Shown here: positions 1 through 64,000 of the stretch, one piece after another | How the letters are laid out: every line of letters starts with the position of its first letter | How positions within the stretch are numbered: the stretch's first letter is position 1 | Source: Escherichia phage JK1 | Sequence record: MZ436830.1 | Reading direction: 5' to 3' (one strand) | DNA length: 64,000 nucleotides | Notes under the pieces: generated by a model | Databases searched by the model: none | What the model was told of the DNA's origin: nothing | What the model saw: the letters and a program-made list of their open reading frames with translations, nothing else | Program-made: the position numbers and the translations under genes

Positions 1-726
1 GTAACTCGTGCAGTAGATAATTTAGTTAACTGGAGAACTGCGGCAGGTTCATACACTGATAATAACTTTAATATCAGTTCAACCTATGCAGCAATCGATG
101 GCAACTACAAATATCAGTATGACAAATATAATGATGTGAATCGTTGGGTTCCATTAGCAGCTGATATTGCTGGTTTATGCGCAAGAACTGATAACGTATC
201 TCAGACTTGGATGTCTCCAGCTGGTTATAATCGTGGCCAGATTCTTAACGTTATTAAACTGGCTATTGAAACTCGCCAGGCTCAGCGCGACCGTTTATAC
301 CAAGAAGCTATCAACCCGGTAACTGGTACAGGTGGTGATGGTTACGTATTGTATGGTGATAAAACAGCTACTTCTGTTCCTTCTCCATTTGATCGTATTA
401 ACGTTCGTCGTCTGTTTAATATGTTGAAAACGAATATCGGACGTAGTTCAAAATATCGTTTGTTCGAATTAAACAACGCGTTTACTCGTTCATCATTCCG
501 CACAGAAACTGCCCAGTACTTACAGGGAATTAAAGCTCTCGGTGGAATTTATGAATATCGTGTAGTTTGCGATACAACAAATAACACTCCGTCAGTAATT
601 GATAGAAATGAGTTTGTTGCAACATTCTACATCCAACCGGCTAGAAGCATTAACTACATTACCTTAAACTTCGTAGCAACTGCTACTGGTGCAGATTTCG
701 ATGAGTTAACTGGTCTTGCAGGTTAA
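1..726 (+). CDS. 18: Tail sheath protein gp18, C-terminal part (5' end outside window)
   Basis: Frame 1 is open from position 1 to TAA at 724-726; sits directly upstream of gene 19 in T-even order; followed by a hairpin and late promoters. Confidence 0.75.
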   Translation, partial: VTRAVDNLVNWRTAAGSYTDNNFNISSTYAAIDGNYKYQYDKYNDVNRWVPLAADIAGLCARTDNVSQTWMSPAGYNRGQILNVIKLAIETRQAQRDRLYQEAINPVTGTGGDGYVLYGDKTATSVPSPFDRINVRRLFNMLKTNIGRSSKYRLFELNNAFTRSSFRTETAQYLQGIKALGGIYEYRVVCDTTNNTPSVIDRNEFVATFYIQPARSINYITLNFVATATGADFDELTGLAG

Positions 727-761
727 TACAGTGCATTCTAAAGGCCTGTTTCGGCAGGCCA

Positions 762-769
762 TATAAATA
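762..769 (+). promoter_or_regulatory. Late promoter TATAAATA (distal, upstream of gene 19)
   Basis: Exact TATAAATA immediately after a hairpin that follows gene 18. Confidence 0.5.
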
Positions 770-820
770 CACTATATCCTTAATTCTTTAATTCTATATG
801 CCCTAGGTTAAACATAGGGA

Positions 821-828
821 TATAAATA
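821..828 (+). promoter_or_regulatory. Late promoter TATAAATA (proximal, gene 19)
   Basis: Exact TATAAATA 15 nt upstream of gene 19 ATG, GAGG between. Confidence 0.6.
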
Positions 829-842
829 CTACAGAGGCTAAT

Positions 843-1334
843 ATGTTTGTAGATGATGTAACACGAGCGTTTGAATCTGGTGATTTTGCTCGACCTAACT
901 TATTCCAAGTAGAAATTTCTTATCTTGGACAAAATTTTACGTTCCAATGTAAAGCCACTGCTTTACCAGCTGGTATTGTAGAAAAAATTCCAGTCGGATT
1001 TATGAACCGTAAAATTAACGTAGCAGGTGATCGTACATTCGATGACTGGACTGTTACAGTAATGAACGATGAAGCTCATGATGCTCGCCAGAAGTTTGTT
1101 GATTGGCAAAGCATTGCTGCAGGACAAGGAAACGAAATTACTGGTGGAAAACCTGCAGAGTATAAAAAGAGCGCTATCGTTCGTCAATATGCTCGTGACG
1201 CTAAAACAGTAACAAAAGAAATTGAAATTAAAGGTCTGTGGCCTACTAACGTGGGTGAACTTCAATTAGATTGGGATTCAAATAATGAAATCCAAACCTT
1301 TGAAGTAACTCTTGCTCTCGATTATTGGGAATAA
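843..1334 (+). CDS. 19: Tail tube protein gp19
   Basis: 163 aa ORF matching T4 gp19 in length and sequence as recalled (MFVDDVTRAFESGDF...); ATG 843 preceded by GAGG and two TATAAATA motifs. Confidence 0.93.
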   Translation: MFVDDVTRAFESGDFARPNLFQVEISYLGQNFTFQCKATALPAGIVEKIPVGFMNRKINVAGDRTFDDWTVTVMNDEAHDARQKFVDWQSIAAGQGNEITGGKPAEYKKSAIVRQYARDAKTVTKEIEIKGLWPTNVGELQLDWDSNNEIQTFEVTLALDYWE

Positions 1335-1366
1335 AATGAATGGGGAGAAATCCCCATCCTGCTTAA

Positions 1367-2991
<1,625 letters not shown>

Positions 2992-2992
<1 letters not shown>

Positions 2993-3240
2993 TGGAAGGT
3001 TTAATTGAAGCTATTAAATCAAACGACCTCGTAGCCGCTCGTAAATTATTTGCTGAAGCCATGGCTGCAAGAACGACTGATTTAATTAAAGAAGAAAAAA
3101 TCGCTATCGCTCGTAATTTCTTAATCGAAGGTGAAGAACCTGATGACGAGGATGATGACGAAGACGAAGATAGTGATGATAAAGACGACAAAAAAGACAA
3201 AGACTCTGATGAAGATGACGAAGACGAGGATGATGAATAA
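2992..3240 (+). CDS. 67: Prohead core protein gp67 (acidic C-terminal tail)
   Basis: 82 aa ORF with poly-D/E tail; TAATG overlap with gene 20 stop; T4 order 20-67-68-21. Confidence 0.85.
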
Positions 3241-3665
3241 TGCTTCTGATCCCTGAAACTCATGAATTAGTTCTCGAGAATGTCGAAGCACTTATTCCTG
3301 AAGCACAGGGTCGCTTTGACGAATTGTCTTCTGCTTTAAATAAAGACGATATAAATACAATTGTCGAGAATATGCTTGATGATGAAACTGATTTAGCGGT
3401 TGCATTAGCTTCTATTAATGAAAATATGCCGTTAAATGAATTTATCGTTAAACATGTTTCTGCCCGTGGTGAAATTACTCGCACTAAAGATCGCAAAACC
3501 CGCGAACGTAATGCATTTCAAACTACCGGGTTGTCTAAAGCAAAACGTAGACAAATTGCTCGTAAAGCTACCAAAACGAAGATTGCCAATCCAGCAGGTC
3601 AATCTCGTGCTCAGCGTAAGCGTAAAAAAGCTCTTAAACGCCGTAAAGCATTAGGATTAAGCTAA
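3240..3665 (+). CDS. 68: Prohead core protein gp68
   Basis: 141 aa ORF, basic C-terminus; TAATG coupling with gene 67; position in head operon. Confidence 0.85.
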
Positions 3666-4303
3666 TGAATGAACCCCAATTACTAATTGAAACTTGGGGT
3701 CAACCTGGCGAAATTATTGATGGCGTACCAATGCTTGAATCTCATGATGGAAAAGACTTAGGTTTAAAACCTGGTTTATACATCGAAGGAATATTCATGC
3801 AAGCGGAAGTCGTCAATAGAAATAAACGTCTTTATCCAAAACGTATATTAGAAAAAGCGGTAAAAGACTATATTAATGAGCAAGTTTTAACTAAACAAGC
3901 TCTCGGAGAATTAAATCATCCTCCACGCGCTAATGTTGACCCGATGCAAGCCGCTATCATTATAGAAGATATGTGGTGGAAAGGAAATGACGTATACGGA
4001 CGAGCTCGTGTTATTGAAGGTGACCATGGTCCTGGAGATAAATTAGCAGCTAATATTCGTGCCGGATGGATTCCAGGAGTTTCTTCTCGTGGATTAGGTT
4101 CATTGACTGACACAAATAAAGGTTATCGTATCGTAAACGAAGGATTCAAATTAACTGTAGGTGTTGATGCAGTATGGGGTCCAAGTGCTCCAGATGCATG
4201 GGTAACTCCTAAGGAAATTACCGAATCACAGACGGCGGAAGCCGATACAAGTGCCGATGACGCCTATATGGCTCTCGCAGAGGCCATGAAAAAAGCGTTA
4301 TAA
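3665..4303 (+). CDS. 21: Prohead core protease gp21
   Basis: 212 aa ORF matching recalled T4 gp21 length and sequence; translationally coupled to gene 68. Confidence 0.9.
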   Translation: MNEPQLLIETWGQPGEIIDGVPMLESHDGKDLGLKPGLYIEGIFMQAEVVNRNKRLYPKRILEKAVKDYINEQVLTKQALGELNHPPRANVDPMQAAIIIEDMWWKGNDVYGRARVIEGDHGPGDKLAANIRAGWIPGVSSRGLGSLTDTNKGYRIVNEGFKLTVGVDAVWGPSAPDAWVTPKEITESQTAEADTSADDAYMALAEAMKKAL

Positions 4304-4306
4304 ATA
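4299..4306 (+). promoter_or_regulatory. Late promoter TATAAATA (gene 22)
   Basis: Exact motif overlapping gene 21 stop, 28 nt upstream of gene 22 ATG. Confidence 0.6.
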
Positions 4307-4333
4307 TTATTATCTAAACAACAGGACTACAAA

Positions 4334-5143
4334 ATGCTTAAAGAACAACTGATTGCTGAAGCGCAGAAAATTGATGCTTCCGTTGCTCTTGATAGTATTT
4401 TCGAATCAGTTAATATTTCTCCGGAAGCAAAAGAAACTTTCGGCACTGTATTCGAAGCTACCGTCAAGCAGCACGCCGTTAAATTAGCTGAATCTCATAT
4501 CGCTAAAATTGCTGAAAAAGCAGAAGAAGAAGTAGAAAAAAATAAAGAAGAAGCAGAAGAAAAAGCTGAGAAGAAAATCGCTGAGCAAGCTTCTAAATTC
4601 CTTGACCATCTTGCAAAAGAATGGCTCACTGAAAATAAATTAGCAGTAGATAAAGGCATCAAAGCCGAACTGTTTGAATCCATGCTTGGTGGATTGAAAG
4701 AGCTCTTCGTTGAACACAACGTTGTTGTTCCAGAAGAATCAGTTGATGTTGTAGCTGAAATGGAAGAAGAACTGCAAGAACATAAAGAAGAATCAGCTCG
4801 TCTGTTCGAAGAACTCAATAAGCGTGACGCATATATCAATTATGTGCAGCGTGAAGTGGCATTGAGCGAAAGTACTAAAGATCTGACTGAGTCTCAAAAA
4901 GAAAAAGTCTCTGCTCTGGTCGAAGGTATGGATTATTCAGATGCATTCTCAAGTAAATTGAGTGCAATCGTAGAAATGGTGAAGAAATCTAATAAAGATG
5001 AAAGCACTATTACTGAGAGTATAAATACTCCTGATACTGAAGCAGCCGGACTGAATTTCGTCACTGAAGCTGTAGAAGATAAATCTGCACAAGGTGCAGA
5101 AGATATTGTAAGTGTATATGCGAAAGTCGCATCTCGTTTCTAA
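4334..5143 (+). CDS. 22: Prohead core scaffold protein gp22
   Basis: 269 aa acidic, coiled-coil-rich ORF; late promoter TATAAATA at 4299-4306. Confidence 0.9.
   Translation: MLKEQLIAEAQKIDASVALDSIFESVNISPEAKETFGTVFEATVKQHAVKLAESHIAKIAEKAEEEVEKNKEEAEEKAEKKIAEQASKFLDHLAKEWLTENKLAVDKGIKAELFESMLGGLKELFVEHNVVVPEESVDVVAEMEEELQEHKEESARLFEELNKRDAYINYVQREVALSESTKDLTESQKEKVSALVEGMDYSDAFSSKLSAIVEMVKKSNKDESTITESINTPDTEAAGLNFVTEAVEDKSAQGAEDIVSVYAKVASRF
5030..5037 (+). promoter_or_regulatory. Late promoter TATAAATA (candidate for gene 23, inside 3' end of gene 22)
   Basis: Exact motif about 125 nt upstream of gene 23 ATG; no closer copy found. Confidence 0.45.
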
Positions 5144-5161
5144 TTTTAAAGGTTAACACAA

Positions 5162-6727
5162 ATGACTATCAAAACTAAAGCTGAACTTTTGAACAAATGG
5201 AAGCCATTACTGGAAGGTGAAGGTTTACCGGAAATTGCTAATAGCAAACAAGCGATTATCGCTAAAATCTTTGAAAACCAGGAAAAAGATTTCCAGACAG
5301 CTCCGGAATATAAAGACGAAAAAATTGCTCAGGCATTCGGTTCTTTCTTAACAGAAGCTGAAATTGGTGGTGACCACGGTTACAATGCTACCAACATCGC
5401 TGCAGGTCAGACTTCTGGCGCAGTAACCCAGATTGGCCCGGCTGTTATGGGTATGGTACGTCGTGCTATTCCTAACCTGATTGCTTTCGATATTTGCGGT
5501 GTTCAGCCGATGAACAGCCCGACTGGTCAGGTATTCGCACTGCGCGCAGTATATGGTAAAGACCCAATCGCTTCCGGCGCTAAAGAAGCATTCCACCCAA
5601 TGTATGGTCCAGATGCAATGTTCTCTGGTCAGGGTGCTGCTAAGAAATTCCCAGCTCTGGCTGCTAGTACTGAAACTGTTGTAGGTGATATCTATACTCA
5701 CTTCTTCCAGGAAACCGGTACTGTATATCTGCAAGCTTCAGCTGTTGTGACAATTGATTCTAGTGCAAATGATGCAGCTAAATTAGATGCTGAAATTAAG
5801 AAACAAATGGAAGCAGGTGTACTGGTAGAAATCGCTGAAGGTATGGCTACTTCTATCGCTGAACTTCAGGAAGGTTTTAACGGTTCTACCGATAACCCAT
5901 GGAATGAAATGGGCTTCCGTATCGATAAACAAGTTATCGAAGCTAAATCTCGTCAGCTGAAAGCTGCTTACTCTATTGAATTAGCACAAGACCTTCGCGC
6001 TGTTCACGGTATGGATGCTGATGCTGAACTGTCCGGTATTCTGGCTACCGAAATTATGCTGGAAATCAACCGCGAAGTTGTTGATTGGATTAACTACTCC
6101 GCTCAGGCTGGTAAATCTGGTATGACCCTGACTCCGGGTTCTAAAGCTGGTGTATTTGACTTCCAGGACCCAATCGATATTCGTGGTGCTCGCTGGGCGG
6201 GTGAATCCTTTAAAGCTCTGTTGTTCCAGATTGACAAAGAAGCAGTTGAAATTGCTCGTCAGACCGGTCGTGGTGAAGGTAACTTCATTATCGCTTCCCG
6301 TAACGTAGTTAACGTTCTGGCTTCAGTTGATACTGGCATTTCTTATGCTGCACAAGGTCTGGCTACCGGCTTTAACACTGATACTACCAAGTCAGTATTT
6401 GCTGGTGTTCTGGGTGGTAAATACCGCGTATATATCGACCAGTATGCTAAACAGGATTATTTCACTGTAGGTTATAAAGGTCCGAACGAAATGGATGCTG
6501 GTATTTACTATGCTCCATATGTAGCTCTGACTCCGCTGCGTGGTTCCGATCCGAAGAACTTCCAACCGGTAATGGGGTTCAAAACTCGTTACGGTATCGG
6601 TATCAACCCATTTGCAGAATCCGCTGCTCAGGCTCCGGCTTCTCGCATCCAGAGCGGTATGCCTTCTATTCTGAATAGCCTTGGTAAAAACGCTTACTTC
6701 CGCCGTGTATATGTTAAAGGTATCTAA
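5162..6727 (+). CDS. 23: Major capsid protein gp23
   Basis: 521 aa ORF, sequence recognisable as T4 gp23 (MTIKTKAELLNKWKPLLEGEG...); followed by GGGACC-TTCG-GGTCCC terminator. Confidence 0.97.
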   Translation: MTIKTKAELLNKWKPLLEGEGLPEIANSKQAIIAKIFENQEKDFQTAPEYKDEKIAQAFGSFLTEAEIGGDHGYNATNIAAGQTSGAVTQIGPAVMGMVRRAIPNLIAFDICGVQPMNSPTGQVFALRAVYGKDPIASGAKEAFHPMYGPDAMFSGQGAAKKFPALAASTETVVGDIYTHFFQETGTVYLQASAVVTIDSSANDAAKLDAEIKKQMEAGVLVEIAEGMATSIAELQEGFNGSTDNPWNEMGFRIDKQVIEAKSRQLKAAYSIELAQDLRAVHGMDADAELSGILATEIMLEINREVVDWINYSAQAGKSGMTLTPGSKAGVFDFQDPIDIRGARWAGESFKALLFQIDKEAVEIARQTGRGEGNFIIASRNVVNVLASVDTGISYAAQGLATGFNTDTTKSVFAGVLGGKYRVYIDQYAKQDYFTVGYKGPNEMDAGIYYAPYVALTPLRGSDPKNFQPVMGFKTRYGIGINPFAESAAQAPASRIQSGMPSILNSLGKNAYFRRVYVKGI

Positions 6728-6742
6728 TCTTTGACGATTTAA

Positions 6743-6765
6743 GGGACCTTCGGGTCCCTTTAGTT
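6743..6765 (+). terminator. Rho-independent terminator after gene 23
   Basis: GGGACC-TTCG-GGTCCC hairpin followed by a T-rich tract. Confidence 0.7.
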
Positions 6766-6775
6766 GTTTTTATGG

Positions 6776-6783
6776 TATAAATA
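6776..6783 (+). promoter_or_regulatory. Late promoter TATAAATA (gene 24)
   Basis: Exact motif after the gene 23 terminator, 28 nt upstream of ATG 6811. Confidence 0.6.
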
Positions 6784-6810
6784 AATCATATAAACCAAAA
6801 GGAAAGCGCA

Positions 6811-8094
6811 ATGGCTAAAATCAACGAACTTCTGCGCGAATCAACCACAACGAATAGCAACTCAATCGGTCGCCCAAATCTCGTTGCTTTGACTCGCGCT
6901 ACCACTAAATTAATATATTCTGACATTGTAGCAACGCAAAGAACTAATCAACCTGTTGCTGCTTTTTATGGTATCAAATACCTTAACCCAGACAACGAAT
7001 TTACATTTAAAACTGGTGCTACTTACGCTGGCGAAGCTGGATATGTAGACCGAGAACAAATCACAGAATTAACAGAAGAGTCTAAATTAACTCTCAATAA
7101 AGGCGATTTATTCAAATATAATAATATCGTTTATAAAGTATTAGAAGATACTCCATTTGCTGATATTGAAGAAAGCGACTTAGAGTTAGCTCTTCAGATT
7201 GCAATTGTTCTTTTAAAGGTTCGTCTATTTTCTGATGCTGCAGTAACAAGCAAATTTGAAAGCTCTGATAGTGAAATTGCGGATGCTAGATTCCAGATTA
7301 ATAAATGGCAAACCGCAGTTAAATCTCGTAAACTTAAAACTGGCATCACAGTTGAATTAGCACAAGATTTAGAAGCAAACGGATTCGATGCTCCTAATTT
7401 CTTGGAAGATTTGCTTGCAACTGAAATGGCGGATGAAATCAATAAAGATATTTTGCAGTCTTTGATTACAGTGTCAAAACGCTATAAAGTTACAGGAATT
7501 ACTGATACTGGATTCATTGATTTGAGTTATGCATCTGCACCTGAAGCCGGTCGTTCATTATACCGAATGGTATGCGAAATGGTTTCACATATCCAGAAAG
7601 AATCAACTTATACAGCAACGTTCTGTGTTGCTTCAGCTCGTGCCGCTGCGATTCTTGCTGCATCAGGTTGGTTAAAACATAAACCAGAAGATGACAAATA
7701 TCTTTCACAAAATGCCTACGGGTTCTTAGCTAATGGTTTACCGCTTTATTGCGATACCAACAGCCCATTAGATTATGTAATCGTTGGCGTAGTAGAAAAT
7801 ATTGGTGAAAAAGAAATTGTTGGATCAATTTTCTATGCTCCGTATACAGAAGGTCTTGACTTAGATGACCCTGAACATGTAGGTGCATTTAAAGTTGTAG
7901 TTGATCCAGAAAGTTTGCAGCCATCTATCGGTTTATTAGTTAGATATGCTTTATCTGCAAATCCTTACACTGTAGCAAAAGATGAAAAAGAAGCAAGAAT
8001 AATTGATGGTGGAGACATGGATAAAATGGCGGGTCGTTCAGATTTGTCTGTTTTATTAGGTGTTAAGCTACCAAAAATTATCATTGATGAATAA
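6811..8094 (+). CDS. 24: Capsid vertex protein gp24
   Basis: 427 aa ORF, gp23 paralog by position and length; late promoter at 6776-6783; bidirectional terminator downstream. Confidence 0.93.
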   Translation: MAKINELLRESTTTNSNSIGRPNLVALTRATTKLIYSDIVATQRTNQPVAAFYGIKYLNPDNEFTFKTGATYAGEAGYVDREQITELTEESKLTLNKGDLFKYNNIVYKVLEDTPFADIEESDLELALQIAIVLLKVRLFSDAAVTSKFESSDSEIADARFQINKWQTAVKSRKLKTGITVELAQDLEANGFDAPNFLEDLLATEMADEINKDILQSLITVSKRYKVTGITDTGFIDLSYASAPEAGRSLYRMVCEMVSHIQKESTYTATFCVASARAAAILAASGWLKHKPEDDKYLSQNAYGFLANGLPLYCDTNSPLDYVIVGVVENIGEKEIVGSIFYAPYTEGLDLDDPEHVGAFKVVVDPESLQPSIGLLVRYALSANPYTVAKDEKEARIIDGGDMDKMAGRSDLSVLLGVKLPKIIIDE

Positions 8095-8100
8095 AACAAA

Positions 8101-8122
8101 GGGACCTTTCGGTCCCTTTTTA
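8101..8122. terminator. Bidirectional terminator between gene 24 and rnlB
   Basis: GGGACC-TTTC-GGTCCC hairpin flanked by A-run upstream and T-run downstream; convergent genes. Confidence 0.7.
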
Positions 8123-8123
8123 T

Positions 8124-9128
8124 TTAACTTACCAATTCAATCCAAGCCGGACGAAGTACATCTTGTACCATTTTAACTAATTCCTTCTTAATCAAAGAAG
8201 GATTATCCGCTTGAGTTAGAGTAATACCTTCACGAGAAGTTTCTTCCAAAATATCTTGAACCGTTAGTCCCATCACCTTTCCAAAATCTTTTGGACCAAT
8301 TTCACCAATTTTAGAAATAACGTTATTTACTCGATTCAGTGTAACGTAACAAGCTAAAATTCCCAGCAATTTGTTATCAGCTTCTGACAGTTTAACTTTA
8401 GCTTTAATAGGCTTGTCAGACTTTTTCTTTTCACTAAATTTAGAATTCTTGCATTTGATGGCTACACGATTGCGATTAGGCAGCCAAGAAGGATAACAAG
8501 GTTTCAATACATATCCTTCAGCGGTAAATACTTCGCCTTTGGCTTCAGCTTTCCAAACACATTTGTTAGCGTCAATTAAACCTGCATTATCTACGGTAAA
8601 ATTATAAGACGGAACAACAGAATCCAAATCATTTGGAAGTTTAATAAGATCTTCAAATTTACCACGACCCAAAAGTGGAGCGATTTTAAACCCAAATGAA
8701 TTACAAAACGATTCCATCATGTAATCATCAACATAAGTTACATCACCACTTTCGGTAGTGACAATAATGTCAAATACATAAAAATCTTTATCGCCATAAT
8801 CAACATTCTTCTGAATGCCAGGTCCAGCGAATTCGCCAAAAACTTGATAAGTCACAACAGCTGAAGTTTCCATAATTTCTTGGACAGCTTTAATAGAATC
8901 TTCGTAATTCTTTAAAATAATTTCATAACCGAAGAAATCTTCAGCAGGAAGAATCGGTCCAGTACGTTTAGCGCAAGTTACTTTATCACGCTCAATAATC
9001 AATGAGAAATTTGTGCCGTGAATCTTTTCACGAGCTACCCATTCGCCGCCAGTCAATCCTAAGCTATAAATTTTTTCAATAAATTTAGAGTTGTAATGAT
9101 TTTCAAGACTGCTATACTTTTTAAACAT
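8124..9128 (-). CDS. rnlB: RNA ligase 2 (Rnl2)
   Basis: 334 aa ORF with nucleotidyltransferase lysine motif EKIHGTN; matches recalled T4 Rnl2 N-terminus [14 protein letters not shown]. Confidence 0.9.
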
Positions 9129-9137
9129 AATTAATCC

Positions 9138-9416
9138 TCAAAATGTAATTTCTAACCAATCACCATCACGCTGATCACTATTGACTTTAAAATTAAATCC
9201 TTCTTTTCTCAGCCAATCACCAATTTCCTCAGTAATCAATTTATCGCGAGCAGTACAATAATAACTAAAATATGTTTTACCTTGTTCAGCTGCTTTATTA
9301 GCAAGTTCCGAAAAATCTTTAATAAAACACTCTAGCTTAAACTGTTTACTTTTTAATGCTTTTTCACGTAATTGATTAGCAAAAGATTCATTTTCATAAA
9401 GATCATACTGTTCCAT
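9138..9416 (-). CDS. Hypothetical protein (T4 24.2 position)
   Basis: 92 aa ORF between rnlB and hoc; tight packing with neighbours. Confidence 0.6.
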   Translation of the reverse strand: MEQYDLYENESFANQLREKALKSKQFKLECFIKDFSELANKAAEQGKTYFSYYCTARDKLITEEIGDWLRKEGFNFKVNSDQRDGDWLEITF

Positions 9417-9618
9417 TTTTCACCTTTTTATTGATATGTCTTTTTCTATAGACAACTTTTTCTCGAGTTTCAAATTTATTCTTAGCAGTCATAGCTCGAG
9501 CCCATAATACAGCCACTTCTTTCGCCTGTAAGTTTAATTCACGAGCAATTTCAATGAATGACTTTCCAGACTCATGAAGAGTAAACACCACAACCTCAGT
9601 TCTCATAATCAATCTCAT
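9403..9618 (-). CDS. Small protein with putative helix-turn-helix (T4 24.3 position)
   Basis: 71 aa ORF, ATG at 9616-9618; segment GKSFIEIARELNLQAKEVAVLWARA resembles an HTH; basic C-terminus. Confidence 0.55.
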   Translation of the reverse strand: MRLIMRTEVVVFTLHESGKSFIEIARELNLQAKEVAVLWARAMTAKNKFETREKVVYRKRHINKKVKNGTV

Positions 9619-9686
9619 GTTATCGAGTTGGTGCCATTATATACATCATTTTCTGAGTGTGTTTTGTGTGCTTTCAAAATGAAGAA

Positions 9687-9702
9687 AGGGGCCGAAGCCC
9701 CT
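9687..9702 (-). terminator. Terminator after hoc (minus strand)
   Basis: AGGGGC-TTCG-GCCCCT hairpin on the minus strand followed by a U-rich tract, 5 nt after the hoc stop. Confidence 0.6.
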
Positions 9703-9707
9703 TATGA

Positions 9708-11126
9708 TTATGGATAGGTATAGATGATACCAGTTTCTAAAGCAGTTTTATGAATGATGTATCCATTACGCGATTCTTGGACATCAACTTCTGGATAGTC
9801 TTTCATCATCTTCTGAAGAGTGTAACGATGCAGGTAGTATTTACTATCTGGATCTTCAGTTTTCCAATCTTTACCTTCTTCAGTCATTTTTTGAATTTCA
9901 TCCATAACCCACCAACCGCACCAGATGTAAGCTGAGCTACGGTGTGGAAGAGGATGAACATAAGGTAATTCACCTTCTGGTTCTGGAGCAACTTTATCAG
10001 TTACCTGAACTTGACCTTCTGCTGTAATAGTTTTGCTATCATAATCAGTAGCAGTAACAATTGCCGTAACTTCAATAGTTTGACTTCCAATAGATGAGGT
10101 ATCAACGGTATATACATTAGTTGACCCTTCTACAGGAGAAGAATCTTTCTTCCATGAATACGCAATTTGCGCTTCTTCTGGAGCATCAGTGACATTAGCA
10201 GTAAATGTAGCCGAAGCATCTTGTTGAACGTTAATAGAAGGAGGAGTCAATGTAACCTGTGGATTCATTGTCTTCTTATTAACCGTTAATGATACTTCAT
10301 TCGAAGTAACCTCCTTTTCATTGTAATTTTCTGCAGTTACTTGCGCTACACATTTAATTCTTTTTACTCCACTTGTAGTTGGAGTATAGTTAAATGTAGC
10401 AGAAGTTGCTTCACCAATTTGAGAATCATCTACATACCACTGATACGTAGCAGATGCTCCACCAGGTTGAGAAGCTAAGGCAGCAGTAAATTGAACTGGG
10501 GTTCCAATTACTCCAGCTGGAGGACTATCAGGAGTTACTGCCAAGGTAGTTGTCTGTGTCTTTTTATTAACAGTCAGTGACACTTCATTAGAAGTAACTT
10601 CCTTTGCATCATAATCTGTCGCGGTTACTTGAGCTACACACTTAATTGTTTTAACTCCGCTTGCGTCAGGAGTGTAATTGAATGTAGCAGAAGTTGCTTC
10701 GCTTACAGGAGAACCGTCAACGTGCCATTGATACGTAGCAGACGCTCCTGGTGGCTGTGAAGCCAAGGCAGCAGTAAATTCAACGGCTGTTCCGATTACT
10801 CCTTCCGGAGGACTAGCAGGAGTTACGGCTAATGTAGTTGTTTGTGTCTTATTTTGAACTGTGATAGTTGTACTAATTTCTGCTGTTTCAGGTTCAGATT
10901 CTGCAACTTGATTGGTTGCAACTACTTTAATAGTCTTTTGACCGGCAGGTCCTTTTAGTACATAACTAAAAGTTGCTGACGTTTCTTCCTGTGGAGCGTC
11001 GTCTACAGTCCAAGCATATGTAATAGGTCCATCTCCAGTTTGACCACTGGGTGTAGCAGTAAACTGCTGAGTCTGATCTATAACTCCAGTAGGTGTTTTA
11101 GGAGTTATATCAACTGTAAAAGCCAT
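9708..11126 (-). CDS. hoc: Hoc, highly immunogenic outer capsid protein, with four Ig-like domains
   Basis: 472 aa ORF; C-terminal capsid-binding segment and Ig-like repeats recognisable as Hoc; contains an internal tandem duplication of about 96 aa; hairpin terminator downstream. Confidence 0.9.
   Translation of the reverse strand: MAFTVDITPKTPTGVIDQTQQFTATPSGQTGDGPITYAWTVDDAPQEETSATFSYVLKGPAGQKTIKVVATNQVAESEPETAEISTTITVQNKTQTTTLAVTPASPPEGVIGTAVEFTAALASQPPGASATYQWHVDGSPVSEATSATFNYTPDASGVKTIKCVAQVTATDYDAKEVTSNEVSLTVNKKTQTTTLAVTPDSPPAGVIGTPVQFTAALASQPGGASATYQWYVDDSQIGEATSATFNYTPTTSGVKRIKCVAQVTAENYNEKEVTSNEVSLTVNKKTMNPQVTLTPPSINVQQDASATFTANVTDAPEEAQIAYSWKKDSSPVEGSTNVYTVDTSSIGSQTIEVTAIVTATDYDSKTITAEGQVQVTDKVAPEPEGELPYVHPLPHRSSAYIWCGWWVMDEIQKMTEEGKDWKTEDPDSKYYLHRYTLQKMMKDYPEVDVQESRNGYIIHKTALETGIIYTYP
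10270..10845 (-). repeat. Tandem duplication (2 x 288 bp) inside hoc encoding two near-identical Ig-like domains
   Basis: Unit 10270-10557 and unit 10558-10845 are roughly 85% identical in-frame repeats (KKTQTTTLAVTP...VSLTVN twice). Confidence 0.85.
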
Positions 11127-11135
11127 AAGTTATCC

Positions 11136-11816
11136 TTATTTTAATGTTACGAAAGAAGAATTACGTGTTTCACGAATTAGAACTGATCCGTCGCGATTAA
11201 TGTAATAAATTAAGCTAAATAAAGTTTGGTGCGCCGACGCGTGTTCAAAACTAGTTGGGTGAGATTTCCAATCCGGAGTTTCAGCAATCCACTGGTAAAT
11301 CCACCAAGGAACAGTGCAGAATCCTGGATTTTTTCCAATCAGCTGAAGATTCGGACTAAAGTTTTCCGGAAGAGTAAATACAGACGGCTTTTCAGATTCA
11401 ATAATCTCAGCTACAGCCTGCTCAAATTTTTCTTCAACAAAAGGAGTATCTTCAATCAAAACATCGGTATTTTCAGGAATTTTATCCGTTTCTACTACTT
11501 CAATTTTAATGTCAGATTTAACCGGAGAATCAATCAGAAGTGCTGCCTCTGGATTGACTTCTTCATCGTCATATTTTAATCCGTCTGCAGCATCAGCAGC
11601 ATCAATTAAGTCTTTAATAGATAACCCATCAGTCTCTGGCATAGGTTCACTAGCGAGCTTCTGGAGGGCTTCTTCAATATCATTAACGATATTATCAAAA
11701 GATTTATTCTTTTTGACCTTTATACCAAACTGTTCAGCATATTCAGCTAATTTAGCTTTAGCTTCTTTATTATCATCAAGAGCCTTCAGCTCTGCAATAT
11801 AATCTTTATCTATCAT
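11136..11816 (-). CDS. inh: Inh, inhibitor of prohead protease
   Basis: 226 aa ORF, same length as recalled T4 Inh; position between hoc and uvsW. Confidence 0.8.
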   Translation of the reverse strand: MIDKDYIAELKALDDNKEAKAKLAEYAEQFGIKVKKNKSFDNIVNDIEEALQKLASEPMPETDGLSIKDLIDAADAADGLKYDDEEVNPEAALLIDSPVKSDIKIEVVETDKIPENTDVLIEDTPFVEEKFEQAVAEIIESEKPSVFTLPENFSPNLQLIGKNPGFCTVPWWIYQWIAETPDWKSHPTSFEHASAHQTLFSLIYYINRDGSVLIRETRNSSFVTLK

Positions 11817-11829
11817 AATATTTCCTCAG

Positions 11830-11837
11830 TATAAATA
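11830..11837 (+). promoter_or_regulatory. Late promoter TATAAATA (uvsW)
   Basis: Exact motif 30 nt upstream of uvsW ATG in the inh/uvsW divergent region. Confidence 0.55.
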
Positions 11838-11866
11838 TAGATATATTTATTACATGGTATTTAGAC

Positions 11867-13378
11867 ATGACTGACATTAAAGTACATTTTTATGATTTTA
11901 GTCACGTGAGAATTGATTGTGAAGAAAGTACATTTCATGAACTCCGTGATTTCTTTAGCTTTGAAGCTGATGGGTATCGTTTTAATCCGAAGTACAAATA
12001 TGGCCACTGGGATGGACGAATCCGTCTTTTAGATTATAATCGCCTTCTTCCATTCGGTTTAGTCGGGCAAATTAAAAAGTTCTGCGATAACTTTGGCTAT
12101 AAAGCCTGGATTGACCCACAGATTAACGAAAAAGAAGAATTATCAAGAAAAGATTTTGATGAATGGCTTTCTAAATTAGAAATCTATTCAGGAAATAAAA
12201 GAATTGAACCGCATTGGTATCAAAAAGATGCAGTGTTCGAAGGATTAGTTAATCGTCGTAGAATTCTTAATCTTCCAACATCCGCAGGTAAATCTTTAAT
12301 TCAAGCTTTGCTTGCTCGGTATTATTTGGAAAATTATGAAGGCAAAATTCTTATCATTGTTCCAACAACTGCTCTGACAACTCAGATGGCTGATGACTTT
12401 GTTGACTATCGTTTATTCAGTCATGCAATGATAAAGAAAATCGGCGGTGGAGCATCAAAAGATGATAAATATAAAAATGATGCACCAGTCGTTGTTGGTA
12501 CATGGCAAACTGTAGTAAAACAACCGAAAGAATGGTTCTCACAGTTTGGAATGATGATGAATGATGAATGCCATCTTGCTACAGGAAAAAGTATTTCATC
12601 TATCATATCAGGTTTAAATAACTGTATGTTTAAATTTGGTTTGTCTGGTTCATTACGTGATGGCAAAGCTAATATCATGCAGTATGTTGGAATGTTTGGT
12701 GAAATATTTAAGCCAGTAACGACTTCTAAATTAATGGAAGATGGACAAGTAACTGAGTTAAAAATTAATAGTATTTTTCTTCGCTATCCAGATGAGTTCA
12801 CTACTAAATTAAAGGGAAAAACTTACCAAGAAGAAATAAAAATTATTACTGGACTCAGTAAAAGAAATAAATGGATCGCTAAATTAGCTATTAAGCTTGC
12901 GCAAAAAGATGAAAACGCTTTTGTCATGTTTAAACACGTATCGCACGGTAAAGCTATTTTCGATTTAATTAAAAATGAATACGATAAAGTTTATTACGTA
13001 TCAGGGGAAGTTGATACCGAAACCCGCAATATAATGAAAACCTTAGCTGAAAATGGTAAAGGAATAATTATAGTAGCTAGTTATGGTGTATTTTCTACTG
13101 GTATTTCAGTTAAAAATCTGCATCACGTTGTTTTAGCGCACGGTGTTAAATCAAAAATCATTGTATTACAAACAATCGGTCGTGTATTACGTAAGCATGG
13201 TTCTAAGACAATAGCAACCGTCTGGGACCTCATAGATGATTGTGGCGTTAAGCCAAAATCTGCTAATACGAAAAAGAAATATGTTCATTTGAACTATCTT
13301 TTAAAACACGGCATTGATCGTATTCAGCGCTATGCAGATGAAAAATTTAATTACGTAATGAAAACAGTTAATTTATAA
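11867..13378 (+). CDS. uvsW: UvsW DNA/RNA helicase (SF2)
   Basis: 503 aa ORF with helicase motifs (PTSAGKS Walker A, DECH box); late promoter at 11830-11837. Confidence 0.9.
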   Translation: MTDIKVHFYDFSHVRIDCEESTFHELRDFFSFEADGYRFNPKYKYGHWDGRIRLLDYNRLLPFGLVGQIKKFCDNFGYKAWIDPQINEKEELSRKDFDEWLSKLEIYSGNKRIEPHWYQKDAVFEGLVNRRRILNLPTSAGKSLIQALLARYYLENYEGKILIIVPTTALTTQMADDFVDYRLFSHAMIKKIGGGASKDDKYKNDAPVVVGTWQTVVKQPKEWFSQFGMMMNDECHLATGKSISSIISGLNNCMFKFGLSGSLRDGKANIMQYVGMFGEIFKPVTTSKLMEDGQVTELKINSIFLRYPDEFTTKLKGKTYQEEIKIITGLSKRNKWIAKLAIKLAQKDENAFVMFKHVSHGKAIFDLIKNEYDKVYYVSGEVDTETRNIMKTLAENGKGIIIVASYGVFSTGISVKNLHHVVLAHGVKSKIIVLQTIGRVLRKHGSKTIATVWDLIDDCGVKPKSANTKKKYVHLNYLLKHGIDRIQRYADEKFNYVMKTVNL

Positions 13379-13403
13379 GGGCTTCGGCCCTTTGGAGAAA
13401 AAG

Positions 13404-13634
13404 ATGTTACTAGAATTTAAACAATTTCTTTATGAAGCTTCTATTGATGAATTTATGGGTAAAATTGCCTCTTGTCAAACATTAGAAGGTTTAGAAGAAC
13501 TTGAAGCTTATTATAAGAAAAGAGTTAAAGAAACTGAATTAAAAGATACTGATGACATCTCAGTCAGAGATGCTTTGGCAGGAAAAAGAGCTGAATTAGA
13601 AGATTCAGACGATGAAGTAGAAGAAAGCTTTTAA
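13404..13634 (+). CDS. uvsW.1: UvsW.1 small protein (possibly the C-terminal part of a longer UvsW)
   Basis: ORF track starts at TTG 13392; ATG 13404 with GGAG at 13394-13397 gives 76 aa; in the +1 frame relative to uvsW, separated by a GGGC-TTCG-GCCC hairpin. Confidence 0.75.
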   Translation: MLLEFKQFLYEASIDEFMGKIASCQTLEGLEELEAYYKKRVKETELKDTDDISVRDALAGKRAELEDSDDEVEESF

Positions 13635-13643
13635 ATTAAAAAA

Positions 13644-13666
13644 GGCCCAACCAAAAAGGAAGGGCC
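13644..13666 (-). terminator. Weak terminator candidate after the small zinc-ribbon ORF (minus strand)
   Basis: GGCCC/GGGCC 5-bp stem with a 13-nt loop, followed on the minus strand by a U-run. Confidence 0.3.
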
Positions 13667-13689
13667 AAAACTATAGACTAAAGGTCACA

Positions 13690-13857
13690 CTATAGCAAAA
13701 GTTGTGTTTCATTTAATTGTTCTTCCGAACTTTCTGAAACTGGTAGTTCTTTAATGTAATTATAGCAAGGCCCAGGATGTACAGGACCTTTGTCTGTTTC
13801 AACAACCAATGCAGAATCGATTGGAGTTTTACAGACAACACAAATCTTATCTGACAT
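13690..13857 (-). CDS. Small zinc-ribbon-like protein (T4 uvsY.-2 position)
   Basis: 55 aa ORF not in the supplied track (under 60 aa): MSDKICVVCKTPIDSALVVETDKGPVHPGPCYNY...; CxxC...C motif; hairpin plus T-run downstream. Confidence 0.55.
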   Translation of the reverse strand: MSDKICVVCKTPIDSALVVETDKGPVHPGPCYNYIKELPVSESSEEQLNETQLLL

Positions 13858-13890
13858 GATTGTCTCCTCTGAATTATATATATATTCTAT

Positions 13891-14115
13891 TTATACAACT
13901 CTCATATGCATATCAATGCCCATATCTTTAGAATAAAAATATTCATCAAGATATCCGGCAAATTTTCCTTTAATATAAATGACATCTTCACCACACGGGT
14001 GGTCGGCCAGGATACGAATATCCTGACGCTTAAGATTATACTTTTTCATTAAGAATTGAATTTCCGTTTCAAATTCTTCTTCATAATTAAAAGCATCATC
14101 AATGCTATATCTCAT
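13891..14115 (-). CDS. Hypothetical protein (T4 uvsY.-1 position)
   Basis: 74 aa ORF directly downstream of uvsY; stop and start share 14115. Confidence 0.65.
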   Translation of the reverse strand: MRYSIDDAFNYEEEFETEIQFLMKKYNLKRQDIRILADHPCGEDVIYIKGKFAGYLDEYFYSKDMGIDMHMRVV

Positions 14116-14528
14116 TATTTTCCAGCCTCAAATGCTCGCATGTCTTGAATATGCTTAATAGCAAATCCACGTGATTTGATAGCATCAAGAGCTCCGCTAC
14201 AGAAATCTAATAAAATCCCCCAATACTGTAACGAGGTATCAATCTTTAAAACATCCTTATCAGCTGATAGAACTGTCTTCATTTCTGATTTCTCGTAACG
14301 ATCCATACTAAATTCATCACCATCTCCTCGTCCCGAGTAGTAGTCTAATTTAGCTTTAAGAGCAACTTTTTTCTGTGCATCAATTCTAAGCATTTCCTTT
14401 TTAATACTTGAATGCTTATTAAGCCATTTACTATATAACATCACATTATTAGCTGCTTCATACTGTAATTTAGTCGAATCTATAAACACATCTTTCTTCA
14501 ATTCTTCTTGAAGATCTTCTAATCTCAT
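14115..14528 (-). CDS. uvsY: UvsY recombination mediator
   Basis: 137 aa ORF, length and position as T4 UvsY; MotA-box middle promoter upstream. Confidence 0.9.
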   Translation of the reverse strand: MRLEDLQEELKKDVFIDSTKLQYEAANNVMLYSKWLNKHSSIKKEMLRIDAQKKVALKAKLDYYSGRGDGDEFSMDRYEKSEMKTVLSADKDVLKIDTSLQYWGILLDFCSGALDAIKSRGFAIKHIQDMRAFEAGK

Positions 14529-14568
14529 ATTGTTCTCTATTCAATTGTTATTGGATGGACTTAGATTC

Positions 14569-14594
14569 ATTATACCACGTTTATACGTGAAGCA
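14569..14594 (-). promoter_or_regulatory. Middle (MotA-dependent) promoter of uvsY
   Basis: Minus strand MotA box TGCTTCA (plus 14588-14594), 13-nt spacer, -10 TATAAT (plus 14569-14574). Confidence 0.55.
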
Positions 14595-14993
14595 TTATAC
14601 TCTATTACTGGAAGCCAGTTGTAGTTTTATCTGCTCAATGTCATCAGGGTTATCAATGACCGAAAAGCGTATTTCTACTATCAGAGTATAATCATCATAA
14701 ACTGGTATAACATTAACTGCTAATTTATCAATACGTGGCTCATAGTTTCTTACTGCGCTTTCGATATTACGCTCAACCGTGTCAGCAGTAAGAGGAGTCA
14801 TATTCTCAAAAAGTTGGTCAGATAAATCACATCCAAATTCAGGGTCAAACGGTCTTGAACCTTTTCTTGTTGTAATAATTCCTAAAAGACTATTTTTAAT
14901 TGACCTTAATCCAAGTGATCTTGAAACGTCTTTGTTCCAATCCATTTTCATCTCTGGGTCAATATCAGAATAAAGCTTATTAATATTTGCCAT
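14595..14993 (-). CDS. 25: Baseplate wedge protein gp25
   Basis: 132 aa ORF; overlaps gene 26 stop; position. Confidence 0.9.
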   Translation of the reverse strand: MANINKLYSDIDPEMKMDWNKDVSRSLGLRSIKNSLLGIITTRKGSRPFDPEFGCDLSDQLFENMTPLTADTVERNIESAVRNYEPRIDKLAVNVIPVYDDYTLIVEIRFSVIDNPDDIEQIKLQLASSNRV

Positions 14994-15619
14994 TACAATA
15001 GCTCAAAGAATTCTTTGAGTCCTCTTATTACATGAGCGTGAGTTTTTCCACACTCTGGACACTTAATTGGAACAGCCAAATAAACGGTAGGCTTTAAAAG
15101 CATATCTTTTATAGCTACAATATCTGACTCTGTGATGATAGAATATAAATCTTCCAGTTCTTTTTCATTTAAGTCTTCAACTGGAATGCTTTCACCGTTA
15201 GCATGAATCGTTTCTATGCATGATACTATCATGTGGGCTATATTTTTATCATCAAAAATTTTAGGGTAATGGAATTTAATTTTAATGTCACCCAGTGTAT
15301 ACCAGAGGTCTTCTGGTGCATCTATTTGTGTATGTAATAGATTTATATGGGTTGGTATTTCAGTTCCACAGGTGCACTTCCAGGAGTTTTCGTGATTAAC
15401 TTCTCCAAGAGAATGCGCCCATAAATGAATCAACAATAGTTCTGATTCTTGGCGGTTTAAATCTTTTGCATTTGTGCAGTCTTTGATTAGCTTTTTAACA
15501 ATTACTTCTACGGAACCATTATTTTTGGCAGTAATAAGTTCTAGATATTCTTTAAGCGTGAATGCGCGACAATTGATTATTTTAGAACCAACTCTCACAT
15601 CAAATTTGTATTCATACAT
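14993..15619 (-). CDS. 26: Baseplate hub protein gp26
   Basis: 208 aa ORF; late promoter on minus strand at 15641-15648. Confidence 0.85.
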
Positions 15620-15640
15620 ATTTAGCTCCTTTATTTATCA

Positions 15641-15648
15641 TATTTATA
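15641..15648 (-). promoter_or_regulatory. Late promoter TATAAATA (gene 26, minus strand)
   Basis: Plus-strand TATTTATA, 22 nt upstream of gene 26 start. Confidence 0.55.
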
Positions 15649-15652
15649 AATA
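15645..15652 (+). promoter_or_regulatory. Late promoter TATAAATA (gene 51)
   Basis: Part of palindrome TATTTATAAATA between divergent genes 26 and 51. Confidence 0.55.
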
Positions 15653-15669
15653 GAATAAAAGGAGCATCT

Positions 15670-16419
15670 ATGGCAAACATTATTCGTTGTAAATTACCAG
15701 ATGGTGTTCATCGTTTTAAACCATTTACGGTAGAAGATTATCGAGATTTTTTGTTAGTTCGAAACGATATAGAACATCGGTCACCACAAGAACAAAAAGA
15801 AATAATTGCTGATTTAATTGCCGATTATTTTGGAGACTATCCGAAGACTTGGCAACCATTTATATTTTTGCAGGTATTTGTAGGGTCAATAGGTAAAACT
15901 AAAGTACCGGTCACATTTGTATGTCCAAAATGTAAAAAAGAAAAGACAGTTCCATTTGAAATATATCAAAAAGAATTAAAGGAACCTGTTTTTGATGTAG
16001 CTAATGTTAAAATTAAATTAAAGTTTCCTTCTGAGTTTTATGAAAATAAAGCAAAGATGATTACTGAAAATATTCATTCTGTTCAAGTAGATGAAATATG
16101 GTATGATTGGAAGGAAATTAGCGAGTCCAGTCAAATAGAACTAGTTGACGCCATCGAGATAGAAACATTAGAAAAAATTCTCGATGCAATGAATCCTATT
16201 AATTTAACTCTACATATGTCATGCTGTAATAAGTACATTAAAAAATACACTGATATAGTAGACGTGTTTAAGCTATTAGTTAACCCAGATGAGATATTTA
16301 CTTTTTATCAAATTAATCACACACTCGTAAAAAGTAATTATAGCTTAAATTCAATAATGAAAATGATTCCTGCCGAGCGCGGATTCGTATTAAAACTGAT
16401 TGAGAAGGATAAACAATAA
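15670..16419 (+). CDS. 51: Baseplate hub assembly protein gp51
   Basis: 249 aa ORF; divergent from gene 26; late promoter at 15645-15652. Confidence 0.85.
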
Positions 16420-17594
16420 TGAGTATGTTGCAACGCCCCGGATATCCAAATCTCAGCGTTAAATTATTTGATAGCTACGACGCTTGGAGTAATAATAGAT
16501 TTGTTGAATTAGCTGCTACTATTACCACATTAACTATGCGGGATTCTCTTTATGGACGAAATGAAGGAATGCTGCAGTTTTATGATTCTAAAAATATCCA
16601 CACAAAAATGGATGGAAATGAAATAATTCAAATTTCTGTAGCTAATGCAAACGATATTAATAATGTTAAAACACGAATTTATGGATGCAAGCATTTTTCC
16701 GTGTCAGTAGATTCAAAAGGTGATAACATCATTGCTATTGAATTGGGAACTATTCATTCTATAGAAAATCTTAAATTTGGTAGACCATTTTTCCCTGATG
16801 CAGGTGAATCTATAAAAGAAATGCTTGGTGTCATTTATCAAGACCGCACATTATTAACTCCAGCAATAAATGCTATAAATGCTTATGTTCCTGATATTCC
16901 ATGGACTAGTACATTTGAAAATTATTTGTCCTATGTAAGAGAAGTTGCTCTAGCTGTAGGAAGTGACAAATTTGTATTTGTGTGGCAAGACATCATGGGA
17001 GTTAACATGATGGACTATGATATGATGATAAATCAAGAACCATATCCAATGATTGTCGGCGAGCCATCTTTAATAGGTCAATTCATCCAAGAATTAAAAT
17101 ATCCATTAGCATATGATTTCGTTTGGTTGACTAAATCGAATCCTCACAAACGTGACCCAATGAAAAATGCTACTATCTATGCGCATTCATTTTTAGATTC
17201 TTCATTGCCAATGATTACTACGGGAAAGGGCGAAAACTCTATTGTAGTGTCAAGGTCAGGTGCTTATTCTGAAATGACTTATAGGAATGGCTATGAAGAA
17301 GCTATTCGTCTTCAAACTATGGCGCAATACGATGGCTATGCTAAATGTTCTACTGTCGGTAATTTTAACTTGACTCCTGGCGTTAAAATTATTTTTAATG
17401 ATAGTAAAAACCAATTTAAAACAGAATTTTACGTTGATGAAGTCATCCATGAATTATCCAATAATAATTCAGTAACTCATCTATATATGTTCACTAATGC
17501 AACGAAACTGGAAACAATAGACCCAGTTAAGGTTAAAAATGAATTTAAATCTGATACTACCACTGAAGAAAGTAGTTCTTCCAATAAGCAATAA
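16419..17594 (+). CDS. 27: Baseplate hub protein gp27
   Basis: 391 aa ORF; TAATG coupling with gene 51. Confidence 0.9.
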
Positions 17595-18072
17595 AGAAGT
17601 TTCTATTCCTAAAATGGGTCTTAAACACTATAACATTTTAAAAGATGTTAAAGGTCCTGATGAAAATTTAAAACTTCTTATTGATTCTATTTGTCCGAAT
17701 TTATCACCGGCAGAAGTTGATTTCGTTTCTATTCATCTATTGGAATTTAATGGAAAGATTAAATCTCGTAAAGAAATAGATGGTTATACTTATGACATTA
17801 ATGATGTTTATGTATGCCAAAGATTGGAATTTCAATACCAAGGAAATACATTTTATTTTAGACCTCCTGGAAAATTTGAACAATTTTTAACTGTAAGCGA
17901 TATGTTATCCAAATGCTTGCTTAAGGTCAATGATGAAGTTAAAGAAATTAATTTTCTTGAGATGCCAGCATTCGTTTTAAAATGGGCAAATGATATTTTT
18001 ACAACTTTAGCAATTCCTGGCCCTAATGGTCCAATAACCGGAATTGGCAATATTATTGGATTATTTGAATGA
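17539..18072 (+). CDS. 28: Baseplate hub distal protein gp28
   Basis: 177 aa ORF overlapping the 3' end of gene 27 by 56 nt in another frame. Confidence 0.8.
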
Positions 18073-19841
18073 AAAAGCCACAAGAAATGCAAACGATGCG
18101 TAGAAAAGTTATTTCAGATAATAAACCAACACAGGAAGCGGCTAAATCCGCTTCCAACACTTTATCTGGACTTAACGATATATCTATGAAATTGGATGAT
18201 GCTCAAGCTGCCTCTGAATTAATAGCTCAAACTGTCGAAGAAAAATCGAATGAAATAGTTGGAGCAATTGACAACGTAGAAAGCGCAGTGAGTGATACTA
18301 CCGCAGGTTCTGAGTTAATTGCCGAAACTGTTGAAATTGGCAATAATATCAATAAAGAAATAGGCGAATCACTCGGAAGCAAATTAGATAAATTAACGAG
18401 TTTATTAGAACAAAAAATTCAGACAGCTGGAATTCAACAGACTGGAACGAGTTTAGCAGTAGTCGAAAATGCTATTCCTGTTAAAGTTGTTGAGGATGAT
18501 ACAGCTGAATCTGTGGGTCCTTTATTACCGGCCCCTGAAGCAGTTAATAATGATCCTGACGCTGATTTTTTCCCTACCCCTCAGCCAGTTGAACCCAAAC
18601 AAGAATCGCCAGAAGAAAAACAGAAAAAAGAAGCATTTAACTTAAAATTATCTCAAGCTTTAGATAAATTAACGAAGACTGTTGATTTTGGATTTAAAAA
18701 ATCCATTTCAATTACTGATAAAATATCAAGCATGCTATTTAAGTACACCGTCAGTGCTGCTATTGAAGCTGCTAAAATGACTGCAATGATATTGGCTGTT
18801 GTTGTTGGAATAGACCTGTTGATGGTTCATTTTAAATACTGGTCAGATAAATTTTCAAAAGCCTGGGATTTATATAGTGGCAACTTTACTAAATTCTCTA
18901 GCGAAACTGGAACATGGGGTCCTTTATTACAGAGCATCTTTGATTCTATTGATAAAATTAAACAACTTTGGGAAGCGGGAGATTGGGGTGGATTGACAAC
19001 AGCTATTGTTGAAGGGCTCGGAAGTGTTCTTTTTAATTTAGGAGAGCTTATTCAATTAGGTATGGCTAAATTATCTGCAGCAATTCTTCGAGTCATTCCT
19101 GGCATGAAGGATACTGCTGATGAAGTAGAAGGAAGAGCACTGGAAAATTTCCAAAATACTACTGGAGCATCTCTCAATAAAGAAGACCAGGAAAAAGTTG
19201 CAAATTATCAAGATAAACGAATGAACGGAGACCTTGGTCCGATAGCAAAAGGATTAGATAAAATTGCTAATTGGAAAACTCGTGCATCTAATTGGATTCG
19301 TGGGGTTGATAATAAAGAAGCACTAACTACCGACGAAGAACGTGCAGCAGAAGAAGAAAAATTAAAGCAACTTTCACCTGAAGAAAGAAAAAATGCTTTA
19401 ATGAAGGCTAATGAAGCCCGTGCCGCAATGATTCGCTTTGAAAAATATGCTGATTCAGCTGATATGAGTAAAGACTCAACGGTTAAATCTGTTGAATCTG
19501 CCTATGAAGACCTTAAAAAACGGATGGATGACCCGGATTTAAATAATTCACCGGCAGTTAAAAAAGAACTTGCTGCTAGATTTTCTAAAATTGATGCTAC
19601 TTATCAAGAGCTCAAGAAAAATCAGCCTAATGCCAAACCTGAAACTTCTGCTAAATCGCCAGAAGCAAAACAAGTCCAGGTAATAGAAAAGAACAAAGCA
19701 CAGCAAGCTCCTGTTCAACAAGCATCTCCTTCAATCAACAATACTAATAATGTTATTAAGAAAAATACTGTCGTTCATAATATGACACCTGTCACAAGCA
19801 CAACTGCTCCTGGTGTATTTGATGCGACTGGGGTTAATTAA
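18069..19841 (+). CDS. 29: Baseplate hub / tail length determinator gp29
   Basis: 590 aa ORF; 4-nt overlap with gene 28. Confidence 0.9.
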   Translation: MKKPQEMQTMRRKVISDNKPTQEAAKSASNTLSGLNDISMKLDDAQAASELIAQTVEEKSNEIVGAIDNVESAVSDTTAGSELIAETVEIGNNINKEIGESLGSKLDKLTSLLEQKIQTAGIQQTGTSLAVVENAIPVKVVEDDTAESVGPLLPAPEAVNNDPDADFFPTPQPVEPKQESPEEKQKKEAFNLKLSQALDKLTKTVDFGFKKSISITDKISSMLFKYTVSAAIEAAKMTAMILAVVVGIDLLMVHFKYWSDKFSKAWDLYSGNFTKFSSETGTWGPLLQSIFDSIDKIKQLWEAGDWGGLTTAIVEGLGSVLFNLGELIQLGMAKLSAAILRVIPGMKDTADEVEGRALENFQNTTGASLNKEDQEKVANYQDKRMNGDLGPIAKGLDKIANWKTRASNWIRGVDNKEALTTDEERAAEEEKLKQLSPEERKNALMKANEARAAMIRFEKYADSADMSKDSTVKSVESAYEDLKKRMDDPDLNNSPAVKKELAARFSKIDATYQELKKNQPNAKPETSAKSPEAKQVQVIEKNKAQQAPVQQASPSINNTNNVIKKNTVVHNMTPVTSTTAPGVFDATGVN

Positions 19842-19849
19842 GGAATAAT

Positions 19850-20944
19850 ATGGCAATTGTTAAAGAAATAACTGCTGATTTAATTAAAAAGTCCGGTGAG
19901 AAAATTTCAGCCGGACAGAGTACTAAATCAGAAGTAGGAACTAAAACATACACAGCCCAGTTTCCAACTGGGCGTGCTAGTGGTAATGACACTACAGGGG
20001 ACTTCCAGGTAACAGATCTATATAAGAATGGATTATTATTTACTGCATACAATATGTCATCTAGGGATTCTGGAAGTCTTAGATCGATGAGATCTAACTA
20101 CTCTTCTTCATCTTCGAGTATTTTACGTACAGCCAGAAACACTATCAGTAATACAGTATCAAAACTGTCAAATGGATTAATATCAGATAATAATTCAGGA
20201 ACAATAAGTAAAGCCCCTGTTGCAAATATTCTTTTACCAAGATCTAAATCCGATGTTGATACATCATCACATAGATTTAATGATGTTCAAGAAAGTCTTA
20301 TCAGCAGAGGCGGAGGTACTGCTACTGGTGTGCTAAGTAATATTGCTTCAACTGCAGTATTTGGAGCACTGGAAAGTATAACACAAGGTATAATGGCTGA
20401 TAATAATGAACAAATATACACTACGGCTCGAAGTATGTATGGTGGTGCTGAAAATAGAACTAAAGTGTTTACTTGGGATTTGACTCCACGTTCAACAGAA
20501 GATTTAATGGCTATTATTAATATCTATCAATATTTTAACTATTTTTCTTATGGTGAAACTGGTAAATCTCAATATGCTGCTGAAATAAAGGGGTATTTAG
20601 ATGATTGGTATCGTTCTACGTTAATTGAACCTTTATCTCCGGAAGACGCAGCTAAAAATAAAACACTATTTGAGAAAATGACATCGAGTTTAACTAACGT
20701 TCTAGTAGTTTCAAACCCGACAATTTGGATGGTGAAAAACTTTGGTGCAACATCTAAGTTTGATGGAAAAACGGAAATATTTGGCCCATGCCAAATACAA
20801 AGCATCAGATTTGATAAAACACCTAATGGTAACTTTAACGGATTAGCTATTGCTCCAAACCTCCCTAGTACATTTACTCTTGAGATTACTATGAGAGAAA
20901 TTATCACGTTAAACCGTGCTTCTTTATATGCGGGGACTTTTTAA
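19850..20944 (+). CDS. 48: Baseplate tail tube cap gp48
   Basis: 364 aa ORF; position in baseplate operon. Confidence 0.9.
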   Translation: MAIVKEITADLIKKSGEKISAGQSTKSEVGTKTYTAQFPTGRASGNDTTGDFQVTDLYKNGLLFTAYNMSSRDSGSLRSMRSNYSSSSSSILRTARNTISNTVSKLSNGLISDNNSGTISKAPVANILLPRSKSDVDTSSHRFNDVQESLISRGGGTATGVLSNIASTAVFGALESITQGIMADNNEQIYTTARSMYGGAENRTKVFTWDLTPRSTEDLMAIINIYQYFNYFSYGETGKSQYAAEIKGYLDDWYRSTLIEPLSPEDAAKNKTLFEKMTSSLTNVLVVSNPTIWMVKNFGATSKFDGKTEIFGPCQIQSIRFDKTPNGNFNGLAIAPNLPSTFTLEITMREIITLNRASLYAGTF

Positions 20945-21909
20945 TGTATTCTTTAGAGGAATTTAATAATCAAGCAATAAACGCAGATTTCCAACGTAAT
21001 AATATGTTTAGCTGCGTTTTTGCGACAACTCCATCAACTAAAAGCTCTTCGTTGATAAGTTCAATTAGCAACTTTTCTTATAATAACTTGGGCCTAAATT
21101 CAGATTGGTTAGGATTGACTCAAGGTGATATTAATCAGGGAATTACCACGCTAATTACTGCTGGCACACAAAAACTGATAAGAAAATCAGGGGTTAGTAA
21201 ATATCTTATTGGTGCCATGAGTCAACGTACAGTTCAAAGTTTATTAGGCTCATTTACAGTTGGTACATATTTAATTGACTTCTTTAACATGGCATATAAC
21301 TCATCTGGATTGATGATATACTCTGTAAAAATGCCAGAGAATAGATTATCCTATGAAACTGACTGGAACTACAATTCTCCTAATATTCGCATAACCGGGA
21401 GAGAATTAGACCCTTTGGTTATTTCATTTAGAATGGATTCAGAAGCTTGTAACTATCGTGCAATGCAAGACTGGGTTAACTCCGTTCAAGACCCAGTAAC
21501 TGGATTACGCGCTTTGCCACAGGATGTCGAGGCAGATATTCAGGTTAATCTTCATTCTCGTAATGGATTGCCTCATACTGCGGTGATGTTCACCGGATGC
21601 ATTCCAATATCAGTGAGCGCTCCTGAGTTATCATATGATGGAGATAACCAAATAACTACATTTGATGTTACTTTTGCGTACAGAGTGATGCAGGCTGGAG
21701 CGGTTGATAGGCAAGCTGCGCTTGAATGGCTTGAATCTGCTGCTATAAATGGTATTCAAAGCGTTCTCGGAAATAGTGGAGGTGTTACTGGACTATCTAA
21801 TTCGCTTTCACGACTTAGTAGATTAGGAGGGACTGCTGGAAGCATTTCAAACATTAATACTATGACAGGAATTGTTAATTCGCAGAGTAAAATATTAGGA
21901 GCAATATAA
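20944..21909 (+). CDS. 54: Baseplate tail tube initiator gp54
   Basis: 321 aa ORF; TAATG coupling with gene 48; strong terminator downstream. Confidence 0.9.
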   Translation: MYSLEEFNNQAINADFQRNNMFSCVFATTPSTKSSSLISSISNFSYNNLGLNSDWLGLTQGDINQGITTLITAGTQKLIRKSGVSKYLIGAMSQRTVQSLLGSFTVGTYLIDFFNMAYNSSGLMIYSVKMPENRLSYETDWNYNSPNIRITGRELDPLVISFRMDSEACNYRAMQDWVNSVQDPVTGLRALPQDVEADIQVNLHSRNGLPHTAVMFTGCIPISVSAPELSYDGDNQITTFDVTFAYRVMQAGAVDRQAALEWLESAAINGIQSVLGNSGGVTGLSNSLSRLSRLGGTAGSISNINTMTGIVNSQSKILGAI

Positions 21910-21913
21910 CAAT

Positions 21914-21939
21914 GGGGACCTTTCGGTCCCCATATTTTT
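21914..21939 (+). terminator. Terminator after gene 54
   Basis: GGGGACC-TTTC-GGTCCCC hairpin then ATATTTTTATTT. Confidence 0.7.
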
Positions 21940-22228
21940 ATTTACGGAATGAAATGAAAGCAGAAACTGAAGCAACTAAACTGTCTTCAATATAAACTTC
22001 AATTTTTACCGGAGCTTCTGACTCGAATTTACCTGTTACTACACCTTGGAAAATACTTTCAGTTTGTTCTGGCTTTGAAAAATTTTCAGAAGGAAAAATT
22101 CCGAACTTTTTATCTGTTCCAAAAATTTTGATAAATTCATCATAAACTGCTTCATTAAAAGCATTATCAGCAGGAATAACGCCTTCAACTACAAGTTCTT
22201 GACCCAAAAAGCGCAAAGAAGATTTCAT
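21938..22228 (-). CDS. Hypothetical protein (alt-downstream small ORF)
   Basis: 96 aa ORF; ATG at 22226-22228 preceded by GAGGA and an early-type promoter. Confidence 0.6.
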   Translation of the reverse strand: MKSSLRFLGQELVVEGVIPADNAFNEAVYDEFIKIFGTDKKFGIFPSENFSKPEQTESIFQGVVTGKFESEAPVKIEVYIEDSLVASVSAFISFRK

Positions 22229-22236
22229 TTTGTGTT

Positions 22237-22289
22237 CCTCATGTTATGTCAGTAAGACTACTATAACACAACACGAGGGACTTGTAAAC
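22237..22289 (-). repeat. 53-bp promoter/leader cassette, copy 1
   Basis: 51 of 53 positions identical to 37451-37503; spans -35 through the Shine-Dalgarno region. Confidence 0.85.
22260..22288 (-). promoter_or_regulatory. Early sigma70-type promoter (-35 TTTACA, 17 bp, -10 TATAGT)
   Basis: Minus strand GTTTACA-17-TATAGT followed by GAGGA and ATG 22228; inside the 53-bp repeat. Confidence 0.55.
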
Positions 22290-24346
22290 TACATCTTGAA
22301 CTTTTTAGACATTCCGTTGATGTTAACCAAAGAAGCCAAGATTTGAGAAACTTCGTTTTCCTCTTCTTTTGATTCTTCTACAAGGAATTGATTAAATCCA
22401 GCCATTGGACGAACTTCACCAGTTTCCATTAAATGGTCGCCATCATATACTGATTCTTCTAATTGTTCAGAAGGAGGAACGATTGTACCTTCTATTAGAT
22501 ACTTGTTATAAGCAGTTTCTTTCATAAAGTACGTGCTCACTTTATTAATCTTCAGTAAAATTCCACGCGGTAGAATAACTTCAGCTTCTGATGGAAATCC
22601 TGATAAATGACCTGGAACGATAACTTTGATTCGCTCAGCTCCTTTAATTACCATACCCACGCTAGTTTCAGCATCTTCATTAGCATATGTAGAATGACTA
22701 CCCATATGCATCAAATCTTCTGCATCAACGGAACCTTCTCCTTCACCAGAAAATACTGCGCCGGAATCATCTAGAGCCATATAGTTTTTACCATGCTCAC
22801 CGAAGATATTTGGTTTAAGCGATGTGGATACGAAGTTCTTGAAATAGAACATTTTATTTTCAATGTTATGACGCAAAGTTTTAAAGGTAACTTCTTGCCC
22901 ACGATAAAGAGTAGTTCCTGGAGGAAGAACAGAACCTTTAGCAAATGCAGAATCCAACGTCTCGATGTGTTTAATAGCTCGTTCCATATATTCTTCACGG
23001 GTAGAATCAGGTTTACCTAAAAGGAACGAGTTCATTTCAACATATGAATCTGCACAATAATCTTCAATTACATCAGATTCAGCTTGGGTTAATCCTTTTG
23101 GAGTTACTTCGGTGCTTGCGTATTCATATGCCTGAGCAGCAGATTCATTAATCAATTTATAAATGCCATTCATTACAAATTGAATAATAGCTGTCTTTTC
23201 ATCTGGCGTAGCTTTAGAACCTTTAACCAAATCATTGATAATTTTCTTAATAACATCAAAGCTATTAGAAATATTAATGTCAGCAAGATCGCTTAAAATT
23301 TTATCAGTTTTATAATCAAAGAATTCTTTATTCTTTAAATATTCTTGAGAACCTTGATATGTTATATCGCTCTGCAACTTGATGGATGGATCACGTAAAC
23401 GTGCATGGGCTAATGCAATATGATTTCGGAAACTTTCTAGTTCATAATCGTTAGATTTAAAACGAGAAGCACTCCTCATACCACCGATAGCTCCTTTGCT
23501 GAAGTTTGAACCAATCTGAATAACGCCAGAGTTCATTGGTCCTTCTGCTTTATATACCGGAACTTTAGATTCAAACTCTTGATATTTCTTAGCAGCGAAG
23601 CTATCACCCTGAAGTGAAGCATCAACAGTAGAATATTGAGCTTGTGCTGCTAATCGACGACTAATTTTAGTTTTCTGAATAACAGCTTGATCCGTGCGCT
23701 TATCATTTTCTAAAGCAATAGAAGCAGCGACAGCGACAGCTTTAGGAACAGCATTACCTGTTTTAACGTCTACATAAACATCACCAACCTTTGATTCAAC
23801 TTTTGTGAATAACTCAGTTGAAATAGGAGGTACACCTGGAATGTCTTCTAAATTGGCATTTTTACGGTAAACCATAATATATGCATATTTCTTATCATAG
23901 TCCCAGATTTCCTTTAAAAGAACATATCGACCTGCTCCTTTAGTACGTACTAAACGGTCAGCAATAACTTGCATTTGACGAGCTGCGCCATTTGTTTTAC
24001 TTTTTAGTACGCGGAATAGGCATGCGTCGATTTTATACTGTTTCATTGTTTGAAGAGCAGTATCAAAAACAGCATTAATGACGCCAATTGGATTTCCACC
24101 CAAGTTTCTAAGCTTGACTAACGATAATTTCTCGTTGACACCTATCATTACGATATGCATCATTTTGTCGCCTGGCTTAACGTTTTTATTCGTATCACCG
24201 CCAGAGGTGTATGTACAAAATCTAAATCCAGGAAGAACGCTTTCTTCACCGGCTTGAATAGCAAAAATTTGTGGTATTTTATGCTTAGGATTTAAGTTAA
24301 CAACCGGCGCCGAAGCGCCGTCAAATAATTCTGTAATAAGTTCCAT
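22289..24346 (-). CDS. Alt-family ADP-ribosyltransferase, paralog A
   Basis: 685 aa; N-terminus MELITELFD...; C-terminal R-S-EXE-like motifs (YRGQ, FVSTSL, SEAEVILPRG) and YDGDHLMETGEV tail. Confidence 0.85.
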   Translation of the reverse strand: MELITELFDGASAPVVNLNPKHKIPQIFAIQAGEESVLPGFRFCTYTSGGDTNKNVKPGDKMMHIVMIGVNEKLSLVKLRNLGGNPIGVINAVFDTALQTMKQYKIDACLFRVLKSKTNGAARQMQVIADRLVRTKGAGRYVLLKEIWDYDKKYAYIMVYRKNANLEDIPGVPPISTELFTKVESKVGDVYVDVKTGNAVPKAVAVAASIALENDKRTDQAVIQKTKISRRLAAQAQYSTVDASLQGDSFAAKKYQEFESKVPVYKAEGPMNSGVIQIGSNFSKGAIGGMRSASRFKSNDYELESFRNHIALAHARLRDPSIKLQSDITYQGSQEYLKNKEFFDYKTDKILSDLADINISNSFDVIKKIINDLVKGSKATPDEKTAIIQFVMNGIYKLINESAAQAYEYASTEVTPKGLTQAESDVIEDYCADSYVEMNSFLLGKPDSTREEYMERAIKHIETLDSAFAKGSVLPPGTTLYRGQEVTFKTLRHNIENKMFYFKNFVSTSLKPNIFGEHGKNYMALDDSGAVFSGEGEGSVDAEDLMHMGSHSTYANEDAETSVGMVIKGAERIKVIVPGHLSGFPSEAEVILPRGILLKINKVSTYFMKETAYNKYLIEGTIVPPSEQLEESVYDGDHLMETGEVRPMAGFNQFLVEESKEEENEVSQILASLVNINGMSKKFKM

Positions 24347-24349
24347 GAT

Positions 24350-26446
24350 TTATCCTTGAACGAACTTGTAAGGCATGTTTGTAATATCTATGCAAGACGC
24401 AATAATTCCAAGAGATGATTCTACTTTCTGTTTAACGTTTGATGAAACAAATGATGCAAAGTCAACTTTGTCTTCTATTTCAATATCACCTGTCATTGCA
24501 ACTACTTCGCCGGTTTCCATTAGATGGTCACCGTCATAAATTACCGATTCGGTGAGTTCTTCTGTGGTCATAACTTCAGCTTGAATAAGTTTTGTATTAT
24601 TAGATGTTGTTCCGTCATTATTAGAAGCATCAGTTATTTTATTAACTTTAACCATCAATCCGCGCGGTAGAATAACTTCAGCTTCTGTTGCTATTCCTAG
24701 ACTTCCTGGATATACAACATTAACTTTATGTGCGCCGTCAATTGCCCATCCTATTTGAACTTTAACGTATTCAGGATTTTCTTTATACGCTCTTATTTCG
24801 TTTGGATTAATAGTTATTCCTTCTTCATTTTTATCAACTGTTAATTCATTGCGAGCTTCTGGTTCTAAAAGACCAATACCAGCATGTGTAATTCCAAAAC
24901 GTCCAAAAATGATAGGAGTTAAAGAAGTAGATACAAAATTTCTGAAGTAGAACACTTTATTTTTAACTAACGCTTCATATATAGGAGCAGTCATACTTTG
25001 AGCACGATAAACTGTAATGCCTTCTGGTATACGGTCACCATTTTCAAAAGCTGAATCTAAGTTATTTATAGCAGATTCAATTTCTTTTTCACTCATTACA
25101 TCATATCGTTCTGGATTGTAACGACCTAAAAGAAGATTATTGATGTCAGTATATCCTGAACCGCAATATTCTCTAATGCCACGCTTTTGTGATGGAGTAT
25201 ATTTAGAACCATCGCGGGCAATAGTAATATCAATCATTGGACCAGCACCAATTCCAGAAAAACTGTAAATCATTCGTTTGAGGAATTTAGTTTTTGCTGC
25301 GTTCCAGGAATTTTTAGTTATTTCTTCCCAGACTTCATCTGGTTGTCCTTTACGATTTTTATTATGATTAGCAAGCCATTTATCTTTATAATCTTCAAAG
25401 AATTGATTTACAGCTGCTGCGTATTTCTCTAAACATTTTATTGAAGTAGTTGGTTCATTTTTAATTGCATTAAAAATTACTTCTTTAATTTTTTCTGAAA
25501 CTTCACCGACTTGACTCATTGGAAAGAATTTATAATCATAGTGAAGTTCATCTGCCGTTCCTTCAGCAATAATTTTTGCTGCCTTTGTTTTAGAAGCTAA
25601 TGAATTAATTCCAATTTTCATTTCTTCTGCTTCGGGAATTAAAGGTGCAGTAGCTGGTTTATTAAAATTAGCTGCTGTAGATTCATACTTCTGGAATAAT
25701 TCACTTTCAAATCTAGAAGATTCCAATGACTGACTTTGTGCAATTGCTCTACGGGAAATTTTAACTTTAACGATTACAGCTTGGTCAGAACGTTTATCGT
25801 TTTCTTGCGCAATAGATGCTGCAATTGCCTCATTTTTAGTTACTTGGGCTCCAGTATCTTTATTGATATAAACATCACCAACCTTCGATTCAACCTTAGT
25901 AAAGAGTTCAGTACTAATTTCTGGAACTCCTGGAATGTCTTCTAGTGATACGTTTTTACGATGTATAAGAATATATGCATACTTTTTATCGTAATCCCAG
26001 AGTTCCTTAAGAAGGACGTATCTGCCACCTGAACGACTACGGATAAGTCTATCAGCAATAACTTGAATTTGTCGAGCTTGACCAGCGGTTTTAGACTTAA
26101 GAATACGAAGCATACAAGCATCAATTTTATATTGACGCATTGTTTGCATTGCAACAGTAAAAACTGAATTGATATAATTAATTGGGCTTGGACCAAGACC
26201 TTTCAATTTAGCAATTGAACCTTTAGCAGTTAATGTAAAAGGAACAATATGCATCATTTTGTCGCCCATTTTTAAATCACGATTAGTATCACCTCCAGAT
26301 GTATAGGTACATAAACGAAAGCCTGGTTGTTCAATTGCATCATCAACATGAACTGAAAAAATTTGTGGTATTTTCTTCTTTGGATTTAAGTTTGTAATCG
26401 GAAGAGTAGTATCTTCGTCAAATAATTCTGTAATGAGTTCCATCAT
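24350..26446 (-). CDS. alt: Alt-family ADP-ribosyltransferase, paralog B
   Basis: 698 aa; N-terminus MMELITELFDEDTT...; motifs YRAQ, FVSTSL, TEAEVILPRG; late promoter at 26467-26474; which copy is the T4 alt ortholog is not settled. Confidence 0.85.
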   Translation of the reverse strand: MMELITELFDEDTTLPITNLNPKKKIPQIFSVHVDDAIEQPGFRLCTYTSGGDTNRDLKMGDKMMHIVPFTLTAKGSIAKLKGLGPSPINYINSVFTVAMQTMRQYKIDACMLRILKSKTAGQARQIQVIADRLIRSRSGGRYVLLKELWDYDKKYAYILIHRKNVSLEDIPGVPEISTELFTKVESKVGDVYINKDTGAQVTKNEAIAASIAQENDKRSDQAVIVKVKISRRAIAQSQSLESSRFESELFQKYESTAANFNKPATAPLIPEAEEMKIGINSLASKTKAAKIIAEGTADELHYDYKFFPMSQVGEVSEKIKEVIFNAIKNEPTTSIKCLEKYAAAVNQFFEDYKDKWLANHNKNRKGQPDEVWEEITKNSWNAAKTKFLKRMIYSFSGIGAGPMIDITIARDGSKYTPSQKRGIREYCGSGYTDINNLLLGRYNPERYDVMSEKEIESAINNLDSAFENGDRIPEGITVYRAQSMTAPIYEALVKNKVFYFRNFVSTSLTPIIFGRFGITHAGIGLLEPEARNELTVDKNEEGITINPNEIRAYKENPEYVKVQIGWAIDGAHKVNVVYPGSLGIATEAEVILPRGLMVKVNKITDASNNDGTTSNNTKLIQAEVMTTEELTESVIYDGDHLMETGEVVAMTGDIEIEDKVDFASFVSSNVKQKVESSLGIIASCIDITNMPYKFVQG

Positions 26447-26466
26447 ATCCTCTCTAGTGTTTATTC

Positions 26467-26474
26467 TATTTATA
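26467..26474 (-). promoter_or_regulatory. Late promoter TATAAATA (Alt paralog B, minus strand)
   Basis: Plus-strand TATTTATA 21 nt upstream of the ATG at 26446; preceded by a terminator hairpin. Confidence 0.6.
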
Positions 26475-26481
26475 AAATTAA

Positions 26482-26495
26482 AGGCCCGAAGGCCT
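26482..26495 (-). terminator. Terminator hairpin upstream of the Alt-B late promoter (minus strand)
   Basis: AGGCC-TTCG-GGCCT hairpin followed on the minus strand by a U-rich tract. Confidence 0.5.
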
Positions 26496-26684
26496 TTAAT
26501 AATCTATTGGTAAGAGAGTACGATATATTTCAAACTTTGGACCTTTTTCATAGGCATCAAATGTTTCTGTGAATTTATTATAAGCATATGCATCTATAAA
26601 TTCAATCATGATTTGTGATACAGAAGTAGAAACATCTCCACCTTCTTTTTGAGCCACGACAATTGTTTCTAAGTAAGCTTTCAT
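26496..26684 (-). CDS. Hypothetical small protein
   Basis: 62 aa ORF; 4-nt overlap with gene 30 stop. Confidence 0.5.
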   Translation of the reverse strand: MKAYLETIVVAQKEGGDVSTSVSQIMIEFIDAYAYNKFTETFDAYEKGPKFEIYRTLLPIDY

Positions 26685-28144
26685 AGACCAGTTACCTCAT
26701 GAAAATCACCAAATACATCTTCGAATGTATTAGCTTTAGTTTTATCTTCACGCAAACGAATCGCAATTGGAAGAAATAATTTAACGTAATCAGTGCGGCC
26801 ATCGGATTTTAACCAACCGTTGCATTCGCACTCTAGAATTTTTCCAATATAATAATTTTGGTTTTCCATAATGCGAGTACGGTCAAGTTCATGTGATTTT
26901 ACGCCGGCTTTATCTTTTAAGCCTGAACCGGCATTTACCTTAATTTTTCCACACTCTGACTCAAGAATAAATCCACCTGCTTTAGTAGGGTCTTTACGGT
27001 GAGGATAAATTCCTACAATTTTTAAATCAACATCAATTACTTCTTTAAATTTATAGAGATTTTTTGAACGAGCATTTTCCCATAATCCATCGATATTTTT
27101 GAGAATAATACCTTCAAGACCTTGATCAATATACTTTTTGTAAATTACCTTAGCTTCATCTAGGTTATTTACTACTTGGTTTTCAATTAAAATTACTTTA
27201 TCATAGCCTGATGTCATTTGTTCTAGTTTAGAAAAACGTACATCATACTTTAAACGAAATGCAGGAAGACCATATATTTCTACTAATGGAACATAATCCC
27301 AGACCTGAAACTTCATGCATTGTGCTTCTTTTTCGGAAATGGTTCCCTTTAAAGATTTATTAGCGATTCCATTAGAAGTAGTACGTGATTCAGCTACTTC
27401 GGCGAATTCTTTAGCTTTACTAATTTCAGGATAAGCATCAAAAAGAAAATCTAGGCCTTCTGGCTCCTTTTTAACTTGCTCATGGTATACCAATTCGCCA
27501 TCAATTAACACACCTTCTGGATGAATCTGGCGGGCTTCAGCGGTCATTTTGATTAACTCTTCCTTAAGAAGATCTAATCCTAGATATTCATTACCAGCTC
27601 GTGATAAAAGACGGACATCATCTAATTCATCACCTCTAACTTCAGCAAAACACCGAGCTCCATCTGCTTTTAATTGTGCAAAGGCTGGAAATTTGATATT
27701 CTTACTAATGCCTTTTTCATCATAAGAACTTGCGAGCATTTGAGGTTGTTCAGGAATTAAACCTGGCCAAACTTTGTTTGCAATAGATACTGAAGCACCA
27801 CATTCAAGGTCTCGCATCATCACTCGACGCAAAACTTCAACATCATCTTTTTTACCATCGGTGATATATCCAGTTAATTCCTCAATTGCCGCATTTCCAG
27901 TCAATTTCCGAGTAGCTAACGTGAATTCAATGAAGTCAAGCATATCGGTAAGAGTCAACATTCCAAAACTCTGGGTAGCAATACCAGGTTTAGGCCATTT
28001 CTTGATATAATACTGTAACCCACGAGAATAAGTCAGACGATATACTCGTTTAAGCAATTCATTATCTTTATTCTTTTCAAGAATTGCTTGCTTCTGCTTA
28101 GTTGAACCAATAGATGCTATTTCGTTCAGAATTTTAAGAATCAT
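26681..28144 (-). CDS. 30: ATP-dependent DNA ligase gp30
   Basis: 487 aa ORF with ligase motif I lysine context (QLKADGARCF); length equals recalled T4 ligase. Confidence 0.93.
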   Translation of the reverse strand: MILKILNEIASIGSTKQKQAILEKNKDNELLKRVYRLTYSRGLQYYIKKWPKPGIATQSFGMLTLTDMLDFIEFTLATRKLTGNAAIEELTGYITDGKKDDVEVLRRVMMRDLECGASVSIANKVWPGLIPEQPQMLASSYDEKGISKNIKFPAFAQLKADGARCFAEVRGDELDDVRLLSRAGNEYLGLDLLKEELIKMTAEARQIHPEGVLIDGELVYHEQVKKEPEGLDFLFDAYPEISKAKEFAEVAESRTTSNGIANKSLKGTISEKEAQCMKFQVWDYVPLVEIYGLPAFRLKYDVRFSKLEQMTSGYDKVILIENQVVNNLDEAKVIYKKYIDQGLEGIILKNIDGLWENARSKNLYKFKEVIDVDLKIVGIYPHRKDPTKAGGFILESECGKIKVNAGSGLKDKAGVKSHELDRTRIMENQNYYIGKILECECNGWLKSDGRTDYVKLFLPIAIRLREDKTKANTFEDVFGDFHEVTGL

Positions 28145-28410
28145 TGTTCATCCTTTAGAGTTTGGTTTACAGCTCTATTATAAATCAATTCATCATTAAG
28201 CTCAGTCAAAGACCTGTGGTACGTTGTTCTAACTTTATTTCCTTGCATCCAGTGCTTGACGTAAATGAAACCTTGCTCTACACATTTTTTAAAAATTCGT
28301 TCGTCTTTTTGAGCTCGGAATTCTGGATTGCATCTAAAAAATTGATTTACGTGACCGTAATCACGTGTAGTATTACCTTCATTTTCATAAATAGTGTGAA
28401 CGACAAACAT
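28141..28410 (-). CDS. Hypothetical protein (30.x cluster)
   Basis: 89 aa ORF; 4-nt overlap with gene 30 start. Confidence 0.6.
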   Translation of the reverse strand: MFVVHTIYENEGNTTRDYGHVNQFFRCNPEFRAQKDERIFKKCVEQGFIYVKHWMQGNKVRTTYHRSLTELNDELIYNRAVNQTLKDEQ

Positions 28411-29249
28411 TAGAATGCTCCTTGGAAAATATTATCACCACTAGTAGGTCTATTATACAAATACTCTATGCCACCAGGTTTAATATAGTTCCATGTCTGA
28501 AACGGATGTGTCTGATATGGATGATATAGATGATTATAAGGATTAAATCCAGGAGTTCTCCAGGTAGTGTTCCAAGGAAAAGAATCGTTTTTGATCATCT
28601 TCTCAATTACATCTTTTATAAATTTTTCACTATCAAAACTTTCTTTATTTTCCTTCGATGGAAAAAGCTTATTCTCTACATCATTCCATGTATAAACTCG
28701 CTGTGCAGTTTTTGGAATACTGTCACGCTCTCCTCGAGCCATCCAATAAACTGGAACATTTAATATTTCACTCGCATGATCGCAGTGGTGAGCGAGATCG
28801 TCAATATAACAAATTACGTTATATTTCTCTTTTGCCTTTTTGAACAACTCTTCTTTTGAAGAATCATGGCCACACATCAATACTTCTGAGAAGGCACCAG
28901 GAAAAAGAGCATTCAAATTAAATTGACGATTCAGCAGAGCGTCAATAGAATCACCCAATGCTGTAACAGCTACAAAATTATAATCTTCTTTTAATTTGTT
29001 AATTACACACAGAGCATCTTTATATGGAGACAAGTAACGAATAAAATCTGAACGATTATATTTTTCAATTAACTTGACACCAAGTTCTTCATCGCAATTA
29101 AAGAGCTTACCAGGAGAAATAAATTTTTCGTCCTGAATCATTTTTAAAATATGTTCTAATGGAAGATTATATTTTTGGGCAAAATAAGGAAGACCTGATT
29201 GCCAGCTTAAACATACACCATCAATATCAGTCAAAATAGTAGGCTTCAT
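28410..29249 (-). CDS. HAD-like hydrolase candidate (30.x cluster)
   Basis: 279 aa ORF; N-terminal DIDGV (HAD motif I-like) and a later YIDD segment. Confidence 0.55.
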   Translation of the reverse strand: MKPTILTDIDGVCLSWQSGLPYFAQKYNLPLEHILKMIQDEKFISPGKLFNCDEELGVKLIEKYNRSDFIRYLSPYKDALCVINKLKEDYNFVAVTALGDSIDALLNRQFNLNALFPGAFSEVLMCGHDSSKEELFKKAKEKYNVICYIDDLAHHCDHASEILNVPVYWMARGERDSIPKTAQRVYTWNDVENKLFPSKENKESFDSEKFIKDVIEKMIKNDSFPWNTTWRTPGFNPYNHLYHPYQTHPFQTWNYIKPGGIEYLYNRPTSGDNIFQGAF

Positions 29250-29710
29250 AGAGAGTCTCTTAGTAGGTTTAACACATCAATAAATTCAGCTTCGGTTAGT
29301 ATTGTATCATCTTTTGTTAGACCACTAGCCATGCTGTGCTTCAAAACTTTTCCTTTCGAGGCTTGTAATGCATCACGAAAGCCCTTGTTTTGGATCGCTG
29401 CTTCAAAATATGCATTTGTGTATAATTCTTTCCACGCCGGGGAGTATCTTGAAAACGGAACTCCGAGCCAGAAGAGGGTCCCACGGTCCTGAGCTCTTGC
29501 ATAAGACCTTCCAGCTTGCTGTGCGGCAAGCCCGGATAACCCAAATATACGACGTTGTTGTTCAACATTTTTCACCTTGCACCCTTGGAGGAATCCTTCA
29601 AGACCTCCAAATTGAATACCATCCATAACGAAAGGCCATTTGGCGAAATTACTTAATGCACATGATGGCCACCTAAAATTGCTTCTAATCTCTAACTCAG
29701 ACATTTTCAA
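29246..29710 (-). CDS. NADAR (YbiA-like) domain protein
   Basis: 154 aa ORF; SNFAKWPFVMDG...QGCKV... resembles the recalled core of E. coli YbiA-type NADAR proteins. Confidence 0.65.
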   Translation of the reverse strand: MKMSELEIRSNFRWPSCALSNFAKWPFVMDGIQFGGLEGFLQGCKVKNVEQQRRIFGLSGLAAQQAGRSYARAQDRGTLFWLGVPFSRYSPAWKELYTNAYFEAAIQNKGFRDALQASKGKVLKHSMASGLTKDDTILTEAEFIDVLNLLRDSL

Positions 29711-29903
29711 TGCTTATAATTTCAACATCAGCCCAATGACCATAGCAAGGAAGACGAAATTCAACTGGCCAGTTAGGGTCCTTTTCTAATATAATAGACT
29801 TAACTTGTGGTTCTTCATGTTCATCAGTATATGGATTTTTATCTGTTACTTTATATGTGACCTTAATGTACTGAATTCCAAAAATCTTATTAATTATATT
29901 CAT
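29697..29903 (-). CDS. Hypothetical small protein (30.x cluster)
   Basis: 68 aa ORF; overlaps neighbours at both ends. Confidence 0.5.
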   Translation of the reverse strand: MNIINKIFGIQYIKVTYKVTDKNPYTDEHEEPQVKSIILEKDPNWPVEFRLPCYGHWADVEIISIENV

Positions 29904-30097
29904 ACTAGTTCCTTTAATCCGTAAATAGGAGATAATTCATCACCCATACGAAGGTCTTCATTTCCATCTACCCAGGAAACAATATAAGCCTCTTTTATTT
30001 GAACACCACTCCATTTAAATGGAGGTAGAACCTTAGAAATTAATCCAGGTATACCAACTCCCTTTAATTCAACAGTTTGACCTAAAAAGAATTTCAT
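29900..30097 (-). CDS. Hypothetical small protein (30.x cluster)
   Basis: 65 aa ORF; coupled overlaps. Confidence 0.5.
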   Translation of the reverse strand: MKFFLGQTVELKGVGIPGLISKVLPPFKWSGVQIKEAYIVSWVDGNEDLRMGDELSPIYGLKELV

Positions 30098-30384
30098 TAG
30101 AACCTCATCTGAAAACCGTGCGATTTAACATTACCGCCGCCAATATCAGAAATGTTAATTTCACGCGCAATTGAAGGGTCAATGTCAATTTCGCGATTGA
30201 GTTTAGTGATAGCTAAAGTATCACGCCCATTTACAGTACGGAATTCTAAAGGACAAACCACATCAACGTAATTTTTAATCGATTCACTGGTAGGTTGCAA
30301 ATGAGCAGGAAGGTCTTTGGGCGCCTTTGAGAAAACCACTTCACAGAAATTTTTACGGGTATCAAAATAAGTAGTCATAAACAT
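30097..30384 (-). CDS. Hypothetical protein (30.x cluster)
   Basis: 95 aa ORF; ATG at 30382-30384. Confidence 0.55.
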   Translation of the reverse strand: MFMTTYFDTRKNFCEVVFSKAPKDLPAHLQPTSESIKNYVDVVCPLEFRTVNGRDTLAITKLNREIDIDPSIAREINISDIGGGNVKSHGFQMRF

Positions 30385-30425
30385 GGTATTTTCCTCAGTA
30401 AGGGGCCGAAGCCCCTCATTTTATT

Positions 30426-30791
30426 TTAAATATCAAATTCATTAAGAACTACATCAAAGATTGCTTCGAGATGTTCAGGTTTAGCTCTGTTACTCAGAAT
30501 ATGACGAATCCAAGTTTTAACCAAAAGCTTGCGATTAGCACCATTCCAACAAGGATGAGTCCCTAAATCGCGTTGACGGAAATCATCATCCAGAGCGATT
30601 TTAAAGTTGGAACCTTCCATTGTGATTGAAACCGTGATGCCATTTTCAAATCGCATATAAACGTAATTAGGAGTCATATACTGTTCAATTTCGCATACTG
30701 ATCCATTTTGATGTTTCCAAAGGCAGATAGTATCAATAGAACCTGCAATACCATTAGAAACATATTTACGTTCAAAGTTGATGTAGTTCAT
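30426..30791 (-). CDS. Hypothetical protein (30.x cluster)
   Basis: ORF track start 30803 is TTG; ATG at 30789-30791 (MNYINFERKY) follows GGAGAATAAA; early promoter upstream. Confidence 0.55.
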   Translation of the reverse strand: MNYINFERKYVSNGIAGSIDTICLWKHQNGSVCEIEQYMTPNYVYMRFENGITVSITMEGSNFKIALDDDFRQRDLGTHPCWNGANRKLLVKTWIRHILSNRAKPEHLEAIFDVVLNEFDI

Positions 30792-30826
30792 TTTATTCTC
30801 CAAGATGTTTAATTGCGGTACAGGTA

Positions 30827-30855
30827 TATAATATCATATCCTGTACCAAAGTAAA
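30827..30855 (-). promoter_or_regulatory. Early-type promoter candidate with embedded inverted repeat
   Basis: Minus strand GTTTACT then A/T-rich -10 candidates (TATTAT/ATTATA) at 16-18 bp; 8-bp inverted repeat GGTACAGG/CCTGTACC (30817-30824, 30840-30847) flanks the -10. Confidence 0.4.
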
Positions 30856-30860
30856 CTATT

Positions 30861-31229
30861 TTATGCAACTTTAATCCAATTATCTAAATTTAATTCACCT
30901 TTGGCTTTCATTTTTTCAATCAAGAGGTCAGCGGTAATACGACCATTTTGATACCACGTAACATCTTCAGAGTAACCAGTTTCTTTATCTTCATAAGTCT
31001 CACAACGAATTTTACCAATAATCAAAGTTTTCAATTCGTATGTATCTCCAGTAAAAAAGTTAGTTAACATTATTTTCCAAGAGAAATCATCAGAAGGACC
31101 TTCAGGAGTCATGCAACCTACAAATTCAAATTGTTCTTTGTATAAGTGCCACTGAAGTTCTTTAGTTTCGATAGCTTTATAGCCGTCGTGATCTTTACCT
31201 TTGATGTATGAGTTAAGATTGATTTTCAT
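30861..31229 (-). CDS. Hypothetical protein (30.x cluster)
   Basis: 122 aa ORF; early promoter and GAGGAGAATAAAATG upstream. Confidence 0.55.
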   Translation of the reverse strand: MKINLNSYIKGKDHDGYKAIETKELQWHLYKEQFEFVGCMTPEGPSDDFSWKIMLTNFFTGDTYELKTLIIGKIRCETYEDKETGYSEDVTWYQNGRITADLLIEKMKAKGELNLDNWIKVA

Positions 31230-31256
31230 TTTATTCTCCTTTGTTTGTGTAAGATA

Positions 31257-31285
31257 ATACTATCACAAAGGAACTATACTGTAAA
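31257..31285 (-). promoter_or_regulatory. Early-type promoter candidate
   Basis: Minus strand GTTTACA-17-TAGTAT, 28 nt upstream of ATG 31229, just downstream of a terminator hairpin. Confidence 0.45.
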
Positions 31286-31316
31286 CAACTTTATGCAATC
31301 TTTGGAAAATAAAAAA

Positions 31317-31334
31317 GGACTCCCGAAGGAGTCC
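31317..31334 (-). terminator. Terminator after the small basic protein gene (minus strand)
   Basis: GGACTCC-TTCG-GGAGTCC hairpin followed on the minus strand by TTTTTTATTTT. Confidence 0.65.
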
Positions 31335-31339
31335 TCAAC

Positions 31340-31516
31340 TTATGCTTTCTGCTTACCAAAACGAGAAGCATCATCTCGAAGAACCGCACGTGCTCGACGC
31401 ATGATCTTCTCAACAGTTTGATTAATACGAGAGTTCGACCCACGCTTGTAGCCAGCGCGTTTAGAATCACCAACTTTCTTTTCAACTGCTTTCTTTGCTT
31501 TAGCTTGTTTTGCCAT
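31340..31516 (-). CDS. Small highly basic protein
   Basis: 58 aa from ATG 31514-31516 (MAKQAKAKKAVEKKVGDSKRAGYKRGSNSRINQ...); ORF track extends to 31558; terminator hairpin downstream. Confidence 0.5.
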   Translation of the reverse strand: MAKQAKAKKAVEKKVGDSKRAGYKRGSNSRINQTVEKIMRRARAVLRDDASRFGKQKA

Positions 31517-31635
31517 TATAAATTCTCTTTTAAATGAAAATGCAGGACTTATTGGCATTGCCTGCGCAAGCCCTCAAGGGGTACTTAGGTTTTGAATATT
31601 TACCGACAGGATAACCATAAACCTCGTCAACATAA

Positions 31636-31884
31636 TTACTTCAGTGTTACCACAAAGTGACGAACTGCTTTTCGTGCAGCAGAAGCCAAAGGCTTAGCAT
31701 ATTTAAGCTCATCTTTTTCCTGGAGCTCAGCGGCTAATGCAGTTTGAGCAGGATTCAGATGTTTGAAATAACGCAGGATTTCAAGAGCTTCGGCTTCAAC
31801 ATCAATAGATGCGCCATAGTTTTCGTGACCATTATTCCATGCGTTTCGTTGCAGTTCAAGAGCGTGTTGTAATTGTTTAATCAT
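31636..31884 (-). CDS. rIII: rIII lysis inhibition accessory protein
   Basis: 82 aa ORF, length and sequence as recalled for T4 rIII; located downstream of gene 31. Confidence 0.75.
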   Translation of the reverse strand: MIKQLQHALELQRNAWNNGHENYGASIDVEAEALEILRYFKHLNPAQTALAAELQEKDELKYAKPLASAARKAVRHFVVTLK

Positions 31885-32023
31885 TTAAAAATTCTCGTTA
31901 GAGATTAAAACTCGGTAGTCACGTTCTTCTGAATTTCATCTTCTTTCGACAGATCTCTCAGTTGTAGACTACCACATAGAATTGTTCGGTTAACTTATTA
32001 TTCCGACACCCAATTCATATTAT

Positions 32024-32031
32024 TATTTATA
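32024..32031 (-). promoter_or_regulatory. Late promoter TATAAATA (candidate for rIII, minus strand)
   Basis: Plus-strand TATTTATA immediately after gene 31 stop, about 140 nt upstream of rIII. Confidence 0.4.
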
Positions 32032-32367
32032 TCACTTATAAAGACACGGAATAGCTTTATAGTGACAAGTAACGAATTTTTGTTTAATTTCTTTTGGCTG
32101 CTTAAGACCCAGAGCTACAAAAGGATGCGGAACATTTCGAATTTGACCAACTGGAAGAGAAGTCAAATCACCAACTTCGCAGAAACCTTCAGGAACATCA
32201 GGACCAACAGAGTGAACTACACACAGTTCAGGAACTTCACCTTGAACACGTTTACCGATAATAAGTCCTGATTCTGTAACTTCTTCATCACCAGCCTGTG
32301 CAGGTTCAGAAACTAAAATAACATATTCACCGACAGCACGAATTGGTAGCTGTTGTACTTCAGACAT
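32032..32367 (-). CDS. 31: Co-chaperonin gp31 (GroES analog)
   Basis: 111 aa ORF, length and position as T4 gp31; MotA-box middle promoter upstream. Confidence 0.88.
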
Positions 32368-32397
32368 CGTTTTTCCTTTTTGTTAACAGATGAATTA

Positions 32398-32422
32398 ATA
32401 ATAACAAATAATTCTTAAAGCA
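32398..32422 (-). promoter_or_regulatory. Middle (MotA-dependent) promoter candidate of gene 31
   Basis: Minus strand AAATGCTTTA MotA box (plus 32416-32422), 12-nt spacer, -10 TATTAT (plus 32398-32403). Confidence 0.45.
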
Positions 32423-32423
32423 T

Positions 32424-32732
32424 TTATTTACCAATAAATTGGAGTAAATGCTCAACTTTCATACCATTAACGGAAATCAATTTGTCAATAGAAAAACCTC
32501 GCCATGCACCAAGTTCAACATCAAATACTGGAATCATGTCAGTAGATTCTTTCCGAGTAGATTCAGTCAATTTACCAGTTTGCATGGTTGGCATAAAGTC
32601 TGCATCACGAGTACCTTTCATAGTACGAATAGTACCATCAGACTTTTCAAAAACTACGTTTGAAACACCCATGGACAATTTAGTTTTCAAAATTTCACGA
32701 ATTGCTACTTTCTGCTCAGTTGTCAGTTTCAT
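32424..32732 (-). CDS. Hypothetical protein (T4 31.1 position)
   Basis: 102 aa ORF upstream of gene 31. Confidence 0.6.
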   Translation of the reverse strand: MKLTTEQKVAIREILKTKLSMGVSNVVFEKSDGTIRTMKGTRDADFMPTMQTGKLTESTRKESTDMIPVFDVELGAWRGFSIDKLISVNGMKVEHLLQFIGK

Positions 32733-32969
32733 TTATTTACCTATTACAGTTTTAATATGAGTTGTTCCACGTTCTTTAAGGGTGGAAAGTAATTTTTGGC
32801 ATTTTTCTAAATCAGATTTCCAACTATACGGTCTATCAATACTAGTCCAATCAGTTTTATAATACTGTTTCCATTTAGAGAAAAAATATTTCTTATACTC
32901 TACAGCAAATGAGATGTTCTCATTAGAATAAGAACTAATTGCTGTAAGCTTTACCAAACGAAATTTCAT
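32733..32969 (-). CDS. Hypothetical protein (T4 31.2 position)
   Basis: 78 aa ORF. Confidence 0.55.
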   Translation of the reverse strand: MKFRLVKLTAISSYSNENISFAVEYKKYFFSKWKQYYKTDWTSIDRPYSWKSDLEKCQKLLSTLKERGTTHIKTVIGK

Positions 32970-33550
32970 TATTCACCACAGAATTCGTTGATATTTTCCC
33001 AATTTAACTTATTCAAGTTTTTCTTAGGAACATTAAACACTTCAATACCCGCATTTCGCAGAATATCATCCCAGCCAGGTTTATTTTTATCGTATGTTTC
33101 GCAATAAACCAGCTTTTTAATACCAGATTGAGCTATCGCTTTTGCACAATCTGGGCAAGGAGAAAGTGTTACATACATAGTAGCACCTTCAATAGAAGAA
33201 CCATTTCGCGCAGCAAACAAAATTGCATTTAGTTCAGCATGAATTTCATTTTTAGATGACCATTCCGAGTGAGCACTACGATGTTCTTTCGCCAAAACAA
33301 AACGATCAGTTGAACCAAATGATACGCATTCAGGCTTATGGCCTTGAATGATAGTGTGTTTAGGCTTATTCAACAACCAACCTTGCTCAGCAGCATAATC
33401 ACAACAGTTCACACCCCCTGCGGGGGAACCATTATACCCAGTAGAAATAATACGTCCATTCTTTTCAATTACTGCTCCTACCTTCCAGGAGCAACATTTT
33501 GATTCCTGTGATACTAAATATGCAATTTGAAGTACTGTACTCGCTTTCAT
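32969..33550 (-). CDS. cd: dCMP deaminase
   Basis: 193 aa ORF with cytidine/deoxycytidylate deaminase zinc motifs (HAE...PCxxC). Confidence 0.92.
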   Translation of the reverse strand: MKASTVLQIAYLVSQESKCCSWKVGAVIEKNGRIISTGYNGSPAGGVNCCDYAAEQGWLLNKPKHTIIQGHKPECVSFGSTDRFVLAKEHRSAHSEWSSKNEIHAELNAILFAARNGSSIEGATMYVTLSPCPDCAKAIAQSGIKKLVYCETYDKNKPGWDDILRNAGIEVFNVPKKNLNKLNWENINEFCGE

Positions 33551-33885
33551 TTCATAATCACCAGATAAGCAGATTTAGCAGTTTCAACACGATAAATTTC
33601 GTGACGAAGTTTAGTTATACTTTTAATAACAGAACTAATTATATTCTGCCCATCTTTAAAGCGGTTTTTCTTATCAATAAAAATTGCGCCAACCATCTTT
33701 TTGTGAAGCTCAACTGGATACTTCGTCACAATAATAGCATCATACACAGAAGGATGAATACTATTCACTAGAGTATCATTCATTAAAGTTATTCTAATGA
33801 ACTGTGCTGTTTCAGAATCAAGCGCTCTATGATCGCCAGTATCATTTTCAAGACAATTATCAATTATATCAGTTAAATTCATCAT
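33547..33885 (-). CDS. Hypothetical protein (cd.x cluster)
   Basis: 112 aa ORF; 4-nt overlap with cd start. Confidence 0.55.
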   Translation of the reverse strand: MMNLTDIIDNCLENDTGDHRALDSETAQFIRITLMNDTLVNSIHPSVYDAIIVTKYPVELHKKMVGAIFIDKKNRFKDGQNIISSVIKSITKLRHEIYRVETAKSAYLVIMK

Positions 33886-34118
33886 AGTACGCCATACACC
33901 CTTTGTGCTTCAACTAATCCATCAAAATCCAGTTTAAGATGCGATATTTGATCGCCATCACCTGGATTCACAATTACTAATACTGAACGAGGAGTTTCGG
34001 TAATAACACGAACCGATGTTTCAGGAAATCGTTCAGAAACCTTATTTACCAATTCCTGTGCAAATAGTTTAACTTTTTCTTGGAATTCTTTAACAGTAAT
34101 TGGTTTTTCACTTAGCAT
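33882..34118 (-). CDS. Hypothetical protein (cd.x cluster)
   Basis: 78 aa ORF; ATG 34116-34118; early promoter upstream. Confidence 0.55.
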   Translation of the reverse strand: MLSEKPITVKEFQEKVKLFAQELVNKVSERFPETSVRVITETPRSVLVIVNPGDGDQISHLKLDFDGLVEAQRVYGVL

Positions 34119-34148
34119 TTTGTTTTCCTCATTTGTTTTGGTAGAGCT

Positions 34149-34177
34149 ATAATATCACAACTCTACCGTAAAGTAAA
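34149..34177 (-). promoter_or_regulatory. Early-type promoter candidate with embedded inverted repeat
   Basis: Minus strand GTTTACT-17-TATTAT; 7-bp inverted repeat GGTAGAG/CTCTACC (34140-34146, 34161-34167) flanks the -10. Confidence 0.45.
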
Positions 34178-34180
34178 CTG

Positions 34181-34456
34181 TTAAATTGCTTTGAATTCTG
34201 ATGTCTGTGATTCAAAGCGAATATCGCCTTTGATGACTAGCTCAGCATCAAGACCAAATACGACAATGATATGCGCAGAACCTGGATACAGCGTAATGGC
34301 AATAGAATCCACCTGGTCTGGAAGCAAAGTGTTCAATACATGAGTCACTTGAGCATGAATTCGAAGCTCGGCTGCGTTATCAAGCTTTTCAAACATATTA
34401 TTAGCGATAATTTGGCTAAAAACTACTTCTACGATTTTAGAATAAGTCGGAAACAT
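34181..34456 (-). CDS. Hypothetical protein (cd.x cluster)
   Basis: 91 aa ORF. Confidence 0.55.
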   Translation of the reverse strand: MFPTYSKIVEVVFSQIIANNMFEKLDNAAELRIHAQVTHVLNTLLPDQVDSIAITLYPGSAHIIVVFGLDAELVIKGDIRFESQTSEFKAI

Positions 34457-34458
34457 AT

Positions 34459-34651
34459 TTACCTCACATAATTTTCTTCAAGCCAATCAATAACATCCAA
34501 CGCATTATCAAAAGTTGAACCATCTACTTTTTCTTCTGTTTCATAATCAAGAACATCTAAGCCTAATCTTCCGTTAACAATAGGCCATAAACAAAATAGA
34601 TATTTCTTTTCTTTTTCAATTTTATCACAAAGACGATAAATCTTTTCTAGG

Positions 34652-34659
<8 letters not shown>
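34459..34659 (-). CDS. Hypothetical small protein (cd.x cluster)
   Basis: 66 aa ORF. Confidence 0.5.
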
Positions 34660-36074
<1,415 letters not shown>

Positions 36075-36308
36075 TTATTTTTTCTCAACCAATGATTGAA
36101 TATAATCATGCAGGTCTTTAGATGCTTTACCCCACTTATTTTGATATTCATTTTTGAGATTAGCGCGTGATTGAGCTAATAAAACATCATTAGTTGGAGG
36201 TAAAGATTCTAATCGCTGAATCTGGCGTCCATAAATCATTGCAGCCATCTCGGATTCATAAATCAATCCTTTAAGATGTTCAAATTGATGCCATGAAATC
36301 ATTTGCAT
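36075..36308 (-). CDS. Hypothetical protein (pseT.x cluster)
   Basis: 77 aa ORF. Confidence 0.5.
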   Translation of the reverse strand: MQMISWHQFEHLKGLIYESEMAAMIYGRQIQRLESLPPTNDVLLAQSRANLKNEYQNKWGKASKDLHDYIQSLVEKK

Positions 36309-36598
36309 TTATCCTCTTTTAACTCTTGACGATAATAACATATCATAGTTTTCTGGTCATGTACATATCGTTTTACATCATTAAGCCAAATACGAAATTC
36401 CTGGGAATCTTCAAATGGCATACCGACCCAAGCTTTACCATCAATAACTTTAACTTGCCAAGATAGTTTAGCTTCATCATATGACTTTATTTGTACAGGC
36501 CAATTAGGATGAACTGTTTCTTTCTTTACTTCTAGAGGCTTTGTCGAACAACCAACTAGAAGACCAATAGATAATATTACTGCTGATAGTTTAATCAT
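36299..36598 (-). CDS. Outer-membrane spanin candidate (lipoprotein)
   Basis: 99 aa; signal peptide with lipobox LLVGC; directly downstream of and overlapping the i-spanin-like ORF (4 nt); corresponds to T4 pseT.2 by recall. Confidence 0.65.
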   Translation of the reverse strand: MIKLSAVILSIGLLVGCSTKPLEVKKETVHPNWPVQIKSYDEAKLSWQVKVIDGKAWVGMPFEDSQEFRIWLNDVKRYVHDQKTMICYYRQELKEDKCK

Positions 36599-36948
36599 TT
36601 AGAAAGGTCCTGGATGTCTTCTGCGAACTTGTTGAAGGAGTTGTTGATTTGTTTTTCAACCAATCCTGGCTTATGAGCCACCACATCCGCCTTCTTTGCG
36701 TCTTTGCGCAGTTTTTCATTTTCACGCTCAATAGCAGCAATTGCCTCACGATTTTTATTATTCATCGCATCAATATAATTATACTGAATTCGCAAATTAT
36801 TTAATGCTAAGGCGTTTTCATTGGCCGTTTTTGTAATTTCAGTAACCGATGTTTCTAATCTTTCTACCTTATTTTTTAAAATAATAGATGTTCCGCCAAA
36901 TACTATTACAAGTAATAGCAAACCTGCTGTCGTATTACTTAATTGCAT
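36595..36948 (-). CDS. Inner-membrane spanin candidate
   Basis: 117 aa; N-terminal TM helix (GLLLLVIVFGGTSIIL) then coiled-coil region; corresponds to T4 pseT.3 by recall. Confidence 0.65.
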   Translation of the reverse strand: MQLSNTTAGLLLLVIVFGGTSIILKNKVERLETSVTEITKTANENALALNNLRIQYNYIDAMNNKNREAIAAIERENEKLRKDAKKADVVAHKPGLVEKQINNSFNKFAEDIQDLSK

Positions 36949-37445
36949 AAAGTTTTAATAACCTCTATAATATCGTCTTGAGAAAGACCGTTAATTAAAA
37001 TATGATGTTCCGCCGGAGATTTAGAAATTTTAAAGCATGCCGCAACATCTTCTGCCATATCCGATGCGCTACGATTTGGATTACTAATTCCAAGACGATG
37101 TTTTCCCGTTAAAGGATTAACGATGATATAGCATTTACAGCTATTGATATGAACATTAGGTTGAGTCTGATTAATGAACACTTCACAATCATACTTAGCG
37201 AGTTGATTTTCTAAAAAGACTTTCATCTCTTCAACCGCATCAGGAAGCATATCACGGGCTTGCTCAAGACGACGATTTCGATATTCTTTAATGGTCGTTT
37301 TCCGCTTGACTTGCTTAGCTAAATCTTTCTTAAGATCGGTGATATATCCAACTCGACGATTTCCTTTAAATACAGAAATCCCATCTGTAGTATCACCGTA
37401 TGCTTCAACGACCATTTCAGTAGTAATAAGCTGCAAATCCATCAT
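36939..37445 (-). CDS. alc: Alc, host transcription termination/unfoldase protein
   Basis: 168 aa ORF (MMDLQLITTEMVVEAYG...), length and position as T4 Alc; early promoter upstream. Confidence 0.85.
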   Translation of the reverse strand: MMDLQLITTEMVVEAYGDTTDGISVFKGNRRVGYITDLKKDLAKQVKRKTTIKEYRNRRLEQARDMLPDAVEEMKVFLENQLAKYDCEVFINQTQPNVHINSCKCYIIVNPLTGKHRLGISNPNRSASDMAEDVAACFKISKSPAEHHILINGLSQDDIIEVIKTLCN

Positions 37446-37450
37446 AAAGT

Positions 37451-37503
37451 CCTCATGCTATGTCAGTAAGATTACTATAACACAACACGAGGGACTTGTA
37501 AAC
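37451..37503 (-). repeat. 53-bp promoter/leader cassette, copy 2
   Basis: 51 of 53 positions identical to 22237-22289; lies between the rnlA stop and the alc start. Confidence 0.85.
37474..37502 (-). promoter_or_regulatory. Early sigma70-type promoter upstream of alc
   Basis: Minus strand GTTTACA-17-TATAGT, GAGGA, ATG 37445; second copy of the 53-bp repeat. Confidence 0.55.
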
Positions 37504-37506
37504 AGC

Positions 37507-39094
<1,588 letters not shown>

Positions 39095-39102
39095 AATAAA
39101 AT

Positions 39103-39116
39103 GGGCCTTGCGGCCC
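39103..39116 (-). terminator. Hairpin/terminator between nrdB and denA (minus strand)
   Basis: GGGCC-GCAA-GGCCC hairpin on the minus strand followed by a U-rich tract. Confidence 0.45.
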
Positions 39117-39121
39117 ACTCC

Positions 39122-40300
39122 TTAAAAGTATTTTTTAAAACTCATCATAACTTTATCATCAACGTCATTATCAATCTGTGCTACAAGATAAGATGACAGT
39201 TCTACTTCTTGCGGCGCGGATTGAACATTATCAGAATTAAGATATTCACGAATCCAAGGATATGGATGTTTAACCGGAGCATCGGTAATTGGGCATGGAA
39301 GACCACACTGTTTCATACGAGATACAGTTAAGTAATCAATAAAGCTCCACATGCTATTTGTATTTAATCCAGGAACATCGCCATCTTTAAATAAATGAAC
39401 TGCCCAATCTTTTTCTTGGCGGTTAACTTCCATGAAAATATCAACTGCTTCTTGTTCACACTCTTGAGCAATTTTAACCCATTCATCGCCATCAGTACCG
39501 GATTGAAGCTGACGAATAATATATTGAGTGCCTTTAAGGTGAAGCTGCTCATCACGTGCAATGAACTTCATAATCTTGGCATTACCTTCCATGATTTCCA
39601 TGTTCTTGTGGAAGTTAAAGGTACACGCGAAAGATACATAAAAACGAATAGCTTCTAAGGCATTAATAACGTACAAACAGAGGTAAAGAGATTTCATTAA
39701 AGCACGTTTAGCTTCGGCTTCTTGTTTAATAGCTCGGTTTAAACGAAAGTCGGCATCAGGAGATTCTTTAGCTAGTTCTACAAATTCTTTAGCGTTTTCC
39801 CAATAACGAGTTTTAGTCAGAACATCATCATAATAACGTCCAATGGATTCAGCACGTTTCATAATAGCTTCATCTAATACAATCTCATCAAATACCTTCG
39901 ACGGATCAGTATAAAGATTTCGCATGATATGTGTATATGAACGGCTGTGAATAGTTTCACTAAAAGTCCACGTAGCAACCCATGTATCAAGGCTCGGGTC
40001 TGAAATTAATGACATAAGTACAGCAGACGGCGCACGACCCTGAATGCTATCCAAAAGTGATTGATACTTCAGATTATTAGTAAAAATATTTTGCTGATAC
40101 TGAGGAAGCTTATTAAACTGTGCAGCATCCATCATTAAGTTTACTTCTTCAGGCCGCCAGAAAAATGATAATTGCTTTTCGGTTAAATCTTCAAAAACTT
40201 TATGACGTTGAATATCATAACGCGCAATACCAAGGCCTGAACCAAAAAACATAGGTTCTTTTAAAACATCAACTGGATTTGTATTAAAAACTGTGCTCAT
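39122..40300 (-). CDS. nrdB: Ribonucleotide reductase small subunit
   Basis: 392 aa uninterrupted ORF; di-iron ligands and tyrosyl radical context conserved; no intron. Confidence 0.93.
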   Translation of the reverse strand: MSTVFNTNPVDVLKEPMFFGSGLGIARYDIQRHKVFEDLTEKQLSFFWRPEEVNLMMDAAQFNKLPQYQQNIFTNNLKYQSLLDSIQGRAPSAVLMSLISDPSLDTWVATWTFSETIHSRSYTHIMRNLYTDPSKVFDEIVLDEAIMKRAESIGRYYDDVLTKTRYWENAKEFVELAKESPDADFRLNRAIKQEAEAKRALMKSLYLCLYVINALEAIRFYVSFACTFNFHKNMEIMEGNAKIMKFIARDEQLHLKGTQYIIRQLQSGTDGDEWVKIAQECEQEAVDIFMEVNRQEKDWAVHLFKDGDVPGLNTNSMWSFIDYLTVSRMKQCGLPCPITDAPVKHPYPWIREYLNSDNVQSAPQEVELSSYLVAQIDNDVDDKVMMSFKKYF

Positions 40301-40351
40301 AAATTTTCCACTTAGTTAATAGATAGTGACTCGTCCATGAGTCAAATTATA

Positions 40352-42616
40352 TCATAATTTACAGGATGAACAATCTTCAGCTTTTGGAGTTTCTATTTCA
40401 TAATCATCAGTACCAGAACCATCGCGGGTATTATGATAATAGAAATTTTTTCCGCCAAAATACCAAAAATACAAAAGGTCATCAATCATTATTGACATTG
40501 GAACCTTTCCTTTTGGAAAAATCTGCGGGTCATAATATGTATTCGCCGAAGCTGATTGACAAACCCATTTCAGCATAATAGCTACCTGCGTAAGATAAGG
40601 TTTATTACCTTTCTTAGCTAATTTCCATGTATAATCATAGAGGTCTATGTTATGCTCAATATTGGGCACGACTTGATTAAAGGAGCCCTCTTTTGATTCT
40701 TTAACAGAGACTGGTCCACGTGGAGGCTCGATACCGTTTGTACTGTTAGAAACTTGGGAAGATGACTCACATGGCATAAGTGCTGATAATGTGCTATTAC
40801 GGATGCCAAAGAGCTTAAGGTCTTCCCGCAGCGACGACCAGTCACAAACGTATTTTGGAGCTGCGATTTGGTCAATCTTTTTATTGTACCAGTCGATAGG
40901 TAATTCGCCTCGAGACCAACGAGTGTCTGAATAATATTCGCAAGGTCCTTTTTCTTTGGCGAGCTTAATGGATGCTTTAATGAGTCCATACTGTAATCTC
41001 TCAAATAGTTCATGTGTTAAATCGTTAGCATCTTCATAAGAAGCAAAGTTACTTGCCAGCCAAGCTGCATAGTTAGTAACACCTACACCAAGGTTTCGAC
41101 GCTTTTTAGCTTTTTCTGCTTCAGGAACTGGATATCCTTGGTAATCCAAAAGATTATCAAGAGCACGAACTTGAACTTCTGCCAATTCATTAATTTTATC
41201 TTGGTCTTGCCAATCGAAGTTATCCAGCACAAATGCAGATAACGTGCACAATCCAATTTCAGCATCGGGGCTATTCACATCATTTGTTGGAATAGCAATT
41301 TCACAGCACAAGTTACTCTGACGAATAGGTGCCTTTTCACGAATAAATGGAGTATAGTTATTCGTATTATCAATGAACTGTACATAAATCCTTGCTGTTC
41401 CTGAGCGTTCAGTCATGAGCAATTCAAATAGTTCACGGGCTTTAATACGCTTTTTACGAATATTAGGATCTTTTTCTGCTGCTTCGTATAATTCACGGAA
41501 ACGGTCTTGGTCTTTAAAATAAGAATAATAAAGCTCGCCACCCATTTCATGCGGACTGAACAAAGTAATGTAGTCGTTCTTTCCAAAACGTTCCATCATC
41601 AAATCATTCAGTTGAACACCATAATCCATATGACGAATGCGGTTTTCTTCTACGCCTTTGTTATTTTTCAAAACGAGAAGATTTTCAACTTCCAAATGCC
41701 AAATAGGATAATAAGCAGTAGCAGCGCCGCCACGAATTCCACCCTGTGAACATGATTTAACTGCAGTCTGAAAATGTTTCCAAAAAGGAATAACACCAGT
41801 ATGACGTACTTCACCCATGCCAATCTTAGAACCTTCGGCACGAATCATACCAACGTTAATACCAATTCCAGCACGTTTGGAGATATATTCAACAATTGAA
41901 GCGGAAGCCTTATTGATAGACTTTAATGAATCACCTGCCTCAATAACAACACATGAACTAAACTGTCGAGTCGGAGTACGACAACCAGCCATAATAGGAG
42001 TTGGTAATGAAATCTGTCGAGTAGATACTGCTTCATAAAAACGGATAACGTGTTTTAATCTATCAACAGGTTCATCTTGATGCAGTGCCATTCCAATAGT
42101 CATAAATGCAAACTGTGGAGTTTCATAAATTTGACCAGTGGTTTTATCTTTAACTAAATATTTTTCTTTTAATTGCATCGCCCCGGAATAAGTAAATTCC
42201 ATATCCCGCTCGTGCTTAATTTTTGATTCTAAAAATGTAATTTCTTCTGCTGAATATTTTGACAATAATTCAGGGTCATATTTACCTGCATTTACACAAT
42301 AAGAAATATGGTCAATAAATGAACGTGGTTCATACTGCCCATAAACATGCTTACGAAGAGCGAACATTAAACAACGTGCAGCTACATATTGGTAATCAGG
42401 CTCTTCAACCGAAATAGAATTCGCAGCAGCCTTAATGACAATAGTCTGAATATCATCAGTTGTCATTCCATCACGGAGATAAGATTTAATATTTTCATAT
42501 AATTCATAAGGATCTACTGATGTTCCCTCAGCTGCCCAAGATAAAACTTTAATAATTTTTTGTGGGTCAAAGCTCTGAGAAACACCACTACTTTTGATAA
42601 CATTAATTAATTGCAT
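40352..42616 (-). CDS. nrdA: Ribonucleotide reductase large subunit
   Basis: 754 aa ORF, length as T4 NrdA; class Ia RNR features. Confidence 0.93.
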   Translation of the reverse strand: MQLINVIKSSGVSQSFDPQKIIKVLSWAAEGTSVDPYELYENIKSYLRDGMTTDDIQTIVIKAAANSISVEEPDYQYVAARCLMFALRKHVYGQYEPRSFIDHISYCVNAGKYDPELLSKYSAEEITFLESKIKHERDMEFTYSGAMQLKEKYLVKDKTTGQIYETPQFAFMTIGMALHQDEPVDRLKHVIRFYEAVSTRQISLPTPIMAGCRTPTRQFSSCVVIEAGDSLKSINKASASIVEYISKRAGIGINVGMIRAEGSKIGMGEVRHTGVIPFWKHFQTAVKSCSQGGIRGGAATAYYPIWHLEVENLLVLKNNKGVEENRIRHMDYGVQLNDLMMERFGKNDYITLFSPHEMGGELYYSYFKDQDRFRELYEAAEKDPNIRKKRIKARELFELLMTERSGTARIYVQFIDNTNNYTPFIREKAPIRQSNLCCEIAIPTNDVNSPDAEIGLCTLSAFVLDNFDWQDQDKINELAEVQVRALDNLLDYQGYPVPEAEKAKKRRNLGVGVTNYAAWLASNFASYEDANDLTHELFERLQYGLIKASIKLAKEKGPCEYYSDTRWSRGELPIDWYNKKIDQIAAPKYVCDWSSLREDLKLFGIRNSTLSALMPCESSSQVSNSTNGIEPPRGPVSVKESKEGSFNQVVPNIEHNIDLYDYTWKLAKKGNKPYLTQVAIMLKWVCQSASANTYYDPQIFPKGKVPMSIMIDDLLYFWYFGGKNFYYHNTRDGSGTDDYEIETPKAEDCSSCKL

Positions 42617-42933
42617 AAGTCCTCAACTTGAAAATCGTCTTTAAACAATCGGTTAACTATATGAGCTATTATATCACCATGACACGGCTTTGGTTTACAT
42701 GTGCATCCTAGCCTCATTCCACGTAAAGGCTCTAAATGTGCTTTAGTTATTTCTCCGGATTTAATTCGACGTATAAAATCTTTTTTGAATAATTCAATGG
42801 CAGCCTCCCGGCTGCCAGCATCTTTACCGACGTAATTTCCCCAAAATGTACCACGGTGAATATTAACATCAAAGTCGGATTTGTATTTATTCACTACCCG
42901 GCATAGACGGCCCGGTTGGTAATAATTCTTCAT
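42607..42933 (-). CDS. Conserved hypothetical protein (Cys/His-rich C-terminus)
   Basis: 108 aa ORF; motif [14 protein letters not shown]; overlaps nrdA start by 10 nt. Confidence 0.55.
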
Positions 42934-43150
42934 ATTGTTTTTCCGTTAATACAGTAATATCATAGTAACAATCGGAAGAAGTTTTAACTGTGGAAATTTT
43001 ATTGTCAAAATACTCACGAGTCATTTTATGAGTATAGTATTTTTTACCATAAATGGTAATAGGCTGTTCTGGTCCTGGAACTTCTAACTCGCTTGGATTA
43101 GGAAGTGTAAAAAGAACGACACCAGAAGTATCTTTAAATCGTAAAATCAT
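42887..43150 (-). CDS. Hypothetical protein
   Basis: 87 aa ORF between td and nrdA. Confidence 0.5.
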
Positions 43151-44007
43151 ATTGCCATTTTCCCTTTAATTGCTGGATGCGATTCATAATTTTCAAGGAT
43201 AAAATCTTTCGGTTTCATGTATTCAGTTAACCAGTAAAGCTGTGTTTCGGTGTCACAATTTCCAAACTCTATAGGCCAATCAATTTTAAGTTCACATAGT
43301 TCTTTAGGCTCACGACGTAAAATTTCTTTACATTGCTCAGTATGATTCATATAGATGTGAGTATTACCACCAGAAAATATCAAATCTCCTGGGATAAGAT
43401 TACACATCTTAGCCACAATATGCGTCAAGGCAGCGTACGAGGCAATGTTGAATGGCAAGCCCAAGAAAACATCTACACTTCTTTGGTACCATTGTAAATC
43501 AAGATAACCATTACGCACATTAAACTGATAGAACATATGACAGGGCGGTAATGCCATTTGATTGATTTCAGCTGGATTCCATGCTGAAACGATTTGACGT
43601 CGATCAGTTGGTAATTTTTTAATACGATCAATAGTTTCAACTAATTGATCCACACCACCGAAATCACGCCATTGTTTACCGTATATAGGACCAAGTTCAC
43701 CACTATGATATCCTAGGTCTTTAGCCTGGTTTTCATAGTTATCGTCCCAAATAGTTTTACCTTGAATAAGACTACCATGAGTGCGAAGACGTAAATCATT
43801 AACATTGGTAGAACCGGAAATAAACCATAAAAGCTCAGCAATGCATGCATTCCAGGCGAGCTTCTTAGTTGTTACTGCAGGAAAACCTTTGGTTAAATCC
43901 CATCGTAATTTAGTACCGAACAAAGCAATTGTTCCTGTGCCCGTTCGGTCATCGGTTTCATAGCCATTTTCAAAAATGTCTTTAATTAAATCTTGGTATT
44001 GTTTCAT
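43147..44007 (-). CDS. td: Thymidylate synthase
   Basis: 286 aa uninterrupted ORF; active-site segment PPCH; ATG 44005-44007; no intron. Confidence 0.95.
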
Positions 44008-44051
44008 TTAGTACCTTATATAAATTATAATACATTTTATGAAGCTAATAA

Positions 44052-44399
44052 TTAATACGGTTTAGCATCAAATTTTCTCTCAATTTCAGGCGTGAAATAT
44101 AATTCTTTACCGCGTTTGGAAAAGCGACCAATAATATGATAATTATTCTCATCAAACGTAATATTACCAATATCCATAGCTTTCAACCAAATATCGATAT
44201 TTCTATCCAGCTTTATGTCAAAATTCCAATACGGAGAACTATTACCGAAAATACTGCAAGCGGATTCAGTGAAACAGCTACTATAAATCTTGTCTTTAGG
44301 AACTACTAATTGATAGACACCTTTAATAAACTGAGGACCCTGCCACTTTGGCTGTTTCTCGTCTTTTTCTAACAGAATAGGGTAATAATTAAAATTCAT
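44052..44399 (-). CDS. Hypothetical protein
   Basis: 115 aa ORF between frd and td. Confidence 0.55.
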   Translation of the reverse strand: MNFNYYPILLEKDEKQPKWQGPQFIKGVYQLVVPKDKIYSSCFTESACSIFGNSSPYWNFDIKLDRNIDIWLKAMDIGNITFDENNYHIIGRFSKRGKELYFTPEIERKFDAKPY

Positions 44400-44418
44400 A
44401 TTTCCGCCACGCGTTATT

Positions 44419-45245
<827 letters not shown>

Positions 45246-45256
45246 ATTATCTCCTA

Positions 45257-45589
45257 TTAAAAAGGATCAGGAACATATCCGCTAGCTTTAATCATTTTAA
45301 TTAACGTTAACATTCCTTTGTTAACTGCTCGTGAGATTTCATCAAAAACTTCATCACTAAAAAGTTCTAACACGCCCTTCTGAACTTTTAATTTACAGCC
45401 AACAATTTCTTCATCGCCTATAGTAAATTCATTACCACCAATTCCACCGAAAAACTTAATTACACCAGTTAACTGTCTTCCACGAGAATATGGGTCGTGT
45501 GATAAAGTAATATGAGTCACCCCGGGTACAGTTTTAAATTGGCAGCGAATATTTACTTGTGAAATTCCAGTTACATGAATGTCAGACAT
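45257..45589 (-). CDS. Hypothetical protein (frd.x cluster)
   Basis: 110 aa ORF. Confidence 0.55.
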   Translation of the reverse strand: MSDIHVTGISQVNIRCQFKTVPGVTHITLSHDPYSRGRQLTGVIKFFGGIGGNEFTIGDEEIVGCKLKVQKGVLELFSDEVFDEISRAVNKGMLTLIKMIKASGYVPDPF

Positions 45590-45599
45590 AATATTTTCC

Positions 45600-45842
45600 T
45601 CAAATAGACTTTTTCACAATTTTCCAATCAGCTTTAAACTGATCGACGTCAGAGTGATAAATCCAAAATCCTGCGCTTTCACCGTCTTCATAAAGCGGAC
45701 ACCCATCACATTCATCTTCCCATCCCATGCCACGTAAAAGGTGTTCAGCTTTTTCAACAAGTTCAGAATCTTTACCGATGATATTAAAATACCATTTACC
45801 TCTAACTTCCGAATCTTTGATGCTCTGACGTTGTAATCTCAT
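45600..45842 (-). CDS. Hypothetical protein (frd.x cluster)
   Basis: 80 aa ORF; ATG 45840-45842 preceded by GAGGAGAATAAA; early promoter upstream. Confidence 0.55.
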   Translation of the reverse strand: MRLQRQSIKDSEVRGKWYFNIIGKDSELVEKAEHLLRGMGWEDECDGCPLYEDGESAGFWIYHSDVDQFKADWKIVKKSI

Positions 45843-45868
45843 TTTATTCTCCTCAAGTTGATAAGGCT

Positions 45869-45897
45869 ATAGTATCATTACCATAGCCCGTTGTAAA
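45869..45897 (-). promoter_or_regulatory. Early-type promoter candidate with embedded inverted repeat
   Basis: Minus strand GTTTACA-17-TACTAT; inverted repeat GGCTAT/ATAGCC (45865-45870, 45883-45888). Confidence 0.45.
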
Positions 45898-45900
45898 CAA

Positions 45901-46161
45901 TTATTTTTGAATTTTATCGAGCCACTTACCAAGCTTAATCATTTCTTTAGTAGCCTTTTCCATACTTCTGAACTTGACCAATAGAGGATAGGTATCGACA
46001 CCCATAACTAAACTGGTTACAAGACTGTGTTCACCCACAAGCCATAACGAATACGTTTGAATATCGAGCCCGTAATTTCTGTCTTTATGGACCCGTACAC
46101 CCATCACTTCAAATTTCTCACTAGCTTTTTCTACCGCATCCAGGAAATCATCTTTAGTCAT
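45901..46161 (-). CDS. Hypothetical protein (frd.x cluster)
   Basis: ORF track start 46203 would overlap the upstream gene by 41 nt; internal ATG 46159-46161 gives 86 aa and a clean stop/start junction. Confidence 0.45.
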   Translation of the reverse strand: MTKDDFLDAVEKASEKFEVMGVRVHKDRNYGLDIQTYSLWLVGEHSLVTSLVMGVDTYPLLVKFRSMEKATKEMIKLGKWLDKIQK

Positions 46162-46162
46162 A

Positions 46163-46543
46163 TTAGGCCTTAAAAGTTTTTCGCAAAAGTTCAATGATTT
46201 CATCTACATTGTTTTCATCTACAATGCAGTGAATTTTTGTTACGCCAGAAACCTTGTCTTTGACTTCATTTTCTTCAGAAGTCGGTTCTTTATACTCACG
46301 AAAACAATGAAATTCATCTTCGCAAATTTCTAAAAGTCTATCTTTGAGGTAAAAATGCTTTCCATTTGCGCATTCAATGTGTTTTACTGCTTTATATCCA
46401 TTAGCGACGGAAACTTCTTTAACTTCAAACCATCCGCCATTATCTCGAATAGCTTTAACGATTGATGAATTAGAACGTGGGCTATAATTAATAAATGTAT
46501 CAATAAGTCTTGGAACAAGTTCATACTTTTTGCCAATATACAT
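46163..46543 (-). CDS. Hypothetical protein (frd.x cluster)
   Basis: 126 aa ORF. Confidence 0.55.
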   Translation of the reverse strand: MYIGKKYELVPRLIDTFINYSPRSNSSIVKAIRDNGGWFEVKEVSVANGYKAVKHIECANGKHFYLKDRLLEICEDEFHCFREYKEPTSEENEVKDKVSGVTKIHCIVDENNVDEIIELLRKTFKA

Positions 46544-46587
46544 TATGTTTTCCTCATTTTAACGGGGCTGTAATAGCCCCTTAATAA

Positions 46588-46818
46588 TTATTGTTCAATC
46601 AGTCCCATGTAAAATTCTGCGTCTTCAGAATCCATGCCGTCACAATACTCATTAGCCATAAAGCGGGTGAGGTCTTCAAGAGGACCTTCAATGACAATAG
46701 AAAAATTGCAATAATTGGGATCATCGTGAATACTTGTGATACTAAGCTCAGGATAACGATTACGAATAATTTCTTCAATATATTCAAAATCAACGATGTC
46801 AATATCAACTTTAGCCAT
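46588..46818 (-). CDS. Hypothetical small acidic protein
   Basis: ATG 46816-46818 (MAKVDIDIV...) has AGAGGA upstream; ORF track start 46839 lacks an SD; first gene after the early promoter downstream of gene 32. Confidence 0.5.
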
Positions 46819-46861
46819 ATTATTTTCCTCTTTAATCATCAGCAGTATTGCCGATAGTTGT

Positions 46862-46890
46862 ATAGTACCACAGTCCTTGTGGTATGTAAA
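46862..46890 (-). promoter_or_regulatory. Early-type promoter candidate downstream of gene 32 terminator
   Basis: Minus strand GTTTACA-17-TACTAT; spacer contains inverted repeat TACCACA-GTCCT-TGTGGTA. Confidence 0.45.
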
Positions 46891-46922
46891 CTGTTTTGTG
46901 AAAAAATTTTTGAAATAAAAAA

Positions 46923-46941
46923 GGGGACCCTAGAGGTCCCC
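46923..46941 (-). terminator. Gene 32 terminator (minus strand)
   Basis: GGGGACC-loop-GGTCCCC hairpin about 25 nt after the gene 32 stop, followed on the minus strand by TTTTTTATTTC. Confidence 0.7.
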
Positions 46942-46963
46942 AATTAATTAGTAATATAATCTA

Positions 46964-47872
46964 TTAAAGGTCATTCAAAAGGTCATCCAGGTCCGTGTCA
47001 TCAGCACTAGATGAACTACCAGAGCTTGAGCTCATAAAATCATCTTCAGTTTTTGTATTGAAGTCATCAACATTGAATGCATCCAAATCATCAGCAACTT
47101 TATCAGCTTTCTTAGCGGCAGTTGCTGCAGCACCACCCATAGCAGCAGTTCCCATAACTTGACTGAACTTAGTGCTCAGTTCTTCAAACGATTTGAATTT
47201 ATCTTTAGAAGTCATTTCAGAAAGGTCAACCATTTGTTCGAACAGTTCTTTCTGGAAAGATTCATCATCAATGTTTGGAATCGCAGATTGATTCAGGAAT
47301 TTAGATTCATCGTAGTTACTAAAACCAGAAACTTGTTTAACTTTCAGTACAAAGTTAGCACCTTCCCAAGGACAAGTTACATCAACCGGAGTTTCACCCA
47401 TTTCAACATCAACTGCAATCATTGCGTTGATTTTATCCCAGATTTTCTTACCGAAACGGTATTTAAATACTTTACCTTCATTTTCTGGAGCAGCTGGGTC
47501 TTTTACTACAAGAATGTTAGCCCAGTAAGAAGTTTTACGTTTAACAAGACTGTACTCTTTATTGTCAGTGTTGTACAGATCATTTTTACTAATGTATTGA
47601 CATACTGGGCAAGAATCGTAATCACCGTGGGTAGATGAACAATTTTCGATATACCATTTACCATTTTTCTTGAAACCGTGATTTACAAGAATTGCGAATG
47701 GTGCTTGTTCATCATTTTTAGACGGAAGAAAACGAATTACTGCTTGACCGTTACCCGCATTGTCGAGTTTCAGTTTCCACTCGCCTTTATCTTCAGAAGA
47801 AAAACCACCTTTATTTCCAGCCAGTTTAGCCATTTGTGCAGCGAGTTCAGCAGTAGATTTACGTTTAAACAT
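46964..47872 (-). CDS. 32: Single-stranded DNA-binding protein gp32
   Basis: 302 aa ORF; zinc-binding Cys/His cluster and acidic Ser/Asp-rich C-terminal tail; operator pseudoknot upstream and terminator downstream. Confidence 0.95.
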
Positions 47873-47906
47873 TTTTATTTCCTTTTTAATTTAATTAACA
47901 GTTGGT

Positions 47907-47939
47907 GCTATGACGATGTATGACCTCATAGCTGGTCAG
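47907..47939 (-). promoter_or_regulatory. Gene 32 mRNA leader pseudoknot (autoregulatory translational operator)
   Basis: Minus-strand RNA: stem 1 UGACC/GGUCA interleaved with stem 2 GCUAUGA/UCAUAGC (H-type), followed by an A/U-rich unstructured leader to the ATG at 47872. Confidence 0.6.
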
Positions 47940-47955
47940 TGAGATAATTATAATC

Positions 47956-47963
47956 TATTTATA
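47956..47963 (-). promoter_or_regulatory. Late promoter TATAAATA (gene 32, minus strand)
   Basis: Plus-strand TATTTATA upstream of the gene 32 leader pseudoknot. Confidence 0.55.
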
Positions 47964-47971
47964 ATAAGCAA

Positions 47972-48625
47972 TTAATACTTACAAGATTTCACAGTTTCAA
48001 TGAAAACATTTTTAGCTTTCTGTGAATCAATATTTAAAATTTTTCTATAAGCCTTTAACTTTATAGAATAATTATTCCAGACTAAATTATCAGTCTGTTC
48101 ATCATGTTTATCGATTATATTTAAAAACGAATCAAGCAAGATAAACGTCTCAAACGAAATTATATTCGATTGCAGAAGTTTAAAAATATAACTTGACTGA
48201 ACTTTTGGATTATACTCAAAGATTTCTTTAAAAGCAGAAACTTCAACTTTTTTACTAAAATAATAAATGTTGCGAATATCTTCTTCAAACTTAAATTTAA
48301 TTTGCTTTAAGCGTCCGATATATTCACGATAAAACACAAGTGCATCAGCGTCAGAGATGTCGCCAATCCAAGCATCTTGGTTAGCAACCAAATTACTTAT
48401 AAAGATTAAAGCAAGTTCCTTTAATTTATATTTTTCTGATAACTTCTGGAAAAAATACTTATCCCTTCGCTTTTGATAAGCGGCATCAGACACCCGCATG
48501 CACCAATTATACTTAATAACATCATACTTTCCATTCATATGCTGTTTTATCATTAAGTATAATTTATAAACTGATTTACCATCAATGTATCTTTCACCAC
48601 CAGCAGGCATGCGGAGTTTAATCAT
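47972..48625 (-). CDS. 59: gp59 helicase loader
   Basis: 217 aa ORF, length and position as T4 gp59. Confidence 0.88.
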   Translation of the reverse strand: MIKLRMPAGGERYIDGKSVYKLYLMIKQHMNGKYDVIKYNWCMRVSDAAYQKRRDKYFFQKLSEKYKLKELALIFISNLVANQDAWIGDISDADALVFYREYIGRLKQIKFKFEEDIRNIYYFSKKVEVSAFKEIFEYNPKVQSSYIFKLLQSNIISFETFILLDSFLNIIDKHDEQTDNLVWNNYSIKLKAYRKILNIDSQKAKNVFIETVKSCKY

Positions 48626-48960
48626 AGTAGAAAATCTAATGTATTAGTTTTTTCACAACGAACAACAGAAGGACGTAAAAGATTTTCGTCAATAGCTTCC
48701 GACTGAATTTTTTCAATTATACCCGAAGGAATAAATTTAGCAAATTGAGTTTCAGGAATAGAGTTTTCTTCCAAGAATGCTGTCGTAGCTTCAAGATAAC
48801 TCATTCCAAACTCTTCTACCATTTTTTCAATAATAAATCCATTTTCTTGACGATCAAGAAGCTTTGCTATTTCATCCTTTTCTTTCTTGATTGAAAGTTC
48901 TTTTTCTGAAAGACCGGTCTCATCGACCGGGCGAATATCATTTAGAGAAAACTGTGTCAT
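48622..48960 (-). CDS. 33: gp33 late transcription co-activator
   Basis: 112 aa from ATG 48958-48960 (MTQFSLNDIRP...); ORF track extends 3 codons. Confidence 0.85.
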   Translation of the reverse strand: MTQFSLNDIRPVDETGLSEKELSIKKEKDEIAKLLDRQENGFIIEKMVEEFGMSYLEATTAFLEENSIPETQFAKFIPSGIIEKIQSEAIDENLLRPSVVRCEKTNTLDFLL

Positions 48961-49207
48961 AAAGTTCAACTACCTCTTCAGTTTCAGCTTCAAACACATC
49001 ACGGTTATCTTTATGATACAAAGCTAATAGACGATTAAACATCTTACCATCAACGCCAAGTTCATCTTTGGCACGAATTCGAATATCTTTAATCAGTTCA
49101 TTATAACCGGAAATTTTCAGTTTATGATCAGATGCTTCTTTAATAAATTTAGCCAAGTCTTCGCCATGGATAGCTTCATCAAATTCAACCATTTCTTTTT
49201 TAGCCAT
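48938..49207 (-). CDS. dsbA: DsbA double-stranded DNA-binding protein
   Basis: 89 aa ORF; overlaps gene 33 start by 23 nt. Confidence 0.8.
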   Translation of the reverse strand: MAKKEMVEFDEAIHGEDLAKFIKEASDHKLKISGYNELIKDIRIRAKDELGVDGKMFNRLLALYHKDNRDVFEAETEEVVELYDTVFSK

Positions 49208-49215
49208 TATTCACC

Positions 49216-50133
49216 TCAAAATTCATTAATGCTATTAGTTAATTTAGAAAGACCCGCTTTTACAAAATATGAATAAATTTTGCCACGCGGTGGTAATTTA
49301 TATGAATTATAGTAATTCACAATGTTTGAAGCAATATTATCAGGAATATAATCAAAATCAATTAGAACTAAATTTTCTTTATAACGATTATATTCAGATT
49401 CTGTGAGAAGCACCTTAGCTTGCTCACGGTCATTAGCAATAGCTTCAACGATTGAAGTTTTCATTGAAGGAGTTCGTTCACCTTCAACTCTGGTAAACCA
49501 AAAGTCAGATCGTACTTTAACTGAAGCAACGTTATCCTTTTTGTCGCCTTTAAGGATTTTAGTCATACAGTCAATTTCAGCAGAACCGCTTTTAATTTTA
49601 ACCCATTTCTTATGCATCGGTGACCATTGCTTAACATTTGGGTATTTGTGAAGCTGTGTAAAGTCACCATCCGATGAAATGATTAAAATCTTGTGTCCTT
49701 CTAAAGAGAACTTTTTAACAAGAACAGCAATGTGGTCATCTGCTTCATACTTATCAATATCCATAACAATGTATGGCATATAAGCTTTCAATTCATCTAT
49801 AACTTTATGACTGGATTCAAAATAACCTTCCCAGTCCCAAGTCGATTCTTCTCGTGCTTTTCCACGGTTTTTCTTATAATAATAAGCGAAATCACGACGC
49901 CAGTATCCAGATTTCGCGTTATCAATACACAGTACAATTTTAGTGTATCCAAGCGTTTTTGCTTTTTTGACATTAAACTTAATTGAGTTCAATATCAAAT
50001 GACGAACCATTGATAAATTAATTTTTTCTTTATCTGGGAAGTTTACCAGAGCAGTTGAAAGCGCAATTTGACTAAAGTCAATAAAGCAAATTCCTTCTTT
50101 GTAATCTTCATCCAGCATCATTTCTAAATCCAT
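49216..50133 (-). CDS. rnh: RNase H / 5'-3' exonuclease (FEN family)
   Basis: 305 aa from ATG 50131-50133 (MDLEMMLDEDYKEG...); ORF track start 50148 is TTG; early promoter upstream. Confidence 0.9.
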   Translation of the reverse strand: MDLEMMLDEDYKEGICFIDFSQIALSTALVNFPDKEKINLSMVRHLILNSIKFNVKKAKTLGYTKIVLCIDNAKSGYWRRDFAYYYKKNRGKAREESTWDWEGYFESSHKVIDELKAYMPYIVMDIDKYEADDHIAVLVKKFSLEGHKILIISSDGDFTQLHKYPNVKQWSPMHKKWVKIKSGSAEIDCMTKILKGDKKDNVASVKVRSDFWFTRVEGERTPSMKTSIVEAIANDREQAKVLLTESEYNRYKENLVLIDFDYIPDNIASNIVNYYNSYKLPPRGKIYSYFVKAGLSKLTNSINEF

Positions 50134-50162
50134 ATGAACCTCGTTCAATTAGTGAGATTTCT

Positions 50163-50191
50163 ATTATATACCATCCGAATCTTAAAGTAAA
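50163..50191 (-). promoter_or_regulatory. Early sigma70-type promoter upstream of rnh
   Basis: Minus strand GTTTACT-17-TATAAT in the rnh/gene 34 divergent region. Confidence 0.55.
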
Positions 50192-50195
50192 CAAG

Positions 50196-50203
50196 TATAA
50201 ATA
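50196..50203 (+). promoter_or_regulatory. Late promoter TATAAATA (gene 34)
   Basis: Exact motif 35 nt upstream of gene 34 ATG. Confidence 0.6.
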
Positions 50204-50237
50204 CTTATTATTGAAAACACAATAGGAGCCCGGGAGA

Positions 50238-53200
50238 ATGGCCGAGATTAAAAGAAAGTTCAGAGCAGAAGATGGTCTGGACGCAGGTGGTGATAAAATA
50301 ATCAACGTAGCTTTAGCTGATCGTACCGTAGGAACTGACGGTGTTAACGTTGATTACTTAATTCAAGAAAACACAGTTCAACAATACGATCCAACTCGTG
50401 GATATTTAAAAGATTTTGTAATCATTTATGATAACCGCTTTTGGGCTGCTATAAATGATATTCCAAAACCGGCAGGAGCTTTTAATAGCGGACGCTGGAG
50501 AGCATTACGTACCGATGCTAACTGGATTACAGTCTCATCTGGTTCATATCAATTAAAATCCGGTGAAGCTATTTCGGTTAACACTGCAGCTGGTAATGAT
50601 ATTACATTTACTTTACCATCTACCCCAATTGACGGTGATACTATCGTTCTCCAAGATATTGGAGGAAAACCTGGAGTTAACCAAGTTTTAATTGTAGCTC
50701 CAGTGCAAAGTATTGTAAACTTTAGAGGTGAACAGGTACGTTCAGTACTAATGACTCATCCAAAGTCACAGCTAGTTTTAATTTTTAGTAATCGTCTGTG
50801 GCAAATGTATGTAGCTGATTATAGTAGAGAAGCTGTAGTTGTAACACCAGCGAATACTTATCAAGCGCAATCTAATGATTTTATCGTGCGTAGATTTACT
50901 TCTGCTGCACCAATTAATGTTAAACTTCCAAGATTTGCTAATCATGGCGATATTATTAATTTCGTCGATTTAGATAAACTGAATCCACTTTATCATACAA
51001 TTGTTACTACATACGATGAAACGACTTCAGTACAAGAAGTTGGAACTCATTCCATTGAAGGCCGTACATCGATTGACGGTTTCTTGATGTTTGATGATAA
51101 TGAGAAATTGTGGAGATTGTTTGACGGGGATAGTAAAGCACGTTTACGCATTATAACGACTAATTCTAATATTCGTCCAAACGAAGAAGTTATGGTATTT
51201 GGTGCGAATAACGGAACAACTCAGACAATTGAACTTCAGCTTCCTACTGATATTTCTGTTGGTGATACTGTTAAAATTTCCATGAATTACATGAGAAAAG
51301 GACAAACAGTTAAAATCAAAGCTGCAGGTGAAGATAAAATTGCTTCTTCAGTTCAATTGCTGCAATTCCCAAAACGCTCAGAATATCCACCTGAAGCTGA
51401 ATGGGTTACAGTTCAAGAATTAGTTTTTAACGGTGAAACTAATTATGTTCCAGTTTTACAACTTGCTTATATAGAAGATTCTGATGGAAAATACTGGGTT
51501 GTACAGCAAAACGTTCCAACTGTAGAAAGAGTTGATTCTTTAAATGATTCTACTAGAGCAAGATTAGGCGTAATTGCTTTAGCTACACAAGCTCAAGCTA
51601 ATGTCGATTTAGAAAATTCTCCACAAAAAGAATTAGCAATTACTCCAGAAACATTAGCTAATCGTACTGCTACTGAAACTCGTAGAGGTATCGCAAGAAT
51701 AGCAACTACTGCTCAAGTGAATCAGAACACCACATTCTCTTTTGCTGATGATATTATCATCACTCCTAAAAAGCTGAATGAAAGAACTGCTACAGAAACT
51801 CGCAGAGGTGTCGCAGAAATTGCTACGCAGCAGGAAACTAATACAGGTACTGATGATACTACAATCATCACTCCTAAAAAGCTTCAAGCTCGTCAAGGTT
51901 CTGAATCATTATCTGGTATTGTAACTTTTGTATCTACTGCAGGTGCTACTCCAGCTTCTAGCCGTGAATTAAATGGTACGAATGTTTATAATAAAAACAC
52001 TAATAATTTAGTTGTTTCACCTAAAGCTTTGGATCAGTATAAAGCTACTCCAACACAGCAAGGTGCAGTAATTTTAGCAGTTGAAAGTGAAGTAATTGCT
52101 GGACAAAGTCAGGAAGGATGGGCAAATGCTGTTGTAACGCCAGAAACGTTACATAAAAAGACATCAACTGATGGAAGAATTGGTTTAATTGAAATTGCTA
52201 CGCAAAGTGAAGTTAATACAGGAACTGATTATACTCGTGCAGTCACTCCTAAAACTTTAAATGACCGTAGAGCAACTGAAAGTTTAAGTGGTATAGCTGA
52301 AATTGCTACACAGGTTGAATTCGACGCAGGCGTCGACGATACTCGTATCTCTACACCATTAAAAATTAAAACCAGATTTAATAGTACTGATCGTACTTCT
52401 GTTGTTGCTCTATCTGGATTAGTTGAATCAGGAACTCTCTGGGACCATTATACCCTTAATATTCTTGAAGCAAATGAGACACAGCGTGGTACACTTCGTG
52501 TAGCTACACAGGTCGAAGCTGCTGCAGGAACATTAGATAATGTTTTAATAACTCCTAAAAAGCTTTTAGGTACTAAATCTACCGAATCGCAAGAAGGTGT
52601 TATTAAAGTTGCAACTCAGTCTGAAACTGTAGCTGGAACGTCAGCAAATACTGCTGTATCTCCAAAAAATTTAAAATGGATTGCGCAGAGTGAACCAACC
52701 TGGGCAGCTACTACTGCGATAAGAGGTTTTGTTAAAACTTCATCCGGTTCAATTACATTCGTTGGTAATGATACAGTCGGTTCTACCCAAGATTTAGAAC
52801 TGTATGAGAAAAATAGCTATGCAGTATCACCATATGAATTAAACCGTGTATTAGCAAATTATTTACCGTTAAAAGCAAAAGCTGCTGATACAAATTTATT
52901 GGATGGTCTAGATTCATCTCAGTTCATTCGTAGGGATATTGCACAGACGGTTAATGGTTCACTAACCTTAACCCAACAAACGAATCTGAGTGCCCCTCTT
53001 GTATCATCTAGTACTGCTACGTTTGGTGGTTCAGTTTCGGCAAATAGTACATTAACTATTTCTAATACTGGAACTGCAACTCGTCTGATTTTTGAGAAAG
53101 GACCTCAAACTGGAACTAACCCAGCACAGACGATGACTATTAGAGTTTGGGGAAATCAGTTTGGCGGCGGTTCAGATACAACACGTTCTACTGTATTTGA

Positions 53201-54107
53201 AGTTGGTGATGAAACGTCTAATCACTTTTATTCTCAACGTAATAAAGCTGGGAATATAACGTTTAGTATCAATGGTACTGTAATGCCAATAAACATTAAT
53301 GCTTCGGGTTCTTTAAATGCGAATGGCGTTGCAACATTTGGTAGTTCAGTTACAGCCAATGGTGAATTCATCAGCAAGTCTGCAAATGCTTTTAGAGCAA
53401 TAAACGGTGATTATGGGTTCTTTATTCGCAATGATGCTGCTAATACCTATTTTATGCTCACTGCATCCGGTGATCAGACTGGCGGATTTAATGGATTACG
53501 TCCTTTGTCTATTAATAATGCATCTGGCCAAGTAACGATTGGTGAAAGCTTAATAATTGCCAAAGGTGCTACTATAAATTCAGGTGGTTTGACTGTTAAC
53601 TCAAGAATTCGTTCTCAGGGTACTAAAACATCTGACTTATATACCCGTGCGCCAACATCTGATACTGTAGGATTCTGGTCAATTGATATTAATGATTCAG
53701 CTACTTATAACCAGTTCCCGGGTTATTTTAAAATGGTTGAAAAAACTAATGAAGTGACTGGACTTCCGTACTTAGAACGTGGCGAAGAAGTTAAATCTCC
53801 TGGTACACTGACACAGTTTGGTAACACACTTGATTCGCTTTACCAAGATTGGATTACTTATCCAACGACACCAGAAGCGCGTACCACTCGCTGGACACGT
53901 ACATGGCAGAAAACCAAAAACTCTTGGTCAAGTTTTGTTCAGGTATTTGACGGAGGTAACCCTCCTCAACCATCTGATATCGGTGCTTTACCATCTGATA
54001 ATGCTACAATGGGGAATCTTACTATTCGTGATTTCTTACGAATTGGTAATGTTCGCATTATTCCTGACCCAGTGAATAAAACTGTTAAATTTGAATGGGT
54101 TGAATAA
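50238..54107 (+). CDS. 34: Long tail fibre proximal subunit gp34
   Basis: 1289 aa ORF; N-terminus MAEIKRKFRAEDGLDAGGDKIINVALADRT as recalled for T4 gp34; late promoter 50196-50203. Confidence 0.95.
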   Translation: MAEIKRKFRAEDGLDAGGDKIINVALADRTVGTDGVNVDYLIQENTVQQYDPTRGYLKDFVIIYDNRFWAAINDIPKPAGAFNSGRWRALRTDANWITVSSGSYQLKSGEAISVNTAAGNDITFTLPSTPIDGDTIVLQDIGGKPGVNQVLIVAPVQSIVNFRGEQVRSVLMTHPKSQLVLIFSNRLWQMYVADYSREAVVVTPANTYQAQSNDFIVRRFTSAAPINVKLPRFANHGDIINFVDLDKLNPLYHTIVTTYDETTSVQEVGTHSIEGRTSIDGFLMFDDNEKLWRLFDGDSKARLRIITTNSNIRPNEEVMVFGANNGTTQTIELQLPTDISVGDTVKISMNYMRKGQTVKIKAAGEDKIASSVQLLQFPKRSEYPPEAEWVTVQELVFNGETNYVPVLQLAYIEDSDGKYWVVQQNVPTVERVDSLNDSTRARLGVIALATQAQANVDLENSPQKELAITPETLANRTATETRRGIARIATTAQVNQNTTFSFADDIIITPKKLNERTATETRRGVAEIATQQETNTGTDDTTIITPKKLQARQGSESLSGIVTFVSTAGATPASSRELNGTNVYNKNTNNLVVSPKALDQYKATPTQQGAVILAVESEVIAGQSQEGWANAVVTPETLHKKTSTDGRIGLIEIATQSEVNTGTDYTRAVTPKTLNDRRATESLSGIAEIATQVEFDAGVDDTRISTPLKIKTRFNSTDRTSVVALSGLVESGTLWDHYTLNILEANETQRGTLRVATQVEAAAGTLDNVLITPKKLLGTKSTESQEGVIKVATQSETVAGTSANTAVSPKNLKWIAQSEPTWAATTAIRGFVKTSSGSITFVGNDTVGSTQDLELYEKNSYAVSPYELNRVLANYLPLKAKAADTNLLDGLDSSQFIRRDIAQTVNGSLTLTQQTNLSAPLVSSSTATFGGSVSANSTLTISNTGTATRLIFEKGPQTGTNPAQTMTIRVWGNQFGGGSDTTRSTVFEVGDETSNHFYSQRNKAGNITFSINGTVMPININASGSLNANGVATFGSSVTANGEFISKSANAFRAINGDYGFFIRNDAANTYFMLTASGDQTGGFNGLRPLSINNASGQVTIGESLIIAKGATINSGGLTVNSRIRSQGTKTSDLYTRAPTSDTVGFWSIDINDSATYNQFPGYFKMVEKTNEVTGLPYLERGEEVKSPGTLTQFGNTLDSLYQDWITYPTTPEARTTRWTRTWQKTKNSWSSFVQVFDGGNPPQPSDIGALPSDNATMGNLTIRDFLRIGNVRIIPDPVNKTVKFEWVE

Positions 54108-54115
54108 GAGGTATT

Positions 54116-55231
54116 ATGGAAAAATTTATGGCAGAGTTTGGACAAGGATATGTCCAAACACCATTTTTATCGGAAAGCAATTCAGTAAGATATAAAATAA
54201 GCATAGCGGGTTCTTGCCCGCTTTCTACAGCAGGACCATACGTTAAATTTCAGGATAATCCTGTAGGAAGTCAAACATTTAGCGCAGGCCTTCATTTAAG
54301 AGTTTTTGACCCTTCCACCGGAGCATTAGTTGATAGTAAATCATATGCTTTTTCGACTTCAAATGATACTACATCAGCTGCCTTTGTTAGTTTCATGAAT
54401 TCTTTGACGAATAATCGAATTGTTGCTATATTAACTAACGGAAAGGTTAATTTTCCTCCTGAAGTAGTATCTTGGTTAAGAACCGCCGGAACGTCTGCTT
54501 TTCCATCTGACTCTATATTGTCAAGATTCGACGTATCATATGCTGCTTTTTATACTTCTTCTAAAAGAGCTATTGCATTAGAGCATGTTAAACTGAGTAA
54601 TAGAAAAAGCACAGATGATTATCAAACTATTTTAGATGTTGTATTTGACAGTTTAGAAGACGTCGGAGCTACCGGGTTTCCAAGAAGAACGTATGAAAGT
54701 GTTGAGCAATTTATGTCGGCAGTCGGTGGAACTAATAACGAAATTGCGAGATTGCCAACTTCAGCTGCTATAAGTAAATTATCTGATTATAATTTAATTC
54801 CTGGTGATGTTCTTTATCTTAAAGCACAGCTATATGCTGATGCTGATTTACTTGCACTTGGAACTACAAATATATCTATCCGTTTTTATAATGCATCTAA
54901 TGGATATATTTCCTCGACACAAGCTGAGTTTACTGGGCAAGCTGGGTCATGGGAATTAAAGGAAGATTATGTAGTTGTTCCAGAAAACGCAGTAGGATTT
55001 ACGATATATGCACAAAGAACTGCGCAAGCTGGCCAAGGTGGCATGAGAAATTTAAGCTTTTCTGAAGTATCAAGAAACGGCGGTATTTCAAAACCTGCTG
55101 AATTTGGCGTCAATGGTATTCGTGTTAATTATATCTGTGAATCTGCTTCACCTCCGGATATAATGGTACTTCCTACGCAAGCATCGTCTAAAGCTGGTAA
55201 AGTGTTTGGACAAGAATTTAGAGAAGTTTAA
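54116..55231 (+). CDS. 35: Long tail fibre hinge protein gp35
   Basis: 371 aa ORF; position; terminator downstream. Confidence 0.9.
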   Translation: MEKFMAEFGQGYVQTPFLSESNSVRYKISIAGSCPLSTAGPYVKFQDNPVGSQTFSAGLHLRVFDPSTGALVDSKSYAFSTSNDTTSAAFVSFMNSLTNNRIVAILTNGKVNFPPEVVSWLRTAGTSAFPSDSILSRFDVSYAAFYTSSKRAIALEHVKLSNRKSTDDYQTILDVVFDSLEDVGATGFPRRTYESVEQFMSAVGGTNNEIARLPTSAAISKLSDYNLIPGDVLYLKAQLYADADLLALGTTNISIRFYNASNGYISSTQAEFTGQAGSWELKEDYVVVPENAVGFTIYAQRTAQAGQGGMRNLSFSEVSRNGGISKPAEFGVNGIRVNYICESASPPDIMVLPTQASSKAGKVFGQEFREV

Positions 55232-55236
55232 ATTGA

Positions 55237-55260
55237 GGGAGCCTTCGGGTTCCCTTTTTC
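55237..55260 (+). terminator. Terminator after gene 35
   Basis: GGGAGCC-TTCG-GGTTCCC hairpin followed by TTTTTCTTT. Confidence 0.7.
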
Positions 55261-55262
55261 TT

Positions 55263-55270
55263 TATAAATA
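55263..55270 (+). promoter_or_regulatory. Late promoter TATAAATA (gene 36)
   Basis: Exact motif after the gene 35 terminator, 24 nt upstream of ATG 55294. Confidence 0.6.
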
Positions 55271-55293
55271 CTATTAAAATAAAGGGGCATACA

Positions 55294-55956
55294 ATGGCTG
55301 ATTTAAAAGTAGGTTCAACAACTGGAGGCTCTGTCATTTGGCATCAAGGAAATTTTCCATTGAATCCAGCCGGTGACGATGTACTCTATAAATCATTTAA
55401 AATATATTCAGAATATAATAAACCGCAAGCTGCTGATAACGATTTCGTTTCTAAAGCTAATGGTGGTACTTACGCCGCGACTGTTCGATTTAATGGAGGC
55501 GTACATGTTCCTACTATAGGTAGTAGTCAACAGTGTGGTGTTTATCCAGGTAACGGTGATGCAGCTACTTTTGCTATGGCAAATATTGACATCGTTTCGT
55601 GGAATGGTATTGGTTTTAAATCATCACAAGGTTCAGCAGACCGAACTGTAGTAATTAATACACGCAATGGTGATATTAGTACAAAAGGCGTTGTGACAGC
55701 AGTAGGTCAAATAAGAAGTAATGCAGTTTCTCCTGTATCAGCAAATGACCTTACTAGAAAGGACTATGTTGATGGAGCAATAAATACTGTTACGGCAAAT
55801 GCGAACTCTAGAGTGTTGCGTTCTGGCGACACTATGACAGGTAATTTAACCGCACCAAACTTTTTCTCGCAGAATCCCGCATCTCAACCTTCACATGTTC
55901 CACGATTTGACCAAATCGTAATTAAGGATTCTGTTCAAGATTTCGGCTATTATTAA
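55294..55956 (+). CDS. 36: Long tail fibre distal connector gp36
   Basis: 220 aa ORF; late promoter 55263-55270. Confidence 0.9.
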
Positions 55957-55964
55957 GAGGACTT

Positions 55965-58900
55965 ATGGCTACTTTAAAACAAATACAATTTAAAAGAAGC
56001 AAAACCGCAGGTGCACGTCCTGCTGCTTCAGTATTAGCCGAAGGTGAATTGGCTATAAACTTAAAAGATAGAACAATTTTTACTAAAGATGATACAGGAA
56101 ATATCATTGATCTAGGTATTGCTAAAGGCGGTCAAATTGATGGAAATGTAACTATTGATGGAACTTTACGCGTCAATGGACCAATAAACAACTTTGGAAA
56201 TTTTTCTACAAGTGGTACTATTACGGCAAGTAATATTGTTTCTGCTACAGTATTCAGATCAACATCCGGTTCATTTTATACAAGAGCAATAAATGATACT
56301 GCAAATGCCCATCTTTGGTTTGAAAATACAAATGGCTCAGAACGTGGCGTTTTATATTCAAAACCGCAGTCTGAAAATGAAGGCGTAATTACAATGCGTG
56401 TTCGTCAAGGAACCGCTGCGGGAGCTCAAAATTCAGAATTTCATTTCATTTCTACTGATGGCGGTATCTTCCAGGCACGCAAATTAACTGCTTTAACTTC
56501 TATTAGTACACCAACTATTAGTGTTAATTTAATTAATCATGATTCTAAAGCCTTTGGACAATACGATTCACAATCTTTGGTTAACTATGTTTATCCTGGA
56601 ACCGGTGAAACAAATGGTGTAAACTATCTTCGTAAAGTTCGTGCTAAGTCAGGCGGAACTATGTGGCATGAAATCTGTACAGCTCAGACAGGACAAGCTG
56701 ATGAAATGTCATGGTGGACTGGTAATACTCCTCAGTCTAAACAATACGGTATTCGTAATGACGGACGAATGGCTGGACGTAATAGCCTTGCATTAGGTAC
56801 ATTCACTACAAATTTCCCGTCTAGTGATTATGGCAACGTCGGTGTAATGGGCGATAAATATCTTGTTCTCGGTGACACTGTAACTGGCTTGTCATACAAA
56901 AAAACTGGTGTATTTGATCTAGTTGGCGGTGGATATTCTGTTGCTTCTATTACTCCTGACAGTTTCCGTAGTACTCGTAAAGGTATATTTGGTCGTTCCG
57001 AGGACCAAGGCACCACATGGATTATGCCTGGAACTAATGCCGCTTTCTTGTCTGTTCAAACGCAAGCTGATAATAACAATGCTGGAGACGGCCAGACGCA
57101 TATTGGGTACAATGCTGGCGGTAAAATGAGTCATTATTTCCGCGGTAAAGGCAAAACTAATATTAATACTCAGGAAGGTGTAGACGTTAACCCGGGTATA
57201 TTGAAGTTAACCACCGGCGGTGAAAGTATTAGCTTTAATGCCGCAACTGGAAGTATTAATTCTACATTAGCTTTTCGTCTTAATAAAGGCATAATTATTG
57301 ATGGACCTGATAATCAGGGATTCCAGTTTAACGCCCCGACGGCTGCAGATGGTACTAGAAGTATATACTGGAACAGTGGTACTCGCGCAGGTCAAAACAA
57401 AAGCCCTGTTACAGTTAAAGTGTGGGGTAATTCATTTAACGCATCGGGCGATCGTGCTCGTGAAACGGTTTTTGAAGTAGCTGATGGGCAAGGTTACCAT
57501 TTTTATTCTCAGCGAGTTGCTCCCGGATCAGGTTCTACTGTCGGACCTATTCAATTTCGAGTTAATGGTGGTTTATTAACTTCTGGTGGTATTACATCAT
57601 CTGGTTCTATTGTTACTGAATCAAGTTTAGTTGCCAATAATGGCATGTCAGTAAATGGTCAGGCTAAATTTGGCGGAACAGCAAACGCACTGAGAATTTG
57701 GAACGCTGAATACGGTGTTATTTTCCGTCGTTCTGAAAGTAACTTTTACATTATTCCAACCAATCAAAATGAAGGCGAAAGCGGAGACATTCATAGCTCT
57801 TTGAGACCTGTAAGAATAGGATTAAACGATGGCATGGTTGGGTTAGGAAGAGATTCTTTTATAGTAGATCAAAATAATGCTTTAACTACGATAAACAGTA
57901 ACTCTCGCATTAATGCCAACTTTAGAATGCAATTAGGGCAGTCGACATATATTGATGCAGAATGCACTGATGCCGTTAGACCTGCAGGGGCTGGTTCATT
58001 TGCCTCGCAAAATAATGAAAACGTCCGTGCTCCGTTCTATATGAATATTAATCGCACAGATACAAGTACTTACGTTCCAATTGTTAAACAGAGATACGTA
58101 CAAAATAATAGTTGCTATTCTATTGGTACTTTAATAAATGGCGGTAACTTCAGAGTTCATTATCATGAAGGTGGTGATGGCGGTTCTACTGGCGCGATTA
58201 TAAAGGATTTAGGTTGGGAATTTAATAAAAACGGTGATTTTTACTCTCCTGGTAAATTAGGTGCTGGAAATATTCGTATCGGAACAGACGGTAATATTAC
58301 GGGTGGTTCTGGTAATTTTGCTAACTTGAATACCACATTAAACCGTAAGGTCAATTCCGGATTTGTAACATACGGTGCAACTGCTGGATGGTATAAATTC
58401 GCTACAGTAACGATGCCACAATCTACTTCTACTGTTTCATTTACTATAACTGGTGGTAAAGGATTTAATACTGGACTGTTTACACAGTGTGCTATAACAG
58501 AAATTGTTCTTCGTACTGGTAATGACCGCCCAGCAGGTTTAAACGCCGTGATGTATACCAGAACAGCTGCAGGTCTTACTGATATTGCTGTAGTTAATAC
58601 CTCAGGAAATACATATGATATCTATGTTGAATCGGGTACTTATGCCAACCAATTAGCTTATACTTGGCATACAGTTGATAATGCTACCGTAGAAGTTATC
58701 GGCGCTTTTGGTCCTACTCAAAACCCAGTAGATTCTTTGCCAGTTGATCATGTTAAAGGCCAAGTAGCTAACATGCTTAACAACCTAGTAGACACTGGTA
58801 AAGTAAAACGCTATGTAGCAGAGTCGGAAATTGCTATTAATAACCCAACTGGTATTCGTATTACGAGTAATTATGATAGATCAGGTTCTAATTCCGTTTT

Positions 58901-59903
58901 ATTTCGAAATGACGGTGGAAGCTTCTATATTTTACTGACCGACAAAAACTCTTCAGACGGCGATAATAAAGCAACTGAAGGTGATTGGAATGGAAAACGA
59001 CCATTTTCAATTGATATGACTGCTGGTACTGTTCGTCTTGGCGAAAATACTTCTTTTGGTAAAGATGTTACTATTGATGGAAGCATTAATTCACGAGTTA
59101 AAGTTGTCGGACAGTGGAATGTTGGCTTTTCTGATATTTCAGATGTGACTCGTGACCGTTCTGCATTTTTAGTGAATACGGGTGGCATTTCCAAGACAAG
59201 TCAATCTTATTACCCGCTATTTTCTGGATACAGTTTTTTAACTGACGCAGGTTATCGCCAATCGTTTGAATTTGGATGGTTAGGTGTTTCTGGTACTTGG
59301 CGTCAAGGCATTATTCGCATGCGTGGTGACAACCCATCGGGGCAACAGGCTCGTTGGACTTTTGATATGGACGGAACATTTTATGCTCCTATACTATCAT
59401 GCGGATCTGCGAGAGCATTCGGTGTCAATACATCAAATGGTCTCGGTGGAAACAGTATAACATTTGGTGATAGCGATACTGGTATTAAGCAAAATGGCGA
59501 TGGATTATTAGACATATATGCGAACAGCGTACAAGTGTTCCGTTTCCAAAACGGTGATTTGTACTCATACAAAAATATAAATGCTCCAAACGTTTATATT
59601 CGTTCTGATATTCGTTTAAAATCCAACTTTAAGCCTATCGAAAATGCACTTGATAAAGTTGAAAAACTTAACGGTGTCATTTACGATAAAGCTGAATACA
59701 TCGGTGGAGAGGCAATTGAAACTGAAGCGGGTATTGTGGCTCAAACGTTACAAGACGTTTTACCAGAAGCTGTCCGTGAAACAGAAGACAGCAAGGGTAA
59801 TAAAATACTCACTGTTTCTTCTCAAGCCCAGATCGCTCTTCTGGTTGAAGCTGTGAAAACGCTTTCTTCTCGTGTAAAAGAACTTGAATCTAAACTTATG
59901 TAA
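55965..59903 (+). CDS. 37: Long tail fibre distal subunit gp37 (T2-type, with C-terminal intramolecular-chaperone-like segment)
   Basis: 1312 aa ORF; conserved N-terminal region; last ~105 aa carry SDIRLKSN...[15 protein letters not shown] resembling auto-cleaving chaperone domains. Confidence 0.9.
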
Positions 59904-59904
59904 A

Positions 59905-59930
59905 AGAGGGCTTCGGCCCTCTAAGGATTT
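59905..59930 (+). terminator. Hairpin after gene 37 (weak terminator or stability element)
   Basis: AGAGGGC-TTCG-GCCCTCT hairpin; the T-run starts only after AAGGA, which doubles as the gene 38 SD. Confidence 0.4.
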
Positions 59931-59933
59931 TTA

Positions 59934-60719
59934 ATGGCAATTGTAGGTGTTCCTGGCTGGATTGGTGAATCTGCCGTGAATGAAACTGGACAACGTTGGA
60001 TGGATGCTGCAATGAGAGCAGTCCGTGTTTCAGTTCCCGGTTGGATGAGCTCAATGGCCGGACAATCTAAAGAAGTATATTATAGCATTGGTGCTAGTAA
60101 TTCTTATAATAAAGATACATTAATAAACTGGATAAAAGCACAAGGGTCCACGCCTGTTGTTATTACTATTACAGGAAATATTGTTTCTCAATCTACTGGT
60201 GTTCCATGCTTAGATTTTCCTAGCTCATTAACTAATGCATACGTGACACTTAATATCAATTCAGGCGTGCATGTTTGGGGCCGTGGCGGGAATGGCGGAA
60301 ATAACTCTGCCGGTGGAGCAGGAGGAACTGCAATAAATAATGGAATTGGAACTAGATTGCGTATTAACAACAATGGTGTTATCGCAGGAGGCGGTGGCGG
60401 CGGTGGAGGCGGATATTATTCTCCTTTTTCACAAATGAAATTGACTTTTGGCGGTGGCGGCGGTCGTCCATTTGGTGCTGCTGGCGGGTCTGCTAATATG
60501 GAACAGGGCGCTACTGCTGGTACTATTTCTGCACCTGGTAAAGGGTCTGTCAATGGTATCTATAATGGCGGGAATGGCGGTGATGCTGGTGCCGCAGGTG
60601 GTAAATGTAATATTCGTGGGCAAGGATCAGAATATAACGGCGGTGCGGCCGGTAAAGCTGTTACTGGTAATGCTCCAACTTGGACTAAGGTTGGTACAAT
60701 ATATGGTTCAAGAGTATAA
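59934..60719 (+). CDS. 38: Receptor-recognising adhesin gp38 (T2-type, glycine-rich motifs)
   Basis: 261 aa ORF with conserved N-terminus and several poly-Gly blocks (GGGGGGGGGY, FGGGGGRPFG) separated by variable segments. Confidence 0.85.
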   Translation: MAIVGVPGWIGESAVNETGQRWMDAAMRAVRVSVPGWMSSMAGQSKEVYYSIGASNSYNKDTLINWIKAQGSTPVVITITGNIVSQSTGVPCLDFPSSLTNAYVTLNINSGVHVWGRGGNGGNNSAGGAGGTAINNGIGTRLRINNNGVIAGGGGGGGGGYYSPFSQMKLTFGGGGGRPFGAAGGSANMEQGATAGTISAPGKGSVNGIYNGGNGGDAGAAGGKCNIRGQGSEYNGGAAGKAVTGNAPTWTKVGTIYGSRV

Positions 60720-60751
60720 TTTTTGAATAAATATCCTTAAAAGGAGGGTCT

Positions 60752-61408
60752 ATGGCAGCACCTAGAATATCATTTTCGCCCTCTGATATTCTATTTGGTG
60801 TTCTAGATCGCTTGTTCAAAGATAACGCTACCGGGAAAGTTCTTGCTTCCCGGGTAGCTGTCGTAATTCTTTTATTTATGATGGCGATTGTTTGGTATAG
60901 GGGAGATAGTTTCTTTGAGTACTATAAGCAATCAAAGTATGAAACATACAGTGAAATTATTGAAAAGGAAAGAAATGCACGCTTTGAATCTGTCGCCCTG
61001 GAACAACTCCAGATAGTTCATATATCATCTGAGGCAGACTTTAGTGCGGTGTATTCTTTCCGCCCTAAAAACTTAAACTATTTTGTTGATATTATAGCAT
61101 ACGAAGGAAGATTACCTTCAACAATAACTGAAAAATCACTTGGAGGATATCCTGTTGATAAAACTATGGATGAATATATAGTTCATTTAAATGGACGTCA
61201 TTATTATTCTGACTCAAAATTTGCTTTTTTACCAACTAAAAAGCCTACTCCCGAAATAAACTACATGTACAGTTGTCCATATTTTAATTTGGATAATATC
61301 TATGCTGGAACGATAACCATGTACTGGTATAGAAATGATCATATAAGTAATGACCGCCTTGAATCAATATGTGCTCAGGCGGCCAGAATATTAGGAAGGG
61401 CTAAATAA
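60752..61408 (+). CDS. t: Holin T
   Basis: 218 aa ORF; N-terminal TM segment followed by a large periplasmic domain; strong RBS AAGGAGG. Confidence 0.88.
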   Translation: MAAPRISFSPSDILFGVLDRLFKDNATGKVLASRVAVVILLFMMAIVWYRGDSFFEYYKQSKYETYSEIIEKERNARFESVALEQLQIVHISSEADFSAVYSFRPKNLNYFVDIIAYEGRLPSTITEKSLGGYPVDKTMDEYIVHLNGRHYYSDSKFAFLPTKKPTPEINYMYSCPYFNLDNIYAGTITMYWYRNDHISNDRLESICAQAARILGRAK

Positions 61409-61681
61409 TTATTTGTTCGTATACATCTCTAGATATCGATATACACCCTCAAAACCCTCGTTGAATTCGTCGATGAGGGTTTTCTTATCTTCTTGAGTTA
61501 ATTCAGAAACAATTTTACGGAATGAATTCTGATTTAATTTTCTACCTTCATGCGTTACTCCAATCTCATTCAGAAATGCAATAAAATTAGCACGATTCTC
61601 AACAATATCTTCTCTGGAAAATTTAATCAAAATAGATGCAACAGTAATAATTTCACGAACTGTATCAATGTTTTTATTCAT
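61409..61681 (-). CDS. asiA: AsiA anti-sigma70 factor
   Basis: 90 aa ORF (MNKNIDTVREIITVASILIKF...) matching recalled T4 AsiA. Confidence 0.92.
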   Translation of the reverse strand: MNKNIDTVREIITVASILIKFSREDIVENRANFIAFLNEIGVTHEGRKLNQNSFRKIVSELTQEDKKTLIDEFNEGFEGVYRYLEMYTNK

Positions 61682-61693
61682 TAACTATACCAC

Positions 61694-61846
61694 TCAATTA
61701 GTTGACTTTATTATAATATCATCAGACGCTTGATTTGTAAACTGGTCTGTGTTATTTTCTTCAAAAATTTTTTCTACGAATTCCTTGAACGACTCACGTT
61801 CCTGAGCTACATTATGCTCGATTACCTTTTCAAGATTATGACTCAT
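61694..61846 (-). CDS. Hypothetical small protein
   Basis: About 50 aa ORF not in the track (MSHNLEKVIEHNVAQERESFKEF...); its ATG overlaps the arn stop as ATGA. Confidence 0.35.
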   Translation of the reverse strand: MSHNLEKVIEHNVAQERESFKEFVEKIFEENNTDQFTNQASDDIIIKSTN

Positions 61847-62121
61847 TCGAAATAATCTTCAATTTCATAATCATGGACATAAATCATTATAGTTTTTAAT
61901 ACATCATCGATACTTTTTCCTGGAGCTGGAATTACGTAAAAATACCCTGCTTTTGAGAGGTCTTTATAAGTTCCAATCAAGAAATCATTATTCTCGAGAT
62001 GTAGTTCTTCAACTAATTCATTAACAATTGAGTGGTATAAATTTGGTAGAAACTTATATAGCTTTTCTAGAATATCAATTTTGATTGTGTATTGAACCAC
62101 GGACTGAGAATCAATAATCAT
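61843..62121 (-). CDS. arn: Arn anti-restriction (anti-McrBC) protein
   Basis: 92 aa acidic ORF, length and position as T4 Arn. Confidence 0.7.
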   Translation of the reverse strand: MIIDSQSVVQYTIKIDILEKLYKFLPNLYHSIVNELVEELHLENNDFLIGTYKDLSKAGYFYVIPAPGKSIDDVLKTIMIYVHDYEIEDYFE

Positions 62122-62204
62122 AGACCTTCCCCTTATGTTTCTGTTTGCGATTAGATTCTTTAAACGCTTTCTTCTTATCCTTATGAACAGAAGCTTTATT
62201 AAAA

Positions 62205-62423
62205 TTATGTTTTGCGACTAAATTGTTCATAGTGCTGAATTACCTCTCTTAAACATTTGCATGTGAATGAAAACTTTTTAGCTACACCACATTCAAATAT
62301 ATGTTCTCTTAAATCGCGTGTATCAGTATATCCCATCTCAACAATAAAATGCCGTATTAGATTTTTATCTTTATCATTGAGAGAGTTAAAATAGTCAGAT
62401 TTTGAATTAATTTCCCTGGCCAA
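62205..62423 (-). CDS. Hypothetical protein (Cys-rich)
   Basis: 72 aa ORF with CGVAKKFSFTCKC. Confidence 0.5.
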   Translation of the reverse strand: MAREINSKSDYFNSLNDKDKNLIRHFIVEMGYTDTRDLREHIFECGVAKKFSFTCKCLREVIQHYEQFSRKT

Positions 62424-62703
62424 ATTGAATCACCTTCAGTTGACGTTTTAACTCTTTTATCATTTCTTCGTTCATCGCAATATAAAGATCGCGTAAAGCA
62501 GGTTTTAGCATGTCATTTATTATAGAACTAAATGGGCATACATAATCTTTTCCTACAAGCTTTTTGGTGAATTCCATATCACAGAACTTAAATCCCGGCT
62601 CATTGGTATAAATTCCCCAATTAGTTGACATCATTTTATTAGCATATTCCAGTGCCTGGATTTGATTCATAATTCCATCGATTTGAAACTTTTTAATATT
62701 CAT
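62407..62703 (-). CDS. Hypothetical protein
   Basis: 98 aa ORF. Confidence 0.55.
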   Translation of the reverse strand: MNIKKFQIDGIMNQIQALEYANKMMSTNWGIYTNEPGFKFCDMEFTKKLVGKDYVCPFSSIINDMLKPALRDLYIAMNEEMIKELKRQLKVIQFGQGN

Positions 62704-63164
62704 TAGTAAAGGTCCTCAGAGTAAAGTTCTTTTTCACTACCACCACGTTCAATACGTACTTGTCCAGCGTAAGTTGCAATAATCATTGCTTCTTCACGTG
62801 TCCAATAATTACTATATTGGTCAATAAACCCTTGGTCATCATCACAAACTTGTTGAGTAACTAATTGAGGTTTAACTACATCTAAAACTTCTGCCATATC
62901 TTTAGAATAATGACGAGCACCTGGAATAATAAGAGTTCGTCCATCTTTTAATTTAAAACGGTTGGCTGCACAGACAATTCGTCGTTGATACTTTTGGTTT
63001 TCATCCCAGTACGCAGTCTGCCAACAGATTTCAGGAACTTCTTTCAGAATATCTTCTTCTGTGCATTTATAACCATGTGCTTTAAATTTTTGAACAAGAC
63101 TTTCTGGAGTCTCACGAGATAAAGGAACATTCAACATTTTTAAACGATTAATAAATGGGTTCAT
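62703..63164 (-). CDS. Hypothetical protein
   Basis: 153 aa ORF. Confidence 0.55.
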
Positions 63165-63490
63165 TTAAACCATCCTTTAATACGTTGCCACAAAGTTTTC
63201 TGCTGAGCTTTGTTAACACCAATTGAACGAATAACTGGTTGAGATTCCTGGAATTCTTTATAATCAGCAAGGTAAATTTCGTAAGCTGCATCCGTAAATG
63301 AACTTATCGCTGCCATAAAATTATTGCGAATACCTACTGGAGCATCTTTACTTTCACGAATAATCATGTATTTACCAGTCTTAATCTTTACGATAGTTCC
63401 AAGATAAGCTCCATGGTACCAAATATCCCAACCCTCTTGAGTAGGTTCTGCACAACGACGAAGTTCATTGACAATTTCTAACTTGTTCAT
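63161..63490 (-). CDS. Hypothetical protein (motA-downstream)
   Basis: 109 aa ORF. Confidence 0.55.
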
Positions 63491-63500
63491 TATTTATTCC

Positions 63501-64000
63501 TCACAGTTCAGATGCTACAGTGATTACTGCTTCAATGTTTTCTACTGAGCGTTTAATGTCAAGATACACATTACCGTTTTTAGCGATTTTACATGACATT
63601 CCGATGTCAGTAAATTTCTGAATATGATGTTCCATCATTTTGTATCCAAAAATTCGCATATTTCCATTGTTGTTAATTTCAAAATTACGAATTCCGTGAG
63701 TGCGTTTTTCTAAAATAGCAAGATAGTTACTGCGATAAGTTTCAACCTTTTTAAGAACAAATCCATTTTCATCCAAAAGTTTTAACATGAGGTCTTTATC
63801 TTCTTCCATATCAGAAGTAATCTCGCGAGCTTTACGAGTTGCTCGTTTTTTCAGCAGTTCCGGAGCATTTTCCTGTGCGTATAAAGTTGCTGCGTTTGAA
63901 ATAATATCCTGAGCTTCACCTGTAATGATTAATCCATCACCAGATTTCTCCACCAGGCCCTTTTTAATCAATACCCCAATATTACTATTAACTACTGCGT
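63501..64000 (-). CDS. motA: MotA middle-transcription activator, 3' part (N-terminus beyond window)
   Basis: Frame stays open to the window edge; translation ...AVVNSNIGVLIKKGLVEKSGDGLIITGEAQ... matches recalled T4 MotA; the track's first M is really a TTG Leu codon. Confidence 0.85.
   Translation of the reverse strand, partial: AVVNSNIGVLIKKGLVEKSGDGLIITGEAQDIISNAATLYAQENAPELLKKRATRKAREITSDMEEDKDLMLKLLDENGFVLKKVETYRSNYLAILEKRTHGIRNFEINNNGNMRIFGYKMMEHHIQKFTDIGMSCKIAKNGNVYLDIKRSVENIEAVITVASEL

Follow-up and report, generated by a model that had tools for sequence, protein, structure and literature searches.

Bacteriophage T4 (NC_000866) carries 15 homing endonuclease genes. An earlier note on the DNA of Escherichia phage JK1 had proposed that these elements are missing at the positions where T4 has them, and that JK1 would be a recipient in mixed infections with phages that carry them. 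Two questions were therefore put to this locus: whether the positions are indeed empty, and whether they would still be open to invasion. The window (the whole stretch of DNA that was analysed, 64,000 nt of record MZ436830.1) belongs to a Tequatrovirus and has ~97% identity to RB18, JK38 and teqsoen.

In the annotation of T4 (NC_000866), genes 23 and 24 are separated by segD, inh and uvsW by segE, and genes 32 and 59 by segG. I-TevIII (defective) is encoded in the nrdB intron, nrdB.1 and mobE are found between nrdB and nrdA, and I-TevI is encoded in the td intron. The positions of segD, segE, I-TevIII, mobE, I-TevI and segG that the earlier note had given agree with this annotation. When the window was compared with T4 by blastn, the backbones were collinear (90-98% identity across the window) and were separated by six clean deletion-type breaks, one per T4 element:

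Window 6738/6799, T4 106521/107311: segD break
Window 11853/11873, T4 112044/112680: segE break
Window 39624/39625, T4 138457/139056: nrdB intron break
Window 40300/40356, T4 139719/140420: nrdB.1 and mobE break
Window 43455/43460, T4 143543/144565: td intron break
Window 47935/47971, T4 147918/148542: segG break

The comparison confirmed that the JK1 window is without both introns and all four free-standing endonuclease loci that T4 has in this region.

The two genes that are split in T4 and the neighbouring nrdA were located as follows:

39122..40300, minus strand: nrdB, uninterrupted, 392 aa; the equivalent of the intron site lies between 39625 and 39624
40301..40351: nrdB-nrdA gap of 51 bp, empty nrdB.1/mobE site; 91/91 bases as in T2
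40352..42616, minus strand: nrdA (ORF and T4 comparison)
43147..44007, minus strand: td, uninterrupted, 286 aa; the equivalent of the intron site lies between 43459 and 43458

As claimed earlier, td and nrdB are uninterrupted. Each forms a single ORF with no break in translation and is colinear with the spliced T4 exons across the insertion site, and no group I intron is present in either gene. An Rfam scan of the window for group I introns was empty, but the td and nrdB introns of T4 were also missed at the gathering thresholds, which made the scan uninformative. The absence of introns was for this reason judged from colinearity with the spliced genes instead.

At the remaining loci, the genes that flank segD, segE and segG in T4 are separated by short gaps:

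5162..6727, plus strand: gene 23, major capsid protein, 98% identity to T4 gene 23, upstream of the empty segD site
6728..6810: 23-24 gap of 83 bp, empty segD site (790 bp including segD in T4); identical to T2
6811..8094, plus strand: gene 24, capsid vertex protein (ORF and T4 comparison)
11136..11816, minus strand: inh (hoc.1) (ORF and T4 comparison)
11817..11866: inh-uvsW gap of 50 bp, empty segE site (T4 has segE, 112057-112674, here)
11867..13378, plus strand: uvsW, first ~120 nt with 100% (T2) and 73% (T4) identity
46964..47872, minus strand: gene 32, target gene of SegG; T2-type and T4-type SNPs in a mosaic
47873..47971: 32-59 gap of 99 bp, empty segG site (T4 has segG, 147909-148541, here)
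47972..48625, minus strand: gene 59 (ORF and T4 comparison)

These gaps, and that between nrdB and nrdA, have the lengths given in the earlier note; at 50-99 bp they are too short for an endonuclease ORF. In the 23-24 gap there is a late-promoter motif, TATAAATA, as well as a hairpin, GGGACCTTCGGGTCCC, with a T-run; the 32-59 gap carries, on the minus strand, the late-promoter motif TATAAATA together with a sequence resembling the gene 32 operator/pseudoknot. Beside its endonuclease genes, T4 also departs from JK1 in the sequence of the backbone, both at the start of uvsW (see above) and at nt ~113-140 of nrdB.

Remnants of nucleases were searched for in the whole window by tblastn, with 12 T4 homing endonuclease proteins and NrdB.1 as queries. 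With the GIY-YIG endonucleases (SegA, SegD, SegE, SegF, SegG, I-TevI as well as I-TevII), the best E value was 0.02, a chance match in alt; with the HNH endonucleases (MobA, MobB, MobC, MobE and I-TevIII), nothing was obtained below E = 0.3. SegB, SegC and MobD lay outside the query set, which did include members of the families they belong to, GIY-YIG and HNH. The ORFs that are present in the window but not in T4 (44052-44399, 35754-36074, 45000-45245, 45257-45589 and 45901-46203) were scanned against Pfam and PHROGs and showed no nuclease domain; their only matches were to families, DUF7247 among them, whose function is unknown. Endonuclease fragments at the junctions, which the earlier note had named as the finding that would speak against it, were detected neither by blastn against T4, nor by tblastn, nor in the alignment of the junctions with T2.

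Phage T2, which is poor in endonucleases, is the classical recipient in marker-exclusion crosses with T4. It has been established experimentally as a recipient for SegG, SegF, SegB and MobE (PMC2330249, PMC2790892). T2 (AP018813 / NC_054931) is collinear with the window; its genes follow the same order, td (861 nt) and nrdB (1179 nt) are both uninterrupted, and the additional ORF of 115 aa that JK1 has between td and frd is found there too. The 83-, 50-, 51- and 99-bp gaps are shared, with identical or near-identical junction sequence. When the four junctions were aligned with ~20-60 bp of flank on each side, 0-3 bases differed from T2 and the gaps themselves were identical; the single mismatches at the inh-uvsW and 32-59 junctions were located in the flanking inh and gene 59, respectively. 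The first 66 nt of gene 32 are likewise T2-type, including a 3-nt indel. Elsewhere JK1 differs from T2: the td alleles are only ~79% identical, the variable segment of JK1 nrdB (nt ~490-620) represents a third allele, T2 and T4 SNPs form a mosaic in gene 32, and gene 23 is nearer to T4 than to T2 at nt ~480-600. All six loci very probably correspond to the unoccupied T2-type allele, free of endonucleases and introns.

This state is an ordinary one, on the majority side of a presence/absence polymorphism among Tequatrovirus relatives. A record of the phage collection was counted as a carrier when it covered at least 80% of the element, and each T4 element was then found in ~4-37% of roughly 520-600 sequenced Tequatrovirus-level records: the td intron in 197, the nrdB intron in 118, segE in 159, segG in 142, segD in 53, and nrdB.1 with mobE in 20. 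The absence of T4-type endonucleases in T-even relatives was already known. A 2010 review describes T4 as an outlier among its relatives in endonuclease content, most T-even phages being without its introns and free-standing endonuclease genes, and covers the role of T2 and RB30 as recipients with local marker exclusion, established since the 1970s-2000s (PMC2988022).

The claim that JK1 would present intact target sites was assessed at the three mapped sites:

39605..39655, minus strand: I-TevIII homing-site equivalent (cleavage positions from PMC1865063)
40175..40179, minus strand: MobE nick-position equivalent, nrdB nt 122-126 (mapped in T2, PMC2790892)
43448..43485, minus strand: I-TevI 38-bp homing-site equivalent, -27 to +11 (definition from PMC2988022)

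Both sites in nrdB were well preserved. I-TevIII cleaves at -14/-16 (PMC1865063), and from ~-45 to +36 the T4 exon junction is matched except at two positions, -5 and +17 (T to C in each case), so that JK1 nrdB appears to carry the sequence of an I-TevIII homing site. Around the MobE nick site, nt 90-128 of nrdB are identical to T2, with the nearest differences at nt 129, 132 and 147; T4 differs at ~17 of 71 positions here. Judged by this identity, the MobE target would also be present. In RB30 and RB52, phages that have no segE, the SegE cleavage site is located between inh and uvsW (PMC2330249), and the SegD target is listed as unknown (PMC2988022). As proxies for the targets of SegG, SegE and SegD, the spacers match T2 at every base, and gene 32 and uvsW both have T2-type sequence at their 5' ends.

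The td gene was where the claim of intact sites held least well. JK1 td is a divergent allele, with ~79% nucleotide identity to the td genes of both T4 and T2. Its I-TevI site reads CAAAGAAGTGTAGATGTTTTCTTGGGC^TTGCCATTCAA and is identical to that of T4 at 28 of 38 positions, the other ten changes being synonymous throughout. The primary binding region is 20 bp long and has the insertion site at its centre; 15 of its positions match T4 and five differ. I-TevI requires the motif 5'-CNNNG-3', located 23-27 nt upstream of where the intron inserts (PMC2988022, PMC5009752), and some CNNNG triplets are poor substrates (PMC5009752). The motif is kept in JK1 at -27 to -23 as CAAAG (CAACG in T4), with C-27 and G-23 retained, and the allele would appear to offer I-TevI the motif it requires. 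The target sites can thus be called intact for MobE and, with two differences, for I-TevIII, but the I-TevI site in td is changed.

This divergence is the basis of an alternative in which the loci are empty by virtue of cleavage-resistant targets, notably in td, and JK1 is not a recipient at td. The changes in the I-TevI site include four of the five bases directly 3' of the cleavage motif as well as the five in the primary binding region; the motif is CAAAG instead of CAACG, and not every CNNNG motif is cut well. Moreover, all the changes are synonymous, which leaves this route of escape open. However, selection acting specifically on the site was considered and rejected: at 26%, its divergence is not above that of the gene as a whole (23%; 17% for the first 700 nt), and there is no signal of site-specific selection for I-TevI resistance. 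I-TevI is generally described as tolerant of substitutions, the two bases C-27 and G-23 are in place, and the MobE and I-TevIII sites in nrdB are essentially unaltered relative to T2 and to the T4 exon sequences. A td allele of the JK1 type is also occupied by the intron in a relative, Pu-Krd-SF6 (PQ759886), with a homing-like tract. Immunity of the target sites is accordingly regarded as quite improbable. The narrower proposal that the JK1 td allele is partly I-TevI-resistant, or that its flanking homology is too low for efficient repair, is also considered unlikely; at ~79% exon identity to the intron-bearing alleles, homology-dependent repair would be less efficient. The other alternative, that these elements were once present in the lineage and then disappeared, either through precise deletion or through recombination with empty alleles, is highly improbable. 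Loss is part of the life-cycle model of homing endonucleases, and in the relatives AV121 and Ozark (at least 96% identity) the same 12-kb stretch holds insertions with a homing endonuclease annotation, which indicates that presence and absence flip within the lineage. Against past occupation of JK1, no remnants were found at the six sites and the junctions are base-for-base T2-type, a state that independent deletions would rarely regenerate; replacement by recombination with an empty allele is indistinguishable from never having been invaded.

The preferred reading, that the loci are unoccupied T2-type alleles, is accompanied by relatives in which JK1-type alleles are occupied. In Pu-Krd-SF6, the td exons are of the window type from nt 1 to ~300 and again from nt ~554 up to the 3' end of the gene, and the flanking ORFs are the same. 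Unlike JK1, this phage has a 1016-nt td intron with the I-TevI ORF (99.7% identity to the T4 intron) and a T4-type tract that starts at about td nt 300 and stops 4 nt beyond the insertion site. The tract is skewed to exon I, which fits the bias in co-conversion that has been described for I-TevI. Pu-Krd-SF6 suggests that a td allele of the JK1 type can be a recipient; its mosaic could in principle be the product of ordinary recombination and not of nuclease-initiated homing. At nrdB, Ozark combines the window-type variable segment with an intron that encodes a full-length 269-aa HNH ORF.

The polymorphism at the six loci is probably sustained within the T-even phages through homing and loss. 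If JK1 and a carrier, T4 for instance, infected the same cell, the donor nucleases would be expected to cut or nick JK1 DNA within td, nrdB and gene 32 and in the spacer between inh and uvsW. Repair of the break would use the donor as template, and the nuclease gene would be copied in along with donor sequence on its flanks (co-conversion, or marker exclusion). We infer that JK1 would itself undergo such cleavage and homing. The proposal that it is a recipient in mixed infections is thus a reasonable one in view of its T2-like arrangement and junctions, and is weaker for td, where the allele is only ~79% identical and the I-TevI site is changed.

For the annotation of JK1, these results mean that td and nrdB require no intron or split-gene treatment, and beyond accurate annotation their significance is small. 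Markers near td, nrdB, gene 32 and uvsW would be expected to be replaced by donor sequence if JK1 met T4-type phages in a mixed infection or an engineered cross. If the td allele were partly resistant or poorly repaired after all, the spread of the td intron would be slowed in the JK1 sub-lineage, and its presence or absence among Tequatroviruses would reflect allele-specific susceptibility and not chance exposure. The small addition made here is the divergent td allele together with Pu-Krd-SF6, its naturally invaded counterpart, which provides a neat example of co-conversion biased to exon I.

The window was ~97% identical to hundreds of Tequatrovirus genomes in the phage collection (megablast, window 36000-48000 and 5001-30000), including 303Ecol101PP, JK38, RB18, teqdroes, teqsoen and vB_EcoM-101117BS1, and many of these matched as one collinear alignment piece. 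On the map of a T4-like genome, the window starts at the tail-tube and head genes, takes in gene 23 and reaches the arn and motA region. When aligned with the T4 reference NC_000866 (blastn, T4 100001-168903), the window was collinear save for clean breaks at exactly six loci, at each of which T4 held 598-1021 additional bases. The T4 endonuclease positions given in the earlier note were borne out by the annotated reference, the elements lying exactly at the breaks. Prevalence was counted as phage records holding at least 80% of each T4 element, against ~520-600 records at Tequatrovirus-level identity; every T4 element is thus a minority state.

T4 elements at the six breaks (T4 reference annotation), with record counts; intron insertion-site equivalents were placed in the window by colinearity with the T4 exons
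segD: between genes 23 and 24, opposite strand; 53 records
segE: between inh and uvsW; 159 records
I-TevIII, defective: within the nrdB intron (equivalent site, window 39625/39624); nrdB intron, 118 records
nrdB.1 and mobE: between nrdB and nrdA; 20 records, and 143 with partial, mobE-like matches
I-TevI: within the td intron (equivalent site, window 43459/43458); td intron, 197 records
segG: between genes 32 and 59; 142 records

The ORF list of the window reproduced all the gene coordinates of the earlier note, and the gaps measured exactly the reported 83 bp (23-24), 50 bp (inh-uvsW), 51 bp (nrdB-nrdA) and 99 bp (32-59). The td and nrdB genes were single ORFs (286 and 392 aa, respectively), colinear with the spliced T4 exons. 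Neither NrdB.1 nor any of 12 homing endonucleases of T4 (GIY-YIG and HNH types) found a match, even a fragment, in the 64-kb window (tblastn), and the earlier observation of empty loci is confirmed in full. An Rfam scan of the window returned no group I intron; as the ORF-containing group I introns of T4 td and nrdB were also missed at the gathering threshold (control T4 sequence L001, 36000-50000), this negative result cannot exclude such introns and was left unused. The few window ORFs missing from T4 contained no nuclease domain and all belonged to unknown-function phage families; the five small ones matched phrog_1928, phrog_2364, phrog_3183, phrog_3566 (DUF7247) and phrog_4423, none of which has a known function.

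Small ORFs of the window not in T4 (pseT or td-frd-gene 32 hyperplastic region)
35754-36074, minus strand: small ORF
44052-44399, minus strand: small ORF
45000-45245, minus strand: small ORF
45257-45589, minus strand: small ORF
45901-46203, minus strand: small ORF

In T2 (AP018813), td and nrdB are likewise uninterrupted, the gap lengths equal those of the window, and T2 also has the window's additional ORF of 115 aa, located between td and frd. The two phages are collinear across all six loci, and their four junction sequences are identical or one base different in the flanks, so the window carries the T2-type empty allele throughout the region. These loci are very probably ordinary homing sites that are unoccupied in this T2-type Tequatrovirus; secondary loss of the elements is a most improbable origin for them.

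Elsewhere, the window resembles T2 in having two full-length Alt-like ADP-ribosyltransferase paralogues in tandem (22289-24346 and 24350-26446, minus strand; 685 and 698 aa), whereas the second copy of T4 is reduced to the alt.-1 and alt.-2 remnants. The tail-fibre tip (55965-60719, plus strand) is T2-type, not T4-type: the C-terminus of gp37 (1312 aa) could not be aligned to T4, and the gene that follows encodes not a T4-type assembly chaperone but a Gp38 adhesin of 261 aa (Pfam GP38, Gp38_N). At gene 23 nt ~480-600 (window 5640-5760), the window is nearer T4 (85-88%), and T2 diverges strongly from both (58-63% identity).

MobE nicks have been mapped at nt 122-126 of T2 nrdB (PMC2790892), and the window is identical to T2 over nt 90-128. 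Around this site T4 nrdB differs at ~17 of 71 positions, and the T4-specific divergence (window 40160-40190, nrdB nt ~110-140) immediately adjoins T4's mobE. T4 must be immune to its own MobE. In phages that lack segE, the SegE site was reported to lie in the spacer between inh and uvsW (PMC2330249); in the window, this spacer together with the initial ~120 nt of uvsW is 100% T2-type and 73% identical to T4, with T4-specific divergence (window 11867-12050, uvsW 5' end) immediately adjoining T4's segE. The divergence of T4 beside both genes fits endonuclease-linked immunity or co-conversion polymorphisms. T2 and T4 SNPs form a mosaic in gene 32, the SegG target gene, with T2-type sequence at the 5' end beside the empty site; the SegD target was listed as unknown in a 2010 review (PMC2988022). 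A hypervariable segment of nrdB with indels (window ~39680-39810, nrdB nt ~490-620) is located between the nick site of MobE and the point of intron insertion; the T4, T2 and window alleles all differ in this segment, and the window type is shared by Ozark; NrdB is 388 aa long in T4 and 392 aa in the window.

The recognition sites for the intron endonucleases were compared with T4. At the I-TevIII site region, the window and the T4 exon junction differ at two positions only, -5 and +17. I-TevI recognises a 38-bp site and needs CNNNG at -27 to -23; its binding region spans 20 bp, with the insertion site at the centre (PMC2988022).

I-TevI site of td
Window: CAAAGAAGTGTAGATGTTTTCTTGGGC^TTGCCATTCAA
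T4: CAACGCTCAGTAGATGTTTTCTTGGGT^CTACCGTTTAA

The two sites show 10 differences, synonymous throughout, with C-27 and G-23 retained. They reflect a divergent td allele in the window, which shares ~79% identity with T4 td and likewise with T2 td (T4 vs T2, 96%). Immunity of the target site at td could be read into these differences, but is unlikely: divergence at the site does not exceed that of the whole gene and therefore gives no sign of selection for escape. As certain CNNNG triplets are poor I-TevI substrates (PMC5009752), cleavability of the window td is uncertain by sequence alone. The earlier note's picture of a recipient with intact target sites is thus supported in part: it was right in substance, "intact" being overstated for td. 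The td gene (43147-44007, minus strand) is a mosaic: flanking nrdA.2 and frd are ~94-95% identical to T4, and near the 3' end (td nt ~720-810) its nucleotide sequence is essentially unrelated to that of T4.

Occupied versions of these loci were found in relatives. Pu-Krd-SF6 (PQ759886, 694-2570) has the window-type td allele with a 1016-nt T4-type intron, 99.7% identical to that of T4 and carrying I-TevI. Its exons are window-type except for a T4-type tract from ~nt 300 to 4 nt beyond the insertion site. Exon-I-biased co-conversion is expected because I-TevI remains bound on the exon II side (PMC2988022), and the tract suggests a clean natural case of it; the window-type td allele may thus have been a homing recipient in nature, ordinary recombination being the alternative for both. 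In Ozark, an nrdB with the window-type variable segment carries an intron of 1.09 kb, and the HNH protein encoded by this intron is full-length (269 aa). Insertions in the same 12-kb stretch (window 36000-48000; megablast) occur in several relatives (96-97% identity), those of AV121 and Ozark being annotated as homing endonucleases, and the loci are therefore polymorphic within the lineage of the window.

If the loci are ordinary unoccupied homing sites, the genome of the window phage would be cut or nicked during co-infection with a carrier, and repair off the donor would bring in the element with flanking donor markers; we infer such cleavage and homing for this phage. Empty loci are, as already known, the normal condition of T4's relatives.

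Follow-up and report, generated by a model that had tools for sequence, protein, structure and literature searches.

The hoc gene of Escherichia phage JK1 (sequence record MZ436830.1) contains an in-frame tandem repeat that makes its product longer than Hoc of phage T4, and the question raised by this locus is whether the repeat is a recent event peculiar to JK1, an error of genome assembly, or a form that JK1 shares with other T4-like phages. In T4, Hoc is a fibre of 180 Å made of three Ig-like domains and a capsid-binding domain, and Hoc homologues consist of Ig-like domains in strings that range from 1 to 10 domains (PMC10385173). A Hoc protein without one domain has been characterised (PMC11853027), and Hoc domains mediate mucin glycan binding, with binding sites that vary between phages (PMC11853027; PMC11150434). 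Here we analyse the JK1 repeat within the window, that is the whole stretch of 64,000 nucleotides, and among the hoc genes of related phages.

Results

Identity and neighbourhood of the gene

The hoc coding sequence lies on the minus strand at positions 9708-11126 and is an open reading frame of 1419 nt, encoding 472 residues followed by a stop codon, with matches to T4 Hoc and to PHROG profiles. Protein comparison pairs its product with T4 Hoc (PDB 5vf3_Z, 376 aa) at E=5e-209, and profile comparison pairs it with PHROG 1149, 'Hoc-like head decoration', at E=2e-138. Both the reading frame and the 5vf3_Z alignment bear out the sequence-only reading, which had named the gene hoc and had set its 472 residues against the 376 of T4. 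According to PHROG assignments, the prohead-protease inhibitor gene inh is found upstream, RNA ligase 2 and two small conserved ORFs, which are 24.3-like and 24.2-like, are found downstream, and the DNA helicase gene is divergent, on the opposite strand. The records of T4, RB3, teqsoen and teqhad are annotated with the same gene order, and the gene thus occupies the position of hoc; T4 Hoc (PDB 5vf3, 8t1x) is the product of the same gene at the same genomic position. By homology and gene order, the JK1 gene is hoc, and its product is predicted to be a head outer capsid decoration protein of the T4 type.

A putative terminator was found by consensus scan at 9686-9703 on the minus strand. This candidate, a strong GC-rich hairpin (AAGGGGCTTCGGCCCCTT) followed by a T-rich tail (TCTTCATTTT), lies 5 nt past the stop codon of hoc and resembles an intrinsic terminator. 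The promoter scan returned a number of sites no higher than in shuffled controls.

Domain architecture and predicted fold

In the alignment of the two proteins, residues 1-112 of T4 Hoc pair with residues 1-112 of JK1 Hoc, and T4 residues 99-376 pair with JK1 residues 195-472; the offset means that JK1 Hoc contains exactly one extra unit of 96 residues. All parts of the protein are encoded on the minus strand. Starting at the N-terminus, Ig-like domain 1 (aa 1-91, positions 10854-11126) is assigned from the β strands of an AlphaFold2 model with pLDDT of about 90. It is followed by repeat unit 1 (aa 92-187, 10566-10853), an Ig-like domain of a lineage called A below, which is the 'extra' one with respect to T4 and is delimited by repeat finders and in-frame comparison, and by repeat unit 2 (aa 188-283, 10278-10565), an Ig-like domain of lineage B, to which T4 Hoc domain 2 belongs, assigned from the T4 alignment and a Pfam PKD match. 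What T4 Hoc lacks with respect to JK1 Hoc is therefore the lineage A unit of 96 residues that follows domain 1 and precedes the T4-like domain 2. The next domain (aa 284-376, 9999-10277) is equivalent to T4 Hoc domain 3 according to the T4 alignment, Pfam and the model, and a capsid-binding domain at the C-terminus (aa 377-472, 9711-9998) is recognised by its near-identity to T4 Hoc 281-376 and by phrog_21694.

The AlphaFold2 model, for which an alignment of 42 sequences served as input, comprises four all-β domains (β-sandwiches) with pLDDT of about 90, corresponding to residues 1-91, 92-187, 188-283 and 284-376. A Foldseek search of this model against the PDB returned strings of four Ig domains as the best matches, namely Sidekick Ig1-4, ICAM-5 D1-D4 and Dscam1 Ig1-4. 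Pfam PKD matches residues 195-267 (37.7 bits, above its cutoff of 23.5), and Ig_3 and I-set match at residues 289-373. An N-terminal linear string of Ig-like domains, one of the features that define membership in Hoc, is thus present in JK1 Hoc according to the model, Foldseek and Pfam PKD. The repeat units share about 40% protein identity with domains 1 and 3, which are more distant paralogues. Together, alignment and model indicate that JK1 Hoc is a protein with four predicted Ig-like domains, one above the three of T4. A fourth domain had already been deduced from the repeat, with structure prediction proposed as a check; the T4 alignment, the Foldseek matches and the four confident β domains of the model all agree with that deduction.

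Residues 377-472 of JK1 Hoc are almost identical to residues 281-376 of T4 Hoc, the motif HPLPHRSSAY is kept, and phrog_21694 matches residues 408-472 (E=1e-41). Two residues of this domain in T4 Hoc, His299 and Arg300, contact gp23 (PMC10385173); they correspond to H395 and R396 of JK1 Hoc, so that the capsid-binding domain that marks Hoc members is found here with both residues in place. Model confidence is poor in this region, with pLDDT below 50 for residues 386-405 and 446-472, and capsid binding is hence argued from the sequence identity with T4 and not from the model. This near-identity suggests that JK1 Hoc would attach through the same C-terminal domain, at the centre of gp23 hexamers, and that each hexamer centre on the mature capsid would carry one molecule.

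Position, divergence and age of the repeat

At 10269-10850, Tandem Repeats Finder detects 2.0 copies of a 288-nt period, with a score of 747 and 80% matches, and a second repeat search pairs 10269-10556 with 10557-10844 at 79% identity. These searches confirm the two adjoining in-frame units of 288 bp that the sequence-only reading had placed at 10270-10845; that placement describes the repeat found here, with its register moved slightly. Within the hoc frame, the units adjoin each other and have 288 nt each (10853-10566 and 10565-10278, in the direction of the gene). Unit 1 begins NKTQTTTLAVTP, and unit 2 is KKTQTTTLAVTP...SNEVSLTVN, a peptide that had been quoted correctly and that belongs to this second unit.

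Identity between the two units is 78-79% at the DNA level and 80-82% at the protein level, somewhat less than the figure of roughly 85% given before, while shuffled controls reach 26% ± 2.5% and 34% at most. Differences between them number 13, 9 and 41 at codon positions 1, 2 and 3, and the Nei-Gojobori estimates are dN 0.11 and dS 0.96 (dN/dS 0.11). In total 21% of sites differ, and no stretch of identity exceeds 20 nt, so that the copies are far from the near-identity that marks a recent or artefactual duplication. Differences that fall mostly at third positions, together with such a short longest run, mean that the duplication is ancient and not produced by assembly; it is old, and purifying selection acts on both units.

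The unit boundaries had also been taken for a recombination footprint. No such footprint was found in a comparison of the three Ig-Ig junctions: the junctions between domain 1 and unit 1, between the two units, and between unit 2 and domain 3 all carry a V-x-N-K-T linker (DNA GTT-NAA-AAT-AAG-ACA), and the unit boundaries are ambiguous within about 10 nt. The boundaries of the repeat are simply domain boundaries, and at about 21% divergence no footprint would be expected to survive.

Copy number among related phages

A megablast search with JK1 hoc gave a DNA match in 656 phage records, and the top 29 matches all span about 1419 bp with 94-96% identity. The search joins both halves of the query on a single subject unit, so that one-copy genes also score 100% coverage; query coverage being blind to copy number, the span in the record was used instead. 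It was counted in 60 evenly spaced rows of the 656, which is a systematic sample and not a full census, and among the 52 full-length hoc matches of this sample 20 span about 1419 bp and 32 about 1131 bp. At the protein level, the best 120 clusters have lengths of 376 aa (83 clusters), 472 aa (28), 468 aa (1), 568 aa (7) and 570 aa (1). The lengths 376, 472 and 568 aa step by exactly 96 residues, the 288-nt unit being present in one, two or three copies.

The 472-residue Hoc proteins of teqsoen, AdolfPortmann, PinkRuby, slur02, phiD1 and G10400 have the architecture and length of JK1 Hoc, with 94-95% identity in DNA or protein; they differ from it by point differences and small mosaic patches only, and divergence is highest in the repeat units. 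The 568-residue form (e.g. UGKSEcP1) shares the 96-residue module and the flanking domains with JK1, but has three tandem units, in the order A-B-B', and five Ig-like domains.

Over positions 1-25000 of the window, the nearest genomes are 97.5-97.9% identical to JK1. At least eight of them carry two copies (teqsoen, AdolfPortmann, QOTSP, JLBYU22, TH09, phiD1, Some and PhiZZ30), and teqhad, a close relative, has a one-copy hoc of 1131 bp (376 aa). Indeed, one-copy teqhad and two-copy teqsoen are each about 97.6-97.9% identical to JK1 over these 25 kb. Close relatives thus show a copy-number polymorphism of a tandem domain, in which the same unit is found in frame once, twice or three times. The sequence-only reading had named a four-domain form common to all the closest relatives as the result that would speak against it; most of the nearest genomes do have this form, but teqhad does not.

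Two lineages of units

Units of 288 nt were taken from ten other hoc genes, comprising four one-copy, four two-copy and two three-copy genes. They fall with those of JK1 into two deep lineages, A for the first unit and B for the second and later units, with 75-79% identity between the lineages and 82-99% within them. Unit 1 of JK1 belongs to A, with identities of 90% to UFV13's only unit, 85% to unit 1 of teqsoen and 78% to the T4 unit, and unit 2 belongs to B (94% to RB3, 93% to unit 2 of ECO4, 88% to the T4 unit). One-copy genes are found with either type, an A unit in teqhad and UFV13 and a B unit in T4 and RB3. Within A, the teqhad unit is 94% identical to unit 1 of teqsoen; within B, the RB3 unit is 96% identical to unit 2 of ECO4 and the T4 unit 92% identical to unit 2 of mobillu. 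The three-copy genes read A-B-B', and the two-copy gene of Pu-Krd-SF4 reads B-B', whose units share 95% and 98% identity with the second and third units of a three-copy gene. A shared length of 472 aa is therefore compatible with different unit compositions, as this phage shows (compare the E. coli assembly contig ABZCBI010000006.1).

Mosaic patterns were read from the only 12 diagnostic sites that are fixed between A and B, derived from the ten comparison genes. On these sites the teqhad unit is of A type and then of B type at its 3' end, and short patches of the other type are found in UFV13 and in both units of JK1, unit 1 being mainly A with small B patches.

At the DNA level, domain 1 of JK1 hoc is 99.6% identical to that of teqsoen and 84% identical to that of T4. 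The JK1 units are 85% and 91% identical to those of teqsoen, the nearest genome, as against 99.6% for domain 1, 98.9% for domain 3 and 97.9% for the surrounding 25 kb. In this comparison the repeat, and no other part of the gene, looks like a local mosaic or a hot spot of recombination.

Observations on related records

Several records matched by JK1 hoc have features of their own. In the RefSeq record of T6 (NC_054907.1, 301-1432), hoc is annotated as two overlapping coding sequences, 301-786 and 767-1432, and spans 1132 bp instead of 1131 bp, which suggests a 1-nt frameshift, either in a true pseudogene or from a sequencing error. A T2 record (PV648363.1) has three Hoc-like coding sequences beneath the match. 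The best DNA match of all (95.7%) is MG010123.1, a 32-kb 'Staphylococcus phage SAJK-IND' with plainly Tequatrovirus-like content, so that probably the host is mislabelled, or else the record contains contamination. In GiZh (KT184311.1), the depositors placed inside hoc a feature named 'direct repeat sequence5 posible binding site of StbAB', a plasmid-partition term that is odd for a capsid gene.

The phage mobillu (MN850622.1), classed in Mosigvirus, has a two-copy hoc of the Tequatrovirus type, 91% identical to that of JK1, whereas RB69, another T-even relative, matches over no more than roughly the final 270 nt. This hints at a hoc exchange across genera, or at an error of taxonomy.

Discussion

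The results reported here lead us to consider JK1 hoc as the common two-copy allele of an old hoc copy-number polymorphism in Tequatrovirus, a reading to which we assign a probability of about 0.9. The domain-2 module is present once, twice or three times in tandem, giving proteins of 376, 472 or 568 residues with three, four or five Ig-like domains before the capsid-binding domain.

The repeat had been presented as a tandem duplication that adds a fourth Ig-like domain; read as a notable event in JK1 itself, it would be recent and lineage-specific. JK1 hoc does exceed T4 hoc by exactly one unit of 288 nt, and the units adjoin in frame. However, with 21% divergence and dS close to 1 the copies are not young, and each is 85-94% identical to its counterpart in other phages as against 79% to its own neighbour. 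Moreover, the same architecture is found in hundreds of database genomes, the 1419-bp gene being carried by 20 of the 52 sampled matches and by most of the nearest genomes, and a recent origin in JK1 is thus very improbable. An expansion or collapse introduced by assembly, a risk that the sequence-only reading had raised and to which tandem repeats are prone, has even less to recommend it and can hardly be credited. The longest stretch shared by the units is 20 nt, so that normal reads would be placed uniquely, 21% of the sites differ, the open reading frame is intact with purifying selection on both units, and many phage genomes, assembled independently of one another, show this 1419-bp gene as well. 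Unit divergence and distribution among phages led us to reject both explanations.

A different history would make the one-copy form ancestral: one-copy A and B alleles would have been joined into a two-copy gene by unequal crossover between co-infecting phages, and the present one-copy genes would not be deletions. T-even phages recombine freely, one-copy genes of both lineages exist, as the protein classes also show, and domain 1 also occurs in deep allele classes, with 84-85% or 96-99% identity to JK1. Furthermore, the short linker motif at all Ig-Ig junctions could support unequal pairing. Such a joining would still need a common origin of A and B and would leave the content of JK1 hoc unaltered, and the A-then-B order in every A-containing multi-copy gene examined fits a single origin, in a comparison that is unrooted. 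We regard this history as possible, though doubtful. It bears on the order of gains and losses, for which our data are no more than suggestive, since the A/B chimera of teqhad may stem from ordinary recombination between one-copy A and B alleles instead of a deletion.

Under the preferred reading of an old polymorphism, the simplest account is that the array of modules would have been repeatedly expanded, contracted and patched, likely by unequal homologous recombination and by short, conversion-like exchanges from one unit to another. Co-infecting phages would in this way reshuffle both the number of copies and the kinds of unit. T4 is not the neutral baseline against which the JK1 gene had been judged: its unit belongs to the lineage of JK1 unit 2, and one-copy A and B genes both exist. 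On these grounds the three-Ig Hoc of T4 is one allele among several and, as far as an unrooted comparison of units can indicate, plausibly the result of a loss.

Variation in the number of Ig-like domains is already published for Hoc. RB49 Hoc and the Hoc-like fibre of Serratia phage Muldoon, the latter having 10 Ig-like domains, combine a conserved capsid-binding domain with a variable Ig string, as JK1 Hoc does (PMC10385173). These fibres are distant homologues with other domain sequences, whereas the Tequatrovirus variation concerns a single module in near-identical genomes. We found no explicit description of the 472-residue form with tandem domain 2, nor of the polymorphism of one, two and three copies in Tequatrovirus, in the literature searched, and this is a minor descriptive gap.

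As to function, the JK1 Hoc fibre would be one domain longer than that of T4 on the same capsid site, and the gain would be about 45 Å if the 180 Å of the four-domain T4 fibre are divided by four. The suggestion made from the sequence alone that a longer fibre could alter adhesion is a reasonable one. Variation between one, two and three copies could go further and represent adaptive tuning instead of neutral length variation, with recombination reshuffling fibre length and A/B content and thereby the reach, avidity or glycan specificity of mucus adherence; we put this forward tentatively and think it rather unlikely.

For the JK1 genome the finding has little significance, as its hoc is a standard allele present in many sequenced T4-like phages: it is a real feature but an ordinary one, typical of a well-populated and already annotated allele class. 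For the genus, four-Ig Hoc is common and five-Ig Hoc exists, and the 376-residue Hoc of T4 is thus no default architecture for the annotation or engineering of Tequatrovirus, be it for Hoc display or for mucus adherence. The domain-2 module, in one, two or three copies and of types A and B, may serve as a natural series in which fibre length can be related to mucin binding.

Follow-up and report, generated by a model that had tools for sequence, protein, structure and literature searches.

We read uvsW and uvsW.1 of Escherichia phage JK1 as two distinct cistrons that share a late transcript, and we put the probability of this reading at about 0.93. The window, by which we mean the whole stretch of 64,000 nucleotides analysed here (sequence record MZ436830.1), carries the two open reading frames one behind the other, and the original prediction had left open whether they are two genuine genes, one gene interrupted by a sequencing frameshift or a recoding site. 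The first of these readings is correct: hundreds of independent genomes, every distant relative examined, solved structures and the literature agree on two genuine genes, and nothing contradicts them. Indeed, the separate status of the two genes has been known since 2004-2007, and we regard it as settled that their boundary is ordinary operon punctuation of the T4 type. The elements that make up the locus are as follows:

11830-11837, plus strand: T4-type late promoter consensus, TATAAATA, 30 nt 5′ of the uvsW ATG
11867-13378, plus strand: uvsW, a complete open reading frame for an SF2 helicase of 503 aa, with its own TAA at 13376-13378
13377-13392, plus strand: C(UUCG)G hairpin, AAGGGC-UUCG-GCCCUU, 6 bp, with the core GGGC/GCCC at 13379-13390, GGGCTTCGGCCC
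13394-13397, plus strand: Shine-Dalgarno sequence GGAG, 6 nt 5′ of the uvsW.1 ATG (GGAG-N6-AUG, 13394-13406)
13404-13634, plus strand: uvsW.1, ATG at 13404-13406, 76 aa, its frame being +1 with respect to uvsW

The inspection of the open reading frames confirmed the geometry first described for this junction. The uvsW gene ends at TAA 13376-13378, and the +1 frame, which is that of uvsW.1, has a TGA at 13359-13361 and is hence open from 13362. The predicted initiation site downstream of the hairpin is also in place, with GGAG at 13394-13397 and ATG at 13404-13406, and one database record carries a ribosome_binding_site annotation at the position of the GGAG.

The uvsW product matches the Pfam families UvsW_N (3.9e-43), ResIII, DEAD and Helicase_C, and its residues 3-503 align to the 510-residue chain of PDB 2OCA, which is UvsW and ends at residue 502. 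The uvsW.1 product matches the UvsW.1 domain, PF11637, with 105.5 bits against a gathering cut-off of 25 (E 1.5e-30), and it is identical over 76 of 76 residues to PDB 2JPN, a protein whose structure was determined on its own. The C-terminal tail of UvsW.1 is acidic and its last residue is F. The homologues of UvsW.1 are small stand-alone proteins that share 29 invariant columns, and a word-seeded search for them returned 75 matches of 52-96 aa. UvsW.1 is said to bind UvsW and to modulate its annealing activity, in work attributed to Nelson & Benkovic 2007 and Kerr et al. 2007. The T4 genes themselves were redefined in 2004-2007 (Nolan et al. 2006; reportedly also Sickmier et al. 2004 and Kerr et al. 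2007), and the locus of the window is the same as T4 uvsW and uvsW.1 so redefined, UvsW corresponding end to end to 2OCA and UvsW.1 to 2JPN. Two features nonetheless distinguish the window from the T4 reference strain, namely the absence of segE between inh and uvsW and one extra N-terminal residue in UvsW.

With respect to transcription, the transcript that carries both genes likely starts at the late promoter at 11830-11837. A motif scan of the region found no late promoter motif between uvsW and uvsW.1, and a σ70-type scan returned only weak plus-strand matches, which lie inside uvsW, leaving uvsW.1 with no intergenic promoter of its own. In a published data set, uvsW is classed as a late RNA and a late protein (PMC9697503).

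We then compared the orthologous junctions, as the original prediction had proposed. Using the UvsW.1 profile, 67 loci were collected from IMG/VR, 66 of which have an analysable junction, and they represent diverse T4-like phages. In 66/66 analysable loci the two genes are kept apart by a stop codon, and in all 66 uvsW.1 lies directly 3′ of uvsW with its own start, in the same arrangement; uvsW always comes first, and uvsW.1 has its own Shine-Dalgarno sequence and ATG everywhere among these related loci. The length and content of the junction vary: the stop and start overlap (ATGA, GTGA, TAAATG and similar) in 24/66 loci, a spacer of 1-10 nt with the Shine-Dalgarno sequence on or beside the stop is found in 29/66, a 25-nt CUUCGG spacer of the T4 and RB69 types in 5/66, spacers of 43-66 nt with unrelated hairpins in 7/66, and a 352-nt spacer with an extra open reading frame in 1/66. 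All three frame relations between uvsW and uvsW.1 occur among the 66 loci, in-frame stops included. The other Straboviridae with ATGA, TAAATG or GTGA junctions have the same two genes in the same order and always split, while the T4 and RB69 types have, instead of the overlap, a 25-nt spacer, a hairpin and an independent Shine-Dalgarno sequence.

Closer relatives are equally informative. In RB69 and the Mosigvirus group (151 records), the hairpin is kept and the junction reads CCCTTAGGAG; the Shine-Dalgarno sequence is improved to AGGAG at the same place, and the spacer contains a TAG in the uvsW.1 frame. Because of this TAG, neither a single-base event nor a +1 shift could fuse the two genes in the RB69 type, as read from its sequence. 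Moreover, some Tequatroviruses carry an open reading frame for a 230-aa HNH homing endonuclease between uvsW and uvsW.1, and in these the homology to the window resumes at 13361. Match coverage suggests that about 49 of the 498 phage records matching the junction have this insert.

A fused UvsW-UvsW.1 was also sought among proteins. When 1.84 billion representative proteins were scanned exhaustively with HMMER, none of helicase length carried a C-terminal UvsW.1 domain, and the word-seeded search likewise found no natural fusion. The scan recovered 35 proteins with the domain, most of them of 40-145 aa; 12 of the 35 are 260-301 aa long and have the domain at the N-terminal end in a different genomic context. 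An 821-aa match to the domain was discarded as spurious, being a plant PPR protein.

The most conspicuous element of the boundary is the hairpin. The spacer of 25 nt between the two genes contains the AAGGGC-UUCG-GCCCUU stem-loop, and while the hairpin as first delimited, at 13379-13390, holds as the core, folding adds two A-U pairs, so that the full stem reaches 13377-13392 and takes in the last two bases of the uvsW stop codon. The 23-nt hairpin element has a predicted energy of -9.3 kcal/mol as RNA (z -2.3) and of -5.9 as DNA (z -3.4). A fold of 150 nt keeps the tetraloop hairpin as the sole element of its centroid, and wider RNA structure at the junction was not detected, folds of 66 and 150 nt being no better than shuffles (z -0.93 and +0.51). 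The stem can be lengthened weakly, by way of G-U pairs, to take in the GGA of the Shine-Dalgarno sequence. The hairpin is invariant between Tequatrovirus and Mosigvirus while the neighbouring synonymous sites differ, a pattern that argues for selection acting on the structure; covariation was not seen across the T4 and RB69 groups, whose stems show no variants.

The hairpin at the end of uvsW is more than a chance occurrence. The 10-mer GGCTTCGGCC has four exact copies in the window and, with at most one mismatch, five occurrences against 0.88 ± 0.88 in shuffles; CTTCGG itself is present in 30 copies, where shuffles give 14.9 ± 3.6, an enrichment of about two-fold. Outside long sense open reading frames, the window has eight CUUCGG hairpins whose stems measure 6-10 bp, and seven of the eight have a sense-strand stop codon no more than 13 nt away; a ninth lies inside an open reading frame. 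The layout of stop, hairpin, Shine-Dalgarno sequence and ATG seen at the end of uvsW recurs at two of these hairpins:

59905-59922, plus strand: hairpin with the stop-hairpin-SD-ATG layout, 3′ of the open reading frame of a 1312-aa tail-fibre protein
30418-30399, minus strand: hairpin with the stop-hairpin-SD-ATG layout, between two small open reading frames

Other CUUCGG hairpins of the window are followed by T-runs, stand before late-promoter motifs and look like terminators. Intercistronic C(UUCG)G hairpins of T4 were reportedly described by Tuerk et al. 1988. Judged by its sequence, the hairpin at the uvsW end belongs to this known class, with which it shares the CUUCGG loop, the C-G closing pair, a G+C-rich stem, location on the sense strand and a position right after a stop codon. 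It differs in being short (6 bp, against 7-10 bp in most others of the window), in having no U-run and in overlapping the stop codon itself. The CUUCGG hairpin as such was discovered in T4 mRNA (Hall 2015, PMC4371310).

The same hairpin offers an account of how a single long UvsW came to be annotated in T4. According to the original prediction, T4 UvsW has been treated both as 503 aa plus a 76-aa UvsW.1 and as a longer fused protein, and the records agree. In NC_000866.4, which is identical to AF158101.6, a uvsW of 587 aa is annotated, together with a note on sequence discrepancies for the stretch. This legacy T4 sequence has ...AATTTA-ATAAGCTTCGGCCC... in place of the ...AATTTATAAGGGCTTCGGCCC... 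of the window, TTATAAGGGCTTCGGCCC standing opposite TTA-ATAAGCTTCGGCCC; it is 1 nt shorter than the window, and the positions that differ coincide with the 5′ arm of the hairpin. Computed as DNA, the legacy version fails to fold, with -0.5 kcal/mol compared with -5.9 kcal/mol for the window. The loss of one base and a misread 5′ arm are typical of gel compression, which makes the hairpin the likely cause of the fused UvsW; the 587-aa fusion itself is an old sequencing error. The comparison also supplies a neat instance of a highly stable CUUCGG hairpin as the probable source of a compression during sequencing. The predicted junction peptide of this reference-error fusion is ...TVNLISFGPLEK. 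As for the suggestion that one base change would fuse the genes of the window into a protein of about 587 aa, a single-base deletion would indeed do so, but the product here would have 588 aa; the figure of 587 aa is that of T4, because the T4 UvsW is one residue shorter.

The converse explanation, in which the true gene is a single uvsW of ~588 aa and the TAA of the window is an artefact of one extra base, draws on this RefSeq entry, in which the junction is one base shorter and the annotation is still in omics use. It is refuted for practical purposes, its probability being close to nil. The 61-nt junction of the window is 100% identical in 475/652 matching phage records, independently sequenced and T2 included. 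Over 86 nt, 379 records show at least 99% identity to the window, among them the resequenced T4 genomes (T4T HM137666, OZ209023, OZ209057), which are identical to it over this length. By contrast, the legacy T4 entry is alone: the fused version is confined to AF158101.6 and NC_000866.4 (2/498 matching phage records), was not found in any IMG/VR contig, and destroys a hairpin that is otherwise invariant. Resequencing of T4 was reported to confirm the two open reading frames, uvsW and uvsW.1 are split in all five T4-like genomes analysed in that study, and T4 UvsW as crystallised lacks the UvsW.1 part (Nolan et al. 2006, PMC1524935). The in-frame TAG of the RB69 type and the lack of a fused relative or database protein in the surveys described above point in the same direction. 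The idea of a sequencing frameshift thus applies to the legacy T4 record only; the sequence of the window is right, and the fusion is the artefact. Programmed recoding, which would give a minor UvsW-UvsW.1 fusion from the correct sequence, is very improbable. It could take the form of a +1 shift near UUA-UAA (one example of the junction peptide being ...TVNYKGFGPLEK) or of a hop like that of T4 gene 60. In the latter, which we find scarcely credible, a small fraction of ribosomes would carry peptidyl-tRNA-Leu from UUA (13373-13375) over the UAA and the hairpin to UUG (13392-13394) in the uvsW.1 frame, with a predicted fusion of 582 aa and the junction peptide ...TVNLEKK. If true, the gene 60 bypass would have a short-range counterpart, the second such element of the same phage. 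The outlines are alike: directly after a sense codon comes a stop that is part of a C(UUCG)G hairpin (the AA of UAA being in the stem), as in the gene 60 take-off site, GGA UAG CC-UUCG-GG CUAUC, and a near-cognate Leu codon, UUG, a candidate landing codon, stands in the downstream frame 3′ of the hairpin. The details, however, differ, since the distance is 16 nt at uvsW against 50, the uvsW take-off codon lies outside the stem, uvsW.1 has its own Shine-Dalgarno sequence and ATG, and the take-off and landing geometry is not conserved in relatives. In the RB69 types the UUA is out of frame and the TAG stands in frame in the spacer, in the HNH-insert carriers the junction stands behind a different open reading frame, and in other genera overlaps or unrelated spacers occur in all three frames, so that neither the frame relation nor the spacer is conserved. 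Moreover, in AAU UUA UAA G re-pairing in the +1 frame fails both for UUA (to UAU) and for AAU (to AUU), so that a slippery codon is lacking, inspection of the sequence revealed no SD-like stimulator upstream, and the crystallised T4 UvsW stops short of the UvsW.1 part. The combination of a stop and a CUUCGG hairpin is not peculiar to this site but generic in the genome, and by a hand estimate an in-frame UUR would turn up among about five spacer codons roughly 10-20% of the time. Given this generic layout, these odds, the loss of the geometry in RB69 types and HNH carriers and the presence of an independent Shine-Dalgarno sequence and ATG, we rate the likeness to gene 60 as a coincidence, and the proposal of a recoding site is not supported.

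A different question is whether the hairpin acts mainly on transcription, as an attenuator or partial intrinsic terminator lowering the transcription of uvsW.1 relative to uvsW. Three unrelated lineages with long spacers do have a terminator-like hairpin with a T-rich tail right after the uvsW stop, and T-runs follow several other CUUCGG hairpins of the window. The stem at the uvsW end, however, is followed by UUU only. With no U-tract and no call by the terminator scan, we rejected an intrinsic (rho-independent) terminator at this position. Furthermore, uvsW.1 has no intergenic promoter of its own, and strong termination would silence a conserved gene; the genes overlap in many relatives, which implies that they are co-transcribed. 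A role as partial attenuator is thus the weaker alternative to a stability or coupling element, and we consider it unlikely.

We therefore return to two separately initiated cistrons and propose the following course of events. Both genes would be read from one late transcript. Ribosomes translating uvsW would terminate at the genuine TAA at 13376-13378, and uvsW.1 would be initiated from its own ribosome binding site. The hairpin might serve as an element of mRNA folding or stability, for instance as a barrier to 3′ exonucleases or as an insulator that holds the downstream Shine-Dalgarno sequence in a defined context. Since the hairpin, whose end lies 2 nt ahead of the Shine-Dalgarno sequence, starts within the stop codon, the terminating ribosome would have to melt it, and this may help to couple the initiation of uvsW.1 to the translation of uvsW. 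In many other genera, the same coupling is apparently achieved by the ATGA and TAAATG overlaps (24/66 junctions).

What matters in practice is curation. The T4 reference annotation remains incorrect and continues to spread: the 587-aa fusion, supported by no other sequenced phage, is still present in NC_000866.4 / AF158101.6, where the stretch to be corrected into uvsW and uvsW.1 is 114,180-114,200, and in the P20703 entry used with this reference. Current transcriptome and proteome studies quantify against the fused T4 reference, and UvsW.1 is consequently invisible in such data sets. In the supplements of one of them (PMC9697503), reads and peptides are assigned to the fused reference annotation, and the separate products are not distinguishable there.

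A minor variation of the junction was seen in Shigella phage SF2-1, which has an extra A in the A-run between the Shine-Dalgarno sequence and the ATG. The run was considered as a hot spot for frame changes and rejected as such, both open reading frames being intact in this phage.

The reference annotation of T4 in RefSeq and GenBank still carries a superseded, fused uvsW of 587 aa (NC_000866.4, 112677-114440; 1678-3441 in our comparison locus L001). A transcriptome and proteome study of T4 published in 2022 (PMC9697503) was mapped to this fused reference and reported a single UvsW; UvsW.1 was thus unmeasured there. Among the related phages, Shigella phage SF2-1 (PQ571308.1) has one additional A in the A-run between the Shine-Dalgarno sequence and the uvsW.1 ATG (window 13398-13402). 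Its spacer between uvsW and uvsW.1 is therefore 26 nt long, which changes the frame relation while both ORFs remain intact. Either a true polymorphism or a read error in the homopolymer could account for the additional A.

The junction also accommodates larger insertions. In some Tequatroviruses, an ORF of 230 aa encoding an HNH homing endonuclease lies between uvsW and uvsW.1 (1783-2475 in the carrier locus L002), with an insertion point corresponding to window 13360/13361. The resident uvsW 3′ end of this carrier has diverged to ...KEVKL*, and the final codons of the HNH ORF recreate ...KTVNL*, after which the hairpin follows. Judging from match coverage, the insert may be present in about 49 of 498 records. 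In another lineage, the two genes are separated by a 352-nt insert (L048, 2149-2500) holding an extra small ORF that appears hydrophobic by eye. On the other side of uvsW, the T4 reference has the homing endonuclease gene segE between inh and uvsW, whereas the corresponding interval of the window (11817-11866) is devoid of segE; the phage behind the window is therefore T4-like but distinct from the T4 reference strain. The upstream neighbour of uvsW in the window is:

11136-11816, minus strand, inh

Terminator-like hairpins with a T-rich tail were found immediately 3′ of the uvsW stop in unrelated T4-like lineages with long spacers:

L028, 2463-2480, terminator-like hairpin after the uvsW stop
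L043, 2456-2474, terminator-like hairpin after the uvsW stop
L044, 2437-2457, terminator-like hairpin after the uvsW stop

Since these lineages are unrelated, a hairpin after uvsW seems to recur independently. Within the window, eight further strong C(UUCG)G hairpins have stems of 6-10 bp:

6741-6760, plus strand
9703-9686, minus strand
24320-24305, minus strand, inside an ORF
26500-26477, minus strand
30418-30399, minus strand
31336-31315, minus strand
55235-55256, plus strand
59905-59922, plus strand

Nearly all have a sense-strand stop codon just 5′, and two of the eight repeat the stop, hairpin, Shine-Dalgarno and ATG layout of the uvsW/uvsW.1 junction. Several have T-runs and sit upstream of TATAAATA motifs. 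Downstream of uvsW.1 (window 13637-13672), GGCCC (13645-49) and GGGCC (13662-66), flanked by A-runs, are located where, according to Nolan et al. 2006 (PMC1524935), uvsW.1 and the convergent gene uvsY.-2 are separated by a bidirectional terminator that is conserved. No terminator was called at 13637-13672 by a simple scan because the loop is 12 nt long.

The C-terminus of UvsW.1 is a conserved acidic stretch (residues ~63-76, window 13590-13631; ...EESF), in which E74 and the terminal phenylalanine F76 are invariant in 19 sequences; it is reminiscent of the tails at the C-terminus of SSB proteins. Some distant T4-like phages from metagenomes have proteins of 260-301 aa with the UvsW.1 domain as their N-terminal part, encoded at:

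L076, 727-1632
L077, 5001-5864
L078, 1779-2642

In all three loci, a DUF6267 gene lies directly upstream and uvsW is not adjacent; the L077 gene is near uvsX and a DnaB-type helicase gene. The remainder of one of these proteins gave a weak cytidylyltransferase-like match, below threshold.

Finally, two records matching the junction are doubtful. The 32-kb record of Staphylococcus phage SAJK-IND (MG010123.1) matches the T4-type junction at 61/61 positions and, on this match, is probably contaminated or mislabelled. In Escherichia phage ZCEC14 (OP168898.1), the junction is annotated as 'terminase large subunit' and 'portal protein', which looks like a shifted annotation.

Follow-up and report, generated by a model that had tools for sequence, protein, structure and literature searches.

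Phage T4 has a single alt gene followed by alt.-1, alt.-2 and alt.-3, as an earlier note on this DNA correctly stated. The alt locus of Escherichia phage JK1 (MZ436830.1) looks different, and it raises the question of what a second alt-like gene is and whether it does anything that Alt itself does not. We analyzed a 64,000-nucleotide stretch of this genome (the window, to which all coordinates refer). The ORF list, BLASTP and Pfam agree that the alt locus of the window consists of two intact tandem minus-strand ORFs of the T4-type Alt family, and the coordinates and sizes first given for them were exact: copy B, 24350-26446(-), 698 aa, and copy A, 22289-24346(-), 685 aa. Copy B is the positional ortholog of T4 alt; a second ATG at 26443 would give it a MELITE... 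start and 697 aa. Copy A is the ortholog of RB14 'alt.-2' and T6 gp201.

A late promoter precedes the two copies, which are flanked by gene 30/alt.1 on one side and alt.-3/gene 54 on the other. Upstream is a 62-aa alt.1 homolog (26496..26684(-), PHROG 1976), which has the same position as T4 alt.1 and is the last gene of the gene-30 block. Downstream is a 96-aa alt.-3 homolog (21938..22228(-), PHROG 1739); in T4, mutants with a C-terminal extension of alt.-3 escape CmdTAC (PMC11618068). NCBIfam has no model for copy A, copy B, alt.1 or alt.-3.

The T4-type late promoter motif TATAAATA is located at 26467..26474(-), about 20 nt before copy B begins, and the same motif precedes T4 alt. The earlier note had placed it correctly but called it the only late promoter, which is slightly off because a second TATAAATA occurs inside copy B at 25063-25070(-). 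This internal motif is on the coding strand (codons A-I-N-N), some 720 nt ahead of the start of copy A, and a motif search of T4 alt found no counterpart. It is possibly an internal late promoter and possibly a coding coincidence. Just upstream of the main promoter, overlapping the alt.1 stop codon, RNA folding predicts a UUCG-loop hairpin (26477..26500(-); dG -13.5 kcal/mol, z -3.0), which is likely to be a terminator or RNA-end element that keeps the early/middle transcripts apart from the late alt unit.

The copy B stop codon (TAA, 24350-24352) is followed by a spacer of 3 nt (24347-24349, as first reported) and then by the copy A ATG (24344-24346). An AAGGA Shine-Dalgarno sequence within the last codons of copy B (24353..24357(-)) is the putative ribosome-binding site of copy A, an arrangement that suggests translational coupling of copy A to copy B. 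The two genes are probably co-transcribed from the TATAAATA upstream of copy B; the short spacer, the Shine-Dalgarno sequence and the upstream late promoter are all consistent with the co-transcription originally proposed. Beyond copy A, a sigma-70-like promoter (TTTACA-17-TATAGT with TG, 22260..22288(-), a consensus match only) precedes alt.-3, and a bidirectional terminator hairpin (21912..21933, both strands; dG -20.5 kcal/mol, z -5.5 by RNA folding) lies between alt.-3 and gene 54.

There is no doubt that the two proteins are related. BLASTP aligns them over their full length at 41% identity (E 2e-163), which is far beyond chance. Both exceed the gathering score of PF03496, the ADP-ribosyltransferase domain of the exoenzyme/VIP2 type, in a Pfam profile search (5.8e-20 for copy A, 9.8e-38 for copy B), and copy A matches PHROG 802 at 2.5e-256. 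PF26846 (Tevenvirinae_ADPRT) is precomputed on a cluster representative 99% identical to copy A and on all full-length relatives. Every motif listed previously (MELITELFD, KIDAC, STELFTKVESKVGDVY, YRGQ/YRAQ, FVSTSL, SEAEVILPRG/TEAEVILPRG and YDGDHLMETGEV) was found again, and the BLASTP and PF03496 results, together with intact catalytic residues, bear out the identification of two full-length Alt-family ADP-ribosyltransferase paralogs.

The relationship is uneven along the proteins. Copy A comprises an N-terminal domain (aa 1-237, 23636-24346(-)), an A-class helical center (aa 238-420, 23087-23635(-)), an ART domain (aa 421-631, 22454-23086(-)) and, on the same strand, a C-terminal propeptide (aa 632-685). 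Copy B (24350..26446(-)) likewise has an N-terminal domain of aa 1-237, a B-class helical center and an ART domain. The N-terminal region common to the two is about 237 aa long with 55-75% identity, and aa 1-237 of copy A show that same 55-75% identity to both copy B and T4 Alt. The ART domains of A and B are about 40% identical, and within them a second variable loop, between S-T-S and E-x-E, differs between the copies. The centers (roughly aa 238-430) are only 12-20% identical. The shared N-terminal module and the unrelated centers had both been recognized from the sequence; the length proposed for the center, about 250 aa, was too great, as it measures about 185-200 aa. Diverged homology between the centers was considered and rejected: hhalign on shallow profiles returned only a 19-column match with a probability of 1%. 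At the sequence level the A and B centers appear unrelated, and they may still have a helical fold in common. It is plausible that they are different substrate-recognition modules.

The catalytic motifs of copy A are Y-R482-G-Q (22895-22906(-)), F-V-S507-T-S509-L (22817-22834(-)) and S-E587-A-E589-V (22577-22591(-)); the corresponding residues of copy B are R480, S505-T-S507 and E587-A-E589. The loss of catalytic residues in one copy, which would have undermined the idea of two enzymes, did not occur: in an alignment with T4 Alt, ModA and ModB, the R, S-T-S and E-x-E elements are intact in both. R482, S507, S509, E587 and E589 (copy A numbering) are invariant in a 14-sequence alignment of A-type, B-type and Dhakavirus/Mosigvirus-type Alts. 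The Alt-family profile matches the sequences of the solved C3, BECa, Certhrax and Vis proteins, with its E-x-E aligned to their Q/E-x-E. A single-sequence search of the PDB with copy A matched no entry. The AF2 model of copy A (pLDDT 74.7), compared by Foldseek with the Vis, C3bot, VIP2 and CDTa structures, gave a probability of 1.0 and a TM score of 0.6-0.7 relative to the target. Sequence and model together point to a C3/VIP2-type arginine-specific mono-ADP-ribosyltransferase domain in both copies, each of which would be enzymatically active.

The earlier note held that a second intact copy would be a difference from T4. This point fails by the refuting condition that the note itself set, and with it the novelty of the arrangement, because the closest relatives of T4 are already annotated with the pair. 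In T6 (gp200/gp201) and RB14 (alt/alt.-2) it is annotated with equal gene lengths and the same 3-nt spacer; RB14 'alt.-2' (YP_002854530) and T6 gp201 (YP_010067344) are direct orthologs of copy A, 2058-nt genes in the equivalent position with 97-99% protein identity in the center and no material difference. Many RefSeq Tequatrovirus records list 'Alt-like RNA polymerase ADP-ribosyltransferase (x2)', and the T2 record, in the part that covers the copy A center, is annotated likewise. In Dhakavirus IME08 the pair is named alta/altb, with altb (2127 nt) abutting alta without a spacer; altb is likely the Dhakavirus counterpart of copy A. WG01, LHE83 and IME281, in the band below 60% identity, have an A-like center about 49% identical to that of copy A. 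The tandem layout is present in 278 records covering at least 80% of the locus, which rules out a duplication specific to the window or an assembly artifact. A natural B/A fusion with a single-copy locus also exists, and that phage keeps the A-type effector only.

The intact pair is the majority state of the T-even alt locus and already known, and T4 is a deletion derivative. Nolan et al. 2006 and the notes in the T4 GenBank record interpret alt.-1/alt.-2 as what is left of a duplicated alt, the record note specifying an old duplication of the alt start. By blastn of the window against T4 and the T4 annotation notes, the segment of copy A absent from T4 is 22309..23998(-). This internal deletion of about 1.7 kb joins some 116 N-terminal codons to the last codons of copy A, and T4 alt.-1/alt.-2 (NP_049810 / NP_049809) are what remains of those first codons. 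The T4 remnant has an internal stop and restart, whereas the window gene is intact. About 91 records, which lack copy A, have the T4-type deletion junction in common.

The broken gene in T4 might suggest that copy A is a decaying, non-functional duplicate, a pseudogene in the making. Set against this are the intact 685-aa ORF, the complete catalytic and processing motifs, a center found at 95% amino acid identity or more (95-100%) in 401 phage records, T2 included, and a dN/dS of 0.035-0.038, which indicates strong purifying selection. We give decay almost no credence, since the selection and conservation data effectively refute it.

A second enzyme maintained by selection could still be redundant with Alt, acting on RNA polymerase alpha for dosage or as a back-up. 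Redundancy would account for the tolerance of T4 to the loss of copy A, and the identical catalytic core, the roughly 91 records without copy A and the fusion phage with its A-type effector alone fit with it. Yet the centers are unrelated, and the ART domains have diverged to about 40% identity and differ in the loop from S-T-S to E-x-E. The two lineages have also been retained together in Tequatrovirus and Dhakavirus, and copy A is under strong purifying selection; simple redundancy seldom persists so long. We consider it unlikely.

Whether copy A travels in the virion is a separate matter. About 40 copies of T4 Alt are present in the capsid and are injected with the DNA (PMC5694885, PMC9026906), and the prohead protease gp21 cleaves T4 Alt at ITE-6 and LTE-619 (PMC5694885). 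Copy A has I-T-E6 (24329-24337(-)) as its N-terminal gp21 motif and, as the counterpart of LTE-619, L-E-E/S (aa 629-632, 22451..22462(-), the slash following P1 Glu631); copy B has ITE-6 and LTE-632. In the family alignment every Alt-family member keeps these motifs, with Glu6 and P1 Glu631 invariant; three residues after the latter comes a Y-D-G-D block that is likewise invariant. From these motifs, gp21 would be expected to cleave copy A at ITE-6 and LEE-631.

We searched the literature on virion proteomics (T2/T6, virion mass spectrometry) and found no copy A data; among functional or proteomic reports on a second Alt we found just the 2006 comparative note, and a 2025 Nat Commun paper on injected proteins concerns Ip1-3 and not Alt. 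The candidate proteomics papers either dealt with phages other than two-copy ones or contained no proteomics. An active copy A that is not packaged, and that acts late within the producing cell in the manner of ModA/ModB, for instance on host or phage factors while particles are assembled, would agree with its intact catalytic residues and with the lack of proteomic evidence found for copy A in virions. Such a protein would hardly be expected to keep the whole N-terminal domain, ITE-6, the LxE/S site and the YDGD propeptide, traits that mark a head protein processed by gp21 and are missing from ModA and ModB, or to have a late promoter and operon in common with alt. An exclusively intracellular role therefore seems quite improbable.

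Copy A is best read as a second arginine ADP-ribosyltransferase that is made late, packaged in the capsid and injected, and whose target range is different. The analysis demonstrates that the genes are intact and homologous, and it establishes their fold, catalytic residues and cleavage motifs, the purifying selection on them and their distribution; from this we infer when they are expressed, that the proteins are packaged, cleaved and enzymatically active, and that their targets differ. The two late genes would be read as one transcript from TATAAATA upstream of copy B, with copy A translationally coupled, to give four-part proteins: an N-terminal domain after a 6-residue propeptide, a class A or B helical center, the ART domain and a C-terminal propeptide. 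If they behave like T4 Alt, both would be built into the prohead core and trimmed at both ends by gp21 at [L/I]-x-E sites. After injection with the DNA, the enzymes would transfer ADP-ribose from host NAD+ to arginines of host proteins. RNA polymerase alpha is most likely among the targets of copy B (alt proper). The set modified by copy A is most likely different, or overlaps with that of copy B in part only. T4 lost copy A through the internal deletion of about 1.7 kb. Taken as a whole, a standard ancestral 'altB-altA' tandem encoding a second packaged, injected ART with differing targets is the best explanation of the locus, and one that we hold to be reasonably probable.

We advance a broader proposal more tentatively, as one that may well be wrong: the alt locus could work as an effector system with two slots, mounted on a virion-delivery chassis that stays constant. 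The chassis may consist of the N-terminal domain and the cleavable termini, and the slots may carry unrelated targeting segments. The A class, which is highly conserved and kept beside the B class in Tequatrovirus and Dhakavirus, would act on targets other than RNA polymerase alpha, possibly a defense or translation component of the host, and the B class may split into discrete alleles under host pressure.

As a genome feature the pair is ordinary, since most T4 relatives carry it annotated. T4, the phage of the Alt studies, does not have the second enzyme, and what has been concluded about T-even injected proteins may therefore miss part of the picture in T2, T6 and most natural isolates. The same may hold for the list of host proteins that are ADP-ribosylated at time zero. 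If the locus does work as two slots, the Alt literature would have missed one of the two enzymes injected by most T-even phages. Because copy A is conserved, intact and under purifying selection, it is a clean target for experiment.

Compared with T4 Alt (NP_049811), copy B occupies the same slot between alt.1 and alt.-3, each gene having a late promoter. Like copy A, copy B is under strong purifying selection (dN/dS 0.023-0.066). Its aa 1-240 are ~100% identical to those of T4 Alt and its last ~60 aa about 88-100%. The center is just 14-36% identical and the ART domain 58-88%, so copy B belongs to a different central-domain allele class from T4 alt. Copy A, at 41% identity overall, matches T4 Alt in its four-part architecture, catalytic triad and gp21 motifs, but its center has no detectable homology to any B-class center, that of T4 included. 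T4 ModA and ModB, ~200-aa early proteins that are not packaged (PMC5512222), fall in the same R-S-E clade as the Alts, and their catalytic residues align; they lack the Alt N-terminal domain, central segment and propeptides. The C3-like/VIP2/iota-type R-S-E enzymes (Vis 4XZK, C3bot 1G24, VIP2 1QS1, CDTa and BECa) share with the Alts an ART fold and the active-site elements R, S-T-S and E-x-E, at a sequence identity of only 13-21%. Those enzymes are toxins that bacteria secrete; the Alts have in addition a phage-specific N-terminal domain and propeptides removed by protease.

The window is a segment of a Tequatrovirus (T4-like) genome with 96.5–98.4% identity to JK38, vB_Eco_Solly, PhiZZ23 and similar phages; none of the records listed was at least 99% identical to it. 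Two minus-strand ORFs, copy A (22289–24346, 685 aa) and copy B (24350–26446, 698 aa; read from its second ATG it begins MELITE... and has 697 aa), lie exactly where an earlier note had placed them, with the 3-nt spacer it described and an AAGGA ribosome-binding site within the end of copy B. They are flanked by the DNA ligase (gene 30)/alt.1 block and by alt.-3 and genes 54 and 48, which is the T4 alt locus. The two proteins align over their full length (BLASTP, 41% identity, E 2e-163). In a three-way alignment with T4 Alt, divided into 40-column blocks, copies A and B are 55–75% identical over aa 1–237, fall to 12–20% over aa ~238–430, and are 28–45% identical in most blocks of the catalytic region, with 7% in one loop running from S-T-S to E-x-E.

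Both copies match Pfam PF03496 (ADP-ribosyltransferase exoenzyme; 5.8e-20 for copy A and 9.8e-38 for copy B) and, end to end, PHROG 802 ("Alt-like RNA polymerase ADP-ribosyltransferase"). The N-terminal domain corresponds to PF26846 (Tevenvirinae_ADPRT), according to precomputed Pfam hits on database relatives of both. R482, S507, S509, E587 and E589 (copy A numbering) are invariant in an alignment of 14 A-type, B-type, T4-type and Dhakavirus/Mosigvirus-type Alts, and the same columns stay invariant once T4 Alt, ModA and ModB are added. Since these residues are intact in both, neither copy lacks the catalytic motifs that the earlier note had read in them, and from their sequences both look catalytically competent. 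From the E-x-E form that the motif takes, both are predicted to be specific for arginine. When copy B alone was aligned with CdtA and iota toxin Ia, its Y-R and E-x-E fell on the catalytic Y-R and E-Y-E, and the family profile matched C3 (4XSG, 6e-8), BECa, Certhrax and Vis with E-x-E on Q/E-x-E. In the AlphaFold2 model of copy A (mean pLDDT 74.7), an alpha/beta N-terminal domain is followed by a helical centre, an ADP-ribosyltransferase fold at aa 480–622 and a disordered C-terminus; Foldseek matched it to Vis, C3bot, VIP2, CDTa and Certhrax (probability 1.0, TM 0.6–0.7 relative to the targets).

The late-promoter motif TATAAATA reported upstream of copy B is present at 26467–26474, but it is not strictly the only one. 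A second, perfect TATAAATA lies on the same (minus, coding) strand within copy B (25063–25070, codons A-I-N-N), ~720 nt upstream of copy A, and is missing from T4 alt. Either it is a candidate late promoter from which copy A could be read, or the match arose by chance in coding sequence. Across the whole window TATAAATA occurs 18 times, where shuffled sequences predict 8.3 and none of 100 reached 18; most of the matches are on the plus strand in the late-gene blocks at 1–12 kb and 50–55 kb; this surplus and placement are consistent with genuine T4-type late promoters. The alt.-3 homolog (21938–22228, minus strand, 96 aa) is preceded by a sigma-70-like promoter of its own (22260–22288, minus strand, TTTACA-17-TATAGT with TG), so it probably lies outside the late alt unit. 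T4 Alt.-3 mutants with a C-terminal extension evade the CmdTAC defence system (PMC11618068). The alt region is flanked by two stable hairpins: a UUCG-loop stem at 26477–26500 (minus strand, dG -13.5), which overlaps the stop codon of alt.1 and immediately precedes the late promoter, and a bidirectional terminator at 21912–21933 between alt.-3 and gene 54 (dG -20.5). The 62-aa alt.1 homolog in the T6 RefSeq record (NC_054907; gp199, 946–1134 of the excerpt) is labelled "siderophore-interacting protein", which looks like a carry-over by similarity to another phage record and not a real function.

Mass spectrometry has shown that T4 Alt is cleaved by the gp21 prohead protease behind ITE-6 and LTE-619, the latter cut stripping 63 C-terminal residues, and the literature puts the protein at about 40 copies in each head (PMC5694885, PMC9026906). 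Copy A keeps ITE-6 and has L-E-E/S at aa 629–632 (the slash marks the candidate cut), followed by an invariant Y-D-G-D block, and copy B has LTE/S at aa 630–633. Family-wide, Glu6 and the P1 Glu before Ser/Ala are invariant and P3 is always L, I or M, so that the N-terminal domain and the two propeptide junctions are the best-conserved parts common to the paralogs. Such a pattern is what would be expected if both proteins take the same route into the prohead. That copy A is active yet stays out of the virion is compatible with its intact catalytic residues, but with these junctions kept we consider it improbable. The model we lean towards, at somewhat better than even, is that both copies would be made late from one operon, enter the prohead, be trimmed by gp21 and be injected, and would then act as arginine mono-ADP-ribosyltransferases, with copy A having targets different from, or only partly overlapping, those of copy B. 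Of this, the analysis showed the architecture, the motifs for catalysis and processing, the selection and the layout of the operon; packaging, activity and targets are inferred. No experimental work on copy A was found in the searchable literature.

The proposal of differing targets draws on the central segments, which the earlier note had called unrelated, a description that holds at the sequence level. All-against-all BLAST of the centres gave two groups and no alignment joining them, and profile–profile comparison of the A-like and B-like centres returned a probability of 1%. The A-like group contains the window copy A type and the JS10 type (45% identity), and the B-like group the window copy B, T4 and P0016/P0018 types (28–39%); the P0017 centre matched neither. 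Both groups are predicted to be helical. Redundancy of copy A with Alt would fit the shared catalytic residues; with centres unrelated in sequence, we think it unlikely.

Decay of a duplicate was ruled out for both copies by low dN/dS (Nei-Gojobori, against the T6 and RB14 orthologs, respectively), and we give it almost no credence for copy A. Copy A gave 0.038 and 0.035 overall and 0.04–0.07 in its centre; copy B gave 0.066 and 0.023, and its centre 0.157 against T6.

Copy B represents a different allele from T4 Alt, ~100% identical to it over aa 1–240, 14–36% in the centre (aa 241–440) and 58–88% in the catalytic part. Probing with the copy B centre placed 314 records, including T6, in the class of at least 90% identity, with other classes (T4 and RB55 among them) at ~30–38% and the T4 type at about 35%. 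By these classes it is alt proper that is allelic, and it looks mosaic and recombining; copy A is uniform. Alleles of the two genes assort independently, as in Salmonella phage Jbel, where a 682-aa alt (P0053) that by its score resembles the T4-type class stands beside a copy A whose centre matches that of the window at 100% identity. A metagenomic phage contig (Logan SRR24155011, 65 kb) has one gene between alt.1 and alt.-3 (4001–6055), B-type over its first ~190 residues and A-type thereafter, as unequal crossing-over within the N-terminal region common to the paralogs would produce. With the other records, this puts the locus in at least three states: B with an intact A, B with only a remnant of A, and a single B/A fusion.

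In the T4 reference, alt (682 aa) precedes alt.-1 (61 aa), alt.-2 (67 aa) and alt.-3. According to the notes in that record, alt.-1 and alt.-2 reflect an ancient duplication of the beginning of alt; Nolan et al. (2006) likewise derived them from an alt duplication and reported a full-length duplicate in phage 44RR (PMC1524935). Direct comparison showed that T4 lacks window 22309–23998, leaving the first ~116 codons of copy A, which a stop now interrupts, fused to the final few codons of the gene. A probe for this junction matched in one piece in 91 records (T4 strains, RB55, RB59, VEc20, SG1, slur03 and others). A tblastn search with only the copy A centre found 455 records, 401 of them at 95% aa identity or more, including T2, T6, RB3, RB14, AR1 and HY01. 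By these counts, roughly four fifths of records at the locus are in the two-copy state and one fifth carry the T4-type deletion.

The tandem pair is thus an ordinary feature; the earlier observation was correct, and the feature is already annotated. Its residual value is modest: the model phage T4 is without the second, predicted enzyme. At least 80% of the 4.7-kb locus is covered in 278 phage records, in many of which RefSeq labels the two genes "Alt-like RNA polymerase ADP-ribosyltransferase (x2)". The pair, whose second copy was put forward as a difference from T4, is annotated in the closest relatives of T4, as alt and alt.-2 (2058 nt) in RB14 and as gp200 and gp201 in T6, with lengths and spacer identical to those here. 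In Dhakavirus IME08 the two genes are called alta and altb, and so the pair is not confined to Tequatrovirus: it exists outside that genus too.

Follow-up and report, generated by a model that had tools for sequence, protein, structure and literature searches.

Two near-identical copies of a 54-nt element lie on the minus strand in front of alc and of the alt.-3 homologue of Escherichia phage JK1, and we consider it probable that the pair is explained by a gene conversion between the two loci that transferred a structure-constrained early-promoter module, in which the promoter's own spacer would mask the SD of the downstream gene in read-through RNA. The analysis was carried out on a window of 64,000 nucleotides of the JK1 genome (sequence record MZ436830.1), which was assigned to Tequatrovirus. 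The features of both loci are listed in Table 1.

Two Copies of an Early-Promoter Cassette in JK1

The minus-strand sequence of copy 1, read from 22289 to 22236, is GTTTACAAGTCCCTCGTGTTGTGTTATAGTAGTCTTACTGACATAACATGAGGA. Copy 2, read from 37503 to 37450, carries a G-to-A exchange 3' of the -10 element and an A-to-G exchange in CATAACAT, and the two copies are the same at 52 of 54 positions. Thus, a near-identical element at two loci, as originally proposed, is present with two mismatches and is one base longer than first claimed. The identity ends abruptly, at GTTTACA on the upstream side and at GAGGA on the downstream side. The repeat search of the window grouped both cassettes as family D7 (96% identical), and a search across the 64 kb for a third copy with at most three mismatches yielded none; in shuffles, 0 matches are expected.

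Table 1. Features of the two cassette loci in the window.
Feature	Position	Strand	Basis
Cassette copy 1, 5' of the alt.-3 homologue	22236..22289	-	sequence, repeat search, promoter scan
Copy 1 -35, TTTACA	22288-22283	-	promoter scan
Copy 1 TG and -10, TATAGT	22265-22260	-	promoter scan
Copy 1 predicted transcription start	near 22253	-	inferred from -10 position
Copy 1 SD, GAGGA	22240-22236	-	sequence
Copy 1 predicted hairpin 5' arm, CCUCGUGUUGUGUU	22265..22278	-	RNA folds
Copy 1 predicted hairpin 3' arm, GACAUAACAUGAGG (takes in GAGG of the SD)	22237..22250	-	RNA folds
alt.-3 homologue, 96 aa, no assigned function, downstream of copy 1	21938..22228	-	ORF and homology
Terminator-like hairpin, bidirectional	21912..21933	.	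terminator scan
Second full-length alt paralogue, upstream of copy 1	22289..24346	-	ORF; repeat families D2/D6/D14
Cassette copy 2, 5' of alc	37450..37503	-	sequence, repeat search, promoter scan
Copy 2 -35	37502-37497	-	promoter scan
Copy 2 -10	37479-37474	-	promoter scan
Copy 2 predicted transcription start	near 37467	-	inferred from -10 position
Copy 2 SD	37454-37450	-	sequence
Copy 2 predicted hairpin 5' arm	37479..37497	-	RNA folds
Copy 2 predicted hairpin 3' arm (spans the SD, stops 1 nt short of the alc AUG)	37447..37464	-	RNA folds
alc, 168 aa, host transcription inhibitor, downstream of copy 2	36939..37445	-	ORF and homology
rnlA (gene 63), upstream of copy 2	37507..38667	-	ORF and homology

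At both cassettes, the promoter scan detected TTTACA-17-TATAGT with a TG and a sigma-70 consensus score of 10/12. Scan and alignment together confirmed the predicted order of GTTTACA, a 17-bp spacer, TATAGT, and a leader ending in GAGGA before each ORF. Judged by these motifs, both cassettes appear to be a strong sigma-70-type T4 early promoter with a short leader and an SD. For the T4 early promoters as a class, an extended consensus of GTTTAC, TGn, the -10 element, and further positions has been described (PMC2988021); all nine early promoters of the window have GTTTAC and a TG-extended -10, and CTTAC near +1 is frequent among them. Upstream of the -35 element, both copies border on coding sequence that is not related from one site to the other. 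The identity begins at the -35, without a shared UP-like A-tract; within about -40 to -60, the range of an A/T-rich UP element, copy 1 has AAAAAG near -50 and copy 2 has no clear A-tract. As a benchmark for the identity, all pairs of the nine GTTTAC-type early promoters of the window were compared. The cassette pair reached 52/54, compared to 35/54 for the next best pair and a median of 25. When the -35 and extended -10 positions were left out, it still reached 36/38, compared to at most 21/38 for the other pairs. Thus, the suggestion that the identity goes beyond a promoter consensus was correct, and equally long shared leaders, which would have spoken for consensus conservation, did not occur among the nine window promoters.

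Copy 1 directly follows the alt paralogue, whose stop codon TAG shares its G with GTTTACA. Since alt is reported to be a late gene (PMC9697503), read-through RNA into copy 1 probably originates from this paralogue. The terminator-like hairpin listed in Table 1 lies in the gap that separates alt.-3 from the convergent gene 54, where it closes the alt.-3 transcription unit. A promoter at the alt.-3 site is annotated in some GenBank records, probably by prediction. At copy 2, the rnlA stop codon TAA lies 4 nt upstream of GTTTACA, and the terminator scan showed no terminator between rnlA and the cassette. A search of the accessible T4 papers for start-site, RNA-probing, or translation results on either cassette found none.

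A Predicted Hairpin Between Promoter Spacer and SD

The original prediction overlooked a predicted spacer:SD hairpin with covarying arms. In RNA folds of the read-through transcript, the -35/-10 spacer pairs with the leader and the SD at both cassettes, with -25.3 kcal/mol (z -4.5) for copy 1 and -27.3 kcal/mol (z -4.6) for copy 2, values that were matched by 0 of 200 shuffles. The copy 1 structure consists of a 14-bp stem and a 4-bp apical stem (-22 to -25 kcal/mol), and its 5' arm lies within the -35/-10 spacer, upstream of the predicted transcription start of the same promoter. Copy 2 has an alc-specific extension of the 5' arm, AAGUC, whose partner GACUU is located immediately 5' of the AUG. 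The -10 element lies in the apical part of the hairpin, and the predicted start, 7 nt past the -10, is downstream of the entire 5' arm. Folded from its own predicted start, the RNA yields only about -2.5 to -2.9 kcal/mol (z about +0.5), i.e., it is unstructured. The predicted structure is strand-specific, with -22 kcal/mol for the sense RNA versus -12.8 kcal/mol for the antisense RNA, and the complementary strand folded as DNA showed no significant structure (z -1.1 and +0.7). In the Rfam scan of the window no family reached its gathering score; the cassette matches were at chance level and concerned miRNA-precursor models (17 bits, where 140-200 are needed).

Related structures are predicted at other early promoters of the window. 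At the promoter at 31285, the spacer arm would pair with the SD, as in alc and alt.-3, and those at 30855, 34177, and 45897 have spacer-anchored hairpins without SD contact, which opens the possibility of a broader, different role of such hairpins, e.g., in RNA stability, processing, or pausing. At the cassettes, the upstream stop codon is located 6-13 nt ahead of the 5' arm, and a terminating ribosome could consequently open the stem. The cassette hairpin might therefore couple translation instead of blocking it.

Covariation of the Hairpin Arms Across Lineages

Covariation was measured by a duplex test of own-lineage versus cross-lineage arms and by per-sequence MFE folds. At alc, the 15 nt after GTTTACA pair with the leader of the same sequence in 10 of 14 lineages, with -16 to -21 kcal/mol; arms of the same lineage reach a mean of -14.3, and arms combined across lineages a mean of -7.2 (permutation p = 5e-5). 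In 7 of the 10 hairpin-bearing lineages, the SD lies within the 3' arm and the stem ends 1-7 nt before the AUG; in three (L032, L049, L039), the 3' arm falls just short of the SD. The spacer:SD hairpin is absent at alc in four lineages (Mosigvirus, L036, L050, and L051/L053) and in Gaprivervirus. Across 34 unique sequences folded by MFE, two to four Watson-Crick pair types occur at every one of the 15 arm positions. Within Tequatrovirus, five of seven substitution types keep or improve the pairing of the main stem, including a series from C-G over U.G to U-A with a compensating change in the SD. RNAalifold on a MAFFT alignment of 25 alc leaders returned no structure, because the 3' arms occupy different registers. 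A covariance model built from a Karam/Gelderland-type seed matched all alc modules, the Tequatrovirus alt.-3 copies, and two other window promoters; its alignment was left out of the pair counts, since divergent lineages were mis-registered. From these folds, the covarying spacer:SD hairpin appears to be the main reason for the conservation of the leader.

Distribution and Origin of the Pair

BLAST placed the cassette 997 times in 499 records, all of them Tequatrovirus-like and each with about two copies; other genera gave no match, and every copy that was read stood at the same two loci. T4 itself has both copies, one mismatch apart. The metagenome scan added nine Tequatrovirus cassette loci, and IMG/VR about five Tequatrovirus contigs. 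The proposed search for further copies in the window and in relatives thus led to no third locus, and the fixed position, the copy number, and the restriction to one genus do not agree with the mobile cassette that had been envisaged. Likewise, a comparison of flanking gene content in T4, the JK1 window, and metagenomic relatives, suggested at the outset, revealed no cassette-bounded swaps.

In every other genus sampled (Dhaka-, Gapriver-, Mosig-, Karam-, Gelderland-, and Marfavirus-like phages), the alt.-3 promoter is of another type, whose hairpin lies within the spacer, and it differs from the alc module of the same genome throughout spacer and leader. Since the hairpin architecture of the cassette recurs at alc and other genera differ at alt.-3, the Tequatrovirus alt.-3 copy is best read as an alc module transplanted by an old alc-to-alt.-3 gene conversion; this direction is inferred by parsimony over a limited sample of genera. 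In contig 2706795356, the alc and alt.-3 leaders are identical over 31 nt, a tract found in no other sampled contig, and judging from this tract the contig most likely represents a second, independent exchange between the two promoters. For Mosigvirus, a third exchange that would have given alc a promoter of the alt.-3 type was considered as well and dropped, as the 78% identity is no higher than some cross-genus values. Of the recent gene conversion that had been suggested for the pair, the exchange stands as the best explanation, but not its recent date, since the whole genus including T4 shares the pair.

Proposed Mechanism and Comparison With Nested-Promoter Gates

T4 is the reference system for the temporal control of phage gene expression, and its hairpins that hide the RBS until a nested late promoter fires, in e, soc, 49, and I-TevI, are textbook cases. 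The following model for the cassettes is analogous to these. Transcripts from upstream, i.e., from rnlA into alc and from the late alt paralogue into alt.-3, would carry both arms, and a stem of about 18 bp would sequester their SD. RNA initiated at the cassette's own promoter would begin inside the loop without the 5' arm, and its SD would be accessible. Only RNA from their own immediate-early promoter would then allow alc and alt.-3 to be translated independently; on read-through RNA, translation would either be blocked or depend on a ribosome that, in terminating at the neighboring upstream stop codon, melts the lower end of the stem. As for the origin, a single ectopic gene conversion in the Tequatrovirus ancestor would have replaced the ancestral alt.-3 promoter by the alc module, with end points in motifs common to these promoters (GTTTACA and ATGAGGA). 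As nearly all cassette positions would belong to a promoter element, the stem, or the SD, the copies may have stayed almost identical. The transcription start and the translational effect are inferred here from the promoter motifs, the predicted folds, and the T4 analogy.

In the long transcripts of e, soc, 49, and I-TevI, the SD and/or the AUG is locked in a helix, and a promoter inside the hairpin gives rise to a short, translatable RNA without the 5' arm (PMC3014915). By analogy, this promoter-in-hairpin translational gate is probably the closest mechanism to the cassettes, which share with it a stable helix over the SD in upstream RNA, according to prediction and covariation, and the predicted geometry of a nested promoter whose RNA lacks the 5' arm. 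The timing would be inverted, however: the nested promoter of the known gates is late (gp55) and delays translation to the late period, whereas the cassettes have an immediate-early sigma-70 promoter and would restrict translation to the early period. A further difference is that the 5' arm of the cassettes is the promoter's own -35/-10 spacer. In the review of these gates (PMC3014915), alc is nowhere mentioned and alt.-3 is not among the listed examples.

Alternative Explanations

That the pair merely reflects the ordinary consensus of T4 early promoters, without a special tie between the two sites, is hardly credible. The cassettes do belong to this class by their GTTTACA, 17-bp spacer, TG, and TATAGT directly 5' of an early gene, and the consensus is shared by all nine window promoters, but class membership leaves both the 52/54 identity and the complementary arms unexplained. 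The identity cannot be equated with consensus conservation because it persists outside the promoter elements, where the other pairs fall off, and in the other genera sampled, the two promoters of a given genome are unlike in spacer and leader. The inverted repeat could also be read as DNA, i.e., as an operator for a dimeric regulator or as a cruciform, by which both promoters would be co-regulated. It overlaps the core promoter, a common position for repressors, and the shut-off of T4 early promoters has been called mechanistically unresolved (PMC3014915). Yet the arm sequences vary freely between lineages while their complementarity is kept, the G.U pairs of the stem correspond to A.C mismatches on the opposite strand, the fold favors the sense RNA over the antisense RNA and over the complementary DNA strand, and the arms are not common to both promoters in other genera, which makes such a site improbable. 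Like the DNA-cruciform and protein-operator readings, terminator and Rfam-family readings were judged unlikely on the basis of the terminator scan, the Rfam scan, and the DNA folds.

Originally, the cassettes had been likened to PeSL elements, which are defined by a stem-loop terminator just upstream of a promoter (Comeau 2014, PMC4122927; Arbiol 2010, PMC2839356). As mobile or recombinogenic cassettes, their role would lie in gene shuffling through insertions, deletions, and mini-circles and not in translation control. PeSL crossovers between early promoter cassettes map between the -10 and the SD or ATG (PMC2839356), and the concept has been extended to the T4/PST pair (PMC4122927). The cassettes resemble PeSLs as an intergenic strong early promoter with SD (and start codon) and stem-loop that is repeated in the genome and, as their sequences suggest, recombines between copies; the two independent alc/alt.-3 exchanges would fit PeSL crossover behavior, and one genome has two derived variants common to both copies. 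In contrast to the PeSL stem-loops, which lie upstream of the promoter and are reported to be effective terminators (PMC2839356), the cassette stem-loop encloses the -10, ends on the SD, and is without terminator features, and neither folds nor terminator scan revealed a stem-loop or terminator-like site upstream of the -35 at either cassette. PeSLs occur in many copies clustered in hyperplastic regions beside indels, whereas the 499 records contain the cassette about twice per genome at fixed loci. Conserved genes, among them the essential DNA ligase gene and gene 31, occupy the 15 kb that separate the copies. The alt paralogue of T4 is truncated within the gene, by a change that the cassette does not bound, and the within-genome distance of 2.2 is close to the between-genome cross-site distance of 2.4 in a set of only nine genomes, so that ongoing homogenization is not clear. 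As shuffling moreover does not account for the covariation of the arms, we regard a PeSL-type element as unlikely. We assign a similarly small chance to a hairpin that acts on the fate of the read-through RNA, as a pause site or attenuator, a 3'-end stabilizer, or in RNase III- or RegB-related processing, and not on initiation. Such a role would suit the spacer hairpins that stop short of the SD at three window promoters and in three alc lineages as well as the terminator activity of PeSL stem-loops; RNA structure is also known to shield GGAG sites from RegB (PMC3014915), and the alc SD is GGAG in other genera. On the other hand, the T4-type SD GAGGA contains no GGAG, the stem is followed by no U-tract and coincides with no terminator-like site in the scan, and it takes in the SD in most hairpin-bearing alc lineages.

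Possible Wider Significance

If the gene conversion of an SD-masking module is the right explanation, the cassette would be the mirror image of the late gates, with free translation only as long as early promoters are active, despite later read-through. In this way, a simple post-transcriptional effect would help to shut off early proteins such as Alc, the basis of early shut-off being described as incompletely understood (PMC3014915). The replacement of the alt.-3 promoter suggests that whole regulatory modules, and not genes alone, swap loci in these phages. We would go further only tentatively and with some doubt, in that promoters within hairpins may constitute a grammar, general but so far unrecognised, by which the early transcription units of T4-type phages are built, and in which the spacer of most early promoters would encode the 5' half of an RNA element present in read-through RNA only. 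This element would pair with the SD (alc, alt.-3, and the promoter at 31285), close over the -10, or show a GGA loop; in the alt.-3 spacer hairpins of other genera, a GGA loop resembles a CsrA site, and a literature search for a link between CsrA and T4 found nothing relevant. Under such a grammar, the translation or RNA fate of each early gene would be insulated from upstream transcription, and the identity between alc and alt.-3 would be the transplant of a whole insulated module. For phage engineering with these promoters, the folds suggest that spacer and leader should be treated as functionally linked. The covariation over about ten lineages supplies natural compensatory variants of the arms.

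The 54-nt Repeat and Its Promoters

The minus-strand sequence of copy 1, read from 22289 to 22236, is GTTTACAAGTCCCTCGTGTTGTGTTATAGTAGTCTTACTGACATAACATGAGGA. Copy 2 (37503 to 37450) differs from it at two positions, by a G>A change two bases past the -10 element and an A>G change within CATAACAT. This agrees with the original prediction of a near-identical promoter/leader cassette at two loci, the repeat being 54 nt long with an abrupt loss of identity beyond GTTTACA and GAGGA. Both copies reach a sigma-70 consensus score of 10/12; the spacer is 17 bp long, and a TG lies ahead of the -10 element. For comparison, nine GTTTAC-type early promoters from the minus strand of the window were anchored at GTTTAC. 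Here, the two copies have 52/54 positions in common, compared to 35/54 for the next best pair and a median of 25; with the -35 and extended -10 elements left out, 36/38 positions agree versus at most 21/38 for other pairs. Given these values, it is not the case among the nine window promoters that many early promoters carry equally long identical leaders, and the identity of the two copies lies far beyond consensus conservation, as had been proposed.

The window belongs to a Tequatrovirus with ~98% identity to many T4-like coliphages. Gene names at both copies were assigned against annotated T4 (see table), where both copies are also present and differ by one mismatch. A search with up to three mismatches found no third copy in the window, and none was expected by chance. 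In a BLAST search with the 54-mer, 499 phage records gave matches at 997 places, or about two places per genome; every match was Tequatrovirus-like and, at that sensitivity, none fell into any other genus. Judged by sequence comparison, the repeat is a fixed, genus-wide two-copy feature and not a proliferating element.

Features at the two copies of the repeat
Feature	Position	Strand
Copy 1	22236-22289	-
Upstream of copy 1: second full-length alt paralogue	22289-24346	-
Tandem alt paralogue	24350-26446	-
Downstream of copy 1: alt.-3 homologue	21938-22228	-
Bidirectional terminator-like hairpin after alt.-3 homologue	21912-21933	
Copy 2	37450-37503	-
Upstream of copy 2: rnlA (gene 63)	37507-38667	-
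Downstream of copy 2: alc	36939-37445	-

The two full-length alt paralogues (685 and 698 aa; ADP-ribosyltransferase) were detected as repeat families at ~2.1-kb spacing. In T4 only remnants of the second alt copy exist, annotated as alt.-1 and alt.-2 and described in the annotation as an old partial duplication. Further repeat families in the window comprise a terminator-like core, GGGACCTTTCGGTCCC, at 8101-8147 and 21915-21961 (D11; 70% over 47 nt), the second of which is the bidirectional terminator past alt.-3, a tandem direct repeat of 288 nt at 10269-10844 (D1; two copies, 79% identical), and a 28-nt match of 89% between 27845-27872 in the DNA ligase gene region and 37323-37350 in the 5' part of alc (D16), which is probably due to chance.

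An Early Promoter Nested in a Predicted Hairpin

The main result is a covarying hairpin that is predicted to mask the Shine-Dalgarno sequence (SD) and in which an early promoter is nested. The original prediction had recognized the promoter/leader module, whereas the hairpin built into it went unnoticed. In read-through RNA, which enters the module from the gene upstream, the spacer segment CCUCGUGUUGUGUU and the leader segment GACAUAACAUGAGG are predicted to form a 14-bp stem with a 4-bp apical stem above, whereby the -10 element and the predicted start lie in the apical part and the SD GAGG at the stem base. Copy 1 is predicted to fold at -25.3 kcal/mol and copy 2 at -27.3 kcal/mol (z -4.5 and -4.6; 0/200 shuffles as stable), and the stem of the alc copy reaches 1 nt short of the AUG. 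RNA started at the module's own promoter, ~7 nt past the -10 element, lacks the 5' arm and is predicted to be unstructured (-2.5/-2.9 kcal/mol, z about +0.5). The hairpin contains three G.U pairs and is specific to the sense strand (RNA -22.0 kcal/mol versus -12.8 antisense); folding of the complementary strand with DNA parameters gave no significant structure. A terminator scan and an Rfam search identified no terminator-like site and no RNA family at the cassettes.

There is no terminator-like site between the upstream gene and the cassette at either copy, and alt has been reported to be a late gene (PMC9697503), so that read-through RNA is to be expected. On such RNA the hairpin would block independent initiation, and free translation of alc and alt.-3 would be restricted to transcripts from their own early promoters. 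In all lineages, only 6-13 nt separate the upstream stop codon from the 5' arm; a ribosome terminating at this codon might melt the stem base and allow coupled translation, but the block on independent initiation would hold with or without coupling. In T4 e, soc, 49 and I-TevI, the SD or AUG is sequestered in long early transcripts, and a translatable short RNA arises from a promoter within the hairpin (PMC3014915). The predicted geometry of the alc/alt.-3 module is the same; however, the timing is inverted compared to these classical cases, since the nested promoter is immediate-early. An early promoter within an SD-masking hairpin would thus be a new twist on a known T4 regulatory principle.

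Covariation of the Hairpin Across Lineages

The rnlA-alc intergenic region was compared in other Tevenvirinae genera and 41 IMG/VR loci. In most lineages, a 9-14-nt arm directly after GTTTACA is (almost) perfectly complementary to the SD-containing leader segment, while the arm sequences vary by lineage (5'/3' arms: TCTCCGTTTAGTT/AACTAAACGGAGA, TCTCCATTTGGTT/AACCAAATGGAGA, TCCTCATCAG/CTGATGAGGA, TCTCCTCAT/ATGAGGAGA, TCCTCATTTTGTTG/CAACAAAATGAGGA, CCTCTCGTTTTTG/CAAAAACGAGAGG, CCTCGTTTGTT/AACAAACGAGG). Across 14 lineages the mean spacer:leader duplex energy was -14.3 kcal/mol for own and -7.2 kcal/mol for cross-lineage combinations (permutation p = 5e-5). In 10 of the 14, the spacer forms a strong duplex with its own leader (-16 to -21 kcal/mol); seven of these ten have a 3' arm that spans the SD and stops 1-7 nt ahead of the AUG, and in three (loci L032, L049 and L039) the arm stops just 5' of the SD. 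When 34 unique sequences were folded independently (MFE), 2-4 Watson-Crick pair types occurred at every position of the 15-nt stretch past GTTTACA. Among 23 Tequatrovirus copies, five of seven substitution types in the main stem maintain or improve pairing, and the two disruptive ones are both at helix ends. One Tequatrovirus alt.-3 lineage presents the series C-G to U.G to U-A, with a compensating change in the SD (GAGGA to AAGGA). The spacer:SD hairpin is absent from alc of Mosigvirus and of loci L036, L050 and L051/L053, and the arrangement in Gaprivervirus alc differs. Together, these comparative data are evidence of selection on the predicted hairpin.

In Gaprivervirus VR25 (L004, 560-793; also L024, L025 and L052) an additional 77-aa ORF lies between rnlA and alc, whose likeness to the Alc N-terminus suggests a partial duplication. 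The ORF has a terminator-like hairpin and a promoter region of its own upstream, and the alc leader arrangement is unlike that of other genera. In Mosigvirus Shf125875 (NC_025437; L006, 741-1304) the annotated alc ATG overlaps the rnlA stop and adds 21 codons across the predicted promoter; this is probably a misannotation, since an SD-preceded ATG at 804 agrees with the other genera.

Origin of the Identity

A mobile or recombinogenic cassette of the promoter-early stem-loop (PeSL) kind had been proposed. PeSLs consist of an AT-rich region, a stem-loop terminator directly upstream of the promoter, the -35/-10 elements and an SD. Hyperplastic regions harbor many copies of them, which are associated with indels and mini-circles (PMC2839356, PMC4122927). 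The module resembles them in its promoter, its SD and a tendency to recombine inside the cassette. However, it is not classed as a PeSL because stem-loop position, terminator feature, copy number and association with gene shuffling all fail to agree. Of the proposal, recombination within the cassette is retained; with two copies fixed throughout the genus, the cassette is not mobile.

The other proposal, recent gene conversion between promoters, is partly supported: an exchange is the favored reading, but it would be old rather than recent, as the module at alt.-3 is genus-wide in Tequatrovirus. Among the genera sampled, the alc-type module occurs at alt.-3 in Tequatrovirus only; in every other one the alt.-3 promoter is of a different type, unlike the alc module of the same genome, with a short hairpin entirely within the spacer, a GGA-containing loop (CCACAAGGATGTGG, GCACAAGGAAGTGC, ACATCCATGGAAGGATGT and similar) and a leader ending in ..ACATGAGGA(A/G)AAC. 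The Tequatrovirus alt.-3 leader past GAGGA (ACACAAAATG) is still similar to the alt.-3 leaders of other genera. All this is most simply explained by one non-reciprocal exchange from alc to alt.-3 in the Tequatrovirus ancestor, with end points that would lie in motifs common to both promoters beforehand, GTTTACA and ATGAGGA. Within Tequatrovirus, the mean paralogue distance is 2.2 within a genome versus 2.4 cross-site between genomes, which gives no clear sign of ongoing homogenisation; there are no fixed site-specific differences between the copies, and one genome, PV654517, carries two derived variants in both copies. In the Dhakavirus-like contig 2706795356 (L037, L062), and only there, the same 31-nt leader, ccttacacaaacatgaggagaacattatgaa, precedes alc and alt.-3, from past the -10 element to ATGAA; the alc leader of other Dhakaviruses differs, and the hairpin is kept (TCTCCTCATG paired with CATGAGGAGA). 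This points to a second, independent, partial exchange in the opposite direction.

Hairpins at Other Early Promoters

Seven of the nine window early promoters have a significant predicted hairpin with its 5' arm in the spacer (dG -12 to -24 kcal/mol), and their own transcripts are unstructured; own versus cross spacer:leader pairing differed with p = 0.002. At the promoter at 31285 (31227-31286, minus strand), spacer UUCCUUUG pairs with SD CAAAGGAG. Its orthologues (L090-L094; Gapriver- and Dhaka-like) keep the spacer:SD pairing with different sequences (TCCAGTG/CACTGGA, TCTCCGG/CTGGAGA), and for this reason promoter-in-hairpin may be a general design.

The minus-strand promoters at 30855, 34177 and 45897 have inverted repeats around the -10 hexamer (GGTACAGG/CCTGTACC, GGTAGAG/CTCTACC and GGCTAT/ATAGCC; dG -15 to -16 kcal/mol), with the 3' arm at ~+1 to +10, clear of the SD. 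A spacer-internal hairpin with a GGA-containing loop (e.g., CCACAAGGAUGUGG) is present at 46816-46891 (minus strand), in loci L009, L011, L013 and L061-L079, and also in Mosigvirus alc (L006/L038/L096). It resembles the CsrA SELEX site (RUACARGGAUGU); a literature search for a link between CsrA and T4 mRNA found none. The stem of these hairpins covaries between genera, and a second GGA lies within the SD, 35-40 nt downstream.
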